This document shows positions 1-64,000 of a stretch of 64,000 bases of DNA, piece after piece. The DNA lies in NCBI GenBank assembly GCA_964187785.1, contig OZ076409.1, forward strand, positions 73,844,001 to 73,908,000. Direction: 5' to 3'. The translations under genes and the position numbers were made by a program. This DNA is from Amphiscolops sp. MND2022 (lineage: Eukaryota). How positions within the stretch are numbered: position 1 is the stretch's first letter; every line of letters starts with the position of its first letter. Under the pieces are notes generated by a model. The model searched no databases. It was given only the letters and a program-made list of their open reading frames with translations, and was not told where the DNA came from.

Positions 1-66
1 AACTATTTCACTACAACCACCCTACCACCCGGCCCCTCGTATCTTTGTTCAACCGTACACGTCTAG

Positions 67-3000
67 GTGCCCAAATCCATCGATTTACCTTCACTTTGAG
101 GGCGGGGTAGGGCCCCCGACAGGCTCCTCAGGCTTTAGACTGGCAACTTTAAGCCATTGTGCAAAATGAAAGCGATTTTCTAAACGGCCCATACGATTTG
201 GCTGAAATTTTGCATACGGCTTCCTCTAGCAATTCTAAGAACTAATCCCTACTGGCGTTTTGCCCGGAAAAATCAAAAAGTTGGTCAAAATCACTATTTT
301 AGGTGCCGAAAATGGCGTTTTTTCGAAAATTTTTTTTTCAAGAGCCCATATCTCGCTTCCAGGTGCTCGTAGCGGGTCGCATGTGGACGTTGATATTGCT
401 AGGCACTTCGTAAGGAGTCCGTATACAAATTTTCGTTCCGATCGGATAAAAATTGACTGAGTAATAGCCGCAAATCGGACGAATTTTTCCGGAAATTTTG
501 GTGCAACTAGTCTATCTCTGCCGTTTTTTGCCCAGATTTTTTTCCAGGACCTCTCCTAAAGACCTCCCCTGGCCGGTTTAGCCCCCAAAAAAACCATTTG
601 GCCCTTTTGCCGCAGTTTCAGCGTTCCAGGATTCCCCGGGTAAAAGTAAAATGTCTTAGAATTTTTTCGAAAAATTTTCAAAAATTTTTTTTTTCAACTT
701 CAGGCCTCCCAAAGTCATAGAACTTCCACACAACTAGTATTGCAAGTGAATGCATGTGGAAAGTGCTTGAATAGACGAGAAAAATGAGCTATTATAAACC
801 TCTGTAGCTTAACCTGACGTTGACTTAAGACAATTTTAGTGTGAGCTTCCTATGTGAGAAAAAATTTCAAAAATTGAAAATCGAAGCTAAGCCTCATCCA
901 AAACTCATCGGAATACGTTCAATCCATCCCAAAGCGGTTTGTTCCCAGTTGTAGAGTGCAGCAACACCATTCAAGGTCATTTGGCCCACTTTAATAGGTT
1001 TTGACTTTGTCTTATCCATCCGAAAATTCGAAACAGTTAAGTACATTCCATCTCCCCTCCGTGGGAGATGGTAATGTACTCGCAAAAAGCCAAGTACTAC
1101 CGCCCTATTCTACCCGTAGTGGTGCTAGAAATGCAGTAGCGTGAGCTCCAGGTTGTTTGCAGTAGCCTTTACGTATGTTGTGATTATGTATTACAATTCT
1201 AACTCTGTTACTAAACATTAAAAAATTGTTTCAATCCCAAATTTTTTTCAACCTTAGTATGTCACCAATAAAGATATATCCATCTTTCCTACTACAACCA
1301 CCCTACCACCCGGCCCCTCGTATCTTTGTTCAACCGTACACGTCTAGGTGCCCTAACCCATCGGTTTACCTTCATTTTGAGGGCGGGGTAGGGCCCCCGA
1401 CCGGCTCCTCAGGCTTTAGACTGACAACGTAAGGCGCTTTTCAGTTGTAGAGACGATCTCGAAAATGGCCCATACGATTTTGCTCAAATTTTGCATACGG
1501 CTTCCTCTAGCGATTCTAAGAACTTTTCCCTACTACCATTTTGCCCGGAAAAATCAAAAAGTGGGTCAAAATCTTAGTTTTTTGGTCGAAAAATGGCGTT
1601 TTTTCAGAAAATTTTTTTCAAGAGCCCATATCTCGCTCACAGGTGCTCGGAGCGGGTCGCATGTGGACGTTGATATTGCTAGGCACTTCGTTAGGAGTCC
1701 GTAGACAAATTTTGGTTCAGATCGGATAAAAATTGACAGAGTAATAGCCGCAAATCCGACGAATTTTTCAGAAAATTTTGGTACACCTAGTCTATCTCTG
1801 CCGTTTTTTGCCCAGATTTTTTTCCAGGACCTCTCCTAAAGGCCTCCCCTGGCCGGTTTACCTCCCAGAAAAACCATTTGGCCCTTTTGCCGCAGTTTCA
1901 GCGTTCCAGAATTCCCCGGGTAAAAAATAAATGACTTAGATTTTTTTCGAAAAATTTTCAAAAAATTTTTTTTCAACTTCAGGCCTCCCAAAGTCAAGAA
2001 ACTTCCACACAACTAGGATTGCAAGTGGATGCATGTGGAAAGTGCTTGAATAGACGAGAAAAATGAGCTATTATAAAACTCTGTAGCTTAACCTGACGTT
2101 GACTTAAGACAATTTTAGTGTGAGCTTCCTATGTGAGAAAAAATTTCAAAAATTGAAAATCGAAGCTAAGCCTCATCCAAAACTCATCGGAATACGTTCA
2201 ATCCATCCCAAAGCGGTTTGTTCCCAGTTGTAGAGTGCAGCAACACCATTCAAGGTCATTTGACCCACTTTAATAGGTTTTGACTTTGTCTTATCCATCC
2301 GAAAATTCGAAACAGTTAAGTACATTCCATCTCCCCTCCGTGGGAGATGGTAATGTACTCGCAAAAAGCCAAGTACTACCGCCCTATTCTACCCGTAGTG
2401 GTGCTAGAAATGCAGTAGCGTGAGCTCCAGGTTGTTTGCAGTAGCCTTTACGTATGTTGTGATTATGTATTACAATTCTAACTCTGTTACTAAACATTAA
2501 AAAATTGTTTCAATCCCAAATTTTTTTCAACCTTAGTATGTCACCAATAAAGATATATCCATCTTTCCTACTACAACCACCCTACCACCCGGCCCCTCGT
2601 ATCTTTGTTCAACCGTACACGTCTAGGTGGTCGGGAATCTTTCCTACCTCATGCTTTGAGGGCGGGGTAGGGCCCCTGCCCGATCCTAATCCTTAGGATT
2701 TTAAACATAAGGCGAAAAGACCAAATGAAAGCGATCTCGAAAACTAACCTTACGATTTGGCTAAAATTTTGCATGCGGCTCCCTATGACAGATATAAGAA
2801 CAAATCCCTAGTGGCATTTTGCTGGGAAAATTCAGTTTTTGGGTCAAAATCACTATTTTATGTCCAAAAAATGGCGTTTTTTCGGAAAATTTTTTTTCAA
2901 GAGCCCATATCTCGCTCCCAGGTGTTCGGAGCGGGTCGCATGTGGACGTCGATATTGCTAGGCACTTCGTAAGGAGTCCGTAGACAAATTTTCGTACAGA

Positions 3001-3892
3001 TCGGATGAAAATTGACTTAGTAATAAAAAACTTTGATTTGCATTTTTTCGAAAATTTATGAAATCCCAGTGTATCTCTGCCGTTTTGTGCCCAGATTTTT
3101 TTCCAGGACCTCTCCTAAAGGCCTCCCCTGGCCGGTTTACCTCCCAGAAAAACCATTTGGCCCTTTTGCCGCAGTTTCAGCAATCCAGGATTCCCCGGGT
3201 AAAAGTAAAATGACTTAGAATTTTTTCGAAAAATTTTCAAAAATTTTTTTTTTAACTTTAGGCCTCCCAAAGTCAAGAAACGTCCACACAACTAGTATTG
3301 CAAGTGGATGCATGTGGAAAGTGCTCGAATAGACGAGAAAAATGAGCTAGTATAAACCTCTGTAGGTCAACCTGACGTTGACTTATGACAATTTTAGTGT
3401 GAGCTTGCTATGTGAGAAAAAATATCGAAAAATAAAATCGAAGCTAAGCCTCATCCAAATCTCATCGGAATACGTTCAATCTATCCCAAAGTGGTTTATT
3501 TCCAGTTGTCTAGTGCAGCACCACCATTCAAAGTCCTTTTTGACTAATTTATATAAGTTTTGACATCGTCTTATCCATTCGAAAGTTGAAGCAGTTAAGT
3601 ACATTCCATCTCCCCTCCGTGGGAGATGGTAATGTACGCGCAAAAAGCCAAGTACTATTGCCCTTTTTCTACATGGAGTGGACCTAGAAATGCATTAGCG
3701 TGAGCTCCACGCTGCTTGCAGTAGCCCTTACAGGTGTTGTACCTTTGTTACAAAACTAACTGTTACTAATCATAAAAAAAAATGTTACAATCGAAAAATT
3801 ATTTTCATTAATTATATTTACACGTTTTGTTGTCAATTACAATAACTACAGCTACCGCCTCCTGGTTTGATTGTTCAACCGTGCACGTCTAG
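67..3892 (+). mobile_element. Three non-autonomous family-A units (67-1347, 1348-2626, 2627-3892; 1281/1279/1266 bp), preceded by the 3' end of another unit (1-66)
   Basis: The units are highly similar to each other. The 5' ~780 bp and the terminal gttcaaccgtNcacgtCTAG are shared with the autonomous elements. They carry the cgatttggctgaaattttgcat and aaattttcgtNcagatcggat motifs reminiscent of Helentron-associated non-autonomous elements. No credible ORF. Confidence 0.85.
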
Positions 3893-4783
3893 GTGCCAAA
3901 ACCCAATGGTTTGCCAAAGTTTCGAGGGCGGGGTAGGGCCCCCAGCCCGAGTCAAAAGTCGAAGACTAACAACGTAAGGCCAATACTAAAACCTCCTATC
4001 GATCTTGGAAACGGCCCGTCAGATTTGGCTCAAATTTTGCATGCGGCTTCCCCTAGCGATTCTAAGAACTTTTCCCTACTGCCATTTTGCCCGGAAAATT
4101 TTTTTTGTTGACTTATACACTATTTTAGGTGCCGAAAATGGCGTTTTTTTGGAAAAAATTTTTTTAAGAGCCAATATCTCGTTCCACAGGCCCCGGATCA
4201 AAAAGTGTACAATTGTTCGCACGTTAGGCACTTCATGAACTGTCCGTAGACAAATTTTCGTCCAGATCGGATTAAAATTGACTGAGTAATAGAAAACTTT
4301 GAAAGTGATTTTGACGACATTTTTCGAAAACCTAGTCTATCTCTGCCGTTTTTTGCCCAGATTTTTTTCCAGGACCTCTCCTAAAGACCTCCCCTGGCCG
4401 GTTTACCTCCCAGAAAAACCATTTGGCCCTTTTGCCGCAGTTTCAGCGTTCCAGGATTCCTCGGGTAAAAGATAAATGACTTAGAATTTTTCAAAAAAAA
4501 TTCAAAAAAAAAAATTTTTTTCTTCAAACCTTCCAAAGTCAAGAAACGTCCACAAAACTAGTATTGCAAGTGAATGCATGTGGAAAGTGCTCGAATAGAC
4601 GAGAAAAATGAGCTATTATAAACCTCTGTAGCTCAACCTGACGTTGACTTATGACAATTTGAGTATAGGTAGGTTTTAAATTAGTGGTGTTCCTAACTAA
4701 TTTTTTTCTTTTTTTCCAGGTGTCGGAGATGGCTTTTTCTGCATACAGGTAGTATTTGGTAACAGGTTACGTCCGGTAAGTAT

Positions 4784-5780
4784 CTTATGGGTTGACCAGA
4801 CGCCCCAGTAGGTCTGGCACGCTTTTCGGCACCGCGTTTCCTGAAGCCGCTGAGATAGGTAGGTTGTTTTTTGTAAAAAATCCACTCGAAAAATTTTCCT
4901 TATGGGTTGACCAGACGCCCCAGTAGGTCTGGCACGCTTTTCGGCACCGCGTTTCCTGAAGCCGCTGAGATAGGTAGGTTGTTTTTTGTAAAAATCCACT
5001 CGAAAAATTTTCCTTATGGGTTGACCAGACGCCCCAGTAGGTCTGGCACGCTTTTCGGCACCGCGTTTCCTGAAGCCGCTGAGATAGGTAGGTTGTTTTT
5101 TGTAAAAATCCACTCGAAAAATTTTCCTTATGGGTTGACCAGACGCCCCAGTAGGTCTGGCACGCTTTTCGGCACCGCGTTTCCTGAAGCCGCTGAGATA
5201 GGTAGGTTGTTTTTTGTAAAAAATCCACTCGAAAAATTTTCCTTATGGGTTGACCAGACGCCCCAGTAGGTCTGGCACGCTTTTCGGCACCGCGTTTCCT
5301 GAAGCCGCTGAGATAGGTAGGTTGTTTTTTGTAAAAATCCACTCGAAAAATTTTCCTTATGGGTTGACCAGACGCCCCAGTAGGTCTGGCACGCTTTTCG
5401 GCACCGCGTTTCCTGAAGCCGCTGAGATAGGTAGGTTGTTTTTTGTAAAAATCCACTCGAAAAATTTTCCTTATGGGTTGACCAGACGCCCCAGTAGGTC
5501 TGGCACGCTTTTCGGCACCGCGTTTCCTGAAGCCGCTGAGATAGGTAGGTTGTTTTTTGTAAAAAAATCCACTCGAAAAATTTTCCTTATGGGTTGACCA
5601 GACGCCCCAGTAGGTCTGGCACGCTTTTCGGCACCGCGTTTCCTGAAGCCGCTGAGATAGGTAGGTTGTTTTTTGTAAAAATCCACTCGAAAAATTTTCC
5701 TTATGGGTTGACCAGACGCCCCAGTAGGTCTGGCACGCTTTTCGGCACCGCGTTTCCTGAAGCCGCTGAGATAGGTAAGT
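4784..5780 (+). repeat. 114-116 bp tandem repeat, ~8.7 near-identical copies
   Basis: Unit tatgggttgaccagacgccccagtaggtctggcac...aaattttcct starts at ~4786, 4901, 5015, 5129, 5244, 5358, 5472, 5588 and 5702. Copies differ mainly in A-tract length. Confidence 0.95.
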
Positions 5781-6449
5781 TTAAACTCCTTTAATACTCT
5801 GCGTTCGAATCTGGGTTTCTAAGACTTATTTTTTTGTCCTACGTTTTTTCGGATTAGGTTTCATAGGCTTACTTTCTTAGGTTTTTTAGGATTAGGTTTC
5901 ATAGGCTTACTTTCTTAGGTTTTTTAGGATTAGGTTACTTAGGCTCAGGTGTAGGTTTTAAACTGATATTAAGTTATCATGTACTTTGTTTTTAACAGGG
6001 ACAGCAACAACGAAGAAAAAGAAACTAGTAGAGTGACGCGGTATTTTTTACAGTTGAATAATTTATTATTTATTTTTCATTCATTGAATATTTTAGTTCA
6101 TTGTTTCATCTATTGAAATCTTTATTCCTCTTAATTGAAACCTTTAAATCATAATACTTCATTTTCGACTTCATATTTGTTTTTGGTTTCAAATATATAT
6201 ATTTTTTACTTTTATGAGAAATTTCTGGACTTCTTCGATTGGAAATTTTCTTGTCTTTCTTCGTCAAAAAATACACTTCAATTATTTTTTAATGCAATTT
6301 CTATCTTTTTCTGTTTGAAAAAGTGTTACAGGATTGTCGCAATTCATGATCATACCATTGCGAGCGGAGGTCTACCGATACAAGGGTGGCCAAATGCTCC
6401 GAAATTCTCTGTACTGGTTCAGTTTCTACATTTTTTCAGAGCTCAGAAA

Positions 6450-7013
6450 ATGACTGCAACCACACTATTTGTCAATGGTCTTAAGTTCAAAGCCATTGTT
6501 AAGGAATCCACTAGGAACTCAGTATTGTTATTCGGTGATTCGTTGGTCAAAGAGTTGGATATGCAGGAAATGGACAAAGTTTGCTTGTCTGGAGGCCGGT
6601 GTGCAGACCTAAGAACGATAATACAATCCTCGTATTTTTCAAGATATCGAGTTGTGATCTTAATGTTCGGCGGCAACGATTTGCAAGGACGATTCAAAGG
6701 AAATGTGTTTCGAAAAAGCCTGTCTCCTCAGGAAATAGCCCAGAATCTATTGGAAATTTCTTTCTATCTGTCAAATAGAAACGTTGATGTCTATGTTATG
6801 GGTATACCTTATCGGGGCAATCAGACCTTCCTGAAAATAAAAGAACTGAATTCCCTACTGTTTGCCAGCACAGGAATTTGCTACGAGTTTGTTGGTCTTG
6901 GGGGTCAGCTCTCAAAAGCCTCTGTAATTAGTGGAGACAAAGTTCACCTAAGTGACGAAGGAATTAGCCGTTTGAAATCAATTTTCAAAAACAAAATCCT
7001 CAAATATTTATGA
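6450..7013 (+). CDS. SGNH/GDSL hydrolase-like protein (~187 aa; probable start MTATTLF at 6450)
   Basis: Block I LLFGDS, block II SGG, block III MFGGND, block V GDKVHL (DxxH). The ATG follows a ttttttcag acceptor-like site. The upstream part of the 6135 ORF is AT-rich and probably non-coding. Confidence 0.8.
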   Translation: MTATTLFVNGLKFKAIVKESTRNSVLLFGDSLVKELDMQEMDKVCLSGGRCADLRTIIQSSYFSRYRVVILMFGGNDLQGRFKGNVFRKSLSPQEIAQNLLEISFYLSNRNVDVYVMGIPYRGNQTFLKIKELNSLLFASTGICYEFVGLGGQLSKASVISGDKVHLSDEGISRLKSIFKNKILKYL

Positions 7014-7211
7014 GCAATTACTTTGAAAATGTCAAATTGAACGTTCACGTGATTGATTTTGCTTTTTATTGATTTCTTTTACATGTTTGATTGGATTGCT
7101 TGTTTTAAAAAGCTGTTTGGCCTTGTATGCCTCTTTGCATTTGAGTTTAATTGAACTGTTTCTTTTTTTGTTCTTTTTATTTTTTTTAATCGTTACATCG
7201 TCTTTCATTTT

Positions 7212-7693
7212 CATCACTGATCGACGGAAAGCGTGGTCAGTGATTAGGATTTTTAAACAATTTAAGGTAGAAGTGTCATCACTGATCGAAGAAAAGCGTG
7301 GTCAGTGTTTTGGATTTTTAAACAATTTAAGGTAGAAGTGTCATCACTGATCGACGAAAAGCGTGGTCAGTGTTTTGGATTTTTAAACAATTAAAGGTAG
7401 AAGTGTCATCACTGATCGACGAAAAGCGTGGTCAGTGGTTAGGATTTTTAAACAATTTAAGGTAGAAGTGTCATCACTGATCGACGAAAAGCGTGGTCAG
7501 TGGTTAGGATTTTTAAACAATTTAAGGTAGAAGTGTCATCACTGATCGACGGAAAGCGTGGTCAGTGTTTAGGATTTTTAAACAAATTAAGGTAGAAGTG
7601 TCATCACTGATCGACGAAAAGCGTGGTCAGTGTTTAGGATTTTTAAACAAATTAGGGTAGAAGTGTCATCAGTTGTCGACGTGAAACGTGGTT
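7212..7693 (+). repeat. 65-bp tandem repeat (~7.5 copies), each carrying the ATCGACG-N4-GCGTGGT hairpin
   Basis: Unit catcactgatcgacgaaaagcgtggtcagtg...aaggtagaagtgt at 7212, 7277, 7342, 7407, 7472, 7537, 7602 and a degenerate copy at 7667. Confidence 0.93.
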
Positions 7694-7941
7694 CTACATA
7701 CAGGTAATATTTGGTAGTAGGTAAAACAGGTAATCCTCGGTAAATATGCGGGCAAAGGTGAAAATAAAGTGCAACCGTGTTTCCAGTAGTACGCAATCTT
7801 TGTTATGTGTCAAAAATGGTGACTTTTTCTGATGATGTCTAACAGGATCAGCGTTTTTCCAGATTTGATTTGAATTGCTTTGATCTGCTTTGCCAACATT
7901 AACTTGTTTTGCTTGGCTATCAAAGAGGCTAAAAGTCCCCA

Positions 7942-10900
7942 ATGCCTCGTGGTAGAGGGAGAGGAAGGAGTAGAAGCAACCAGAGAAGATGTACTGTACA
8001 TAACACTTTTCTTGGAAGCGATGGTATGTGTGTAAGGTGCCATGAGCAATCGCAGCAACATGATGAAGCAGGAGGTTCAGCTATGAACGATACGAATTCC
8101 CCTTTCCCCCCAGATGCCCCCAATGATGTAGAGACGACAGGTGTGGAGAGAGTAGACGTAGAGATGTGTGCGAAGTGTGCCAGGATTAGTACTAACAATT
8201 ATCAACTTGACTTCCACCTTGTACAAAAAGACTCGATTCACTCGACTATGTTTGGTAAAAATGTGCATGAAACCCAAGAGGAGACGATCAGAATGTGCCA
8301 ACAGTGTGTAAACTACGACAGAAACACCAGTCGACACAAAGATTGGCCCAACGCGTGGCCCAGCGTATTGTATACTTTACTTTTCGATACTCATAGGTTT
8401 AGTTCAAATGCAGAGAAACTTTACAAAATACTTCCACATGAAATCAAAGACTCCTACAAACAACACATGTATACTGTTCATCCATCAATAGTTAGAACTG
8501 TTAACGAATCTGTTTTGAGGGACATAACAAAGGAAAAAGAAGACTTTTGGACTTTAATAAACAGTCGAACTGCGAAAAACTTAGTCAATGCTCTAACTAA
8601 ACACTGTTTTCCTAACATAAGATGCCCAGCAGGTTGTTTCGAATTCGTCGAGAAATCGCAAGGAATTTCGTTCGCACATTTTCTAAACTGGATTTACCCT
8701 CTCTTCACTAGTTTCAATGCCAACAGTAGAAAATTTTTGAAGGGAGCTCGTGAGGATTTCATGAAACGTATAACTTTGTTGGAAAAATTCAATGTTGCAC
8801 CTTGTATCATGGTTAACGAAAAAGGTTTACAGTTAGCTACTTGTTGTGATCATAAAAACGGTGTCCTACTAAACTACGTACATGTACCAACCAATCCAGT
8901 GGCAGGTAACATCAGCCCAAAATTCGTCGACAGGTTAGCTCCAATGGTATCAAGCGTTCGAACTGTAAGACCCCTCAAAATTGGCTCTAAAAGTGCAACG
9001 TTCACCATGTGTCGGGTTGACAGTGGACGCATAAGTGGTGTCAGTTCCACTGTTCTTCACAAATTCAGAAATTTTGAATGTCCTTTAAATTACTTACGTC
9101 TAAACATGGAGAAACTTCTGATTAATTGTCGTGATGATATTAGGTTAATTATCAGGGTTTGCTGTCAAAATCAAGAAATAACTTCAAATTTTGCTACAGA
9201 GCTACTCGAATTAGATTTACCTACTTCTACGGCCTTAGTTGAAGAACACTGTAAAAATTCTACTGTTTTCAATATGAACACTTTAATGCGGATGAAGGAC
9301 TTTGTAGAAACTTGTACCGATGACATTTTAAGTCGTGACAGCTTTAAAAAACCGTCGATCTATGGACATAAAATGGACGGCTACGGTTTCGAGCCTCCTA
9401 GCTTACCTAAAACTTTTTCACAAGACCGCCGTTTGTTCACCTTCGCTTATTGCCTCTTGTATAACGATTCCATTTGGTCCAAGCTCTGTAGTTGTTCAGG
9501 AGAGTCAGATCAGCTAGTTGAACTTTGTAAACTTTTGAATTGCTTGAGAGGAAACAGAAGCTTACAGTATAATAACACTATCAATTCAGTAATGACTAAT
9601 TTGCGCAGGATCTTAAATGAACTGTTTCCCTCTCAATTAGAACCGTTGACGTCTTTATGTGATTCACTAGAAGGTTGTCAAGTTTTACATTGTCCAAGAG
9701 GATCAGTTGAAAATGTTGTAATTGATTGCTCGCGCAATGATGTGGTGCTAGTTGTTGCGAACGAAGCCCCAGCTAGAGATCGTCAAATTCCCTTCAATTT
9801 AACATCACTCAATGGTAAAGATTTTCAATTAAACTTCATTTCAGCAGACGGTAAGGTAAGTTTGAGACACGGAGATCCGTTCTTCAATTTTTGGACTATA
9901 GTAAACGACGGAAGCCGAGCAGTGAAGGACCCAACTTTAGAATACCAGTACAATAGGATTTGGAAATTTTTAGTCTACGTTTCAAATACCGATTTGAATG
10001 AGGAAACTAAGCTACGGTACTTAAAATACATGGGAGGTCAAGGGGTTTTTTTCTGCCGTGAACATAACCTGCCTTTATCGACGGATTACTTTAAAAGCGG
10101 AAGAAAATGTTGTATGCCTAAAAATTCGACTGATCACCTAATCTGTACTAGAAAATCTGCTTGGCGTTGCCCAAAGAAAGGTTGTGTTGCGTCGGTTTGT
10201 AAAACTCATTTTCGCGAGTTTTGTGACACAAACGATAAGGTTTTGGTCGACAACGCCCAATCAGATGACGCCATCTTGGATAGCAGTGACGATGAGCCAA
10301 CTTTTGAAGAAGCAACACAGCAGCCCGAAGACAACTTGCCAGGGCCCAGCTTCGTGCTGGATGAACAACAAAGAATTGACAATCCAGAAGCCAACATGGA
10401 TGAGTTCGATTGCCCACAATTAATTGTGGATGCAGGGTTCCAAGAAACTGATGCTTTTGCCACGGACGCTGGCTGTGAGCCCGTTTACTTGTCCGAGGAT
10501 TCTAATTTCGTTCCCATGCATGTACTTTTGAATGGTGAATGCCAAGTGCTAAAACGTTTAAAGTATCCAGCTCATATTGGTAAAAAATTTCAGCGTTTCT
10601 TTCAAAATTTCGTTTCAACTCTACCGGGCCGTTCAATACCACTTCTGCAACCGGAGGGATGTTTGTTCCCGAGCATTTTCTATAAACAGTTGGAAGACGG
10701 TTCGTTTGCCGGGGCTCTGCCATTTTTCTTGTACGATGACAAAAATGCTAACTCTAAATTAGATTTCGATGGTTTGCATGAACACATGCGTTTAAGACTT
10801 AAGGACGGTACGCTTTTAACTTCTTCGAATTTGGCCTATATAATGTATGCTTTCGACTGTGTTTTAAATTTGTCACTCGTAAAATGTCACACAAATCAAT

Positions 10901-13900
10901 TTTTCAAACGTGGATTGCAGACTATAACAATTGGTAAGTACAGACCGCAGCAGCTGACATCAACTGAGTCTGTTCTCAAAATGGATAGTGTCGACAGCGA
11001 CGTTCATGTGAATCGTCTCGGAACTGCGTGCGCTAGTGAAACGCCCGACCTTTTTGTAACTTTTACTTGTAACCAGAAGGAACACCCTGGTGTCGCTGAG
11101 ATTGTTCAGGCAATCTACGAACTGTACGGCAGCGCCACCACTGAAGAGCTAAAGGAAGTGCTTCAGGCTTATATGGTTATAATTGTAAGATGTTGGACTA
11201 GGACAATTGAACTTTTAATCGATTACTTGAGGTTTTCAGACGAACGTATCTTAGGTGAGATTCTTAAAGTTTGGGGAAGGGCTGAATTTCAAAGTGCCGC
11301 TGCCAATCTCCAACATTATCACATTCTTTTTTGGTTGAAAAATGTAACCGAGGACATAATAAATAAAATCCAATGCGCTCATAAACACGTGTTTTACGAG
11401 TTCCAAAAACTGTTCAGTGTCAATTTCGGTACGGTCGACAGTGTTGAACACGCAGTTAAGTTGTTCGATGATTGTGTTCGTGTTCAAACACATAGCTGCG
11501 ACAAAGGACATTGCTTGAAAAAGGTTCGATTGGATGGAGAAAGAAAATGTCGTTTTCCCGCGTACCCACAGAGTCATGTTCCCTGGTACAAGGAATTCCA
11601 TCAGCCGCATACACACGAGGCCTTAGAAGTTCTGCAGGAAATTGATTTAGCTGAACCAATGCCTGGTTTTTTTAACACTTTGCAGGTCACTTCTACGCTG
11701 AAAGCAGGTAAGTATATGTATGCGGCTCAAAAAGGCGAGCATATGTCACCGCTCAATGTGGCTCTGTGGAGCATTTGTAAATCAAGTCTCAATGTTCTGA
11801 AAGTGTGTAAGTCTGTCGCATCGAGGTATTTGACATCATATGCCGCCGGTAAAGAAGAACACGCGGACGTTTCCATCAACCCGGATAATGCACACAATGT
11901 TTTAAATGTTCAGGTTAAAAAAATTGAGAACAAAAAGTTAGGTGGTGTTAGAAAAATTCTTGCTCGGGAAGCTAAGCACGATAAAACCCAAGGTATCATA
12001 GATTCAACAACGATTGCGACTACAGAATGTGTGTCATGGATGCTGCAACTTCCTACGGTAATAACAACAATGGATTTTGTTTCGGTCCCAACTGTGGCGC
12101 TTGAAAACCGCGGCGGCGTGCTTTTAAAAAGAAAAAACAACACTCAGTCCAGATCCAACATCCCCGGTGTAGCCAACGAAGGTCCTGCGCAAATCAGACA
12201 ACATCATTTGCAATTTCCCGCGCATAGACTGTTCACAACTGGTCAAAAAATCGTTTTAGAAAGCGTTAATAAAATTCCTTTTACCACCGATAAAGTAACT
12301 GTTTTCTCTTTACGTCCTCCAGAATTGCTGTTCGTGAATAAACTGAAGTTGTATTACAGGTGGTTCATTCGAGAAAAATTGCCCGGTAAAAAAGAAACAA
12401 TTTGTGTTAGGTTTTTGAAAAATGACGTCATAGATTCAACTTGGGTGGATGGTGAAAATTATGCCATTCGACTAAGACCTTGCGCTGTTGGTGAATTTTC
12501 AAACTTTGTTCAGGAATGTTTACTTCAAACTCCAGCGGATGATAAACTCAATGACGCTTGGCGTGTAATAACTCATGTTTTAAATATTGCTAATCACCAA
12601 AACCGTTCGTTTTTTGTTTCCGCTGACCCCAATTTGTCAAACACTCCAGCGGAAGTGGTGTTTTCCAAAGTTTATCCTCGTAGCCCCGCGAACTTTTTGA
12701 TTCACTTTTTGCTTTCAAATGCTTGTTTCGAAACAGAACTCGAACTTTTTGACGTGCCAACACTAAAAGACGCCTATATTAAAGGTAAAATAGTTCCTGA
12801 CAAACAGGTTTTTGACGTTGATGACTGCAATCAACTTTTGAAAAAGTACGTTTTGGAGCAGCTTAGATATTTACCAGGTGGTACCAGGTCTTTTGATGGT
12901 AATGTATTGGCTGCCAAATCTGCTTTTAAAGGTATGTTGATAGATAATGATGTTTACAACGAAGGCTTGCCAATAACAACGATGGACACTCTGACGGAAG
13001 CACTAGAAGACAAGGCCAAGAAAATGCTTCGTCAGTCACAAGTGAACATCATCAAGTCGTTGACTCAGAAAAATTTGCCGAATTTTCCGTCTTCTGTTGA
13101 TTTTGAAACGGTCACGAAAGAAACACCTTCTAATTGGTCCGCTGAATTAATAGCTAATGTTTTTCAATCCGCTGATTCGCTACATGAACAGTCGCTAATT
13201 TTGGAAACCCTAAAAAATTTAATTGTTGGCAGTTTGTTTGCAGGTCACAAGTTCAATAAACATCAGTTGATTTTAGGTCCCCCCGGCACCGGTAAGACTT
13301 ACGTGTTAACAATGGCTTTAGGTTTTGCTTTGTCAAAAGGTTTGTTTTGTCTTGTGACAAGTCTGGCATCCAGAAGATCGATGCACTTTGGCGGCGAACA
13401 CATACATAAACTGTTTTGCTTGCCCCCCTGTTCGAAAGGCTCTCCAATCAAAATGGCTGAGCAGGCATTGACAAAACTTGATCACAGAAACGACAAGAAG
13501 ATGCTCCTCCTGGCGTTGGAAGTGCTGTTCGTGGAAGAGGTTAGCTTGATAAGTGCCGAACAGTGGTCCGCAATGGACATGACACTTCAGGAGTTGAAGC
13601 AGTCAACTTTGCCTTTCGGTGGCGTTCTGGTAATTGCAAGTGGAGATCAGATGCAACTACCCTGCATCGAAGGCAGTGACATCTTCCTTAGTCCCGTTCT
13701 GTTGACAAACTTCGCCTTGTTTTTTCTCGATCATTTCGTTCGGATGACCGACCAAGCAGGTCAAACTGTGCTTCGTCACATGTGGAAGCGTCCGATCAAT
13801 CCTGCCGCTGTCGCTGAGATTCTGGCAATTTTGGATGCCAAATGTACGTTTAAGAACAGTTGGGCGGACCTCGACGATCCGTGTGTCATGCGTGTTTTCG

Positions 13901-15063
13901 GAAAGCGGAAAGCTGAGCAAAGAGAGTTCGATAATCACATTCAGCGAGTACGTGATTCCGGAAACCCGTTTAAGATCTTTGAAGCTACGGACGAAATCTG
14001 TCTTAGTAAAAGCTCTGTTTGGAATGTTACTGAGTCAGCTCAGGTAAGTAACCACTTGAATGATAAGGTAAACGAACCGAAAAGGTTAATAATTTACAAG
14101 AAAGCTATAGTGAGGGTCACTGTGAACTTGGAAAGCGAGCAGTTGTCCCAAGGTCAGGTAGGTGTAGTCCACGAGGTTCCCACCGGTGACTTGGTCACGG
14201 TGTACATCCCTGACACTAGTGGTGGAGACGTTGACATCACTCAGGCGATGCTGGACAACGAGGAGTACCTAAACTGGCGCTCAGTGACTCTCACGAGACA
14301 AACAGGGTTTGTGCAGCCGTTCAGGAAGAACTCGATTCGCAGAGTGCAGATTCCGTTGATGAACAACGTTGCGATGACCACGCACAAACTGATGGGCGAC
14401 ACGTTCGACAAGCTGGCTACGTCAATCTCGGTTACCGACAGCAGCTATAACTTGTGGATGACGTCTCAAGTTTTCGTCATCGTGAGTCGAGTGAAGCAAT
14501 TGAAAAATCTCACGTTCGTCGGAAACAAGTCAGATACGTTGAACGCGATAAGATCAATTTTTGAAGCCAAAGACTTGCGCGAAGAGCGTCTTTTCTCGTT
14601 GTTAGATAAAATCCGGAACAATTCAAGATCTGGTTCCCTTGTTCAGGCCATCGATGTTTCACAGATGTCATATGTTCCTTTTAATAAATCTATTCCGCGA
14701 TCGCCTACTGGTTTTGTGTACCTTTTGACAAGCCTCAACCCAACGTCGCCCGAAACTTTTTACGTAGGCCAAACAGAGCGCGCCTTGTTGACACGTTTGT
14801 CCGAGCATAATAGTGGGAACGGCTCAGAATTTACGAAAGTGCCGCACCGGTTGCCTTGGGCCGTCGCTGCATTTATATGCAATTTTGACTCGAAATTTTC
14901 TCGCCGTGATCTCGAACAAGAACTTCATCGAGAAATGTATGTACGCCGCAATCGTTTGAAAACTCTGAATGACATGATCGCCCTTTTCCAAGAGAAAGTT
15001 TCAAATTTGAACTGCGGCCTTCATTTTTGCGTGTGCGGTGAGTATCGGGCTACTTCAAGTTGA
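7942..15063 (+). CDS. Helitron-type RepHel transposase with Cys-rich N-terminus and C-terminal GIY-YIG endonuclease (2373 aa)
   Basis: Rep motif 1 DLFVTFTCN (~11047), HUH motif RAEFQSAAANLQHYHILFW (~11278-11334) and Y2 motif RYLTSYAAGK (~11824). PIF1-like SF1B motifs GPPGTGKT (~13276), LFVEEVS, PFGGVLVIASGDQMQLP, AMTTHKLMGDT and VFVIVSRV. C-terminal GFVYLL...FYVGQT...RLSEHNSG...E (~14710 onward). Confidence 0.93.
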   Translation: MPRGRGRGRSRSNQRRCTVHNTFLGSDGMCVRCHEQSQQHDEAGGSAMNDTNSPFPPDAPNDVETTGVERVDVEMCAKCARISTNNYQLDFHLVQKDSIHSTMFGKNVHETQEETIRMCQQCVNYDRNTSRHKDWPNAWPSVLYTLLFDTHRFSSNAEKLYKILPHEIKDSYKQHMYTVHPSIVRTVNESVLRDITKEKEDFWTLINSRTAKNLVNALTKHCFPNIRCPAGCFEFVEKSQGISFAHFLNWIYPLFTSFNANSRKFLKGAREDFMKRITLLEKFNVAPCIMVNEKGLQLATCCDHKNGVLLNYVHVPTNPVAGNISPKFVDRLAPMVSSVRTVRPLKIGSKSATFTMCRVDSGRISGVSSTVLHKFRNFECPLNYLRLNMEKLLINCRDDIRLIIRVCCQNQEITSNFATELLELDLPTSTALVEEHCKNSTVFNMNTLMRMKDFVETCTDDILSRDSFKKPSIYGHKMDGYGFEPPSLPKTFSQDRRLFTFAYCLLYNDSIWSKLCSCSGESDQLVELCKLLNCLRGNRSLQYNNTINSVMTNLRRILNELFPSQLEPLTSLCDSLEGCQVLHCPRGSVENVVIDCSRNDVVLVVANEAPARDRQIPFNLTSLNGKDFQLNFISADGKVSLRHGDPFFNFWTIVNDGSRAVKDPTLEYQYNRIWKFLVYVSNTDLNEETKLRYLKYMGGQGVFFCREHNLPLSTDYFKSGRKCCMPKNSTDHLICTRKSAWRCPKKGCVASVCKTHFREFCDTNDKVLVDNAQSDDAILDSSDDEPTFEEATQQPEDNLPGPSFVLDEQQRIDNPEANMDEFDCPQLIVDAGFQETDAFATDAGCEPVYLSEDSNFVPMHVLLNGECQVLKRLKYPAHIGKKFQRFFQNFVSTLPGRSIPLLQPEGCLFPSIFYKQLEDGSFAGALPFFLYDDKNANSKLDFDGLHEHMRLRLKDGTLLTSSNLAYIMYAFDCVLNLSLVKCHTNQFFKRGLQTITIGKYRPQQLTSTESVLKMDSVDSDVHVNRLGTACASETPDLFVTFTCNQKEHPGVAEIVQAIYELYGSATTEELKEVLQAYMVIIVRCWTRTIELLIDYLRFSDERILGEILKVWGRAEFQSAAANLQHYHILFWLKNVTEDIINKIQCAHKHVFYEFQKLFSVNFGTVDSVEHAVKLFDDCVRVQTHSCDKGHCLKKVRLDGERKCRFPAYPQSHVPWYKEFHQPHTHEALEVLQEIDLAEPMPGFFNTLQVTSTLKAGKYMYAAQKGEHMSPLNVALWSICKSSLNVLKVCKSVASRYLTSYAAGKEEHADVSINPDNAHNVLNVQVKKIENKKLGGVRKILAREAKHDKTQGIIDSTTIATTECVSWMLQLPTVITTMDFVSVPTVALENRGGVLLKRKNNTQSRSNIPGVANEGPAQIRQHHLQFPAHRLFTTGQKIVLESVNKIPFTTDKVTVFSLRPPELLFVNKLKLYYRWFIREKLPGKKETICVRFLKNDVIDSTWVDGENYAIRLRPCAVGEFSNFVQECLLQTPADDKLNDAWRVITHVLNIANHQNRSFFVSADPNLSNTPAEVVFSKVYPRSPANFLIHFLLSNACFETELELFDVPTLKDAYIKGKIVPDKQVFDVDDCNQLLKKYVLEQLRYLPGGTRSFDGNVLAAKSAFKGMLIDNDVYNEGLPITTMDTLTEALEDKAKKMLRQSQVNIIKSLTQKNLPNFPSSVDFETVTKETPSNWSAELIANVFQSADSLHEQSLILETLKNLIVGSLFAGHKFNKHQLILGPPGTGKTYVLTMALGFALSKGLFCLVTSLASRRSMHFGGEHIHKLFCLPPCSKGSPIKMAEQALTKLDHRNDKKMLLLALEVLFVEEVSLISAEQWSAMDMTLQELKQSTLPFGGVLVIASGDQMQLPCIEGSDIFLSPVLLTNFALFFLDHFVRMTDQAGQTVLRHMWKRPINPAAVAEILAILDAKCTFKNSWADLDDPCVMRVFGKRKAEQREFDNHIQRVRDSGNPFKIFEATDEICLSKSSVWNVTESAQVSNHLNDKVNEPKRLIIYKKAIVRVTVNLESEQLSQGQVGVVHEVPTGDLVTVYIPDTSGGDVDITQAMLDNEEYLNWRSVTLTRQTGFVQPFRKNSIRRVQIPLMNNVAMTTHKLMGDTFDKLATSISVTDSSYNLWMTSQVFVIVSRVKQLKNLTFVGNKSDTLNAIRSIFEAKDLREERLFSLLDKIRNNSRSGSLVQAIDVSQMSYVPFNKSIPRSPTGFVYLLTSLNPTSPETFYVGQTERALLTRLSEHNSGNGSEFTKVPHRLPWAVAAFICNFDSKFSRRDLEQELHREMYVRRNRLKTLNDMIALFQEKVSNLNCGLHFCVCGEYRATSS

Positions 15064-16681
15064 ACATCGTAAAAGCTAAAAAGTAGGGGAAGCACATAGT
15101 TCTACTCTGATAGTGAAAGTGTGTTGTTCTCCATATTAGGTTTTAAAACAACATGTAATTTCGTTTGAAAATGTAAAAGTAGGCACTGTTGAATATCGCA
15201 CAAAGTTCTACTAAACAGGGTGGACACCGTGCGATACTCTGTTTGTTCACTGTAGGTTAGTTTGCTGGAATCGACGGAGAGCGTGGTTCCAGGTAGGTTT
15301 ATATTAGGTTAGTTAGCTGGAATCGACGATGAGCGTGGTTCCAGGTAGGTTTAAATTAGGTTAGTTTGCTGGAATCGACGATAAGCGTGGTTCCAGTTTT
15401 CTTTATATAAGGTTAGTTTGTTGAGTATCGCACAAAGTTCGACTGCAGAGGGTGGACACCGTGCGATATTCAACAGTTGAATTTGAATGGTGGAATCGAC
15501 GATAAGCGTGGTTCCTGGTTTGATAGTTTTTAAAAGTAACAGGGTAGGATTAAAGAAGAAAATGACAAAGAACGATGTGACAGACCCATGATGACGATCC
15601 AGAAGCAAGACTTACAGTGTATGAGCTTGTGTACACCTTCCAAGCTTATACACAACTTTTTAAAAAAACCAACATCGAAACATATAACCAGTGTAGCAGC
15701 ACGTGTAGACCTTTTGAGTCTTCCACGCTGACACACTCTACGTAAATAAAGATCGTCAAATCCCAAAAACTGAAATATCATACCAAAACCGGACTATCCC
15801 AAAACCGACTTTTCCACTACGACTTTTTGACTAAAACTTAAAGACTGAAACTTAATTGACTGAATTTAATTCTTTTCCTACTCCTACAATTGGTTTTCCC
15901 TGAGTTTAGCTAGAAGGTTGAGTTGAGAGAAGATGAGATAGACCTCAGAGTAGCAGCAACCGCGGTAATTTCCGAATTACAATATTTTTAATAGTTTGGA
16001 CAGGAAAACTTAGATAGAGTAATAGTTTTTCTGGAACCATATATATGGCTATAAACATCTTTTTCAGTCCAGGCGATGTCCTGGCCGGCGAAGCCTTGTG
16101 CCAGGACGGAGCCCTATTAGAGGTTGATCATCAGAAACGATTGTTTTCATTATTTGATGTATCCAGAGATAAAAAAATTTTAGGTATAAGAATTTTCTAT
16201 CTTTTTTAAGATTTCGAATACAAAAAATATCCTCCAATTTGTTTAAACGTCCAAAAATTATTGAAAAACTAATAATTTTTTGTTTAATAATGTCCTTGAG
16301 AGATTGAAGTTTTGTCATAAATGTCTTAAACTGACCACCGTTTTTTACCCGCGGAGCATTTGTTAGATTTCATGTTAGATAGATGGTGACTTAAGAGGAA
16401 GCTTTCAATAATATTTCTTGCACCACAGTTCTATTCAGTAACAAGATTGAGAGATTTCAGAGATATTTATTCATTTAGCAACCCAATTTTTCAACATTCT
16501 CAACATAAGACGCTATCAATGCCTAAATGTAGTCTTTACAAAAATCTTAAGTATTTCTGTAACAAATTTGCATCTTAATCAGTCCCGGCGATGTCCTATG
16601 AAACGCCTTTCTTCAACAGCAGCTACAATTGGGGTTTTAGATTTGTAGTTATTTTTCAGACAAATTGTTCATCCATCAAAA

Positions 16682-17650
16682 ATGCCTGGATATCTTAAAA
16701 CATCACTGTCTCTGCAGCAAGCCCGCGACATTGTCAGAAACAGGTTTACCGACAGCGATACAACCGTGCTGTCCAATGCAACACCCCCTCGTTTCTATAG
16801 TATCAGACTAGTTCTCATTCATATTGCTGCTTCCAGCGGTAAAAAATTATCCTTCGTGAAGACGTCACGAAACGACGCAAGAAAATCGAAGTTCTTAGAG
16901 ATTGAAAAGTACCATAGGTTCTTCTTGTTCGGGTCCCACGCAACTGAAGAAGTATACGCAATGTTCACGGACACAGCCGCAGACACACACAATTTGCTGC
17001 GCTACAATTCAAGTCTTCACCCCGGCGCCACAGTGGACATCCTGAACGCTCAAGTAGAAGGGTTGCTTAAAGCAACCAACACGACTCTCATTTCAACTAT
17101 TGAACCCCTAGTTCCCCTGGAAAATAATGAAATTCGAAACTTGGCGCTTCCACATTCGCTGGAAATGGCGTCCTTCCGATACTTTGAATTTACCACTACT
17201 ACATTAACCATAAGATCAGCCACCGCGACTGAAAATGTGTGTCCCTCATATCTATGTGACGCACAGACAGTGCTTCAGACATGCGGCTGTTCATCTGTAG
17301 CTACTAAAAAAACATGGGCGTTGACTTTAGTTGTACAATGTCAAGAGCTGGAGCCATTGGAGGATGTGGACAATGTCACCGTTACTTCTAATGCTGCCAC
17401 TGACATTTTTGTCACCGCGCAATCAAGAGAATTGTCCCCGAGCTCGACAAATTTCGATCCGTTCGCACTGGATACCGCCATTGTGGATATGTGCTTGGGA
17501 ATAAATGGTAATGGTGGTTTCCTCATCAAAGGCTGGTTCAAGCCAAGTGTATCGGAGGAAGGTGCCACGAAAGACGTGAAGCGGATTCATATTTGTGCGT
17601 TGAAAAATGTTAACGAGCTACCCGAAGATATAAGGGCACTGAAGTATTGA
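16682..17650 (+). CDS. Accessory protein, putative OB-fold plus Zn-ribbon ssDNA-binding (RPA-like) protein, 322 aa
   Basis: Homologous to 30963-32036 (MPG.LK..LS, KYHRF, AMF, PG..V.IL, EPLVP, FRYF.F, VCP..LCD.QT...C.C, GF...GWFKP, H.C.LK). The OB/Zn assignment is inferred from the beta-rich pattern and Cys cluster. Confidence 0.7.
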   Translation: MPGYLKTSLSLQQARDIVRNRFTDSDTTVLSNATPPRFYSIRLVLIHIAASSGKKLSFVKTSRNDARKSKFLEIEKYHRFFLFGSHATEEVYAMFTDTAADTHNLLRYNSSLHPGATVDILNAQVEGLLKATNTTLISTIEPLVPLENNEIRNLALPHSLEMASFRYFEFTTTTLTIRSATATENVCPSYLCDAQTVLQTCGCSSVATKKTWALTLVVQCQELEPLEDVDNVTVTSNAATDIFVTAQSRELSPSSTNFDPFALDTAIVDMCLGINGNGGFLIKGWFKPSVSEEGATKDVKRIHICALKNVNELPEDIRALKY

Positions 17651-18676
17651 AAGCCTCGTGGCCATAGAAGTGACTGGGCCCATTTGTAGTAAAATGAGAG
17701 ATCGACGATAAGCGTGGTCTCTCTTGTTGAAAACTAGTCTCTGATAGAAATGAAAGCAATGATTACAACAAATTTGAGTATGTAATTTAACGTTTCCTTG
17801 GTTTATTCGTGTGCTATTGAATACACGGGATGTCATTTTCGTTCCTGATCAGCAATTATTCATTGCGTTTTTAGTTGCGCTTGTTTATTTTATTATACAA
17901 TTAGTCACCTAATCGGAAAAATGTTATTTCATTATGAATGTTTTTTTGCATCAGTAATTGAGTTTTCCATATACAATCATACTTAATTAGCTCAATATTA
18001 TCGCTTTTGAAAATACTGATATTCAAAATGAACTCCATCGTTTTGGAATTGTTCGGTTTAATTTTTTTGCTAAACTCCAATTAATTCCGAAGAAGGAAGT
18101 GGACAATTTGTTGGGAATCAATTGCTTCTCATCCAACTATTCTCTAACGGTATTTTGTCACAAAAACAATTGCGAAAAAAAACAATAAAGCGCTGTTCTT
18201 AAAATTAAAATCAAAAAGGTGAAATTGACCTAAAATTTGTTGCTCTTTTGGTGGAATCGACGATGAGCGTGGTTCCCGCCTTGTGAAGTACCGGGTAAAG
18301 GTTTTACGGGAAAGCACATTGTTCTACTCGGAAAGTGAACGTGTGTTGTTCTCCACATTAGGTTTTAAAACAACATGTAATTTTGTGTAAACTTGTAAAA
18401 GTAGGCACTGTAGAATATCCACAAAGTTCTACTACACAGGGTGGACACCGTGCGATGTTCTATGTAATTGCGAGGTATGTTGCTCTTTTGGTGGAATCGA
18501 CGATGAGCGTGGTTCCCGCCTCGTAAAATATCATGAAAATGAAATGAACAAACCTGTAAATTCGAGGTATGTTGCCCATATGAGCCATCTGCCTCATCCA
18601 GTGCATCACCGAGTGTTGTCCATGTGAGCCATCCGCATCGTTGCACTGAAATTTGAAACAACCTTCTGGAGAAGAA

Positions 18677-18875
18677 CAGCACATGTGGATGATGACAACA
18701 GCAGTGGTGGATGTGCAGCACAGCAGATGTGGATGATGACAACAACAGTGGTGGATGTGCCGTACAGCAGATGTGGATGATGACAACAACAGTGGTGGAT
18801 GTGCAGTACAGCAGATGTGGATGACGACGACAACAGTGGTGGGTCTGCAGTGCAGCAGATGTGGACGAGGACGAC
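18677..18875 (+). repeat. 44-bp tandem repeat, ~4.5 copies
   Basis: cagcagatgtggatgatgacaacaacagtggtggatgtgcagta-type unit at ~18677, 18721, 18765, 18809 and 18853. Confidence 0.9.
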
Positions 18876-20399
18876 GGTGTTAGAAGGTGAAGTTCTCTTT
18901 TTCCAAACTGAAACTTTAGGGGAAAAGTTTGATTGACTTTATTTAAACACCTAACTTTTCCTGTTTTTGAAATCAAGTATTTTCATGTAACGACAACCCT
19001 TCCGCATTCTCTAACATCATTAACCACTAATTAACCTCCAACCAACACCGACTGAAGACGACGATCATCCAATCACGTAAGTAACTTTTTCTCTTTTTAA
19101 CACTTTCCCGCCTTCTTGACTCTCTCCGTTCAACCGTCCACGTCTAGGTGCCCAAATCCATCGATTTACCTTTACTTTGAGGGCGGGGTAGGGCCCCCGA
19201 CCGGCTCCTCAGGCTTTAGACTGACAACTTAAGGCGCTTTTCAGTTGTAGAGACGATCTCGAAAATGGCCCATACGATTTGGCTCAAATTTTGCATACGG
19301 CTTCCTCTAGCGATTCTAAGAACTAATCCCTACTGGCGTTTTGCCCGGAAAAATCGAAAAGTTGGTCAAAATCACTATTTTAGGTGCCAAAAATGGCGTT
19401 TTTTTGAAAAAAATTTTTTTAAGAGCCAATATCTCGTTCCACAGGCCCCGGATCAAAAAGTGTACAATTGTTTGCACGTTAGGCACTTCATGAACTGTCC
19501 GTAGACAAATTTTCGTCCAGATCGGATAAAAATTGACTGAGTAATAGCCGGAATTCTGACGCATTTTGTCGACATTTTTCGAAAACCTAGTCTATCTCTG
19601 CCGTTTTTTGCCCAGATTTTTTTCCAGGACCTCTCCTAAAGGCCTCCCCTGGCCGGTTTACCTCCCAGAAAAACCATTTGGCCCTTTTGCCGCAGTTTCA
19701 GCGTTCCAGGATTCCTTGAGTAAAGTAAAATGACTTAGAATTTTTTCGAAAAATTTTCAATAAAAATATTTTTTTTTCTTCAGGCCTCCCAAAGTCAAGA
19801 AACGTCCACACAACTAGGATTGCAAGTGAATGCATGTGGAAAGTGCTTGAATAGACGAGAAAAATGAGCTATTATAAAACTTTCTAGCTTAACCTGACGT
19901 TGACTTATGACAATTTTAGTGTGAGCCTGCTATGTGAGAAAAAATTTCAAAAATTGAAAATCGAAGCTAAGTCTCATCCAAAACTCATCGGAATGTTTTA
20001 AATTCATGGTGTTTCTAACTAATTTTTTTTTCCAGGTGTCGGAGTTGACTTTTACTGCATACAGGTAGTATTTGGTAACAGGTTACGTCTGGTAAGTTTG
20101 TGGGTTGAGTAGTAAATGGTGATCATCGATCGACGGAAAGCGTGGTCGGTGATTAGGTGTTCTGCACAAAAGTAGTGGTAAAACAGGTAATCCTCGGTAA
20201 ATATGCCGGCAAAGGTGAAAATGAAGTGCAACCGAGTTTCCAGTTATACGCAATCTTTGTTATGTGTCAAAAAATGGTGACTTTTTCTGATGATGTCTAA
20301 CAGGATCAGCGTTTTTCCAGATTTGATTTGAATTGCTTTGATCTGCTTTGCCAACATTAACTTGTTTTGCTTGGCTATCAAAGAGGCTAAAAGTCCCCA

Positions 20400-23300
20400 A
20401 TGCCTCGTGGTAGAGGGAGAGGAAGGAGTGGCGGTACAGCAAGGAGGAAGTGTGCTGTGCACAATTTGTTTGTTGGAGCAGATGGTGTGTGTGGAAGATG
20501 TGCGTCTCAGGTGGAGCAACAGCAGCAGGTGGAGAGTGATCAAGATGATCAAACAGCCAGTAATGGCAATGTCCCCAATCCCCCAGATGCCCCCAATGGT
20601 GCTGAAAGGTCACAAGTGGAGATGTGTGACAGATGTAGTAGAACTAGCAGCGACTCTTACAGACTTGACTTACACTCTAAACAGAAAGACTCTACTCACA
20701 CTACAATGTTCGGTCGACATATGAATGAAGTTAGCGGAGAAACTGTCAGGATGTGTCAGCAATGCATCGCCTATGACGTCAACCCCAACCGACATAAAGA
20801 TTGGCCCAACGCGTGGCCCAGCGTACTTTATACTTTACTTTTTGAAACTCATAGGTTTAGTTCAAACGCTGAAAAACTGTTTAAAATACTTCCACATGAA
20901 ATTAGGACTTCTTACATGCAACACTTAAACAATGTTTATCCTACTTTTACTTTCAGTAGTCACGATTCGGTTTTCAGGGATATAACTAGGGAAAAAGAAG
21001 ACTTTTGGACTTTAATAAACAGTCGAACTGCGAAAAACTTAATCAATGCTCTTACTAAACACTGTTTTCCTAACATAAGATGCCCAGCTGGATGCTTTGA
21101 ATTTGTCGAAAAGGCTCAAGGAATTTCTTTTGCTCATTTTCTAAACTGGATTTACCCTCTCTTCACTAGTTTCAACGCTGATAGCCGAAAGTTTTTAAAT
21201 GGAATCCGTGATGACTTTACAAAACCTTTAATACTGTTGGAGAAGTTTAAAATTTCACCTTGTCTGGTAAATAATGAAAACGGTTTGCAGTTAGTTACAT
21301 GTAGCGACCACAAAAATGGTGTCAAATTGAAGTATGTTCATGTTCCAACCAACCCAGCAACAGGTAATGTTAGTACACGGTCTGCAGACAGGTTAGCTTT
21401 AATGGTGTCAAGTGTCCGAACGGTAAGACCTTTGAAAATAGGTACTAAAAGTTGTACTTTTACAATGTGTCGCGTTGACAGTGGACGCATCAGCGGTGTG
21501 AGTAGTACTGTTCTCCACAAGTTCCGTAATTTTGAGACTCCCCCTACAGATCGTTTGGTTGAAATCGAAAAACTCATGATTAACTGTAGAAACGATGTCA
21601 AAGATATTATAAGACAATGCTGTGGAAACTTTGAAATAAGTAAGGGTTTAGCCGAGTACTTTCTTGCTGTGGAGTCACCTGTAAGTATTTCTACCATTGA
21701 AGAAAATTGTAAAAGTGCTGTCGTGTTTGACATGGAATCATTGATGAGAATGAAAGACTACGTGGAAAGTTGTCCTGAAGATGTGACCAATCGGGACCTT
21801 GGTTTGGCACCATTGCTTTTAGGACATAAACTCGACGGTTACGGATGTGAGCCTCGGTCTATCGCAAAGACAATTGCCCAGAATTCAGATTTTTTTCCAT
21901 TTGTTTACGTATTCATCAGTCAGGATTTGCTTTTGTCTAAACTATTGAAATTGAGTTCGGGAAATGATCAATTACAACTCCTGTGCAAAACACTCTATAA
22001 ACTTCGAGCAAATTTTTGCACTCGTCACCCATCAAAAATCCAGGTACTATTCCGTAGTTTCCAGGAAGTTTTCACTGCAATTTTTCCAACTGGCTCGATT
22101 CCTTTAAGCAACATAGTAGAGACTTTAGAAAACTGTAGTGTTAAAACATGTCAACGAGGTGAGGTGACAAACGTTAGTATTGACTGTTCGAGGTATGACA
22201 CACTTCTCTTTGTGGCCACAGGTTCCAACACACGTGATTTGCAAGTGCCCTTTGAATTGACTTCAAGTAATGGAACAACTTTTTATTTAACTTTTGTTAG
22301 TTCTGACTCAACTTTAAGTCTCAGGTATGGTCCTCCGTTCTATGGATTCTGGACTGTTAAAAATGACGGAAGTAGACCTGTAAAAGATCCAACTCTAGAG
22401 TACCAGTACAACAGGAACTGGAAATACTTGTTATATGTATCTAAAAGTGACTTGAACGAGGAAACTAAATTACGATACTTGAAATATATGGGAGGACAAG
22501 GTGTCTTTTTTTGTCAAGAACATGTAAAACCGTTATCAACTGATTACTTAAACAGCAATAGAAAATGTAGCATGCCCAAAAATACCGGTGTTTCACAAAT
22601 TTGCACGCGAAAATCTGCTTGGCGGTGTCCGGAAAAAGACTGTTTTGCGTCCGTTTGTAAGACTCATTTCCGAGAATTTTGCGACACGAACGACCGAGTT
22701 AACGTTGATAATGCTCCCTCTACTGATGCCATCCAAGATAGCAGCGATGAAGAAACAGAGTTGCCAATGGACGTCGATGAAGAACCGGATGTCAATCAAC
22801 CTGGACCGAGCTTTGTACTGGATAACCCTCAACGATCCCAAGAAGAACAAGAGGCCAACATGGACGAGTTTGATTGTCCGCAATTGATAGTTGATGCCGG
22901 ATTTCAAGATACGGATGCGTTTGCGACGGACGCTGGCTGTGAGCCCGTTTATCTTTCGAACGACTCTAAATTTGTTCCAATGCATGTACTTTTAAACGGC
23001 GAATGCCAACTGATGAAGCGTTTAAGGTACCCTAAGCATATAGGTAAAAGATTCCAACGCTACTTCCAGAACTTCGTTTCAACTTTGCCTGGCAAGTCGA
23101 TACCTTTGCTTCAACCAGAAGCTTGTTTGTTTCCAAGCATTTTTTATAAACAGCTAGAGGATGGCTCTTTTCCTGGGGCTCTGCCCTTTTTTCTCTACGA
23201 CGATAAAAAAGCAAATTCAAAATTGGACTACGACGGTCTGCATGAACATTTGCGGGTGAGACTTAAAGACGCGACTCTTTTAACTTCAGCTAATTTGTCT

Positions 23301-26300
23301 TACATTATGTACGCGTTCGACAGTGTTTTGAATTTATCGTTGACAAAATGCCACACCAACCAGTTCTTCAAACGTGGCTTACAGACAATCTCCATTGGTA
23401 AGTATAAACCGCGGCAACTGACATCAACGGAATCTGTACTTAAAATGGATAGTGTAGACAGTGACGTGCATGTAAATAGGTTAGGTACTGCCTGTGCTTC
23501 TGAAACACCCGATCTTTTTGTAACGTTCACATGTAATCAAAAAGAACACCCTGGAGTTGCCGAAGTTGTTCAGGCAATTTATGAATTGTACGGCAGTGCT
23601 CCAGTCGAAGAACTAAAAGACGTGCTCCAAGCATACATGGTGATTATCGTAAGATGCTGGACCAGGACGATCGAATTGCTAATTGATTACTTAAGGTTTT
23701 CTGATGAACATATTTTGGGTGAAATTTTGAAGGTTTGGGGTAGGGCTGAGTTCCAGAGTGCCGCAGCGAATTTACAACACTACCACATACTGTTTTGGTT
23801 GAAGAATCTTGTAGAAGATGTTTTGGAGAAAATTGCCTGTGCTCACAAACATGTGTTTCACGAGTTCAAAAAACTTTTTCATGTCAATTTTGGTACCGTT
23901 GATAGCGCTGAACACGCAGGTGAGTTGTTTGACAAATGTGTTCGCGTGCAAACTCACGACTGTGAGAAAGGTCACTGCTTGAAAAAGGTAAGGTTTGATG
24001 GAGAAAGAAAATGTCGTTTCCCACCGTACCCGCAGAGTCATGAACCATGGTATAAGGAGTTTCACCAGCCGCATTCAAAAGAAGCCTTGGAAGCCCTACA
24101 GGAAATTGGGTTGGCCGAACCGCGGCCTGGTTTTTTCAATGAATTGCAGGTAACCTCTGTTTTGAAGGCAGGTAAATACATGTACGCTGCTCAGAGGGGT
24201 GAGCACATGTCTCCTTTGAATGTTGCCTTGTGGAGCATCTGCAAGTCGAGTTTGAATGTTCTAAAAGTTTGCAAATCAGTGGCCTCCCGGTATTTAACAT
24301 CATATGCCGCGGGAAAGGAAGAGCATGCTGACGTTTCAATTAACCCTGATAATGCTCACAATGTCCTAAATGTGCAAGTCCAAAAAATTGAAAACAAAAA
24401 GTTAGGTGGTGTTCGGAAAATTCTTGCTCGAGAGGCTAAAAAGGAAAAAACTCAAGGTATTATTGATTCTACTACGATTGCAAGTACAGAATGTGTGTCG
24501 TGGATGTTACAACTTCCTACGGTAATAACAACAATGGATTTTGTTTCGGTTCCTACAGTGTCGCTTGAAAACCGCGGCGGTGTACTTTTAAAACGAAAAA
24601 ACAACACTCAGTCGAGAGCTAATGTACCCGGTGTAGCAAATGAAGGTCCTGCGGAAATTAGACAACATCATCTGCATTTTCCCCGTCATAGACTTTTCAC
24701 AGGTGGACAAAAAATTGTTATAGAAAGTGTGAATAAAACTCCTTTTAGCACTGATAAAGTAACTGTTTTCTCTTTACGTCCTCCAGAATTGCTGTTTGTG
24801 AATAAATTGAAATTGTATTACAGGTGGTTCGTTAGAGAAAAATTACCCGGTAAAAAAGAAACAATCTGTGTTAGGTTTTTGAAAAATGATGTTAAAGATT
24901 CAACCTGGGTGGATGGTGAAAATTATGCCATTCGATTGAGACCTTGCGCTGTTGGTGAATTTTCAAACTATGTTCAGGAATGTTTACTTACAACTCCAGC
25001 CGATGACAGACTTAATGACGCTTGGCGTGTGATCACTGAAGTTTTGAATGTTGCTTCACACCAAAATCGTTCTTTTTTCGTTTCTGCAGACCCCAATTTG
25101 TCAAACACTCCCGCCGAAGTTGTGTTTTCTAAAGTTTATCCTCGAAGCCCGGCGAACTTTTTGATTCACTTTTTGCTTTCAAATGCTTGTTTTGAAACAG
25201 AACTAGAACTTTTTGACGTGCCAACACTAAAAGATGCTTATATCAAAGGTAAAATTGTTCCCGACAAACAGGTTTTTGACACTGATGATTGCAATGAACT
25301 TTTGAAAAAGTACGTTTTGGAACAGCTTCGATACCTACCAGGTGGCACCAGATCTTTTGATGGTAACGTATTGGCTGCAAAATCTGCATTTAAAGGAATG
25401 TTGATAGATAACGACATCTACAACGAAGGTCTTCCCATAACGACAATGGATACTTTGACTGAAGCATTAGAAGACAAAGCGAAAAAAATGCTTCGACAGT
25501 CCCAAGTAAACATAATAAAGTCGTTGACTCAAAAAAATTTACCAAGTTTTCCGTCTTCAGCTGACTTTGAAACAGTTACGAAAGAAACACCTTCGAATTG
25601 GTCAGCTGAATTGATAGCTAATGTTTTTCAATCCGCTGAGTCGCTACAAGAACAGTCGTTAATTTTAGAAACTCTAAAAAATTTGATTACTGACATTTTG
25701 TTTTCAGGTCACAAGTTTAATAAACATCAGCTAATTTTAGGTCCCCCCGGCACTGGTAAGACTTACGTGTTAACAATGGCTTTAGGTTTTGCTCTGTCGA
25801 AAGGTTTGTTTTGTCTTGTGACAAGTCTTGCATCAAGAAGATCGATGCACTTTGGCGGTGAACATATACATAAACTGTTTTGTTTGCCCCCGTGTTCGAA
25901 AGGCTCGCCAATCAAAATGGCTGAGCAGGCACTGACAAAACTGGATCACAGAAATGACAAGAAGATGCTCCTCCTGGCTTTGGAAGTGCTGTTCGTGGAA
26001 GAGGTAAGCTTGATAAGCGCCGAACAGTGGTCTGCTATGGACATTACACTTCAGGAGTTGAAGCAGTCAACTTTGCCTTTCGGTGGCGTTCTGGTAATTG
26101 CGAGTGGAGATCAGATGCAACTACCCTCCATCGACGGCAATGACATCTTCCTTAGTCCCGTTCTGTTGACAAACTTTGCGTTGTTTTTTCTCGGACATTT
26201 CGTTCGGATGACTGATCAAGCTGGTCAAACTGTGCTTCGTCACATGTGGAAGCGTCCGATTAATCCTGCCGCTGTCGCTGAAATTCTGGCCATTTTGGAT

Positions 26301-27527
26301 GCCAAGTGTACGTTTAAAGACAGTTGGGCGGATCTCCGCGACCAATGTGTCATGCGTGTTTTCGGAAAGCGGAAAGCCGAGCAAAGGGAGTTCGATAGTC
26401 ACATTGAGCGAGTACGCGGCTCCGGAAATCCGTTTAAGATCTTTGAAGCTACGGACGAAATTTGTCTTAGTAAAAGCTCTGTTTGGAACGTAACCGAATC
26501 AACTCAGGTAAGTAACCACTTGAACGATAAGGTGAATGAGCCGAAAAAGTTGATAGTTTACAAGAAAGCTCTTGTGAGGGTAACCGTCAATTTGGAAAGC
26601 GAGCAGTTGTCTCAAGGTCAGGTAGGTGTAGTCCACGAGGTTCCCACCGGTGACTCGGTCACGGTGTACATCCCTGACACCAGTGGTGGAGACGTTGACA
26701 TCACTCAGGCGATGCTGGACAACGAGGAGTACCTAAACTGGCGCTCAGTCACCCTTACGAGACACACAGGGTTTGTGCAGCCGTTCAGGAAGAATTCGAT
26801 TCGCAGAACGCAGATTCCTTTGATGAATAACGTTGCGATGACCGTGCACAAACTAATGGGTGACACGTTCGACAAGCTGGCTACGTCTATCTCGGCAACC
26901 GACAGCAGCTATGCCTTGTGGATGACGTCTCAAGTTTTCGTAATTGTGAGTCGGGTGAAGCAACTGAAAAATCTCACGTTTGTCGGAAACAAGTCAGCTA
27001 CGTTGGACGCAATAAGATTGATTTTTGAAACTAGGGACTTGCGAGAAGAGCGTCTTTTCAGGTTGTTAGATCAAATTCGGAACAATTCAAGATCTGGTTC
27101 CATTGTTCAACCAATCGATGTTACACAGATGTCTTATGTCCCGTTCAACAAAAACATTCCGCGATCTCCAACTGGTTTCGTGTATCTTTTGACAAGCCTA
27201 AACCCAACATCGCCCGAAACTTTTTACGTTGGCCAAACAGAGCGCGCCTTGTTGACACGTTTGTCTGAGCATAATTGTGGAAACGGCTCGGAATTTACAA
27301 AACCGCCGCACCGGTTGCCTTGGGCCGTCGCTGCATTCATATGCAATTTTGACTCGAAATTTTCTCGCCGTGATCTCGAACAAGAACTTCATCGAGAAAT
27401 GTTTGTACGCCGCAATCGTTTGAAAACCCTGAATGACATGATCGCCCTTTTCCAAGAGAAAGTTTCTGATTTGAACTGCGGCCTTCATTTTTGCGTGTGC
27501 GGTGAGTATCGGGCTACTTCAAGTTGA
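20400..27527 (+). CDS. RepHel-GIY-YIG transposase, second intact copy (2375 aa)
   Basis: Same Rep (DLFVTFTCN, QHYHIL, RYLTSY), helicase (GPPGTGKT, VEEVS, GDQMQLP, HKLMGDT, SRV) and GIY-YIG (GFVY...YVG...R...H) motifs as 7942-15063. Many third-position differences and no stops. Confidence 0.93.
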   Translation: MPRGRGRGRSGGTARRKCAVHNLFVGADGVCGRCASQVEQQQQVESDQDDQTASNGNVPNPPDAPNGAERSQVEMCDRCSRTSSDSYRLDLHSKQKDSTHTTMFGRHMNEVSGETVRMCQQCIAYDVNPNRHKDWPNAWPSVLYTLLFETHRFSSNAEKLFKILPHEIRTSYMQHLNNVYPTFTFSSHDSVFRDITREKEDFWTLINSRTAKNLINALTKHCFPNIRCPAGCFEFVEKAQGISFAHFLNWIYPLFTSFNADSRKFLNGIRDDFTKPLILLEKFKISPCLVNNENGLQLVTCSDHKNGVKLKYVHVPTNPATGNVSTRSADRLALMVSSVRTVRPLKIGTKSCTFTMCRVDSGRISGVSSTVLHKFRNFETPPTDRLVEIEKLMINCRNDVKDIIRQCCGNFEISKGLAEYFLAVESPVSISTIEENCKSAVVFDMESLMRMKDYVESCPEDVTNRDLGLAPLLLGHKLDGYGCEPRSIAKTIAQNSDFFPFVYVFISQDLLLSKLLKLSSGNDQLQLLCKTLYKLRANFCTRHPSKIQVLFRSFQEVFTAIFPTGSIPLSNIVETLENCSVKTCQRGEVTNVSIDCSRYDTLLFVATGSNTRDLQVPFELTSSNGTTFYLTFVSSDSTLSLRYGPPFYGFWTVKNDGSRPVKDPTLEYQYNRNWKYLLYVSKSDLNEETKLRYLKYMGGQGVFFCQEHVKPLSTDYLNSNRKCSMPKNTGVSQICTRKSAWRCPEKDCFASVCKTHFREFCDTNDRVNVDNAPSTDAIQDSSDEETELPMDVDEEPDVNQPGPSFVLDNPQRSQEEQEANMDEFDCPQLIVDAGFQDTDAFATDAGCEPVYLSNDSKFVPMHVLLNGECQLMKRLRYPKHIGKRFQRYFQNFVSTLPGKSIPLLQPEACLFPSIFYKQLEDGSFPGALPFFLYDDKKANSKLDYDGLHEHLRVRLKDATLLTSANLSYIMYAFDSVLNLSLTKCHTNQFFKRGLQTISIGKYKPRQLTSTESVLKMDSVDSDVHVNRLGTACASETPDLFVTFTCNQKEHPGVAEVVQAIYELYGSAPVEELKDVLQAYMVIIVRCWTRTIELLIDYLRFSDEHILGEILKVWGRAEFQSAAANLQHYHILFWLKNLVEDVLEKIACAHKHVFHEFKKLFHVNFGTVDSAEHAGELFDKCVRVQTHDCEKGHCLKKVRFDGERKCRFPPYPQSHEPWYKEFHQPHSKEALEALQEIGLAEPRPGFFNELQVTSVLKAGKYMYAAQRGEHMSPLNVALWSICKSSLNVLKVCKSVASRYLTSYAAGKEEHADVSINPDNAHNVLNVQVQKIENKKLGGVRKILAREAKKEKTQGIIDSTTIASTECVSWMLQLPTVITTMDFVSVPTVSLENRGGVLLKRKNNTQSRANVPGVANEGPAEIRQHHLHFPRHRLFTGGQKIVIESVNKTPFSTDKVTVFSLRPPELLFVNKLKLYYRWFVREKLPGKKETICVRFLKNDVKDSTWVDGENYAIRLRPCAVGEFSNYVQECLLTTPADDRLNDAWRVITEVLNVASHQNRSFFVSADPNLSNTPAEVVFSKVYPRSPANFLIHFLLSNACFETELELFDVPTLKDAYIKGKIVPDKQVFDTDDCNELLKKYVLEQLRYLPGGTRSFDGNVLAAKSAFKGMLIDNDIYNEGLPITTMDTLTEALEDKAKKMLRQSQVNIIKSLTQKNLPSFPSSADFETVTKETPSNWSAELIANVFQSAESLQEQSLILETLKNLITDILFSGHKFNKHQLILGPPGTGKTYVLTMALGFALSKGLFCLVTSLASRRSMHFGGEHIHKLFCLPPCSKGSPIKMAEQALTKLDHRNDKKMLLLALEVLFVEEVSLISAEQWSAMDITLQELKQSTLPFGGVLVIASGDQMQLPSIDGNDIFLSPVLLTNFALFFLGHFVRMTDQAGQTVLRHMWKRPINPAAVAEILAILDAKCTFKDSWADLRDQCVMRVFGKRKAEQREFDSHIERVRGSGNPFKIFEATDEICLSKSSVWNVTESTQVSNHLNDKVNEPKKLIVYKKALVRVTVNLESEQLSQGQVGVVHEVPTGDSVTVYIPDTSGGDVDITQAMLDNEEYLNWRSVTLTRHTGFVQPFRKNSIRRTQIPLMNNVAMTVHKLMGDTFDKLATSISATDSSYALWMTSQVFVIVSRVKQLKNLTFVGNKSATLDAIRLIFETRDLREERLFRLLDQIRNNSRSGSIVQPIDVTQMSYVPFNKNIPRSPTGFVYLLTSLNPTSPETFYVGQTERALLTRLSEHNCGNGSEFTKPPHRLPWAVAAFICNFDSKFSRRDLEQELHREMFVRRNRLKTLNDMIALFQEKVSDLNCGLHFCVCGEYRATSS

Positions 27528-28545
27528 ACATCGTAAAAGCTAAAAAGTAGGGGAAGCACATAGTTCTACTCTGATAGTGAACGTGTGTTGTTCTCCACAT
27601 TAGGTTTAAAAACAACATGTAATTTTGTGTAAAATTGTAAAAGTAGGCACTGTAGGATATCGCACAAAGTTCTACTACACAGGGTGGACACCGTGCGATA
27701 CTCTGTTTGTTCACTGTAGGTTAGTTTGCTGGAATCGACGGAGAGCGTGGTTCCAGGTAGGTTTATATTAGGTTAGTTAGCTGGAATCGACGATGAGCGT
27801 GGTTCCAGGTAGGTTTAAATTAGGTTGGTTTGCTGGAATCGACGATGAGCGTGGTTCCGGAAGTGCTCAATCAGAATAAAAAAATTCATTTAGGTTTTGA
27901 AACATCATGTAGCTTCGAGGTATGTTGCCCTTTTGAGCCATCTGCCTCTTAAAACTAGAACTTGAAGTAACCTTCATTCTATTTTTCAAGTGTATCCTTG
28001 TGTGTTGCCCTTTTGAGCCATCCGCAATGATACACTTCTTTTTTTTTGAAAATGGAGGTTAACCTGGTAAAAATGACAGCGATCCAGTTGAAGAAGAAGA
28101 CGATGAAGAACGATGTCGCGGACAGCAGACGATGGTGCAGCTGAAGCAGAGCAGATGATGACGATCTAGAAGCAAGACCCCAGTGTAAAAGCTTGTGTAG
28201 CCCTTTTGAGCCTTCCAAGCTTATACACTAAATATAAAAATGAAAGTCTTAACAAATATAACCAGTGTGGCAGCACGTGTAGCCCTTCTGAGCCTTCCGT
28301 GCTGAGACACTCTCCTTAATAAAAATAGGTCGAGAAATTCTAAAATCGGAATTATTAGACCAAAACATGACTTCCCTAAAACTGACTTTTTTCTACTTCG
28401 GACTTTTTGACTAAAAGACTCCAAGACTGAGACTTAATTGACTTTTTTCTAAAACCTAACCGTCCTTTTTCCTTACGTAGTGAGAATGAGTGGAGTTGAG
28501 CATTGAGACGTTTTTGGATACATTCAAACTAGTGTTTATACCAGA

Positions 28546-29030
28546 GCGTCCAGATGAAGAAGAAAGAAGAATCGGAAGATGAGAATAATTAATATGTATA
28601 ATAGTAATAATTATAGTAGTTGCGTCCAGATGAAGAAGAAAGAAGATTCGGAAGATGAGAGTAATTGATATTTATAATAGTAATATTTATAGTAGGTGCG
28701 TCCAGATGAAGAAGAAAGAAGATTCGGAAGTAGAGAATAAATAATATTTATAATAGTAATATTTATAGTAGGTGCGTCCAGATGAAGAAGAAAGAAGATT
28801 CGGAAGTAGAGAATAAATAATATTTATAATAGTAATATTTATAGTAGCTGCGTCCAGATGAAGAAGAAAGAAGATTCGGAAGATGAGAGTAATTGATATT
28901 TATAATAGTAATATTTATAGTAGGTGCGTCCAGATGAAGAAGAAAGAAGATTCGGAAGTAGAGAATAAATAATATTTATAATAGTAATATTTATAGTAGG
29001 TGCGTCCAGATGAAGAAGAAAGAAGAAAAG
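28546..29030 (+). repeat. 76-bp tandem repeat, ~6.4 copies
   Basis: gcgtccagatgaagaagaaagaagattcggaag...atagtaggt at 28546, 28622, 28698, 28774, 28850, 28926 and 29002. Confidence 0.93.
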
Positions 29031-29218
29031 AAGACGGTCCAGAACACGGAAAGAAGATTTGGGAAAAGATTATAATAACTCTGACATGTTTTTGTACTTC
29101 ACTTTTTTGAAAGGTTGTAGGTTCAGAATAGGCTGTAGTGATTAGGTTGTATAAATTTCATTGTTCGGCATGATATGCAAATCACTGGGAGCCCTAACCG
29201 ATAGTCCTCGTTTTGTAG

Positions 29219-29878
29219 ATGACAATGAACAGCCCAAGCGTCGTAATTATTGGAGCAAGTAACCTGGTGTCGAAGAAGAAAGAGCCCCTTGAAGCCTGTA
29301 ACTGTTTGACTCCCGAATGCACGAGAAAAGACGAACACCTTACGAACCTGCCAGAGAATTCAACATTTCAAATTTTTGCTCAACCAGGGGCTAAAATAAA
29401 CCATCCGAATGAAGTCAAGTCTGCCGAAACCTTGTTCAAAAAAGCTCTAGCACTCAGGCCCAAGACCATCGTTTTTTACATGGATATTATAATGAATTCC
29501 TTGACTAGTCCTCCCTGGTTGCCAAATTTACCTGTTTTGAGTCCACAAGAAGTTCTACGAAAATTGTTTGTTTTTGAAAGAAAAGCTAACGCCCAAGATA
29601 TTAAGTTTGTTGTTGTTTTATGTAGGCGAAGGAAAGAGGATAAGCTAAAACTGCAACCTGGAACGTCACGTCAGGCTGGAGATGCACCCTTACCATTTGA
29701 CTCCGATTCAACTCTTGACAATGAAATGAATACCTTACTGAAAGAAAATTTTTTTTACTATAGTGATTTAAAACTCTCCAATGCAGCCTTCAAGATCAAC
29801 GATTCAGCTCATCAGACTCAACTTTCACTCAATTTGTCCCTTGGGAAAATTATTCGTTTTTTTAATAAGGACACCTAA
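29219..29878 (+). CDS. Divergent SGNH-hydrolase-like protein (219 aa)
   Basis: N-terminal VVIIGASN (block I-like), AQPGAK (block II-like), IMNSL (block III-like) and C-terminal NDSAH (DxxH). Preceded by an acceptor-like ttttgtag. Confidence 0.55.
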   Translation: MTMNSPSVVIIGASNLVSKKKEPLEACNCLTPECTRKDEHLTNLPENSTFQIFAQPGAKINHPNEVKSAETLFKKALALRPKTIVFYMDIIMNSLTSPPWLPNLPVLSPQEVLRKLFVFERKANAQDIKFVVVLCRRRKEDKLKLQPGTSRQAGDAPLPFDSDSTLDNEMNTLLKENFFYYSDLKLSNAAFKINDSAHQTQLSLNLSLGKIIRFFNKDT

Positions 29879-30962
29879 TTCACTTGCTCTGTCAGTTTAA
29901 GCGCTTTAGCGTCTTAAACTGACCCCTTTTCCTCTCTCTTTTCTTCTTTTCCGCCTTTTTCTTTTTAATAGGGTTCTGGCGACGTGGAAGAGAAGGAGAG
30001 GAAACCTGGCCTGCTTGCAGGATTGCCAGCTGTCTTCGCGGAAATTGTTGTGCCTGTCTACGTCCTTGCCGCAACTTGGACCCGAAGCAGCTGTCTCACA
30101 AATCAAAAACAAAGAAATTCCAAAAAAAATCATAAAACTTCAAAAAAACCCCAAAAAAAAACAAAAAAACCCATAAAAACCAAAAAAACTTAAAACAAAA
30201 ATATAACCAAAACCCCAAAAAAAACAAAAACTCAATTCAGAGAAATGCACAAACAAACGAAAAACCAGAAAACCTTAAAACAAAACTCGGAAACATATCT
30301 TACCAAAAGTGAAATCTCAAAAATCCTAAAACCTTGAAAAGTAGAGCAAAACTTTCCAAAAAATCCTTACAACTTAAAAACTATAAAACTTTCTTGTTTT
30401 CCAACTTTTTTCTTTTGCACTCTGTCTAAAGAGAATATTAACACTTTTAGTCTTTATGTAACGATTCCAATTTTATTTGTGAAGTAAATACTGTCAATTA
30501 AAATTTTTTCGTTAAAAAGTCTTTTGACATAAAAAAAAACAATTTTCGAGTATTTTTTCCTTGGAATCCTACTTTCTAAAATTCACATGTTTGCTTAAGC
30601 TTCTTCATACCCTGCATTTTCTTTACTGTTTGAGGATTCCACTATAAATTTTTTTTGCCCATTCCGAACTCAGCAGATACATGTCCTAATTTTCATTGAA
30701 GTTTGCCTTTGGTTCAATGCCTTTTGTTTTTTAAGCTCCTTCAAAACTCTCAAATACATGCGAAAAAATGTTTTTAGTAGAAAAAAAATGAAAAAAATCC
30801 TAACGAGATGTCCCCTGGAGAAGATTCCAGCACTGTTTGTGTATCAACAGTTCGGTAATGGGTCTACAATGAAATTTAGGTTAACCTCCATTTTGTATTC
30901 GTATGGTCTTTTACTCTTGGAATGTGAAAACTGAAATTTTTGGTTGCTTTTCCAGATTCAAA

Positions 30963-32036
30963 ATGCCCGGTTTCTTGAAGGCAAATCTAAGCGAAGCCCA
31001 GGCTCAAAGTCTCCTGTGTAGGTTTACTCAAAGTTCAGTCGACGAGATAACCAGCGGCGAACCCTCGTCTCGACTGTATAGACTGTCTGCCGTGCTGTTA
31101 TATGTAACACAGCCGACAAGAAAGATTTCATTCAATAAACAAACCAAGAATTTTGGGTCTCGCAAAATGGAGGTGGACAAATACCACCGGTTTGTGGTAT
31201 TTGGTATCCCAGGTACAACAACTATAGTGGCGATGTTTTCGCCCAATAGCGAAGAGTCGCGTCGACTCTTCAGGTACAACATCGGACCGGGTAGCCATGT
31301 TCAAATATTGAAACCGACCTTGGAAGGTCAACTGTCCAGAGGTGGCAGTTGCCTCATTTCAACTAAGGAGCCGTTGGTACCCTCCATCGAGCCTAACGAT
31401 GACATTACTTTACCGCCGTACGACGTGGAAGGAAGTTGTATCGAATTCCGGTACTTCAGTTTTGTCACGAAAAATCTATTGGTCGACAGTGCGGTGATTG
31501 CGGAGAGTGTGTGCCCAGGTAAGCTTTGCGACGGGCAAACTTACCACGAAAATTGCCCCTGTCTGGAAACATCACAGACAAAAATTTGGAACTTATTGTT
31601 CGACTTGAAATGCCCAGAAATGAGCAATAATCACTCCGAGATAATAAGCTTTTATTCTAACGAGACAACGGGGTACTTCGTGACGCCAGCGACACGAAAA
31701 TTGAAGGGCGATTCCGACCGAATAGACAGGTTCGATCTGGATAATTCTGTACAACTGTTGGTGCAATCTGTCAATGAAACGTGTGGATTCAGAGTCTCCG
31801 GCTGGTTCAAACCAGCGATTGATGAAGAGGGGACAACGCTTGAACATAAAAATTTTCACGTCTGCTCATTGAAACCTGAAAGTCCTTTAACGTCTGAACA
31901 GGAAGGACTGAAATACAGCACCGAAACGACGTCAACTGGTGCTTCAGCTGTTACAGCCGAAACAGGCTCAGATCCAACTCCGAGTTCAAATGCAACTGCA
32001 CCTCCGGACTTGACTGCGGCCCCGGATACACAATGA
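30963..32036 (+). CDS. Accessory putative OB-fold/Zn ssDNA-binding protein, homolog of 16682-17650 (probable start MPGFLK at 30963)
   Basis: Motif-level homology to the 322-aa ORF. ATG at 30963 follows tttccag. Low-complexity Thr/Ala/Pro/Ser tail. Confidence 0.7.
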   Translation: MPGFLKANLSEAQAQSLLCRFTQSSVDEITSGEPSSRLYRLSAVLLYVTQPTRKISFNKQTKNFGSRKMEVDKYHRFVVFGIPGTTTIVAMFSPNSEESRRLFRYNIGPGSHVQILKPTLEGQLSRGGSCLISTKEPLVPSIEPNDDITLPPYDVEGSCIEFRYFSFVTKNLLVDSAVIAESVCPGKLCDGQTYHENCPCLETSQTKIWNLLFDLKCPEMSNNHSEIISFYSNETTGYFVTPATRKLKGDSDRIDRFDLDNSVQLLVQSVNETCGFRVSGWFKPAIDEEGTTLEHKNFHVCSLKPESPLTSEQEGLKYSTETTSTGASAVTAETGSDPTPSSNATAPPDLTAAPDTQ

Positions 32037-32633
32037 TCGCCTGGATACACTACAATACTTTAGCGCTGTTGCGGTTGAGTGGCTTGTCGCCCTTTTGAGC
32101 CGTCAGTCACTCTCCGCAATTGAACTTAAAAATTTGATTTTGTTTATGGTAAAATAATTACCATTTTGTTTGAAATAAAAGCAAAGAAGTAAGCCTTTTT
32201 TGGGAACAACTAAAACTAATTGATTGTTTTAATCCCACAGGTTTTTTTCACTCAATTGTCTTCAGGTACTTTTTTTCAACGGGCATCTCTATCCCTAAGG
32301 TAATTAAGTAGATTTAAATTAAGTACTTTTTTTCAACGGGCATCTATATTCTTAAGGTAATTAAGTAGATTCTAAAATTTGAAGACATGTACTCTGATTA
32401 CATCAGCCTCATTAGGTGGAATCGACGATAAGCGTGGTTCCACTTTTCTTTTTTTGAAATCAAGTATAATAATGTAACGACAACCCTTCCGCATTCTCTA
32501 ACATCATTAACCACTCATTAACCTTTCAACCGACACCCGACTGACGACTCTTCTCCAATCACGTAAGTAACTACTTTCATATTTTTAACACTCTCCTGCC
32601 TACTGGAATCTTCGTTTTGCCGTCCACGTCTAG

Positions 32634-35198
32634 GTGCCAAAACCCAATGGTTTGCCAAACACTTCGAGGGCGGGGTAGGGCCCCCAGCCCGAGTCAAAAG
32701 TCGAAGACAAACAACTTAAGGCGATTGCTGGGATCTCCTATCGATTTTCTAAACGAGCCATACGATTTGGCTGAAATTTTGCATACGGCTTCCTATAACA
32801 ATCCTAAGAACTATTTCCTTCTGGCATTTTGCCCGGAAAAATCAAAAAGTGGGTCAAAATCTTAGTTTTTTGGTCAAAAAATGGCGTTTTTTTGGAAAAA
32901 AAATTTTTAAGAGCCAATATCTCGCTCCACAGGCCCCGGATCAAAAAGTGTACAATTGTTCGCGTGCTAGGCACTTCATGAACTGTCCGTAGACAAATTT
33001 TCGTCCAGATCGGATAAAAATTGATTGAGTAATAGAAAACTTTGAAAGTGATTTTGACGACTTTTTTCGAAAACCTAGTCTATCTCTGCCGTTTTTTGCC
33101 CAGATTTTTTTCCAGGACCTCTCCTAAAGGCCTCCCCTGGCCGGTTTACCTCCCAGAAAAACCATTTGGCCCTTTTGCCGCAGTTTCAGCGTTCCAGGAT
33201 TCCCCGGGTAAAAGATAAATGACTTAGAATTTTTTCAAAAATTTTTCAAAAATTTTTTTTCAACTTCAGGCCTCCCAAAGTCAAGAAACGTCCACACAAC
33301 TAGTATTGCAAGTGAATGCATGTGGAAAGTGCTCGAATAGACGAGAAAAATGAGCTATTATAAACCTCTGTAGCTCAACCTGACGTTGACTTATGACAAT
33401 TTTAGTGTGAGCTTGCTATGTGAGAAAAAATTTCAAAAATTGAAAATCGAGCTAAGTCTCATCCAAAACTCATCGGATTACGTTCAATCCACCCTAAAGC
33501 GGTTTAATTCCAGTTACTAAGTGCAGCAACACCATTCAAGGTCATTTAACCCATATTTATAATTTTTGACACCGTCTTATCCATTTGAAAGTTCGAAACA
33601 GTTGAGTACATTCCATCTCCCCTACGTGGGAGATGGTAATGTACTCGCAAAAAGCCAAGGTCCTACCGCCCTATTCTATCCGGCGTTGCATCAGAAATGC
33701 AGTAGCATGAGCTCCAGGTTGTTTGCAGTAGCCTTTACGTATGTTTTGACTATGTATTACAATTCTAACTCTGTTACTAAACATTAAAAAATTGTTTCAA
33801 TCTCAATTTTTTTTTCAACTTTAGTATGTCACCAATAAACATATATCTATCTTTCCTACTACAACCACCCTACCACCCGGCCCCTTGTCCACTGTTCAAC
33901 CGTGCACGTCTAGGTGCCGAAACCCAATGGTTTGCCAAACACTTCGAGGGCGGGGTAGGGCCCCCAGCCCGAGTCAAAAGTCGAAGACAAACAACTTAAG
34001 GCGATTGCTGGGATCTCCTATCGATTTTCTAAACGAGCCGTCAGATTTGGCTGAAATTTTGCATACGGCTTCCTATAACAATCCTAAGAACTAATCCCTA
34101 CTGGCGTTTTGCCCGGAAAATTCAAAAAGTGGGTCAAAATCTTAGTTTTTTGGTCGAAAAATGGCGTTTTTTTGGAAAAAATTTTTTTAAGAGCCCATAT
34201 CTCGCTCCCCGGTGCCCGTAGCGACCAGACCTCGGACGGTACTATTGCTGGGCACTTCGTAAGGAGTCCGTAGACAAATTTTCGTTCAGATCGGATGAAA
34301 ATTGACTGAGTAATAGCCGCAAATCCGACGAATTTTTCAGAAAATTTTGGTACACCTAGTCTATCTCTGCCGTTTTTTGCCCAGATTTTTTTCCAGGACC
34401 TCTCCTAAAGGCCTCCCCTGGCCGGTTTACCTCCCACGAAAACCATTTGGCCCTTTTGCCGCAGTTTCAGCGTTCCAGGATTCCTTGAGTAAAAGTAAAA
34501 TGACTTAGAATTTTCTCAAAAATTTTTCAAAAATTTTTTTTTCAACTTCAGACCTCCCAAAGTCAGGAAACTTCCACACAACTAGTATTGCAAGTGAATG
34601 CATGTGGAAAGTGCTCGAATAGACGAGAAAAATGAGCTATTATAAACCTCTGTAGCTTAACCTGACGTTGACTTATGACAATTTTAGTGTGAGCTTGCTA
34701 TGTGAGAAAAAATTTCAAAAATTGAAAATCGAAGCTAAGTCTCATCCAAAACTCATCGGAATACGTTCAATCCATACCAAATCGGTTTATTTCCAGCTGT
34801 CCAGTGCAGCAACACCATTAAAGGTCATTTAACCTACATTTATAAGTTTTGACACCGTCTTATCCATCCGAAAGTTCGAAACAGTTAAGTACATTCCATC
34901 TCCCCTCCGTGGGAGATGGTAATGTACTCGCAAAAAGCCAAGTACTATCGCCCCATTCTACCCGTAGTGGTGCTAGAAATGCAGTAGCGGGAGCGCCAGG
35001 CTGTTTAAAGTAGCCTTTACGGGAGTTGTGACTATGTATTACAAATCTAACTATGTTACTGAACGTGAAAAAGTTGTTTCAATCCCAAAATTTTTTTTTC
35101 AACTTTAATATGTCACCAATAAACATATATCCATCTTTCCTACTACAACCACCCTACCACCCGGCCCCTCGTATCTTTGTTCAACCGTACACGTCTAG
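32634..35198 (+). mobile_element. Two non-autonomous family-A units (32634-33913, 33914-35198)
   Basis: Homologous to 67-3892; lengths 1280 and 1285 bp; CTAG-GTG junctions. Confidence 0.85.
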
Positions 35199-36268
35199 GT
35201 GGTCAAGGGGGATGCCCATCAGAAAATATTGCGAGGCCGGGGAGGGTCCCGAGAGCCGAGCACAGTCTATCAATTCCTACCTTCAGGATTGCGAAGTATT
35301 TTAACCGATCTCGAAATTCACCCGTAGGATTTGTCTGAAACTTTGCATGTGGCTTTATCTCAAAAATTTAAGAATTTTTTTCCGCTGACGTTTTTCCAGA
35401 AAAATTCATTTTGAAGGGTTTTTTTGCGTTTTTTTGGTTTTTTTCATCTTTTTTCATCTTTGATTAATCAATGACCGAATCAAAGGCCATTTTCACCATG
35501 AAGGAAAGCCCGTAGCGGCAAAGTGCACTTTTATGAAAATCATCAACGGTCAACGGTCTTTCGAACGGTCCGAAAAAATTTCCCCCCGGGGGAAACCAAA
35601 GTGCCGAAAAGTGCCAAAATTAATTTTTTGACTGAATCACTTTGATCAAATTGATGATTTGAGCAGCCGGAACGGTCCGCACGGTCTCGGACAATAAGGT
35701 CAAAAATTGTCAGCATTCAATGGGGGTTCCAAAAATGTAATTCGTTCACCTGTAGGAGACATCAGAAAAAAGTTGATTTTTTGGGGTATATGTCATTATG
35801 AGTGATTGGATGAGAAATAATTGTATCACTTTCAGTTGGATATGATGCAGCACAGGAAGCAGCTGCAGCAAACTAGAAACTGGTTATGGGGCTGGGGTTT
35901 ACCCTCTGTATCGAGCAAAATAGCCCTAGGGCATAAGTTGTGCCAAAAAATGCCTCAAACTGATGATTTGGTTATTGCAAATCGATCAGCAAAATTTATT
36001 GTCACCGGTGTTCCGAGAGTTGCGCAGCATCTCGCAGGAACAACGGTGCTTGTTTAGAAAGCAAAAAACCACAAAATCCCTTGAGTTAGGTTGACGGCAG
36101 TCACCATAGACATTCACTCGTCAGGGTGATGATATTTATCGTTCAATCCCAGAATAACTTACAAAAAATTGCTAGCCTCAATATTTCTTTTTCATACTCC
36201 ATTAGCAAAGGTTGCGCTGTTAAGTTTAGGCCTTTTACTAGCAGTGCTCTAAATCGCTCCATCGCTAG
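35199..36268 (+). mobile_element. Non-autonomous family-B unit (1070 bp)
   Basis: Homologous end to end to 51250-52319, in a different neighbour context. Confidence 0.8.
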
Positions 36269-39200
36269 GTGGTTGGGGCGGTCCCCAGAACGCACAAGGA
36301 GGCGCGGGGAGGGTCCTGCGCCGACGTAGAATAATTTCATATAATACTAGTATCCTACATGGGTGTTTTAGAGGCGATTTTGGAATCTAACCGTAGGATT
36401 TGGATAATTTTTTGCATGCGGCCATAACTCGAAATTCTAAGAACTTTTTCCTACTGTCATTTTCCCCGCAAATTCTTTTTTGTTGACTTATGGCCGAAAA
36501 ACCGGAAATAACGTCCTTTTTAGACGTTATATCCGAAGTGTCGTCATAACTTTTTTCCAGGGCATGCTAGCGTTCTCGTTCACTTTTACACTTAGTTGCA
36601 GCATCTCAAAATACAACTGGTGGAAAATTTTGGTTGCATTCGGATCACCCCCCACCGAGATAGAAGGGTTCCCCCCTCCAGTTTTACCCCCCAAATTTGC
36701 AAAATAGCCAATTTTGAGCATGAAGCCGAGGATTTAGCGTACCCGCACCCTCCTGATGTTTTGTTGTACGTATTGGGGTCAATCTGACGACATGTGTGGT
36801 TTTCACCCCCAACCCCCCCTTGGACCGGAAATGACACTTTTTTGTGTTTTTTGGCAGAATTTAGCCTTTTTCATTATTAGGCAGTCGTTTTAGGGACTCC
36901 TAGCAGGATATCGAAATTGAAATACAACCTGATCACAACCCAGTGACAACATGTTGGCCACTTGGAGGTATCATCATGACCGGAAGTGGGGTCAACCCCC
37001 CTTTTTGTGACCGCTTTTTGACCTTGTGCACCAAAAATGCCAACATCTTGAGGCCTCATGAGGCATTCAAATCTGTACAAAGATAAAATGTTAGACAACC
37101 GAAGTCCCGGAAGATCTTTAGCATATACCGGAAGTTACCCCCCATGACCGGAAGTTACCCAATGTGACCGGAAATGGTCCAAAAATTAATGTAAAGTTGA
37201 ATTTTTCACTATTTCAAGACCACTTAATTGAAATTTTTCAATCTCAAAACTATCGTACTGGCTTGTTTTGCTGAATTTATGGAAATTGATGAGCTCTATC
37301 GCCCCCGATAGCCTTCGAAGTTGACCTTGCGTCAACTTTGGAGGCTATCGATAAAGAAAAATGAACAACAAAGTACATTGTTGCTCTCGTTTTTTTTCCC
37401 GTTGTTTTTCCTCAAACATTCTTGAGACATATACATGGCCGTTAGTTGAAATCAATATTTAGCCCATGTTATAGCTGGAGCAGCGAAGCGTTACACAGAC
37501 TAGTGTGGTTTTGAAATCACACTATTTAAATTAACAACTGACCGTCTTAGTCAACTCCACACATTCATACCAACGCCCACCGTCTGTGGGCATGCCGAGG
37601 CATGCCCTTCGACGACGTATGACGAATCCACTCCAACGACACCCGCAGTCCTCAGCTAGGTGGTCGGGTATTTTTTTTTACTCGTATATGACGTTTGCGA
37701 GGCTTTGGGGAGGGCCCCGTGCCGAGCCTGTACCGAAATTTACCACATACCAGAAGTGTCCGATTTAATCGAGATCTCAACAACTAACCGTTAGAATTCT
37801 CTGAAATTTTGCATGTGGCCCCTAATCAATGAGTAATGAAAAAGTGTAGGAGTGACGGTTGCTGAAAAACTTGTCTTTGTTGCACTTTTTGCGCAATTTT
37901 TGTCGCATTGTTGCGTTTTTTATGTCATTTTCGACTTTTCAAGCAAAAAACTCATAGATGCTTTGTTCCTAGCGTATCAAGTGTGGAGCACGAACAGTTG
38001 CAGCATCTTCCATTACGTACGCTGAGAAATTTTGGTTGCCCTCGGATTACCCCCCACAAAGATAGAGGGGTGCATCCGGGTATTTTTGACCCCTAAATTT
38101 GGGAAATTGCTAATTTTCGTAACAAAGCCGTAGATTTAGCGCGTGCACACCCTGCTGAAGATTTGTTAGGCATTTTGAGATAGATCCGATGACATGCGTT
38201 GAGTTCACCCCCATCACCCCCTTGACCGGAAATGAACGTTTTTGTGCACTTTCAGACCGGAAGTCTCCATTTTCACCGGTAAGGAGGCATTGTACGAGCA
38301 ACTAGCAGGATATCAAAAGTGAAGTATAACCTGGGGTCAACTTAATGACCACGTGTTGTCCAGTCATGGGTTTCGCTATGACCGGAAATGGGCTTAAAAC
38401 CCCCTTTTGGTAGTATTTTTATCAATTTTCCTTGTGCTTGGTCCACATTCAAGTTGCGTAAGTCAGTTGAACCAGTGAGAGCATAAAATATATATTCACT
38501 GCGTAGTCGTAACTGACACTGCCAGATACCGGAAGTAACCCCCTGTGACCGGAAGAGGTCAATTTTGACCGGAAATGGTCCAAAAAGTAGCGTAAATGCA
38601 GTTTTCAATGCTTTTTAAGGTCAAGTTATTAGTATTTTTCAATTTGAATGCTTGTTTCCACGCAAAAAGCTAACATCGTTGCATGTTTTGCTGAAGATTG
38701 GAAAAGTGATCACCATTATCACCCCCGATAGCCTTTCAAGTTGACCTTTGGTCAATCTTGAAGGCTATCTGTTCTTGAAACGAAAAATAGGAAAATTTTG
38801 TTTTTTCTTATTTTCCTTGATAATTTCCCTTAATTAATTTTGTTAAGCAAACCCTTTTGTTCAACTGAATGATCTGAAAAATGTTCAGAGGTGTCACCCT
38901 GGCAAGGATTATTTGACGTTGAAGTAAACTGAGATTGAGGGTAGTATTAGACAACATCACACACACTTACCAACGCCGACCGTCTGTGGGCATGCCGAGG
39001 CATGCCCTTCGACGACGTATGCCAAATCTGCGCCACCCGCACTATTGAGTGCGGTAGCCGCTAGGTGGTCGGGGCGGTCCCCAGAACGCACATGGAGGCG
39101 CGGGGAGGGTCCTGCGCCGACGTAGAATAATTTCATAAAATACTATTATCCTACATGGGTGTTTTGGAAGCGATTTTGGAACCTACCCGTCAGATTTTGA

Positions 39201-40459
39201 TAATTTTTTGCATGCGGCCGTAACTCAAAATTCTAAGAACTTTTTCCTTCTGCCATTTTCCCCGCAAATTGTTTTTTGTTGACTTATGGCCGAAAAACCG
39301 GAAATAACGTCCTTTTTAGACGTTATATCCGAAGTGTCGTCATAACTTTTTTCCAGGGCATGCTAGCGTTCTCGTTCACTTTTACACTTAGTTGCAGCAT
39401 CTCAAAATACAACTGGTGGAAATTTTTGGTTGCATTCGGAACACCCCCCACCGAGATAGAAGGGTTCCCCCCTCCAGTTTTACCCCCCAAATTCGCAAAA
39501 AAGCCAATTTTGAGCATGAAGCCGAGGATTTAGCGTACCCGCACCCTTCTGATGTTTTGTTGTACGTATTGGGGTCAATCTGACGACATGTGTGGTTTTC
39601 ACCCCCAACCCCCCCTGGGACCGGAAATGACACTTTTTTGTGTTTTTTGGCAGAATTTAGCCTTTTCCATTATTAGGCAGTCGTTTTAGGGACTCCTAGC
39701 AGGATATCGAAATTGAAATACAACCTGATCACAACCCAGTGACAACATGTTGGCCATTTGGAGGTACCATCAAGACCGGAAGTGGGGTCAACCCCCCTTT
39801 TTGTGACCGCTTTTTGACCTTGTGCACCAAAATGCCAACAACTTGAGGCCTAATGACGCATTCAAATCTGTACAAAGATTGAATGTTAGACAACCGAAGT
39901 CCCGGAAGATCTTTAGCATATACCGGAAGTTACCCCCCATGACCGGAAGTTACCCAATGTGACCGTAAATGGTCCAAAAATTAATGTAAAGTTGAATGTT
40001 TCACTATTTCAAGACCACTTCATTGAACATTTTCAATCCCAAAACTAGCGTACTGGCTTGTTTTGCTGAATTTATGGAAATTGATGAGCTCTATCACCCC
40101 CGATAGCCTTCGAAGTTGACCTTGCGTCAACTTTGGAGGCTATCGATTCTGAAAATGAACAACAGAGTACATTGTTGCTCTCGTTTTTTTTCCGTTGTTT
40201 TTCCTCAAACGTTCTTGAGACATATACATGGCAGTTAGTTAAAATCAATATTTTAGCCCATGTTATAGCGGGAGTAGCGAAGCGTTACACAGGCTAGTGT
40301 GGTTTTGAACTTACATTATTTTAAAATAAAAAAAGACCGTCTTAGTCAACGCCACACTTTCATAGCAACGCCCACCGTCTGTGGGCATGCCGAGGCATGC
40401 CCTTCGACGACGTATGACGAATCCGCTCCGCTCCCACGACGCCCGCAGTCCTCAGCTAG
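36269..40459 (+). mobile_element. Family-C unit (36269-37659), related family-D unit (37660-39064) and family-C unit (39065-40459)
   Basis: The two C copies are highly similar. All three are rich in accggaagt motifs and end with a gggcatgccgaggcatgccc hairpin ~50 nt before CTAG. Confidence 0.8.
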
Positions 40460-43400
40460 GTGGCCGGAAATTTTTTTTTCATCAAAATCTTTGCCATTGG
40501 GGGAGGGGCCCCGGATGGCCAGTAGTACGGCATAGCTCCCTACGGAATCCAGGCGGAAAAAACGTGATTTCGGAAACTAGCCGTCAGAACTTGCTCAAAA
40601 TTTGCATACGGCTTCCTATAACAATCCTAAGAACTAATCCCTACTGGCATTTTGCCCGAAAAACGCAAAAAGTGGGTCAAAATCTTAGTTTTTTGGTCAA
40701 AAAATGGCGTTTTTTCGAAAAAAAAATTTTTCAGAGACAATTACTCGTAACTGGTTCACCCAGCGCAATAACGCCTAGCTGATTTATTGTTGGGCACTTC
40801 ATGAGGAGTGCGTATACAAATTTTCGTCCAAATCGGATAAAAGTTGATTGAGAAATAACTGAAAATTTGAGGCATTTTTTTGGAAATTTTCGAAATCCCA
40901 GTCTATCTCTGCCGTTTTTTGCCCAGATTTTTTTCCAGACACTCTCCTAAAGACCTCCCCTGGCCGGTTTAGCTCCCAGCAAAACCATTTGGCCCTAAAT
41001 ACGGAGTTTCAGCGTTCTAGCATTCCCGGGCGAAAAGATGTGGGACTTAGAAAAAATTCAAAAATTTTCAAATTTTTTTTTGCGTTTCCCGGCCCCCCAA
41101 TGAAGGGGAACGACCCCCCAACTAGGATTTTTGGTGAATCCATGTGAAAAGGCCTTGTTTAGTGGAGCAAATTGCCGTTTAGAGCGACTTTTTATCTTAA
41201 CTTGACGTTGACCTCTGTCGTTTTGAATTTGATATTAGTATGTGTTGAGCATGTGAAAAGTTGATGATTTCAATTGTTCTCTCGTGTTCAAGCCATTGAG
41301 ATACAAGCGGTAGTGATCAAAATGTGATTTATCGTAATTTGGTGGTGCTTTTGGTGTATTTTGATTCTTTTAAATAAAAAGTTGTTCTTTATATATTTGG
41401 TGTATTGATTCAAATTAACAAGAAACAGTTGAGTACATTTCATCTCCCCCCTTGTGGGGGAGATGAGGATGTACCCGCTAAATGACACGCACAATGGCCC
41501 ACTTTTACTTTTATGCGACGTTTTCTAGGCTTTTGCACAAGCCCACTAATATTTAGACTGGTTTCCTTTTCTTTTACTACAAAATTTTCCGTACTAACCA
41601 CCTTACGCACCACCAGCTCATCGTAACATCTGTAACGCCAACGCCACATACTCTCACTAACGCCCACCGTCCGTGGGCATGCCGAGGCATGCCCTTCGAC
41701 GACGTATGCCAAATAGCGCCACAGGGCGCCCAATTTTGTCTAGGTGGTTAAGTGCGTCCCCTTACCTCTGTCGCCGGCGCGGGGAGGGTCCTGTGCCGGC
41801 GCCCCTTGTAGAAAATATACGTAAAGGATGGAAAAATATAAATGCGATTTTTTAAACTAACCGTTGGATTCGGCTAATTTTTTGCATGCAGCCTCCTTGG
41901 ACCAATATAAGAACAAACTCCTACTGGCGTTTTTCTGGGAAAATTTTTTTTGTTGACTTATAGACAATTTTAGGGTCAAAAAATGGCCTTTTTTTCAATT
42001 TTTTGCATTTTTTCGCTTTTTTTCGCAAAAAAGTGTAACTTCGTCCACACAACTAGTATTGCAAGTGGCTGCACGCGGAAAGCCAATGAACAGACGAGAA
42101 AAATGAGCTATAGAACGCTCGTCTACGACAACCTGACGTTGACTTATGGTAATTTGAGTAATCGCATTTTTTTGTTTTTGCCTCGAATTTGGTACTTAGT
42201 GACCCATATCTCACTATACAGTTGTCTGAGCAAGATCATTTATCATAACGTTTTTGTTGTCCATTGATAGTGCAACAACTGATCAGGAGTAAAGTTTTCT
42301 GTGAGACAACGTTGAAAAAAGATATTGGTGATTTTACACCCAGAAAAACGGTGTTTTGCGAACTTCAAATTTTTTTTTTCAACTTCAGGCCTTCCAAAGT
42401 TGAGAAACTTCCACACAACTAGTATTGCAAGTGAATGCATGTGGAAAGTGCTTGAATAGACGAGAAAAATGAGCTATTATAAAGCTCTGTAGCTTAACCT
42501 GACGTTGACTTATGATAATTTTAGTTTCAGCTTGCTATGTGTGAAAAAAATTCAAAAATTGAAAATGGAAGCTAAGTCTCATCCAAAACTCATCGGAATA
42601 CGTTCAATCCAAGCCAGAGCGGTTTGTTCCCAGTTGTAGAGTGCAGCAACACCATTCAAGATTATTTGACCCATTTTAATAGGTTTTTGACTCTGTCTTA
42701 TCCATCCGAAAGTTCGAAACAGTTGAGTACATTCCATCTCCCCTCCGTGGGAGATGGCAATGTACTCGCAAAAAGCCAAGTACTATTCCCCTTTTTATAC
42801 CTGCACTGGCCCTAGAAATTCAGTAGCGTGAGCTCCAGGTGGTTTGCAGTAGTCTTAACGTGTGTTGTAACTTTGCTACAAATCTAACTATGTTACTAAA
42901 CATGAAAAAATTGTTTCAATCCAAATTTTTTTCCAATCATTATATGTCATCAATATACATATATCCTTCCATTTACTACTACCTACCCCATCACCCGCCC
43001 CTCGCATCCCTTCATGGTGCAGCCTCTGGGTGCCGGGATTTCTATTCGATAAAGTATTTTGCGCGGTTGGGTAGGGCCCCGTGAGCGCGCCAGGGGATTG
43101 TGTTAGAACAACCGGAAATTCGGCATACGATTTTGGCGATTTTCTAAACTATCCATACGATTTGGCTCAAATTTGGCATACGGGTTCCTGAGACAGATAT
43201 AAGAACTAATTCCTACTGACGTTTTGCCCGGAAAATTTTTTTTGTTGCCCAAAATTGAAATTATCGGCAAAAAAATGCGATTTTTTTTGAAAATTTTTTT
43301 TTGAGAGGCCATATCTTTTTTCACGGAGCCCGGAGCGGGACGCGTTAAACTGATTATAAACTCTACGGTTCATGGGCTTTACGGAGAACCTAGGCTCGTT

Positions 43401-44292
43401 CCAATCGGACTTGTAGTCTTGGAGATATTACGGTATTTTTTGAGAATTTTTGAAAATTTTTTTAACGGTCCAGCTTATCTTTGCCATTTTTTCGAAAATG
43501 TACTCGCCTAAAGGCCTCCCCCTGGCCGAATTTACTCCCAGCAAAACCATTTGGCCCTAAATACGGAGTTTCAGCGTTCCAGCATTCCCGGGCGAAAAGT
43601 TGTGGGACTTAGAAAATTTTTTTGGAAACGCAAAATGTGTAAAGTCAACTTCTGGCCTCCCAAAGTCAAGGAACTTCCACACAACTAGTATTGCAAGTGA
43701 ATGCATGTGGAGAGTACTCGAATAGACGAGGAAAATGAGCTATAGAACGTCTCTGTAGCTTAACTTGACGTTGACTTATGACCTTTTGAGTGTTAGCTTG
43801 CTATGCGAGAAAAAATTCAAAACATGAAAATGGAAGCAAAGTATCGTCGAAAACCCATCATAAGATGTTCAACTCATCCTAGAGCGGTTTATTAACAGTT
43901 GTTTAGTAGAGCAACACCATTCATGATCATGTGACCCATTTTTATGGGTTATGAGATTGTCTTATTCATCCGATAGCCCAAAGCAGTTGAGTACATTCCA
44001 TCTCACATCCGTGTGAGATGAGAATGTACTCGCTAAAGTCCAGGTACTACAGCCCATTTTGGTTTTATGCGACGCTCTGTATGCAAATGAGCTTACTTGA
44101 AGTTTTTTTAGCTGATATTTTTTTAAACTGCACTTTGACTCTGACCTGACATACTGAATATTTAGTCCTTATAACATACACATAATTGACGTCAACGCCC
44201 CATCCTTGCATCAACGCCCACCGTCCGTGGGCATGCCGAGGCATGCCCTTCGACGACGCGCACCAAAATATTCCCCGAGCGCGTTAGCCTAG
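40460..44292 (+). mobile_element. Three mosaic A-related units (40460-41743, 41744-43029, 43030-44292; 1284/1286/1263 bp)
   Basis: They share family-A internal modules but have different 5' leaders. The first and third end with the gggcatgcc hairpin; the second has an A-like 3' part ending in CTGG. Confidence 0.75.
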
Positions 44293-47200
44293 GTGGTCGG
44301 GGTGTGTTTCCCAGCCGATTTTGCCGCGCGGGGAGGGACCCGTTCAGCGGCCCAGGTAATTATTTTTTACATTAAAAAAAACGATACCCCGGAAAGCGAT
44401 TTCGAAACCCACCCGTAGGATCCCTCTGAATTTTTGCATACACCTCCGTATAACAGTTCTAAGAAAAAGTCAGCAAGGGCGTTTTCAGTTCTAAACGGGG
44501 AATGTTGACCAAAAAGCGCAATTTATGTCCAAAAAAATGCAATTTTTCGACTTTTTTATTTTTGACGGCCTACAGCTCTTTTCCAGATGCCCGCCCAAGT
44601 CATAAACCGGAGTAAACTTTTGTTGGGCACTTCGTGAAGAATCTTTAGGGTGATTTTCGTTTCAATCCTATTTCCTGACGTTGACTTATGATTGGGTGAA
44701 AAAACGCAACATTTGTTACAAAAAGTGCTTTTGGTACTCAAGGGCCCATAACTCGTGACATAATCAGTTGAGCAAGTTCGTGTATACTTACGATTTTGTT
44801 GCCTATCTATAGGAGAACAAACTAGCAGGGACAAAGGTTTCTGTGGGAAATCGTCAAAAAAAGATATCACAGGTTTTATACTCAATAAAACAGTGTTTTT
44901 CGGTTATCGTGGAAAAAATGTAAAACGGTGGCATTTTTCGGCTGTTTAAGGTAGCGGGTATTTTATTGCAGTTAATTACTCACCTCTAGTAGTCATTTAC
45001 TTGGATGAATTTCAATTTTGATAAATTGCTTGATAAACTTTATTTTTTGCGTCACCAATATTGACAGCCACAACTACAGTCAATTTTTTCGCGTTCACGT
45101 TTTTCAATGGATATAACTTTTTTCCAGTGCGTTTTACGGTCCTCACCCAGGAGCACAAAATTGTTGCCCGTCTTAAGCAGAAGGCATATGGTAAGTTTAG
45201 AGTCATTTGAAACGTTTTTGAAATGTCCAGAGATGCACAAATTTACAATTTTTTTGCCCACAAAACACTATTTTACGAAACCCAACACTTTTTGCCAAAA
45301 AAGTCAACTTTCGTCCACACAACTTAGATTGCAAGTGGATGCATGCGGATAGTACTCGAAGTGATGAGAAAAATGAGCTATAGAACGCTCATTTACGACA
45401 ACCTGACGTGGACTTATAATGATTTGAAAAATGACGAAAAAAGAGAACAACGGTTCCAAAACAGTCAGTTTATAGTAAATGGCCAATAACTCCATACACA
45501 ACCATCCGCGCAAGCTAGTGTCCAAGTACGTTTTTGTTACCCGTGAGCAGTGTAACAAATAAATAAACGTAAAAGTTATGAAGAATATCGTCGGTGAAAG
45601 AAATAACGTGATTTTATATCACATTTGAGTGACAAAATTGAAAAAATAGTCAATCAATGGCATTTTACCTAAACTTTTTCGACAGTACCCACACACGGGG
45701 TTAAATCCGCTCAAAATTGTGCCTACCAAAACTATTTGATCCATTGGCCGCAAATTGAGCGTTCTAGCTTAACCCAGTCAAAAATTATGGGACTTAAAAA
45801 TTTTTTCAAAATTTTTCATTTTTCAAAAAATTTCAACTTCAGGCCTCCCAAAGTCAAGAAAGTTCCACACAACTAGGGTTGCAAGTGGATGCATGTGGAA
45901 AGTACTCGAATAGACGAGAAAAATGGGCTATAGAACGTCTCTCTATCGTAACTTGACGTTGACTTATGACGTTTTGAATGCGAGCTTGCTACGGTGTCGA
46001 GAAGTCAAAGTGTGTAAGTGGAACATATGTTTCGTCGAAAACTCATCGGAATACTTTCAATGAACCCCAAACACACTCAATTGCAGTTGCCTAGTGCAAC
46101 AACGTCTTTCAAAAACCTTTTTTATAAGAGTCGAAATCATTATTAAATTCAATTAGCAAAGAACACTTGAGTACATTCTCATCTCTCCCCATCGGGGGAG
46201 ATGAGAATGTACTTGCAAATTGGCCTCCTTTTGTTTTCATGCGAGGCAATATGTCCTTTGGCACATATATAATTTTGTGATGACTGAATTTCGTATATAA
46301 TTTGACTTGTCATTAGAAATTTGCCGACAGTCCTTTACGTAATATTAACTTTCTACCATGCACCTTCAACGACAAAGCCACATAAGTTTAGACGCCCACT
46401 GTCCGTAGACATGCCGAGCCATGTTTTTCGACAACTTATGCCGAGAAACAAACGGGAAAAAAAGTGCTGAATGTCAGTGACAAAAAACAGTGACAAAATA
46501 TTGGCTATTTGACATAAGGTAGGTTTTTACATGGAACTCACACATCACTGAAAATTAAACAACAATCCAGTTGACGCACACATACCAACATCAACGCCCA
46601 CCGTCCGTAGGCATGCCGAGGCATGCCTTTCGACGACGTATGCCTAACCCACTCCCCGATGCCCCCGCTGTCCCCTAGGTGGTCGGGGTTATTTCCCAGC
46701 CAATTTTGCCGCGCGGGGAGGGACCCGTTCAGCGGCCCTGGTAATTCTCAAAAATGTACCGAAGGAAATGATAACGAGGAAAGCGATTTCGAAACCCACC
46801 CGTAGGATCCCTCTAATTTTTTGCATACACCTCCGTATAACAGTTGTAAGAAAAAGTCAGCAAGGGCGTTTTCAATTCTAAATGGGGAATGTTGACCAAA
46901 AAGCGCAATTTATGTCCGAAAAAATGCAATTTTTCGACTTTTTTTATTTTTGACGGCCTACAGCTCTTTTCCAGAGTCCCGCCCAAGTCATAAACCGGAG
47001 AGAACTTTTGTTGGGCACTTCGTGAAGAATCTTTAGGGTGATTTTCGTTTCAATCGTATTTGCTGACGTTGACTTTTATGTGACACAATTAGGTGACAAA
47101 TTCGGTAAAAAAACGTGACATTCGGACTCAAGGGCCAATAACTCGTTACAGAATCAATTTAGCAAGTTCATTTATATTTACGTTTTTGTGGTCTATTGAT

Positions 47201-49057
47201 AGGCAAACAATTAAGCAGGTACAAAATTTTCTGTGAAACATCGTCAAAAAAAGATATCACAGGTTTCAAAAACGCAAAAAATGTAAATTTTTGGATTTTG
47301 TGCAAAATGTATAAAAAGGTGGCATCTGCCGGCTGTTTCAGGTAGCGGGTGTTTTATTGCAGTTATTAACTCACCTCTAGTAGTCATTTTTTTGGATGAT
47401 TTTTGATTTTGATAAATTGCATGAAGAACTTCATTTTTTGCGTCACCAATATTGACACCCACGATTACAATCAAATTTTTCGCGTTCACGTTTTTCAATG
47501 GATATAACTTTTTTTCAGTGTGTTTTACGGTTCTCACACAGGAGTGCAAAATTGTTGCCCGTCTTAAACACAAGGCATATGGTGAGTTTAGAGTCATTTG
47601 AAACGTTTTTCAAATGTCCAGAGATGAACAAATTTACAGTTTTTTTGCCCCTAAAATACTATTTAACGAAACCCCACACTTTTTGCCAAAAAAGTCAAAC
47701 TTCGTCCACACAACTTAGATTGCAAGTGGATGCATGCGGAGAGTACCTGAAATTCCGAGAAAAATGAGCTATAGAACGCTCATTTACGACCACCTGACGT
47801 GGACTTAAGATAGTTTGAAAAATCATAAAAAAGAACAACGATTCCAATACAATCAGTTTGTAGTAAATGGCCCATAACTCCATACACAACCCTCCGCGCA
47901 AGATAGTGTACTAGTACGTTTTTATTACCTGTGAGCAGTGCAACAAATAAGCAAAAGTAAAACATTATGTAGAAAATCGTCGGGGAAAGAAATACCGGGA
48001 TTTTATATCACATTTAAGTGACAAAATTCAAAAATCAGTCTATCCATGGCATTTTCCATAATATTTTTCGACAATACATCCACACGGGGTGAAATCTGCC
48101 TAAAATTGTGCCTACTAATACTATTAGATCCTTTGGCCGCAAGTTGAGCGTTCTAGTTTCCCCAGTCGAAAATTATGGGACTTCGAAACTTTTCAAAATT
48201 TTCTTTTTTCAACAAAATTTCAACTTCAGGCCTCCCAAAGGTAAGAAAAACCCACACAACTAGGATTGCAAGTGCATGCATGTGGAAAGTACTTGAATAG
48301 ACAAGAATAATGGGCTTTAGAACGTCTCTCTGTCATAACCTGACGTTGACTTATGATGTTTTGAATGTGAGTTTGTTAAGGGGTCGAGAAGTCAAAGTGT
48401 AAAAGTGGAACATATGTCTCGTCTAAAACTCATCGGTATACATGCAATGAACCCCAATCACACTCAACTGCAGTTGGCTAGTGCAACAACGTCTGTCAAG
48501 GACTTTTTCTGATAAGTGTCGAAATCATTATTAAATTCAGTTAGCAAGAAACTCTTGGGTACATTCTCATCTCTCCCCATCGGGGGAGATGAGAATGTAC
48601 TTGCTAAAACGGTCTCATTTGTTTTCATGCGATCATTATGTGCTCTGGCAAATAGATAACTTTGTTTCGTCTGACTTTCTGAGAAACGTTGACTTGTCAA
48701 TAAAGTTCCCGTCATTACTTTACGCAACATAAACTCTCTACCATTCACCTTTAAATTCAAAGCCACATAAATTTAGAATCGCACGATCGAAAAACATACC
48801 GAGGCATGTTTTCGACGACATTTGCCGAAAAAAAACGTGAAGAACATACTGAGAGATTCAGAAACAGTGACAACCACTTTTGACTTTTTAACATAGGGTA
48901 TGTTTTTATATGGAACTTACACATCAATGAATATTCGCAACATTCCAGTTGACGCCAACCTACCAACATCAACGCCCACCGTCCGTGGGCATGCCGAGGC
49001 ATGCCCTTCGACGACGTATACCAAATTCACCCCTCCGACGCCCCCACCGTCCCCTAG
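44293..49057 (+). mobile_element. Two family-E units (44293-46678, 46679-49057; 2386/2379 bp)
   Basis: Homologous end to end. Each has two copies of the ccacacaact...gcatg module and a duplicated terminal hairpin block. Confidence 0.8.
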
Positions 49058-51249
49058 GTGGAGGTTATTTTATAATAATTAAAGTGTTTTTTTCCGGAGT
49101 TTGTGGCTTTGGAAAAAACAAAAGGCGAGAAATTGGGCACTCCGGGCTGAACCGTATACACTCAAAATTCGCCCAATATTTATACGATCTCGAAACCCAG
49201 CCGTACGATTTGGCTGAAAATTTGCATGCGGCTAAAGAATCAGATTCTAAGAAATATTTCCTGCTGACATTTTTCTGAAATTTTTGTGTACGTTTCCCCC
49301 CCGTCCCCTAAAGGGGTCAAATTTCCCCAATTTTGCACTTATGGGTCAAATTCTCAAAACTGGTGGATCTGAGCGTATTCCCGGCGGGGACAACTTTTAA
49401 CAAGCGCTCCTCAATAGACCTTTTTGACTTTTTACTTTGGTGGTACGTTCACCCCCCGAGGAGGAAATGGCGTTTTTGTGACTTCCGGTCGAGGCTTTTT
49501 TCACCCAAAAAATAGAATTAAGCCAATTTTGAGGAGGAAGGAGTGGATTTAAAGTGCCTGTACCCTGCTAAAAATTTGTTGGGCTTGTAGCGATATATCT
49601 CATACCAAGTCTGGTTTTCACCCCCAAACCACCCTTGGGACCAAAATTCACCCAAACTTTTTTACCTCTGTTTGTAGTTTTTTTGCAAAATGTCGTCATT
49701 TCCATGGGTAAGGAAATGAATTAGGGGCTCCTAATAGGAAACCAATGTTCAAGTACACTTGCAGTGCAACTGAGTGACCCTTTTTGGGCCTCTCCTGTGT
49801 TCGGCAAGGACCGGAAGTGGTGTAAACCCCCCTTTTTTGACGTTTGTTGACCTTGAGACTCGCGCTTAGATGACGTTTATGTCGAGCAAATCCTACAAAC
49901 CAGTATTAGGATGACATGCTAATCAACTAGAGAGCACTAAGGTAAACTATACTATACCGGAAGTAACCCCCCGTGACCGGAAGTTGTCATTTTTGACCGG
50001 AAATGGTCCAAAACCTAGCGTAAAAGCAGTTTTTCATTGCTTTTAAAGTTAACTTCTTACATTTTTCAATCTGCGCGAGCTTTTCTTCAGGTTCGTTTTT
50101 GTTGCCAGTGCACAGCAACGAATATACAACTGTAAATCTTTCGCTATAAAATCGTCGGAGAGAGATATAATGGGTTTTTGGGACTTTTTTTTCAAAAACG
50201 ATAGTCTGTATCTGTCATTTTTACCCAACGTTATTCAACAGTAGAACCACAGGGGTTAGTCTCTGCCAAATATATGCCTTACAAAACCGGTTCATCCATT
50301 GGTTACAATTTAAGCGTTCTAGCTTTGCCAGGTCACAAGTTATGGGACTTGAAAAATTTTCAAATTTCTTTCTAAAAATTGTTTCTAAACTTCATGTCTT
50401 CCAAAGTTAAGAAACTTCCGCACAACTAGGATTACAAGTGAATGCATGTGGTAAGACCTATAATTGGAGAGAAAAATTCGGTTTAGAACGTCTCTTTATC
50501 GTAACGTGACGTTAAGAGAAGTTGCTTTGAATGCGAGCTTGATAAGACGTCGAGAAGTAACAGTGTGTAAATGGAACCTATGTCTCGACAAATACTCATC
50601 GGAATACATGAGATAAACCCCAATTACCCTCAATTTCAATTGCCTAGTACAACAACGTCTTCCAAGGACCCTGTTATCTTTTTGATAAGCGTTGAAGTCA
50701 TCATTAGATTGAGTTCGCAAGAAACAATTGAGTACATTCTCATCTCTCCCCATCGGGTGAGATGAGAATGTTTTTGCTAAAAGCCAGGTACTACGGCCCA
50801 ATTTTGTTTTATTGCGACGCATTCTGTGCTTTAGCACATAGATACTTTTATTCCGTCTCACTTTTTGACACACCCTGATTTGTTGTTATAAATTTCTCGT
50901 CATTACTTTACATAAACTAAGTACCATAAAACTTTAACGTCAAAGCCACATTCATTTAGACGCCCACCATTCCGTAGGTATGCCGAGGTATGCCATTCGA
51001 AGATGTATGTCAAACGCAAATGCAATAAAGTGAGTGCTGAAAATCGGAAACAGTGACAAACAATTTTGACTTTTTGATATTTGTTAGGTTTCCATATGGA
51101 ACTTACACATCACTGACATTTCAAAACATTCCAGCTGACGCTCACATACAAACATCAACGCCCACCGTCTGTGGGCATGCCGAGGCATGCCCTTCGACGA
51201 CGTATAGCAAATTCTTTTAATATCTACACCCAATTGCGGTAGCGGCTAG
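49058..51249 (+). mobile_element. Family-F unit (2192 bp), C/D-like 5' half plus E-like 3' half
   Basis: accggaagt and ttttcacccccaa modules in ~49500-50050; E-type modules and terminal hairpin in ~50150-51249. Confidence 0.7.
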
Positions 51250-52319
51250 GTGGTCAAGGGGGATGCCCATCAGAAAATATTGCGAGGCCGGGGAGGGTCC
51301 CGAGAGCCGAGCACATTCTATCAATTCCTACCTTCAGGATTGCGAAGTATTTTAACCGATCTCGAAATTCACCCGTAGGATTTGTCTGAAACTTTGCATG
51401 TGGCTTTATCTCAAAAATTTAAGAATTTTTTTCTGCTGACGTTTTTCCAGGAAAATTCATTTTGTAGGTTTTTTTTGCGTTTTTTTGGTTTTTTTCATCT
51501 TTTTTCATCTTTGATTAATCAATGACCGAATCAAAGGCCATTTTCACCATGAAGGAGAGCCCGTAGCGGCAAAATGCACTCTTATGAAAATCATCAACGG
51601 TCAACGGTCTTTCGAACGGTCCAAAAAAATTTCCCCCCGGGGGCAACCAAAGTGCCGAAAAGTGCCAAATGTATTTTTTTGACTGAATCACTTTGATCAA
51701 ATTGATGATTTGAGCAGCCGGAACGGTCTGCACGGTCTCGGACAATAAGGTCAAAAATTGTCAGCATCCAATGGGGTTTACAAAAATGTAATTCGTTTAC
51801 CTGCAGGAGACATCAGAAAAAAGTTGATTTTTTTAAGTTTTGGCATTATGACTGATCGGATGATAAATCATTGCATCACGTTGAGTTGCATTTGATGCAG
51901 CACACGAAGCAGCTGCAGCGAACTTGAAACTGCTTAGGGGGCTGGGGTTTACTATCTGTAACAAGCAAAATATCCCTTGGGCAAAAGGTATGCCAAAAAG
52001 TGCCTGAAAGTGTTAATTAAGTTGTTGCAAATCGGCTAGCAAAATACATTGTCACCGGTGTTCCGTGAGTTGCGCAGCATCTCGCGGGAACAACGGTGCT
52101 TGTTTCGAACGCAAAACCCAACATACCTCTTTGGTGACGTGACGGAGGTCACCATTGGCCTTTTTCGGCAGTGTGATGATATTTTTATTGTTGAATTGTG
52201 AACAACATACACAAAAGATTTAGCGTGGGATATTTGTTTGTGTCATACTTCAGTAACAAACCTTCAACCGTTTTGTTTAGGCCTCTACCTAACAGTGCTC
52301 TAAATCGCTCCATCGCTAG
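51250..52319 (+). mobile_element. Second family-B unit (1070 bp)
   Basis: Homologous to 35199-36268. Confidence 0.8.
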
Positions 52320-54124
52320 GTGGTCGGGGTTGTTTCCCAGCCGATTTTGCCGCGCGGGGAGGGACCCGTTTAGCGGCCCAGGTAATTAAGATTTTGTCAT
52401 TAAAAAAATGACCCATGCTAGAAGCGATTTCGAAACCCACCCGTAGGATCCCTCTGAATTTTTGCATGCACCTCCGTATAACAGTTGTAAGAAAAAGTCA
52501 GCAAGGGCGTTTTCAGTTCTAAACGGGGAATGTTGACCAAAAAGCGCAATTTATGTCCAAAAAAATGCAATTTTTCGACTTTTTTATTTTTGACGGCCCA
52601 CAGCTCTTTTCCAGATGCCCGCCCAAGTCATAAACCGGAGTAAACTTTTGTTGGGCACTTCGTGAAGAATCTTTAGGGTGATTTTCGTTTCAATCCTATT
52701 TCCTGACGTTGACTTTTATGTGACGCAATTAGGTGAGGAATTCGGTGAAAATACGTGATTTTGGTACTCAAGGGCTCATAACTCGGTACAGAGTCAATTT
52801 AGCAAGTTCTTTCATATGTACGTTTTTGTTGCCCAACTATAGACAAACAATTAAGCATCTACAAAATTTTCTGTGAAACATCGTCAAAAAAAGATATCAC
52901 AGGTTTTAAAAACGCAAAAATTGTACTTTTTTGGATTCCGTGAAAAAAATATAAAAAAGTGGCATCTACCGGCTGTTTCAGGTAGCGGGTACTTTTTTGC
53001 AGTTAATAGCTCACCTTTAGTAGTCATTTACTTGGATGGTTTTTGATTTTGATAAATTGCATGAAAACTTTCATTTTTTGCCTCACCAATTTTGACACCC
53101 ACGGTTACAGTCGATTTTTCGAAATCACGTATTTAACTGGATATACCTTTTTTCCAGTGCGTTTTACGGTCCTCACACAGGAGTGCAAAAATGTTGCCCG
53201 TCTTAAACAGAAGGCATATGGTGAGTTTAGAGTAATTTGAAACGTTTTTGACATGTCCAGAGGTGCACAAATTTACAGTTTTTTTGCCCACAAAACACTA
53301 TTGTACGAAACCCAACACTTTTTGGCAAAAAAGTCAAACTTCGTCCACACAACTTAGATTGCAAGTGGAGGCATGCAAAAAGTACTTGAAATGACGAGAA
53401 AAATGAGCTAAAGAACGCTCATTTACGACAACTTGACGTGGACTTAAGATAAATTGAAAATCACAAAAAAAGAACAACGATTCCAAAACAATCAGTTTGT
53501 AGTAAATGGCCAATAACTCCATACACAACCCTCCGCGCAAGATAATGTACAAGTACGTTTTTATTACCTGTGAGCAGTGCAACAAATAAGCAGAAGTAAA
53601 ACTTTATGCAGAAAATCGTCGGGGAAAGAAATAACGGGTTTTTATATCACATTTAGGTAACAAAATTCAAAAATCAGTCTATCCATGGCATTTTCCCTAA
53701 TTTTTTTCGACAATACATCCCCACGGGGTAAAATCTGCCTAAAATTGTGCCTACTATTACTATTTGATCCTTTGGCCGCAAATTCAGCGTTCTAGTTTCC
53801 CCAGTCAAAAAAATATGGGACTTCAAAATTTTTCAAAATTTTCATTTTTCAACAAAATCTCAACTTCAGGCCTCCCAAAGGTAAGAAAAACCCACACAAG
53901 TAGGATTGCAAGTGGATGCATGTGGAAAGTACCTGAATGGACGAGAATAATGGGCTTTAGAACGTCTCTCTATCGTAACCTGACGTTGACTTAGAGTGTT
54001 TTGAATGCGAGTTTCCTAAGGGTTCGAGAAGTCAAATTGTGTAAGTGGAACATATGTCTCGTCGAAAACTCATCGGAATACATGCAATGAACCCCAAATA
54101 CCCTCAATAGCAGTTGCCCAGTGT
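52320..54124 (+). mobile_element. 3'-truncated family-E unit ending the array
   Basis: Follows the E sequence up to cagttgcccagtg (~54123); unrelated AT-rich DNA follows. Confidence 0.75.
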
Positions 54125-56723
54125 ATCTTCAACACTTTCATTCGTTTTTAATCAAGGAGCTAGAATATACTGGCTCTTTAGTTTTCATACTTGTATAATT
54201 TATTTCATCATCGGTTTATCCAGACTAACAACTTCGACTTGAAATTTCGCGGCAACTTTTTCGACAAACATGTTAGAAACTACCTCTGTAAAAAACTTAG
54301 GAGTGAATTGAAAGAGGAATACAACCTTCTTGTTTTGTTACTTGAACTTGCTGCAATCTTTCTGTGTATGCCTCAACAAGCTGTCAACGTTGAAACAACA
54401 TCAGCTGTTTTTGACGCAAAATTATTGCGTCAAACTTAATTTAATGTTGGCCCCAAACTCGTACTTACTAATGCTCTATTTGACGTCAAATTATTGAAAA
54501 ATTTTTATCTTTTCAATGATTTATTCCATGGACTGTTAAAAATACATTTACATTTCCTTTACTTTTCGCCTGGACGTTCCAGTGCTCACGAGCGAAAACG
54601 AAATACATGAAACGTTGACTAAGACAAAAACTATTGTCGGTGATAGTCTGCAACATCAACGCAAGGTAGGGATGCGTTGGTAATATGATGATATAAGAAT
54701 ATATCATCATCAAAAAGAATACGTCTACTCTAGATAAGTACTCACAACATGTAGGTGTGTATTTTTTACTTAAAAAGTTGCAAAAAACGATTAGACCATT
54801 CTACTAAGTAAATTTCGAGCGTTCTAAGCTAAAACTGTTTGTAAAATTCACTGATGCCAAGAAGATTCTTCACACGTCTATCCTGCTGTAACGTTGAGAA
54901 CATTTCACAAAAAAGGGTTTCGACTTTTTTTGCAGTTTTCAAAATTCCTGACATTGATTACTTGTACAGAATGTTTATTCGAAAGTTGTTTGTCGGTTTC
55001 AGCATTCTCGAAAACCTTCAAGCAATAAAGTTCTCTAATCAGTACAGTTTCGGAATATTTTTGACCAAGACAAAAAAATTAGAATTTATGCCCTATCTTT
55101 GTCCTTGCTACATTTTAAAACATTATTTTCAAAATATACAATCAAGATTATTTTCCATTTCGTCAAATGATGATGGTTTCACGATAGTACAGAATAAGAC
55201 AATCTCAATCAGGGGCAAAGCTTTTATCGATAGGTGTAGAATTTAGGTGTAGAAGATGATGTCTTCCAATCTAGTGTTTTTGCATTTCAGTGAATGCAGC
55301 TCAAATTGGGAAAAAGTAATTAGGACTACTTCAAAAGATATTTTTCAACAAATAATTTTATCTGAGATTTTTTTTATCAGAGGGTTTCTGAAGAACTGTT
55401 TCGTGAAAAACTTTGAATTGCAAAAGAGAAGAAGTTTCACAAGCAAAAAAGTTTTTCTAAAAATTACACAAGGAGCATTTTCGTTCACTTATGTTTTGGA
55501 AACTCGTGTATGGTCATTTTGGACAATCTTTTCTTCTTATTGAAATAATGAAACTATTAACACAATTTTGCGAACAATGTTCCACCAGTTCTGAATCAGC
55601 TATTGAATGTTTTTAAAATTCATTATTTTTACGCATATTCCGATGGAAAAACTTCCTGGAGTTTGACGATATTTAGCACTGGCAATTTCGATTATTGTTA
55701 CCATAAAAATGTACGTGCAACTACAGTTTATAGCGTTGCCTCCACTTATGTTTAGTTGATGTACCTATTTACGTGAGAAGTTGATAGATTCGTTATAGTT
55801 TTACTATTTCACTGAGGCTTACAACAACAGTAGTTGATGTTAAAGACACACACTTTCTTTCCGTAGAATTCCAAGTACTTCATAATCTGCAGTATTACCA
55901 AGTTAGGACCGCAGTAAATTGTTATCTGTTGGTTCATCGAGTTATAGAACCTACCTATCAGCGTCACTGACAATTTCAGTTCAATTTGAAATGCGAAACA
56001 GACCTTGGTAAGTATTAATCCAGTTAAAAATAACTTATTTGAGAATTGATAACTTCGAATTGATAACTTATTTGCGTCCATCCGCAATACCAAATACTTG
56101 TTTTTCACAACAATTCAAACGTCAACTTTTGAAAAAAAATCGAAATTTGTTGTTCGCTTCAATTAGCTGATGATCATCGCAATAGTCCTACTCCAGTGCA
56201 TTTGGTTAAAACTCAATAGTTAAAACAAGACGCACGCTAAGCAGCGCGATATTTTCCTCCTCTTTCTCCTTCACCAATGAGCCATGGCTATTTTGTGAGG
56301 GGAATATGATCTAAAGAATAAGATCTAAAATTTAGTGATTTCAGATGTTATTCCCTTTAGATGTTATTCCCGTCCTGAAACTGTAGATCTTATTCCCTTC
56401 AGAACTTATTCCCATTTTTACTTTAGATATTATTCGATCCTACTAGGCTCTTAGTATAGTATAGGTCGATAGTACATTATATATACAATAAAGTATCAGT
56501 ATGGCTGAGTAGGTAGTGGAATAGTATAAAGTGGAATTTTGGCAAAGTTTGGAAAAAAACGCAACACAGATCATGATTTTCCTCCCCCATTAAAAATGTG
56601 GGTCGGAAAATAACAATTTCAACAATTTCAAAACTGCTACTTTGATACATTCAAATTGTCAAACTTTTTGTTGAATGCAAATTATTAAATAAATCTAAAT
56701 CGGAAACTAAGAGAGTTAGACCA

Positions 56724-56952
56724 TTTTTAGTGGCATTTTTGGACTCCTGTGGAAGTGGTGCCAAGTGGCGCTCGAATGGCTAACCTCCACTTTGTTCATC
56801 CCCAGTTGACCTCGAGGCACGATTGGCTCAATTACAGTAGTGATTTCATGTAGCGGTGCCTCGAGGTCAACTGGGGATGAACAAAGTGGAGGTTGGCCAT
56901 TCGAGCGCCACTTGGCGCCACTTCTACAGGAGTCCAAATATGCTATTAAAAA
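56724..56952 (+). repeat. Long inverted repeat (foldback), ~97-bp arms and 35-nt spacer
   Basis: 56724-56820 is the near-perfect reverse complement of 56856-56952. Confidence 0.92.
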
Positions 56953-59900
56953 GTTGATACGAGCTTTACATAAAAAGTTTGATAAAATTATTAACTCGCC
57001 AACACTATAACTATTTTGTCCTTTCAAATTAATTGCAAAATATGATATAATATAAAAGATATAATTTATATGATATATGAAATATTATATACATGATATA
57101 AAAAATATATAACTATGAAAGTATTCAAAATAATATAGATGAAACATTAAATACTCCCGTTCTTTCGTTTTATGGACTTTTAAAATTGAGTTTGAAGAAG
57201 TTCAATCGATTTCAGGACTTTGAAAAGGAGAAATCTTTGAAGTATTTGAGATTTCCAACACCTGTTTCGAAACATGACGAAAATTCATTTTTTGAAACAG
57301 CATTCTGTTTTTGTGTCAATTATTTGAACTCATTTTGAAACTCATTTTCTTGCAGTGAGAGACTGAATAATGAACATATTCTGGTTGGCAGAAAACAAGA
57401 CGTCAATTTCTTGTCATTTTTTTTAACGGAAGTAGTGAACAACATTTTGCATTGATGAAAAGCATGAAAACTCCCACTTTTGGTTTCCGCTGTCATTTGG
57501 AAATTTTGAAAACTTATTCTGAAAACATTTCTAGAATGCTACTGTTTCTGACGTTTTACCTCATTGAAGATATTCGAATGAAATTAACTACTGCTGACAA
57601 AAGATTTCTTTTGAATAGAAAAAGATAGTCCCATATTTATCGGCACGGTCTATCTTTTAGTCGGTGCTTTTCTCAAGAAAAGAATCGAATTCAGTGATTG
57701 CTTTCCGTCAATGTTTTTCAATACCTTTGTCCATCAACTGAATCAAATAAGAAAAAAAACTTCATAACTTGCACTGGTAATTCATTCCGTTACTTTGTAA
57801 TTACTTTACGAGTTTCACGTACATAGTGTTCGTTGAGTTAATTATCGACCGGTTTTCCGCTCTATAATATCAACGAGTTTTAAATACTTGGGTTTTGATG
57901 AATCTGTTTGCAAAGAATAACAGAAAGGTCTCCTGGGCTTTGTAAAATATCTGCAACCGTAACATTTTTCAGAAAGTTCCAAATAGTTTTATTGCAAGAA
58001 TTGAAATCATAATTATATTAGAAATTGAAAGTCCTTTCGGTAAAACTAAAGGCACTTTTTCCAAAACAATCGTTTTCTTTAATGTAGCAAAGGGACTGTA
58101 TTGCAACCAATACTGTAAGCCCCAAATCTCGGACTATGTGCTTGGCTCCATCAGAAAAGACAGTAACCGTTTACACCCGAAACAAAAACCATAGGATATT
58201 ATTTCTAATCCGCACCCAGCTAAAGCATAAAAAGAGCAAAATTTTCGAAGATGGTTCAGGGTTTTTCTCAAGTGAAATCTCTGAAATAAATTTGACTTTC
58301 TCCAACGATCTTCTATTTTTTCTAACTCCGAAAACTTCAAAAGCAAAACAGGATGAAAAATCGCAGGGTGAAAAATCGAAGGGGGGGAGTAGACGCAGGG
58401 AAAAACAGTGGTTTTAAACGAAACAAAACAGACTCATGTCATTTCTATTTCTGGAAAAAAACCATAATGACTAAACTCATTCTTATAGCTGCTATCCTAG
58501 ACTTAAACCCGCGTCACGTTGTTCAATTGCAGCCTCAGCCAATAATTTAATTACTAAAATAACTTAACTTCCTGCTCCTAGCCGGTAACTGCATCCGTAC
58601 TTGTACATCCGCACTTGTACATTTAAATGGACGTTAAGAGCTCCCTGTTTAATAGGATCTAGATAACTTTCTCTTTGATCATCCTGCTTCCCTGAATTCT
58701 CTTCAATGTAATGCAGGTTTTTATTCGTTAAGGTACATTCAGAAACTTTCCAATTTTTATCCATATGGTTGGTCAAACACTCTCTTCCATAAATCAAAGA
58801 ATTTAAATACCTAGTGGGAAAAATTAAGTAAAATGACGGAATTTCAATTTCACTCAGGATTCACTTTAACAGGTATCGTTTAATCTAAGCGGATGTGTTT
58901 ACAGAAAGTTGTGGTTTTAGCATCATCAAACGGCGGAACGTAGCCACGACGACACGTTTCTATTAAGTTCATAGATCAACGATCTTGGTTCACAATCAGG
59001 AAGTTACTTACACAGAAAACAGCTGTTTGATCAGGTTAACCGTCATTCACACAAAGAGCTATGCAATCAATCGAACAAAATTTTTCAGGTAGGACTTTTC
59101 TGGAAAATAAAAACTCAAAAAATGCCGTAATTTGCACAATTTTGGACGTACATTTTAAACCCGATGCTAAAACCAAATGAAACTAGTACTTCAAACAGCT
59201 CTCAAGTGAAATAAGAGAATTTTTCATACAATTGGCAGTAAGCAAAACTTCTGGTTCGATGTTAGAGAATATTAGCAGCTTCCAATTGGAATGAATTCCC
59301 TCAAAAAAATTATGTAATTATCAGTGCAATTGAAAGGCTCAAAGGTTTTTTGATGTCGCAAGATGCTGCAATAAGGTTTCTTCCTGTAGCAATGATTTTT
59401 GTTGAAAAGACTGACAAAATTCATATTCAAAATTCTCAGGCCAAATCGATAGAAACTGTGATAGGTTTTTGAAAGTTTTTCCGAACCGGAAAGTGATGGT
59501 TATTTTTTACCTACAATTTTTAAATATAGACACAAGGTTTGCAGAAAACTTGTTTTTGAAGGTTGGACCCCCGAAAAGTTGAAAAAGTTATTTCAAATAC
59601 AACGGAAAGAAATTAATGTTCTTGGAATAACAATAAATTCGTGTCTGCGAAAATCATTTTTAGAATTTTTATCGTTCAGAAATGTTTTGAAATGATAGGT
59701 GCAGATTCAAAAGTCAAAGAATTTTGGCATTCGTTTGTGTCGTCATTTTGATAAAGCCAAAAATCAGTTTCAAAATTTTAAAAATGGTGACTTAGACATG
59801 CTTGGATGTTTCTGTTTAAATTTGTAAACTTTTTGAAACATATTTTTATCTCGACTACCTTTCATTTCCAATCTTTTTCACCCTTGGTTCGAAAGGTGCC

Positions 59901-62129
59901 GTTCAGATGTTCAGACGGATAATTAATTTTATTCAATTTCAATCAAAGGTATGCTTTGATAGTTTTAACTTTCTCAGTTTAATCATGTTAGAGTTGTATA
60001 TCGGAATAATGTGTAACAGAACACTTTCAGACTTGTAGGTTGCAAAAAAAAACAAGACTCCGAGTTTTTTCACGGGTTTCCCCACAGAGAAAACCAGTGG
60101 AGTTTGTTGAACACTTGCTTACAAAAATTCTGTCGTTAGCAAGACTTAGCTTTGAAACAGGACGTAAGAAAAAACAATTAGTAGAGAGTTTTATCGTCAG
60201 GAAAAAAAGGAAAAAAACTAATTTTGTAAGGAAGAAATTACCACATTTCTTGCAGTTTCGTTGACGAAACATAGTCATCAACAAAAGTTCGGTCCTTAAT
60301 GACTTTCGTTAAACAAAACTGGAAGGTGATGAGAAATTTGAAGAAAATTGCGCTCCAGAAATACCAACTATATGTGAAAATTACTGAGGTGAAAAAGTTC
60401 GTTCACACATCTATCATGCATGGATGACTGTTGTAATGCGGAAAACAACGTTTCATATCAATTGAAAGGGAAAATTATTTGCAATTGTGGACAAAAATAT
60501 CTTGTTTATGAGACCACTCATTAGTTTTAGTTTCTCGGAAAAGCATATTTTGCAACATTTTTTGTCTTTTGATATTTTATTGGATATGTATGCACTGTTT
60601 TATGTACAAGCAAAGTTCAAAGTGCAAGCTAATTTAGAAATTTTGCCTAATTTGGTATGAAGTTACCTCGAGAATAACCTACTTTGAAATATAATATTCT
60701 TTCGTTAACAGCCAACTCTGAGGGGTGCCGGTTTGTTTCAAACAAAAAAGTTTAATGGAATCAGTGTGCCCTTGCGCTTTGTGGTTCATTTGCACCAGGA
60801 TATTGGAATAGAAGTTAGGGTTTCAAATATTTTGATACTTATTGCATACGATTGACGAACGAACTCGTTTTGTTGTGACTTTGCTCACCTTTTCTCATAA
60901 AATCAGAATAATACACACCTGTAAAATACACTTTTTTGTCTATGAAACTGGAAAAAGTGTTCCGGGAAGAAGTTGCCACAAGTTGATATAATTTTCGAGT
61001 TTACAAAATTTCTTGAAAGGTAAAAGAATGCTCCGCTGGTTGTGATTCAGGATTTTAGGAGGCATATGTTTGAAAGTTTTCAATTACGGAAACATTTTGG
61101 GCAACAACTGAGTTTTTAATCAGCCCACTGGAATGGAACATTCTTTCAATTTGAAATTGACACACGTTGATCAGTAGGATATTTTTGCATGCTGCTAGTT
61201 CAACACCTGCTAAAAAAATAGACCCCACGTTTCGCTAATCTACATATCAAAATCAGGCATTTATATGCTTTCAAAAACGATTCTATGATTACTGGACTAC
61301 TGGCGTTGTGTGTCCTTCACAATACATCTGCTTTGCGGCAATAAATGATGTTTCATTTAGATACAATTGACGAACACTTTTAACACAAAATGAAAATTGT
61401 GAAGAAGTTTGTTTTGGTTGATAAAAAGTAAAATGCAAACAAACACACTCACAGAACTTGAAACGTTCAAAAAACGGTGCACTGCAAGATATGTCCTTTG
61501 AGCATTCTCGGGGGTTTCAAATCCAAAAAGTATCCGCAGAGAAACCTAGTCTTTTTTAGATCCTAATTTGACAAACACGGAGACATTTTTGGCAAACATT
61601 TGCTGGGAGGCAAAGAACCCTACGAATTAAAAGATATACCTGTTTTCGTAAAATTGCAACAATTTGTGTTAAAACCGTGCTGAAGGTGTTAAGTCGAGAT
61701 ACTTTAATGTAGCGTATGTGCCAGGAAAAATGTGAAAACAAAAATGTCCGCTCCCTAGGAATTGTCTAAGTGCCGGATTGTTCCTCATGTAAGTTTTCTC
61801 AATCCTTTATTGACTGATTTTGTGTATCAGAGGTATGTATCTACAAGTCAATACCAACAGTGCACTCGTTTTTCAAAAATTAGGACAGTATTAAATATGT
61901 ATTAAGAGAGCAACGAATATAATGACTTTTCTGCTCTCACTATTGGTCAAATTACGTGGTTCTGCTAGTCGTAATTACTGATTTTTTGATGCGACAACTC
62001 AACTACCTCCATTGGTTGGTTTATTGACTTGACAATGAATTTATTTTTATTTCCTACACTTGTTTCAACTGACATCTATTTTTTCGAACGTGTTGGTTAA
62101 TTAATACTACTCCTTTTTAGATACTACAA

Positions 62130-62693
62130 ATGTTGGTGCGACATGGCAACTTTTCATTCAAGTGCTTCTACAACGGGCACAGGAACAATATTCTCATTCT
62201 TGGAGATTCCTTATTGAAGTCTTTATACATGGGCGAGGTCGATTTTTTATGTTTCCCTGGAGCCAGAAGTGATGACGTGTTAGAATTTTTGAACAATCGA
62301 GAAATCCGCAATATTGTCCGTCGGTACGATAAAATTGTGTTATTTTTTGGCGGAAATTCTGTGAACGATTTTCCAAAGCAAGGAGTTTTACGGCAAGCCG
62401 AAAGACCTAGTGAGGTGTTCCATAATTTCGTATTTATAATCGAGCAAATGAAAATTCTTCGTAATAGTGTAAAAATTGGAGTTCTGGGGTGCCCGAATCG
62501 CTTCAATGGAACTTGGGATAGAATCAAAGAGTTAAACGAACTTCTTCGAATATTACCCTGCGAGTACCGGTTTTTTGGCCTGGGTACAAAATTGAGCTGC
62601 AAAGTTGTCATCGATGAAGATCAAGTTCATTTGAACCAATTAGGGGTAACATGCCTAAAAAGCATCATAAAACATAAAATTGTCAAATGGTAA
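62130..62693 (+). CDS. SGNH/GDSL hydrolase-like protein (187 aa), homolog of 6450-7013
   Basis: ILGDSLL, FPGAR, FFGGNS and EDQVHL motifs. Shares IKELN.LL, F.GLG..LS and LKSI.K.KI with the element-1 SGNH protein. tttttag acceptor-like site 10 nt upstream. Confidence 0.8.
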   Translation: MLVRHGNFSFKCFYNGHRNNILILGDSLLKSLYMGEVDFLCFPGARSDDVLEFLNNREIRNIVRRYDKIVLFFGGNSVNDFPKQGVLRQAERPSEVFHNFVFIIEQMKILRNSVKIGVLGCPNRFNGTWDRIKELNELLRILPCEYRFFGLGTKLSCKVVIDEDQVHLNQLGVTCLKSIIKHKIVKW

Positions 62694-63120
62694 ACAAATT
62701 TCGTTTCATCATGTCAATTCTGTTGCAGAATACTTTGATCTTGTGTAATACATACAGTGACATTTCAATGCATTAATTGATGTCAAAACAGTTAAAAGTT
62801 TTGATTTGACCGCCTTCGCCACTTTCTTTGTTGCATAAAAACCAATTGTTTACTATTGTCGATAGTTGATTTTGCATACGTAATGGTTTTTGACTTGTTC
62901 AGTTTTGCAGTGACATTTAAGATCTAATTAGACGTTAGAAAACATTCATTGTGTCATAGTTCCTTTCTTTCGGAGTTTGGCGTTAAATGGACAGGTTTAA
63001 TAAAATGATTTCTGATTTGAATATTTTTATCAACATAATGTATATGTAGATTGCAGAACCAATTACAACTTTCTTGTAGTGTTGTACGTTTTCAGTGCTT
63101 ATGTTGAGAAAGAGTTCACA

Positions 63121-64000
63121 ATGCCAAAGCGTAGATTTAAAGAAAATGACTGCCTGAAACGTGCCAAAAGGTCATCTACGAAATGCTTGACCTGCGGCAG
63201 ATTCAAAACACAAGCAAATTGTCACAATTGCAACAGACCAGGATACAGCGCCGATGATGACGATGACGTCTCTGAACTGTCGCCTTTACCGCCCACAAAC
63301 GCTGATGAAATAAACTATCCGGATGCGGAATACTGTTACAGTTGTAAGAGACAGTCAACTGACAAATACCCCCTTGTTTTGAATTCGGTTTGTGGAAAGA
63401 ATCTGATGCGAAGAAAAATTGGTCCTGAAACAACCAACCAACAAATTCTTTTGTGTTCTTTGTGCAGTAAATATTTGAATACTTTGTCCCCTGAGTACCA
63501 ACAAAGTGCTAAATTTAAACATGCACGGCCAGCTGTATTTTGGTTTCTTCTGTCTGACAAAAACATCGAAGTCAATTTTTGGCATTATATACCAATTGAA
63601 ATGCGCTGCAGTTGGTTACATAGCGCTTCCATTTGTAATTCAGTTTTTCGTCAACGTATGGATCTGGTATCTCTGCCAATTTTTGTTGACATTTCATTTC
63701 GAAGTCGTGTTTTTAACCAGTTTAAAATTCATTGGTCATCTAGTGAAATGGTGCAAAATGTAAACAATGAATTTTTTCCATGTATAAAATGTCCTGTCGG
63801 CTGTGGGGAGTTCATAGACAACTTTGGTAAAATAGATTTTGTACATTATTTATCCAAATTAATTCCTTATCTGAAAAGTTTTCGTGGTGACGTAATTTCC
63901 TACCTTAGCGGTATGCGAACCGATTATGAAATTCCTGACTTTATATTTCCTGATGACCCTTTTGCGCCTATTGTCAAACCATCACTTTTGGTGTCGGATG
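63121..64000 (+). CDS. N-terminus of a third, divergent RepHel-family protein (open to window end; absent from the ORF track)
   Basis: Manual translation from ATG 63121 has no stop (MPKRRFKEND...). CLTC/CHNC/CYSC/CSLC, KHARPAVFWFLLSD, FFPCIKCPVGCGEF, IDFVHYL and LSGMRTDY match CxxC, PNAWPSVLYTLLFD, CFPNIRCPAGCFEF, ISFAHFL and LKGAREDF of the 2373-aa protein. Confidence 0.8.
   Translation, partial: MPKRRFKENDCLKRAKRSSTKCLTCGRFKTQANCHNCNRPGYSADDDDDVSELSPLPPTNADEINYPDAEYCYSCKRQSTDKYPLVLNSVCGKNLMRRKIGPETTNQQILLCSLCSKYLNTLSPEYQQSAKFKHARPAVFWFLLSDKNIEVNFWHYIPIEMRCSWLHSASICNSVFRQRMDLVSLPIFVDISFRSRVFNQFKIHWSSSEMVQNVNNEFFPCIKCPVGCGEFIDNFGKIDFVHYLSKLIPYLKSFRGDVISYLSGMRTDYEIPDFIFPDDPFAPIVKPSLLVSD

Follow-up and report, generated by a model that had tools for sequence, protein, structure and literature searches.

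Rolling-circle elements stacked end to end in one orientation: evidence for insertion of single units at resident junctions

How do rolling-circle elements of many families come to lie end to end, all in one orientation, with every boundary at the same few nucleotides? The locus that raises this question is the window, by which we mean the whole stretch of 64,000 nucleotides analyzed here; it samples a longer array of such elements, all pointing one way. Its junctions delimit 16 complete non-autonomous and two autonomous units of the form GTG...CTAG or GTG...CTGG, in agreement with a preliminary description made from the same DNA. The features, all on the + strand, are as follows.

1..66 (+): CTAG-terminated 3' end of a 1295-bp unit that begins before the window
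67..1347 (+): non-autonomous unit, A family, 1281 bp, GTG...CTAG
1348..2626 (+): non-autonomous unit, A family, 1279 bp
2627..3892 (+): non-autonomous unit, A-related family, 1266 bp
3893..19147 (+): autonomous element El1, 15,255 bp
7942..15063 (+): El1 RepHel ORF from the first ATG, with Cys-rich N-terminus, HUH Rep, Pif1 helicase and C-terminal GIY-YIG
19148..32633 (+): autonomous element El2, 13,486 bp
20400..27527 (+): El2 RepHel ORF from the first ATG, 82% identical to that of El1
32634..33913 (+): non-autonomous unit, A family, 1280 bp
33914..35198 (+): non-autonomous unit, A family, 1285 bp
35199..36268 (+): non-autonomous unit, B family, 1070 bp
36269..37659 (+): non-autonomous unit, C family, 1391 bp
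36301..36322 (+): example of the 5' subterminal hairpin in this C family unit (hand-counted coordinates)
37588..37607 (+): example of the 3' subterminal palindrome in the same unit (hand-counted coordinates)
37660..39064 (+): non-autonomous unit, D family, 1405 bp
39065..40459 (+): non-autonomous unit, C family, 1395 bp
40460..41743 (+): non-autonomous unit, 1284 bp
41744..43029 (+): non-autonomous unit with CTGG end, 1286 bp
43030..44292 (+): non-autonomous unit, 1263 bp, with a 98.4% copy on contig C10
44293..46678 (+): non-autonomous unit, E family, 2386 bp
46679..49057 (+): non-autonomous unit, E family, 2379 bp
49058..51249 (+): non-autonomous unit, F family, 2192 bp
51250..52319 (+): non-autonomous unit, B family, 1070 bp
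52320..64000 (+): first half of El3, a unit of 23,130 bp (window-equivalent 52320-75449)
63121..64000 (+): start of the third RepHel ORF (El3), which runs to window-equivalent 70251

CTAGGTG occurs 18 times on the + strand and twice on the − strand of the window, compared with 2.5 expected per strand under an order-2 Markov model, and G follows each of the 18 + strand CTAGGT. The nineteenth junction is the CTGGGTG at 43026 (+), while the other + strand CTGGGTG, at 24905, sits within a RepHel ORF. The abutting units, their common orientation and the single CTGGGTG had been recognized before, as had the different neighbours of the two 1070-bp B copies. The earlier estimate of at least six families is correct as a lower bound, the count being 10 among the 16 short units at ≥80% full-length identity. 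The limits previously set at 1 and 54124 are those of neither the array nor its last unit: the array extends at least 80 kb past the window on both sides, and the unit previously taken as a final E copy shares 1.8 kb with E and then continues without a junction into El3. This element consists of the E-type 5' 1.8 kb, 8.9 kb of AT-rich DNA, for which no second copy was found among the loci examined, and the RepHel gene, and it terminates with CTAG-GTG at window-equivalent 75449 (a hyphen marks the boundary). El3 may be one native element or a chimera.

On contig C1, the array is unbroken over at least 224 kb and probably spans about 6 Mb, with family composition changing along the contig; further arrays of the same grammar lie on many other contigs of the 1.07-Gb source genome. 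Dozens of families are stacked end to end and one way in arrays that probably reach millions of bases. In 220 kb of array, we found neither nested nor reversed units; three oversize "units" in the junction parse, considered as nested insertions, proved to contain missed junctions. Among the window ORFs, none of at least 150 aa lies in a short unit.

The RepHels are intact Y2-HUH/Pif1 proteins of about 2,370 aa with a C-terminal SLX1-like GIY-YIG domain. PF14214 and PF05970 score above cut-off in the window RepHels, the catalytic residues of El1 are H1128/H1130 and Y1299/Y1303 (P0001 numbering), and HxH and YxxxY are invariant in 25/25 aligned sequences. The El3 RepHel is only 31% identical to that of El1 and has PIF1 and GIY-YIG matches. 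All 36 RepHel matches in the C1 array are stop-free over the 200 aa tested. A Rep profile matches Helraiser weakly (E 0.0045), and the Rep model matches the Helraiser structure (PDB 7LCC) with a Foldseek E of 1e-8 (Z 15.1, rmsd 4.1, 356 residues aligned, 14% identity). The Rep region is matched by 704 clusters (50% identity). OTU is present in 3 of 19 relatives; DUF6570 and AP endonuclease were not found in the two window proteins, El3 or these 19 relatives. Of 13 long window ORFs, 9 were scanned, and RepHel domains were the only ones detected; no recombinase of the tyrosine or serine type was found, and Pfam gave nothing above cut-off for the side ORFs of El1-El3 or the 856-aa N-terminus. None of 57 pattern candidates was confirmed as a prokaryotic relative and none of 16 as a viral one; six single junction-pattern matches in viral contigs have no sequence in common with the units, and we discarded them as chance. 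SLX1 trims branched or flap intermediates. By analogy, our guess is that the GIY-YIG domain might do the same. The Ssn hairpin-binding GIY-YIG nucleases, as described in an extract of PMC11893778, offer only a lead for this C-terminal domain.

Both ends of the units are structured. A 5' subterminal hairpin is present in 42 of 43 distinct 5' ends, about 35-55 nt in, and consists of a G-rich GGGdAGGG core and complementary arms that are family-specific; cognate arms give −8.6 kcal/mol and swapped arms −6.0, with 0/300 permutations as low. A 3' subterminal palindrome, strong in most families, is common to most non-A, non-B families, and a 30-mer containing it occurs 4,066 times in the genome without mismatch. 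Several A-type 3' ends lack it; by eye, an imperfect inverse of the 5' G-rich box is seen near the A-family 3' end only. There were no Rfam matches.

Where exactly are these units joined? The cut position, previously held to be unreadable from sequence, can in fact be located, between CTAG and GTG. Based on host-flanked and nested copies and one filled/empty pair, we place the cut at CTNG↓NT, without target duplication. Because unit calling demanded CTNG-GTG, core base counts are circular (3' terminal tetranucleotides in 159 units, with CTNG required by the caller: 149 CTAG, 9 CTGG and 1 CTCG), and the independent support comes from host-flanked ends. Using a 5' pattern that, like the 3' pattern, was derived from array copies and favours young, array-type ends, we found 2,964 5' ends genome-wide, of which 2,471 are preceded by CTAG, 470 by [T/C/G]G (37 YG, and 433 GG counted as a class and not one by one) and 23 by a base other than G, giving 2,941 G versus 23 non-G. 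With the A-type 5' pattern, the preceding sequence is CTAG in 153 cases, HTAG in three and non-G in none. In the 30 loci examined out of the 37 YG loci, CTTG or CTCG precedes the element in 27, where the pattern itself fixed only YG and the background frequency of CT is 5.8%. On the other side, of the 192 exact A-type 3' ends in the genome, 161 run directly into GTG; the 19 with a non-G base next represent 13 distinct flanks, 11 of them AT (background 11%), one CT and one TA. Host junctions show element 5' ends beginning with GTG.

The absence of a duplication is supported by one direct case and two mini-arrays with differing flanks. At locus L165, a whole unit lies inside CTTG-GTAATC, a site internal to other copies (21 matches to the empty site among the loci examined), with both halves kept and nothing duplicated; the two complete mini-arrays have CTTG as left host flank and AT as right. 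Host-flanked ends, which have A after CTAG, spoke against the parse ...CTAGG / TG..., and left host flanks, mostly CTTG or CTCG where right ends remain CTAG, against a duplicated CTAG target; both readings were rejected. Internal insertions are known at L145, L146, L149 and L165, and host CTTG, CTCG, CTGG and CTAG sites are also used, rarely.

Comparison of near-identical units points to how the arrays grow. In 88 pairs of units that are ≥97% identical, identity at the left end falls from 98.9% just inside to 34.5% outside and at the right end from 91.0% to 41.4%. These pairs share the upstream neighbour in five cases, the downstream neighbour in two and both in none, and random unit pairs share a neighbour in 3.3% upstream and 3.2% downstream; the 88 pairs are non-independent and form 21 clusters, in which the closest pair per cluster shares the upstream neighbour twice and the downstream neighbour once. 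Among 144 junctions, a two-sided match at 97% was found in one pair, with 1.4 expected. Left and right neighbours are independent. El1 has a copy on contig C2 with 99.993% identity over 13,562 bp and different neighbours on both sides, and the second autonomous element has a 99.9% copy on C2, also with new neighbours. Mini-arrays of three and four units in unique DNA stack in the same way. We conclude from these comparisons that single units are probably copied and inserted at resident junctions. The earlier proposal of insertion at an existing core is thereby upheld as to unit-wise insertion at junctions; its strict 7-mer target is replaced by CTNG↓NT, which is also used in host DNA and of which the junction is the strongly favoured form. 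Solitary copies with random flanks and boundaries outside the core were also sought: copies are mostly in arrays and boundaries fall exactly at the core.

Alternatively, rolling-circle concatemers could arise by read-through past an unused end, and unequal crossing-over or segmental duplication could then mix the families, with no preference for junctions. Extracts of PMC5876387 and PMC5148889 ascribe published tandem Helitron arrays to rolling-circle replication. Same-family adjacency is in excess (11/101 versus 3.8 expected, p=0.0009), and thus some tandem dimers or a family bias exist; a 3072-bp family forms tandem dimers at two of eight sites checked, and a tandem unit at C6:53.13 Mb carries 39 nt of flank. 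However, neighbours differ in family at 90 of 101 junctions, repeats of hetero-pairs are not in excess (7 versus 4.8 expected, p=0.19), breakpoints fall at the core and not within shared sequence, and near-identical copies on other contigs have two new neighbours. Junction independence, with two-sided sharing at chance level, rules against block duplication and largely refutes the concatemer explanation as a whole, which we regard as unlikely. Two further observations qualify junction insertion. Among 191 pairs with near-identical 5' 300 nt, the 3' ends are <80% alike in 38, indicating that units also exchange ends or recombine. Some copies are dispersed (8 of 10 non-G 3' ends have neither a 5' end nor an array within 20 kb upstream, and many dispersed RepHel matches contain stops), so targeting is not absolute, or older waves acted differently.

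It is similarly improbable, in our judgment, that the enzyme reads CTNG↓NT only, that chromatin-domain attraction or local hopping concentrates insertions and that nested or reversed ones are purged while those at junctions survive. Host and internal CTNG sites are indeed in use, the family composition of C1 is uneven, and selection may act against dispersed insertions. Yet 220 kb contains 452 CTNG-RT sites on both strands, of which 101 are junctions and the remaining roughly 350 are unused, leaving about 3.5 internal sites per junction with none occupied; moreover, no purge mechanism is evident, and the mini-arrays in unique DNA stack identically.

The integron-like cassette array of the preliminary description survives as an analogy only. 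Conservative excision and reintegration at the core would reshuffle an array with the precise, independent neighbour switching observed here, and HUH enzymes are able to cut and rejoin single strands. An integron is defined by a tyrosine-recombinase integrase with attI/attC. There, gene-bearing cassettes are added at one end, whereas here short units lack cargo ORFs and no age polarity exists along 220 kb (rho 0.04, p=0.72; 83/98 short units); with many near-identical copies implying replicative spread, and neither a recombinase of the tyrosine or serine type in the ORFs scanned nor evidence of excision, this explanation is very unlikely. Repeat collapse or mis-joining in the assembly is a negligible prospect, as median nearest-neighbour identity is 97% (99.9% is reached by only 1/83), 102 units fall into 44 clusters, the same grammar recurs on many contigs and in unique-flanked mini-arrays, and mis-joins would hit shared sequence and not a 7-mer.

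For junction insertion, we suggest a divergent Helitron-type lineage whose transposase likely makes all its cuts at the same short sequence, CTNG↓NT. Modelled on Helraiser and IS91, the Y2-HUH domain would nick CTNG↓GT next to the 5' hairpin, Pif1 would peel off the + strand, cleavage behind the terminal CTAG would then close a circle with a CTAG-GTG joint, identical in sequence to a tandem joint, and the circle would be re-cut and joined into a CTNG↓NT target. A resident junction would represent a full origin, tetranucleotide plus hairpin, and hence the best acceptor. Insertion there would keep both neighbours whole and make two junctions of one, so that arrays would grow autocatalytically, in one orientation and with many families at once; rare insertions at host CTTG, CTCG, CTGG or CTAG sites would seed new arrays. 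Whether the enzyme is recruited by the 5' hairpin or by the upstream 3' end is evenly balanced, and the cases at L165 and C6:53.13 Mb are compatible with recruitment from either side.

We compared this lineage with known systems through extracts of the sources cited. It resembles Helraiser/HLE1 in its Y2-HUH Rep-Pif1 fusion, Rep fold, 3' CTRR, lack of target duplication and non-autonomous derivatives, and CTAG-to-5'-end circle joints have been demonstrated for Helraiser (PMC4778049, PMC5876387). The 3' hairpin present in most families may be a further resemblance. In contrast to HLE1, it has a 5' GTG instead of TC, a CTNG↓NT target instead of A-T, a conserved 5' hairpin, a C-terminal GIY-YIG and 14% Rep identity, and most copies lie in mixed arrays instead of being dispersed. 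IS91 targets 5'-CTTG beside its origin end, has a terminal cleavage site (5'-CTCG) resembling that target and subterminal palindromes at both ends, and inserts orientation-specifically without duplication (PMC13181058); our elements share all of these traits, with CTYG at 27/30 loci as the tetranucleotide akin to the terminal cleavage site. IS91 is bacterial and helicase-less, whereas Pif1 is present here, in a eukaryotic genome, and the extract of PMC13181058 reports no large self-stacked mixed arrays. In maize, two different Helitrons abut, the CTAG of one passing straight into the 5' end of the other, which was interpreted as consecutive insertion (Du et al. 2008, PMC2267711), and tandem arrays are cited for bats and plants (PMC2267711, PMC5876387, PMC5148889). 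As excerpted, those are a single canonical pair or one-element tandems; here, thousands of copies from dozens of families abut as a rule, and they include transposases with no more than 31% identity. Chromosome-end Helitrons of Paramecium likewise form a divergent clade, one that inserts at a specific target, always in one orientation, and makes up large domains in which autonomous and non-autonomous copies both occur (PMC13085455); per that extract, a telomeric-repeat target separates the copies, while ours are interstitial and without spacer. HLE2/Helitron2 inserts at T-T and carries DUF6570, and one family, HelenSM92, has GIY-YIG (HELIANO, PMC11417382); structured ends, OTU in some relatives and that GIY-YIG are shared, but the target is CTNG↓NT, not T-T, and DUF6570 was not found. 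HLE2 elements also have short terminal inverted repeats, for which the imperfect inverse near the A-family 3' end is a possible counterpart. Our lineage may be among the clusters that HELIANO leaves unclassified.

Pairs of different Helitrons lying side by side have been published; an array system of this kind was not found in the open literature searched. In PMC8788227, Helitrons are reviewed as showing no preference for unique sequences, versus site-specific prokaryotic rolling-circle elements; the lineage described here has IS91-style target rules in a eukaryote and is apparently self-targeting. The standing question of whether head-to-tail Helitrons arise from concatemers or consecutive insertion is now testable, and the thousands of natural junctions here favour insertion. 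Such stacking offers a way of building megabase repeat domains other than by satellite amplification or random nesting. The intact, recently copied transposases, with a short defined target and hairpin, lend themselves to biochemistry and possibly to ordered, repeatable DNA insertion. We tentatively propose, as an idea with somewhat less than an even chance, that these elements form a separate, widespread eukaryotic rolling-circle class (RepHel plus GIY-YIG) that uses its own origin as landing site, in which transposases 31% identical and dozens of passenger families have a single terminal code in common and together build self-extending megabase domains, the family's living reservoir. If true, this would make the enzyme a site-preferring eukaryotic DNA integrase with a self-regenerating target. 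The arrays may also have been recruited to serve the chromosome, for example as heterochromatin, as a centromere or as a source of small RNAs.

The array is real and reaches beyond the window. CTAGGTG occurs 18 times on the plus strand and twice on the minus strand of the window (2.5 expected), and one further junction reads CTGGGTG, in agreement with the one-way array of 19 cores in the preliminary description. The junctions bound 16 short units, which cluster into 10 families when 80% full-length identity is required. They also bound two long units, the autonomous elements El1 (3893..19147) and El2 (19148..32633). Both long units have uninterrupted ORFs of ~2,375 aa with matches above the cut-off to Helitron_like_N, PIF1, and GIY-YIG, and encode the Rep-helicase transposase RepHel. 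Minisatellites lie inside the autonomous elements (window coordinates):

4784-5781, 114-bp minisatellite
7211-7692, 65-bp minisatellite
15253-15420, 52-bp minisatellite
18676-18872, 44-bp minisatellite
28546-29026, 76-bp minisatellite

El1 and its copy on contig C2 differ in length by 800 bp, located in the 114-bp repeat region. The last unit was originally described as ending at 54124; rather, it extends over 23,130 bp up to the next CTAG|GTG. This unit, El3, contains a third RepHel (31% identity to the first), and its E-type start may be native or chimeric. Within El3, the 8.9 kb at 54124-63015 have a GC content of 34% and lack a second copy among the loci compared; a 190-aa ORF at 62121-62693 has a weak GDSL-like match (E 0.035) below the cut-off.

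The window occupies C1:73,844,001-73,908,000. In 224 kb around it, CT[A/G]GGTG occurs 105 times on the plus and 15 times on the minus strand, and units abut throughout. Among 150 of 151 RepHel matches listed, all 36 in C1 70.5-76.5 Mb are on the plus strand and free of stop codons over the 200 aa examined, with identities from 100% down to ~30%. Of eleven 4-kb spot samples on C1, all eight between 70.8 and 76.05 Mb were array sequence (seven plus, one minus), while all three beyond these limits were not. From these samples, we infer that the array is continuous over ~6 Mb. More arrays are present on C1, C2, C6, C8, and C10, and a single 30-nt subterminal motif recurs without mismatch 4,066 times in the 1.07-Gb genome. 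At C2 102.05-103.88 Mb, every RepHel match below 102.6 Mb is on the minus strand and every one above 102.85 Mb on the plus strand, forming two large arrays that face away from each other. Array segments at C1:76.05 Mb (L182) and C1:23.97 Mb (L129) are reversed relative to their surroundings and are probably inversions.

Near-identical units change neighbors precisely at the core. Among 159 parsed units, 88 pairs had an identity of at least 97% over their full length; from inside to outside the core, identity in these pairs dropped from 98.9% to 34.5% on the left and from 91.0% to 41.4% on the right. The pairs shared neighbors at chance level (five upstream, two downstream, and none on both sides), and among 144 junctions, we observed one two-sided match (1.4 expected). 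The El1 copy on C2 shows a single mismatch over 13,562 bp, with different neighbors on both sides. Of 452 CTNG|RT sites in 220 kb of array, 101 are junctions; no unit was found at the non-junction sites and no unit was reversed in these 220 kb. Because host-like DNA contains ~2.8 such sites per kb, there are millions of genomic targets versus a few thousand junctions. This implies a preference for junctions of several orders of magnitude, a figure inflated by selection on dispersed copies. Complications are that same-family neighbors exceed expectation (11/101 versus 3.8), that some units are end chimeras (38 of 191 pairs), that old dispersed and decayed copies exist, and that internal sites are occupied now and then. 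Altogether, the insertion of single rolling-circle elements at joints between resident copies is the best explanation and, we believe, a likely one. The original proposal that units insert at existing cores is supported.

The ends of the elements can be defined from host-flanked copies. Our end patterns are biased toward array-type ends; with them, 192 exact A-type 3' ends were followed by GTG in 161 cases and by non-G in 19, with 12 others outside this tally. The 19 non-G-flanked ends collapse to 13 distinct flanks, 11 of which begin with AT; therefore, the element terminates after CTAG. With the general 5'-end pattern, which leaves out AG contexts other than CTAG, the preceding bases were CTAG in 2,471 cases, T/C/G-G in 470 (YG in 37), and non-G in 23 (versus 2 in the reversed control). 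YG was part of CTTG or CTCG in 27 of 30 loci retrieved; in 18, the upstream DNA was unlike the array sequence compared, while the remaining YG loci were variant unit ends, nested insertions, and one mis-parse. Host CTTG lies to the left and AT to the right of two mini-arrays, one with three units and one with four. At an internal site for which 21 matches among the loci compared are empty, L165 carries an insertion that leaves both halves preserved. At the sequence level, the YG loci, the mini-array flanks, and the site filled in L165 and empty elsewhere show that the target is CTNG↓NT, without target duplication. Thus, the cut position, previously considered unreadable from sequence, is placed by host-flanked ends and L165.

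Several loci illustrate variations in site use. L165 and L145 are two insertions 13 nt apart within one host unit, ~175 nt from its 3' end, and on a second contig the same internal site holds a different unit. The solitary units L126 (C1:37.447 Mb) and L155 lack a few terminal bases and end in CTTG|GT, not CTAG. At C6:53.13-53.15 Mb (L090-L092), a poor GTAG site precedes the 5' ends; ahead of one copy lie an element 3' end and the same 39 nt of flank, reaching back to a CTAG|CT farther upstream that is vacant in the two paralogues. This suggests that the enzyme took the next good tetranucleotide. Host-flanked array starts are L157, L158, L161, L162, L166, L168, L207, and L209. Of the 37 YG-preceded 5' ends, 10 belong to a single 3,072-bp family that ends in CTGG; among eight of its host-flanked copies that were checked, six have another unit next, one is apparently solitary, and one is without a call. 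Either this is a pioneer family, or it favors non-CTAG junctions.

A G-rich core with family-specific complementary arms is present in 42 of 43 distinct 5' ends, and swapping the hairpin arms between ends gave poorer folding than the cognate pairing in each of 300 permutations. A second conserved box 3' of this hairpin was detected in 138 of 159 units (first 115-154 nt) and in L188, a contig of another source. L188 encodes a RepHel with 33% identity, begins with the same hairpin, and matches the units at 72% over 236 nt, but the contig starts slightly inward of where the junction is expected. All 25 aligned relatives retain the HUH histidines and both tyrosines. The only match of the Rep structural model was the canonical Helitron Helraiser (E 1e-8, Z 15.1, rmsd 4.1, 356 aligned, 14% identity), and the Rep region has matches at E<=0.001 in 704 representative proteins. 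The C-terminal domain is SLX1-like (E 3e-10); this GIY-YIG domain, which may have a role in transposition, was found in 16 of 19 relatives, and DUF6570 in none of the 19. OTU or Ulp1 protease domains are fused to RepHel in the relatives P0017, P0022, P0061, and P0048, and the RepHel genes of metagenome loci L185, L186, L188, and L192 apparently contain introns.

The array elements are Helitron-type, and the array, initially envisaged as integron-like, is not an integron. In the literature searched, we found neither a tetranucleotide-targeting Helitron lineage nor megabase mixed arrays; Repbase, subscription journals, or HELIANO supplements could hold one. Self-insertion is known for some retroelements, e.g., DIRS-1 and Zepp. 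The CTNG↓NT target differs from the A|T and T|T insertion sites given for HLE1 and HLE2 (PMC11417382) and resembles IS91, for which a 5'-CTTG target and a 5'-CTCG terminal cleavage site are described (PMC13181058). A mixed adjacent Helitron pair in maize was interpreted as consecutive insertion (PMC2267711), single-element tandems are cited for bats and plants (in PMC2267711, PMC5876387, and PMC5148889), and Paramecium Helitrons are described as targeting telomeric repeats (PMC13085455).

The ends, the target, the independence of neighbors, and the bias toward junctions can be seen in the sequence itself. By analogy to Helraiser, as described in PMC4778049 and PMC5876387, we propose that CTNG↓GT adjoining the 5' hairpin is nicked. 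The helicase would peel off the strand, and a second cut after CTAG would yield a circle closed at CTAG|GTG; this circle would then be joined into a CTNG↓NT target. Junctions would be preferred because a resident junction offers the same substrate as the origin; each insertion at a junction would double the site and leave both neighbors intact.

Follow-up and report, generated by a model that had tools for sequence, protein, structure and literature searches.

The locus examined here, a 64,000-nt stretch of the Amphiscolops sp. MND2022 genome (hereafter the window), raises the question of what a GIY-YIG nuclease domain is doing at the end of a rolling-circle transposase whose elements lie in head-to-tail arrays. 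Helitron-like elements are currently sorted into HLE1 and HLE2, and to our knowledge the AP endonuclease of Helentrons is the only extra nuclease recognised among them. The reading to which we come, with confidence about evenly divided for and against, is that an intact SLX1-type GIY-YIG domain is fused in frame to a divergent RepHel protein and likely makes the cut that Rep, which is single-strand-specific, cannot make at integration. By this activity the nuclease likely helps the elements to insert head-to-tail into megabase-long arrays.

The two complete ORFs of the window (ORF1 and ORF2; Table 1) are both open and 81% identical to one another, while a third ORF that starts near the end of the window belongs to a distant family, with a Rep region ~33% identical. 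The sequence-only reading had placed a GIY-YIG signature at 14700-15063 and ~27170-27527 and had called the two C-termini nearly identical; these coordinates are correct, the motifs GFVYLLTS, FYVGQTER, RLSEHN.G.GS.FTK, PW, and E were found at both ORF ends, and identity over the final 190 residues is 92%. Further upstream, the Helitron_like_N model was matched at 38-40 bits over its second half only (model positions 108-190), and 11 of 12 family members were found to carry this match. The HxH, both tyrosines, and an AG.EE motif of the Rep were invariant across 12 sequences. The helicase was recognised by Pfam PIF1 (44 bits) and, among solved structures, was matched by Pif1 helicases (E 7.7e-11) and by Helraiser 7lcc (E 1.1e-5); a PDB search with the Rep profile returned no match at E<=1. 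When aligned by hhalign, the family Rep scored 80 (probability 96.2%) against the in-genome HLE2 Rep and 57 (probability 90.5%) against the in-genome HLE1 Rep, and the HLE2 and HLE1 Reps of the Amphiscolops genome scored 77 against each other. With these in-genome elements as stand-ins rather than named Repbase elements, the family Rep appears about as distant from HLE2 as HLE2 is from HLE1. A large Cys-rich N-terminal region was also found to be conserved across families. Their motifs place the proteins in the Helitron-like RepHel type: a single ORF encodes an HUH Rep with paired tyrosines, followed by a Pif1-like helicase.

Table 1. Positions of the features discussed in the text, numbered from the first letter of the window.
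Feature	Position	Strand	Details and basis
Three short non-coding units, head-to-tail	67..3892	+	~1.27-1.28 kb; self-BLAST; junction motifs at 63, 1344, 2623, 3889
Autonomous element 1	3893..19147	+	15.26 kb, GTGCC...CTAG; C2 copy, junction words; boundaries ambiguous within the 9-nt junction word CTAGGTGCC (3889-3897, 19144-19152)
ORF1	7942..15063	+	2373 aa; Cys-rich N-terminal region, Rep, Pif1-like helicase, GIY-YIG
Rep (HUH) region of ORF1	10459..12141	+	Helitron_like_N, motifs, hhalign
HxH of ORF1 Rep	11314-11322	+	H1125/H1127
Paired tyrosines of ORF1 Rep (YxxxY)	11827-11841	+	Y1296/Y1300
Pif1-like SF1 helicase of ORF1	13192..14526	+	Walker A GPPGTGKT at aa 1779-1786
SLX1-type GIY-YIG nuclease domain of ORF1 (predicted)	14701..15033	+	aa 2254-2364; Pfam, profile, fold
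Autonomous element 2	19148..32633	+	13.49 kb; adjoins element 1 head-to-tail; C10 copy, junction motifs
ORF2	20400..27527	+	2375 aa; architecture as in ORF1
GIY-YIG core (Pfam stretch) of ORF2	27174..27389	+	residues 2259-2330; 24.0 bits
Two more short units, same family as at 67..3892	32634..35198	+	self-BLAST, junction motifs
Array continuation, short units of other families	35199..54123	+	1.07-2.4 kb; start after CTAG with GTGG(T/C)
Third RepHel-GIY-YIG ORF (locus L032), start	63079..64000	+	2376 aa; continues past the window end

The identity of the C-terminal domain was examined by family models, profiles, and predicted structure. With the whole ORF1 protein as the query, PF01541 (curated cut-off 22.6 bits) matched residues 2257-2328 (nt 14710-14925) at 25.2 bits, and the last 157 residues alone were matched at 30.1 bits (E 6e-7). 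The key residues in ORF1 are Y2260, Y2274, G2276, R2285, H2289, N2290, and E2325, of which Y2260 (the GIY Tyr), Y2274 (the YIG Tyr), R2285 (helix 1), and E2325 are taken by us to be catalytic, in keeping with the roles generally given to them in the literature on UvrC, I-TevI, and Slx1. In an alignment of 13 paralogues, the two Tyr, Gly, His, Asn, and Glu were invariant; the best 150 cluster representatives were found to retain Y in 149, Y in 144, G in 149, R in 138, H in 145, N in 144, and E in 140 cases. A profile built from the 13 paralogous C-termini matched SLX1 best among solved structures (4xlg_A, E 2.3e-11), followed by 7cq2, 7cq4, 7wme, and 6seh (SLX1 entries together spanning E 2.3e-11 to 5e-9), with UPF0213 also detected (1ywl, E 4.9e-8, and 1zg2) and UvrC at E 0.83. 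The AlphaFold model of the domain (pLDDT ~90) has a beta-beta-alpha-beta-alpha topology, with E75-81, E90-95, H99-107, E123-130, and H135-151 in model numbering. When this model was compared with the PDB by Foldseek, the best 11 matches were all Slx1 or At-HIGLE (E 2e-5 to 2.5e-3; probability 1.00 for Slx1), and across the profile and Foldseek searches I-TevI and UvrC were marginal matches. An NCBIfam scan of the domain gave either nothing or a weak group I intron endonuclease match (25.8 bits, cut-off 56). Pfam, profile, and fold thus agree with the earlier proposal of a GIY-YIG nuclease closest to SLX1/UPF0213, and by sequence and modelled fold the domain is assigned to the SLX1/HIGLE/UPF0213 type, far from UvrC and I-TevI. 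About 45 residues follow the domain, in which no RING or PHD was matched by Pfam at E<=0.1; because this C-terminal zinc finger, by which SLX1 binds SLX4, is absent, the domain is SLX1-like rather than an SLX1.

The fusion was found to extend well beyond the window. At other loci of the genome, all 10 full-length diverged ORFs end in GIY-YIG, nine of them above the Pfam cut-off, with C-termini that are 28-74% identical, and 33 of the 150 own-genome matches that were scored fall within frames that stay open for 2231 codons or more. Between ORF1 and ORF2, dN/dS is 0.08 in the GIY-YIG domain (dS 0.225) and 0.094 in the helicase, with dS being uneven along the ORFs (0.06 to >2). In a search of 1.84 billion proteins, 4692 clusters passed a threshold of E<=1e-3 and 652 the stricter one of E<=1e-10; the latter include many of 2000-2800 aa, and the sole named one is from Styela clava. 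When 19 long representatives (the Styela clava protein included) were scanned, GIY-YIG was present in 18, PIF1 in 15, and Helitron_like_N in 7. When homologues of the C-terminal region were sought by word matching, only 12 close relatives were returned, none of them named. GIY-YIG occurs together with PIF1 in the top ESM Atlas cluster, whose members are mostly eukaryotic and which we treat as a lead only. The 50 matches to longer proteins returned by a Rep-profile search all came from the RepHel-GIY-YIG family, with neither Exo_endo_phos nor DUF6570 in any of them. It had also been suggested that GIY-YIG takes the place of the AP endonuclease of Helentrons; this was upheld, as Pfam detected Exo_endo_phos in 0 of 12 full-length ORFs. 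The accessory ORFs of the elements contained no Pfam family above its own cut-off and no Exo_endo_phos. DUF6570 was found in 0 of 12 family members at E<=1, and its model matched 42 places elsewhere in the Amphiscolops genome. By these sequence comparisons, the fusion is judged to be selected and ancient and not a one-off capture. Recent capture of a host SLX1 was rejected because the fusion is common to families less than 35% identical and to other organisms.

The array context to which the sequence-only reading had alluded was also found to be real, and insertion to be junction-specific. The units lie in uniformly oriented head-to-tail arrays, each with the form GTGSY...CTAG, and CTAGGTGSY occurs in the window 17 times on the plus strand and 0 times on the minus strand, versus 0.76 expected. 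The short units that precede element 1 have their 5′ part and 3′ end in common with elements 1 and 2, units of different families are interleaved in the array, and contig C1 bears a ~3.4-Mb block of uniformly oriented 1.28-kb units. Two copies on other contigs define the insertion site: (i) a copy on C2 matches element 1 at 99.993% over 13,567 bp (window 5586-19152) and at 99.6% over window 3889-4980, with homology that stops precisely at the junction words; and (ii) a copy on C10 matches element 2 at 98.5% over window 19144-30973, with the 3′ end identical in position. Both copies sit precisely between units at a junction that is uninterrupted in paralogous arrays, no target duplication was detectable, and the insertion target is CTNG/CTAG|GTG in one orientation. 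No convincing terminal inverted repeats were seen in the one short unit inspected, and the 3′ hairpins of elements 1 and 2 (z +1.5 and +0.7) and of their short partner were not better than shuffles; strong 3′ hairpins are present in some of the short units of the array continuation, and in some other array families a GC-rich hairpin lies 11-15 nt upstream of the 3′ end. For ten diverged families, 10-kb loci were inspected, and no junction word was found near the ORFs.

In the reading we prefer, Rep would nick one strand at CTAG|GTG in donor and target alike, so that each resident junction would be a target, and the helicase would unwind the DNA. The GIY-YIG domain, carried at the helicase C-terminus, would then nick the complementary strand or cut the flap or branched joint after strand transfer, and this cut would provide a primer for the host polymerase and allow the insertion to be sealed, a job like the one that the AP endonuclease is presumed to do in Helentrons. 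We infer second-strand or branched-joint cutting; the junction specificity could come entirely from Rep. Such a nuclease is not obligatory for rolling-circle transposition, since Helraiser (a canonical Helitron) and the in-genome DUF6570-type HLE2 are without one. It is improbable, though the strongest of the competing readings, that the GIY-YIG domain and not Rep picks the target, acting at CTAG|GTG as a homing-type nickase in the manner of I-TevI or the Penelope-like endonuclease, with the Rep-bound DNA joined there. Points that would fit are the strict confinement of insertions to junctions, in one orientation; the usual task of GIY-YIG enzymes in mobile elements, which is to nick the target; and the conserved Cys-rich N-terminal region, which could recognise DNA. 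A role of the GIY-YIG endonuclease in Penelope-like elements is treated in a portion of PMC6431247. Against target choice by this domain, however, the titles of the PDB entries describe the solved SLX1/UPF0213 relatives as structure-specific and not sequence-specific, the resemblance to I-TevI and UvrC is marginal, and the junction word is identical to the ends of the element itself, the very sequence that an HUH Rep would be expected to recognise.

Somewhat less probable again is a role in replication, where the nuclease would resolve or trim concatemers and branched products of the rolling circle, or would restart stalled forks on arrays, and the arrays would grow mainly by rolling-circle read-through and unequal exchange. 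Flaps, forks, and junctions are substrates of SLX1-type enzymes (according to the titles of 6sei and 7cq4), the C1 block is typical of satellite amplification, and the mosaic divergence of ORF1 and ORF2 in dS points to recombination. Local amplification alone would not account for the interleaving of different families, nor for two near-identical autonomous copies at precise junctions on other chromosomes, and the latter mean that insertion is needed. A reading of the domain as captured cargo that contributes nothing to mobility, in the terms applied to the moss element HelenSM92, is disfavoured and seems to us highly unlikely. Passages of PMC11417382 call the HelenSM92 GIY-YIG captured and state that Helitrons often capture host gene fragments, and the Amphiscolops genome has a free-standing 315-aa GIY-YIG ORF that follows a broken HLE2 at a distance of ~5 kb downstream. 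Yet the domain is fixed at the helicase C-terminus in families only 28-35% identical, the low dN/dS and the retention of the catalytic residues in 138-149 of the best 150 representatives are counter to a passenger, and the layout is found in other organisms as well.

A full-text literature search returned no description of an in-frame RepHel and GIY-YIG fusion, and one paper mentions the combination of a Helitron-like element with GIY-YIG in passing, in the part of PMC11417382 cited here. The layout of RepHel with an SLX1-type nuclease is conserved and barely described. On the sequence comparisons above, the lineage is widespread and under selection, with a structure-specific SLX1-type nuclease swapped in. 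Standard Helitron annotation keys on Helitron_like_N and on HLE1/HLE2 end signatures, and it likely misses these elements because their Pfam match is weak and partial and their ends differ. With dozens of intact copies, copies that are 99.99% identical across chromosomes, and a readable insertion site, the family is therefore a tractable system for studying the function of a second nuclease in rolling-circle transposition, and it may represent one way in which transposons can seed and populate long oriented satellite blocks. More tentatively than the proposed cut itself, we suggest a third deep branch among the rolling-circle transposons of eukaryotes, one that is defined by its SLX1-type nuclease, targets its own CTAG|GTG junctions, and thereby builds and colonises megabase-scale oriented satellite blocks, possibly pericentromeric. 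If true, satellite DNA would here arise by a route that transposons drive, and a repair-type structure-specific nuclease would belong to the integration machinery.

Like SLX1, HIGLE, and UPF0213 (YhbQ-type) proteins, the domain has the pattern Y..S, FY.G.T, RL..HN.G, T, PW, and E; unlike them, it is the tail of a 2373-aa transposase rather than a repair protein and has no RING/PHD, whereas SLX1 needs SLX4 and its RING domain. Helentrons, which a passage of PMC11417382 defines by the C-terminal AP endonuclease, are similar in (i) the giant single ORF with Rep, Pif1-like helicase, and C-terminal nuclease in that order; (ii) an N-terminal OTU protease in some family members (weak in locus L029; PF02338 in several database relatives); and (iii) the association with short non-autonomous units and tandem repeats. 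The nuclease differs, being of the SLX1-type GIY-YIG here and Exo_endo_phos in Helentrons. DUF6570 is given as an HLE2 marker in the same part of PMC11417382, and the family differs from HLE2/Helitron2 in being without DUF6570 and without terminal inverted repeats in the short unit inspected, and from HLE2 and Helentrons in inserting at CTAG|GTG instead of between T and T. In print, a GIY-YIG domain in a Helitron-like family was found only for HelenSM92, one HLE2 family of the moss Sphagnum magellanicum with elements of 16-18 kb, in which the domain is termed 'captured' (PMC11417382, legend of Suppl. Fig. S8). Compared by this description only, it differs from the present family in being an HLE2, in its short terminal inverted repeats, and in inserting at TT/TT sites (PMC11417382, in part). 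Helitron arrays are also known without GIY-YIG, as for Helitron-1_DPe in the part of 10.1101/2021.06.02.446622 cited here. HLE1, including Helraiser (7lcc), is similar in its two-tyrosine HUH Rep, Pif1-like helicase, and lack of target duplication, and the 3′ end CTAG fits CTRR, with the GC-rich 3′ hairpin of some array families being a further likeness. The differences from HLE1 lie in the 5′ end (GTG here, TC in HLE1), in the target (an element junction here, A|T in HLE1), in a Rep that is barely alignable, and in the extra ~850-aa N-terminal region and the nuclease. AAV Rep at AAVS1 and IS91/IS200-IS605 are also HUH enzyme systems; we know of no dedicated second nuclease in them. By analogy with these systems, in which one short site in donor and target leads to oriented, site-specific insertion by an HUH enzyme, the CTAG|GTG junction may play the same double role in the arrays described here.

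The two long open reading frames of the window were found to encode a Rep (HUH) plus Pif1-like helicase protein (RepHel) that ends in a GIY-YIG nuclease domain. The two proteins are 81% identical overall and 92% identical over their last 190 residues. Pfam detected in both (i) Helitron_like_N, matched by the second half of the model only (residues 1032-1129, 38 bits); (ii) PIF1 (residues 1776-1909, 44 bits); and (iii) GIY-YIG at the extreme C-terminus, at 25.2 bits in ORF1 (residues 2257-2328) and 24.0 bits in ORF2 against a cut-off of 22.6 bits. The last 157 residues of ORF1 alone scored 30.1 bits (E 6e-7). The sequence-only reading had quoted GIY-YIG motifs at these two ends, and the ORF translations and Pfam matches confirmed both motifs and coordinates. 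Invariant throughout an alignment of 12 Rep regions were HxH (H1125 and H1127 of ORF1) and Y...Y followed by AG.EE (Y1296 and Y1300). Helitron_like_N was detected by Pfam in 11 of 12 members of the GIY-YIG lineage and DUF6570 in none, and all 12 full-length ORFs lacked Exo_endo_phos, the AP endonuclease domain of Helentrons. The helicase part matched Pif1 helicases in the PDB (5ftb, 7.7e-11) as well as Helraiser (7lcc, 1.1e-5), and the Rep-region profile had no PDB match at E ≤ 1. A Cys-rich N-terminal region of about 850 residues, conserved between families, had no Pfam match. Divergence between ORF1 and ORF2 is a mosaic: dS is about 0.06-0.56 in the 3′ half, and the N-terminal and Rep parts are at >2 or saturation; in the 5′ part, element 2 matches a copy at 73.72 Mb of C1 (the contig that holds the window) more closely (87%) than it matches element 1 (79%). 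This mosaic, together with the C1 copy, suggests recombination between families.

Coordinates of the array, its two long elements and features within them (window positions)
Feature	Position	Strand	Description
ORF1	7942-15063	+	intronless, 2373 aa
ORF2	20400-27527	+	intronless, 2375 aa
Array, before element 1			three short units
Element 1	about 3889-19143		
Element 2	about 19144-32629		
Array, after element 2			two short units
Array, remainder	up to ~54 kb		short units, other families
Accessory ORF	6135-7013	+	
Accessory ORF	16682-17650	+	
Accessory ORF	18365-18976	-	
Accessory ORF	29219-29878	+	
Accessory ORF	30903-32036	+	
Tandem repeat	4784-5781		
Tandem repeat	7211-7692		
Tandem repeat	15253-15420		
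Tandem repeat	27717-27858		
Tandem repeat	28546-29026		
Hairpin unit end	36179-36268		
Hairpin unit end	41654-41743		
Hairpin unit end	44203-44292		

The last 190 residues of ORF1 and ORF2 were aligned with the matching ends of 11 diverged paralogues from other loci. Invariant positions of this alignment include Y2260 (Tyr of 'GIY'), Y2274 and G2276 (Tyr and Gly of 'YIG'), H2289, N2290, T, P-W and E2325 in ORF1 numbering, and R2285 is present in most sequences. When the alignment profile was searched against all solved chains, the top matches were SLX1 (4xlg_A, E 2.3e-11; 7cq2_A, 6.3e-11; 7cq4, 7wme and 6seh), followed by bacterial UPF0213 (1ywl, 4.9e-8; 1zg2, 3.8e-4), with UvrC at no better than E 0.83. 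An AlphaFold model derived from the alignment had a pLDDT of about 90 over residues 70-180, with strands at 75-81, 90-95 and 123-130 and helices at 99-107 and 135-151; Foldseek placed Slx1 or At-HIGLE at all of ranks 1-11 in the PDB (E 2.3e-5 to 2.5e-3, probability 1.00), and UvrC and I-TevI reached no better than E ~1-2. The earlier assignment to the SLX1/UPF0213 type is upheld by this profile search and the Foldseek ranking, and the identification of the C-terminal domain as an SLX1-type GIY-YIG is supported. The ORFs were rejected as SLX1 orthologues: only about 45 residues follow the domain, and Pfam detected no RING/PHD finger.

The fusion of RepHel with GIY-YIG is not accidental. When the last 157 residues were used for a six-frame search of the genome, 150 of 267 candidates were scored, at identities from 100% to 28%; open frames of 2231-2853 codons contain 33 of these 150 matches. 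All ten diverged loci chosen for scanning encode a single ORF (2332-2820 aa) with PIF1 and, at its end, GIY-YIG, the latter above the Pfam cut-off in nine (the exception, L032, scored 20.5 bits); Helitron_like_N was detected at E ≤ 0.01 in six, and a single locus has an N-terminal OTU match that is weak (21.5 bits against a cut-off of 23.3). Between ORF1 and ORF2, dN/dS is 0.08 for the nuclease domain (dN 0.019, dS 0.225), similar to the helicase (0.094). Across 1.84 billion cluster representatives, the C-terminal profile matched 4692 at E ≤ 1e-3, of which 652 passed E ≤ 1e-10 and 70 passed E ≤ 1e-30. Among the best 150 matches listed, 26 are 1300-2834 aa long and carry the domain at their C-terminus, and 130 also cover the helicase-end segment at the profile start; active-site residues are retained in 138-149 of the 150, a partly circular count for a set chosen by profile similarity. 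By Pfam (E ≤ 0.001), 19 long representatives contain GIY-YIG (18), PIF1 (15) and Helitron_like_N (7), and in one of them a Ulp1 protease lies C-terminal of the nuclease. Of the source names among the listed matches, just one points to an organism (XP_039257388.1, Styela clava); several matches bear the JGI label 'predicted GIY-YIG superfamily endonuclease'. As a lead, the nearest ESM Atlas cluster (66 members; GIY-YIG 98%, PIF1 85%) is mostly eukaryotic, with diatoms commonest.

Other layouts were observed in the same genome. At C2:102433000-102442999 (locus L036), the GIY-YIG part of a related copy forms a separate 169-aa ORF directly after a 1500-aa Rep-helicase ORF, probably a frameshifted copy, and the six-frame search also returned identical open frames of ~203 aa several times on contig C2. 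ORFs downstream of RepHel genes of distant families (L032, 8775-9856; L037, 3265-4257) have an 'IGWFKP' motif in common and no Pfam match; from their sequence, these could be a conserved accessory protein of those families.

Self-comparison of the window revealed two long elements, containing ORF1 and ORF2, flanked by ~1.28-kb repeats. The word CACGTCTAGGTGCC occurs at every unit boundary (8 matches at ≤2 mismatches; 0.12 expected), and CTAGGTGSY occurs 17 times, always on the + strand (0.76 expected). Short units and autonomous elements have their first ~800 bp and their 3′ end in common. The same structure was found in two 50-kb regions, one on C2 and one on C10, with 15 and 25 junction words, on one strand each, between units of many families. 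The C2 copy of element 1 is 99.993% identical across 13,567 bp, and its flanks are unlike those of the window copy, the difference beginning directly at the junction words; joining the two C2 flanks yields a junction that occurs without interruption 15 kb away and also at two places on C10. Element 2 has a C10 copy with the same behaviour, and this copy also fixes the register. Its uninterrupted paralogous junction is CTCG|GTGCC, and at the filled site the left junction carries CTCG and the right one CTAG. CTNG therefore belongs to the preceding unit, as its 3′ end, and units run GTGSY...CTAG, a register based on one informative case and on base co-variation with the upstream family in two of two cases. 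From these comparisons of filled and uninterrupted junctions on C2 and C10, insertion is precise and oriented, between CTNG and GTG, without detectable duplication.

A GC-rich hairpin 11-15 nt upstream of the end (z about -3.1) was found in some array families and in neither element 1 nor element 2. The hairpin unit ends of the table, and similar ones, carry the strong hairpin GGGCATGCC-GAGG-CATGCCC; they belong to short-unit families that are not partners of element 1 or element 2, and in some of these another GC hairpin precedes CTAG by ~14 nt (z about -3.1). The accessory ORFs (203-377 aa) match no Pfam family above cut-off, lack similarity between the two elements, and by sequence look like variable cargo; the stretch with 30903-32036 differs between the window and C10 copies of element 2. 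The tandem repeats inside the elements, in the order of the table, have periods of 114 bp (8.7 copies), 65 bp (7.4 copies), 52 bp (~3 copies, directly past the stop codon of each ORF) and 76 bp (6.3 copies), and element 1 and its C2 copy differ in the number of 114-bp repeats.

Sampling of 10-kb stretches extended the junction-word pattern along C1. Within 73.0-76.4 Mb, eight of nine samples had the junction word (44 on +, 0 on -), mostly at ~1.28-kb spacing, compared with none of nine samples outside the block or on other contigs, and all 18 GIY-YIG matches at 73.48-76.46 Mb are on the + strand. This ~3.4-Mb region, which holds the window, looks like a single array of ~1.28-kb units in uniform orientation; it may be a pericentromeric satellite that arose from GIY-YIG elements or was colonised by them. 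One strand switch each was observed on C2 (102.39-103.88 Mb; six GIY-YIG matches on -, then six on +) and C3 (2.43-3.91 Mb; three on -, then six on +), as if in each cluster two arrays diverged from one point.

The elements encode an intact, selected SLX1-type nuclease joined to a helicase, their insertion is oriented and junction-specific, and their movement is recent. A part for the GIY-YIG domain in integration is plausible. The HUH Rep would nick one strand at CTAG|GTG in both donor and target, which would make every resident junction a target and explain the mixed, oriented arrays; the helicase would unwind; and the GIY-YIG domain may then cut the complementary strand, or a flap or branched joint that strand transfer leaves behind, a step beyond the capacity of Rep. 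Such a cutting role, first raised from sequence alone, would agree with the structure specificity of the domain's closest solved relatives. To the overall scheme we give about an even chance. It is unlikely that the nuclease itself picks the target, as a homing-type nickase, and a little more doubtful still that it serves replication or resolution while array growth is mostly amplification. That the domain is a passenger is very improbable, being disfavoured by its fixed position, selection and age.

The same genome contains DUF6570-type Helitron2 elements (HLE2) at 42 places, with ORFs of 1949-2283 aa that encode DUF6570, full-length Helitron_like_N (63-76 bits), PIF1, and OTU or JAB, and a family like canonical Helitrons (HLE1; Helitron_like_N 199 bits, PIF1 238 bits); neither has GIY-YIG or AP endonuclease. 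An HMM of the GIY-YIG lineage scored 39-85 bits against these references, nearly all from the helicase. Rep profile-profile comparison gave a probability of 96.2% (E 2.5e-9, score 80, 337 columns) for the GIY-YIG family and HLE2, 90.5% (E 1.4e-6, score 57) for the GIY-YIG family and HLE1, and 96.1% (E 3.6e-9, score 77) for HLE2 and HLE1. Taken against these in-genome references, the values lean towards a lineage nearer HLE2 than HLE1, at about the distance that separates HLE2 from HLE1, and possibly a third deep lineage of Helitron-like elements. On C3 (19972500-19989499; L049, L050), a free-standing 315-aa ORF with an SLX1-like GIY-YIG (41 bits) lies ~5 kb downstream of a fragmented DUF6570-type HLE2 on the same strand, possibly a case resembling the moss HLE2 family HelenSM92.

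HelenSM92 has a 'captured' GIY-YIG domain according to the accessible text of the HELIANO paper (PMC11417382), whose list of recurrent domains there does not include GIY-YIG. Full-text literature, with subscription papers and Repbase reports outside its reach, contained no other link between Helitron-like elements and GIY-YIG, nor did the accessible portions of PMC3627910, PMC6431247, PMC12910113, 10.64898/2026.09.17.752431 and 10.1101/2021.06.02.446622, the last of which already reports head-to-tail Helitron tandems in themselves. What the window contributes is a genome in which intact, diverged copies number in the dozens, with the insertion site and the array context made explicit. The GIY-YIG RepHel elements belong, as a variant, to the Helitron-like elements, and their 3′ CTAG resembles the CTRR 3′ end of canonical Helitrons.
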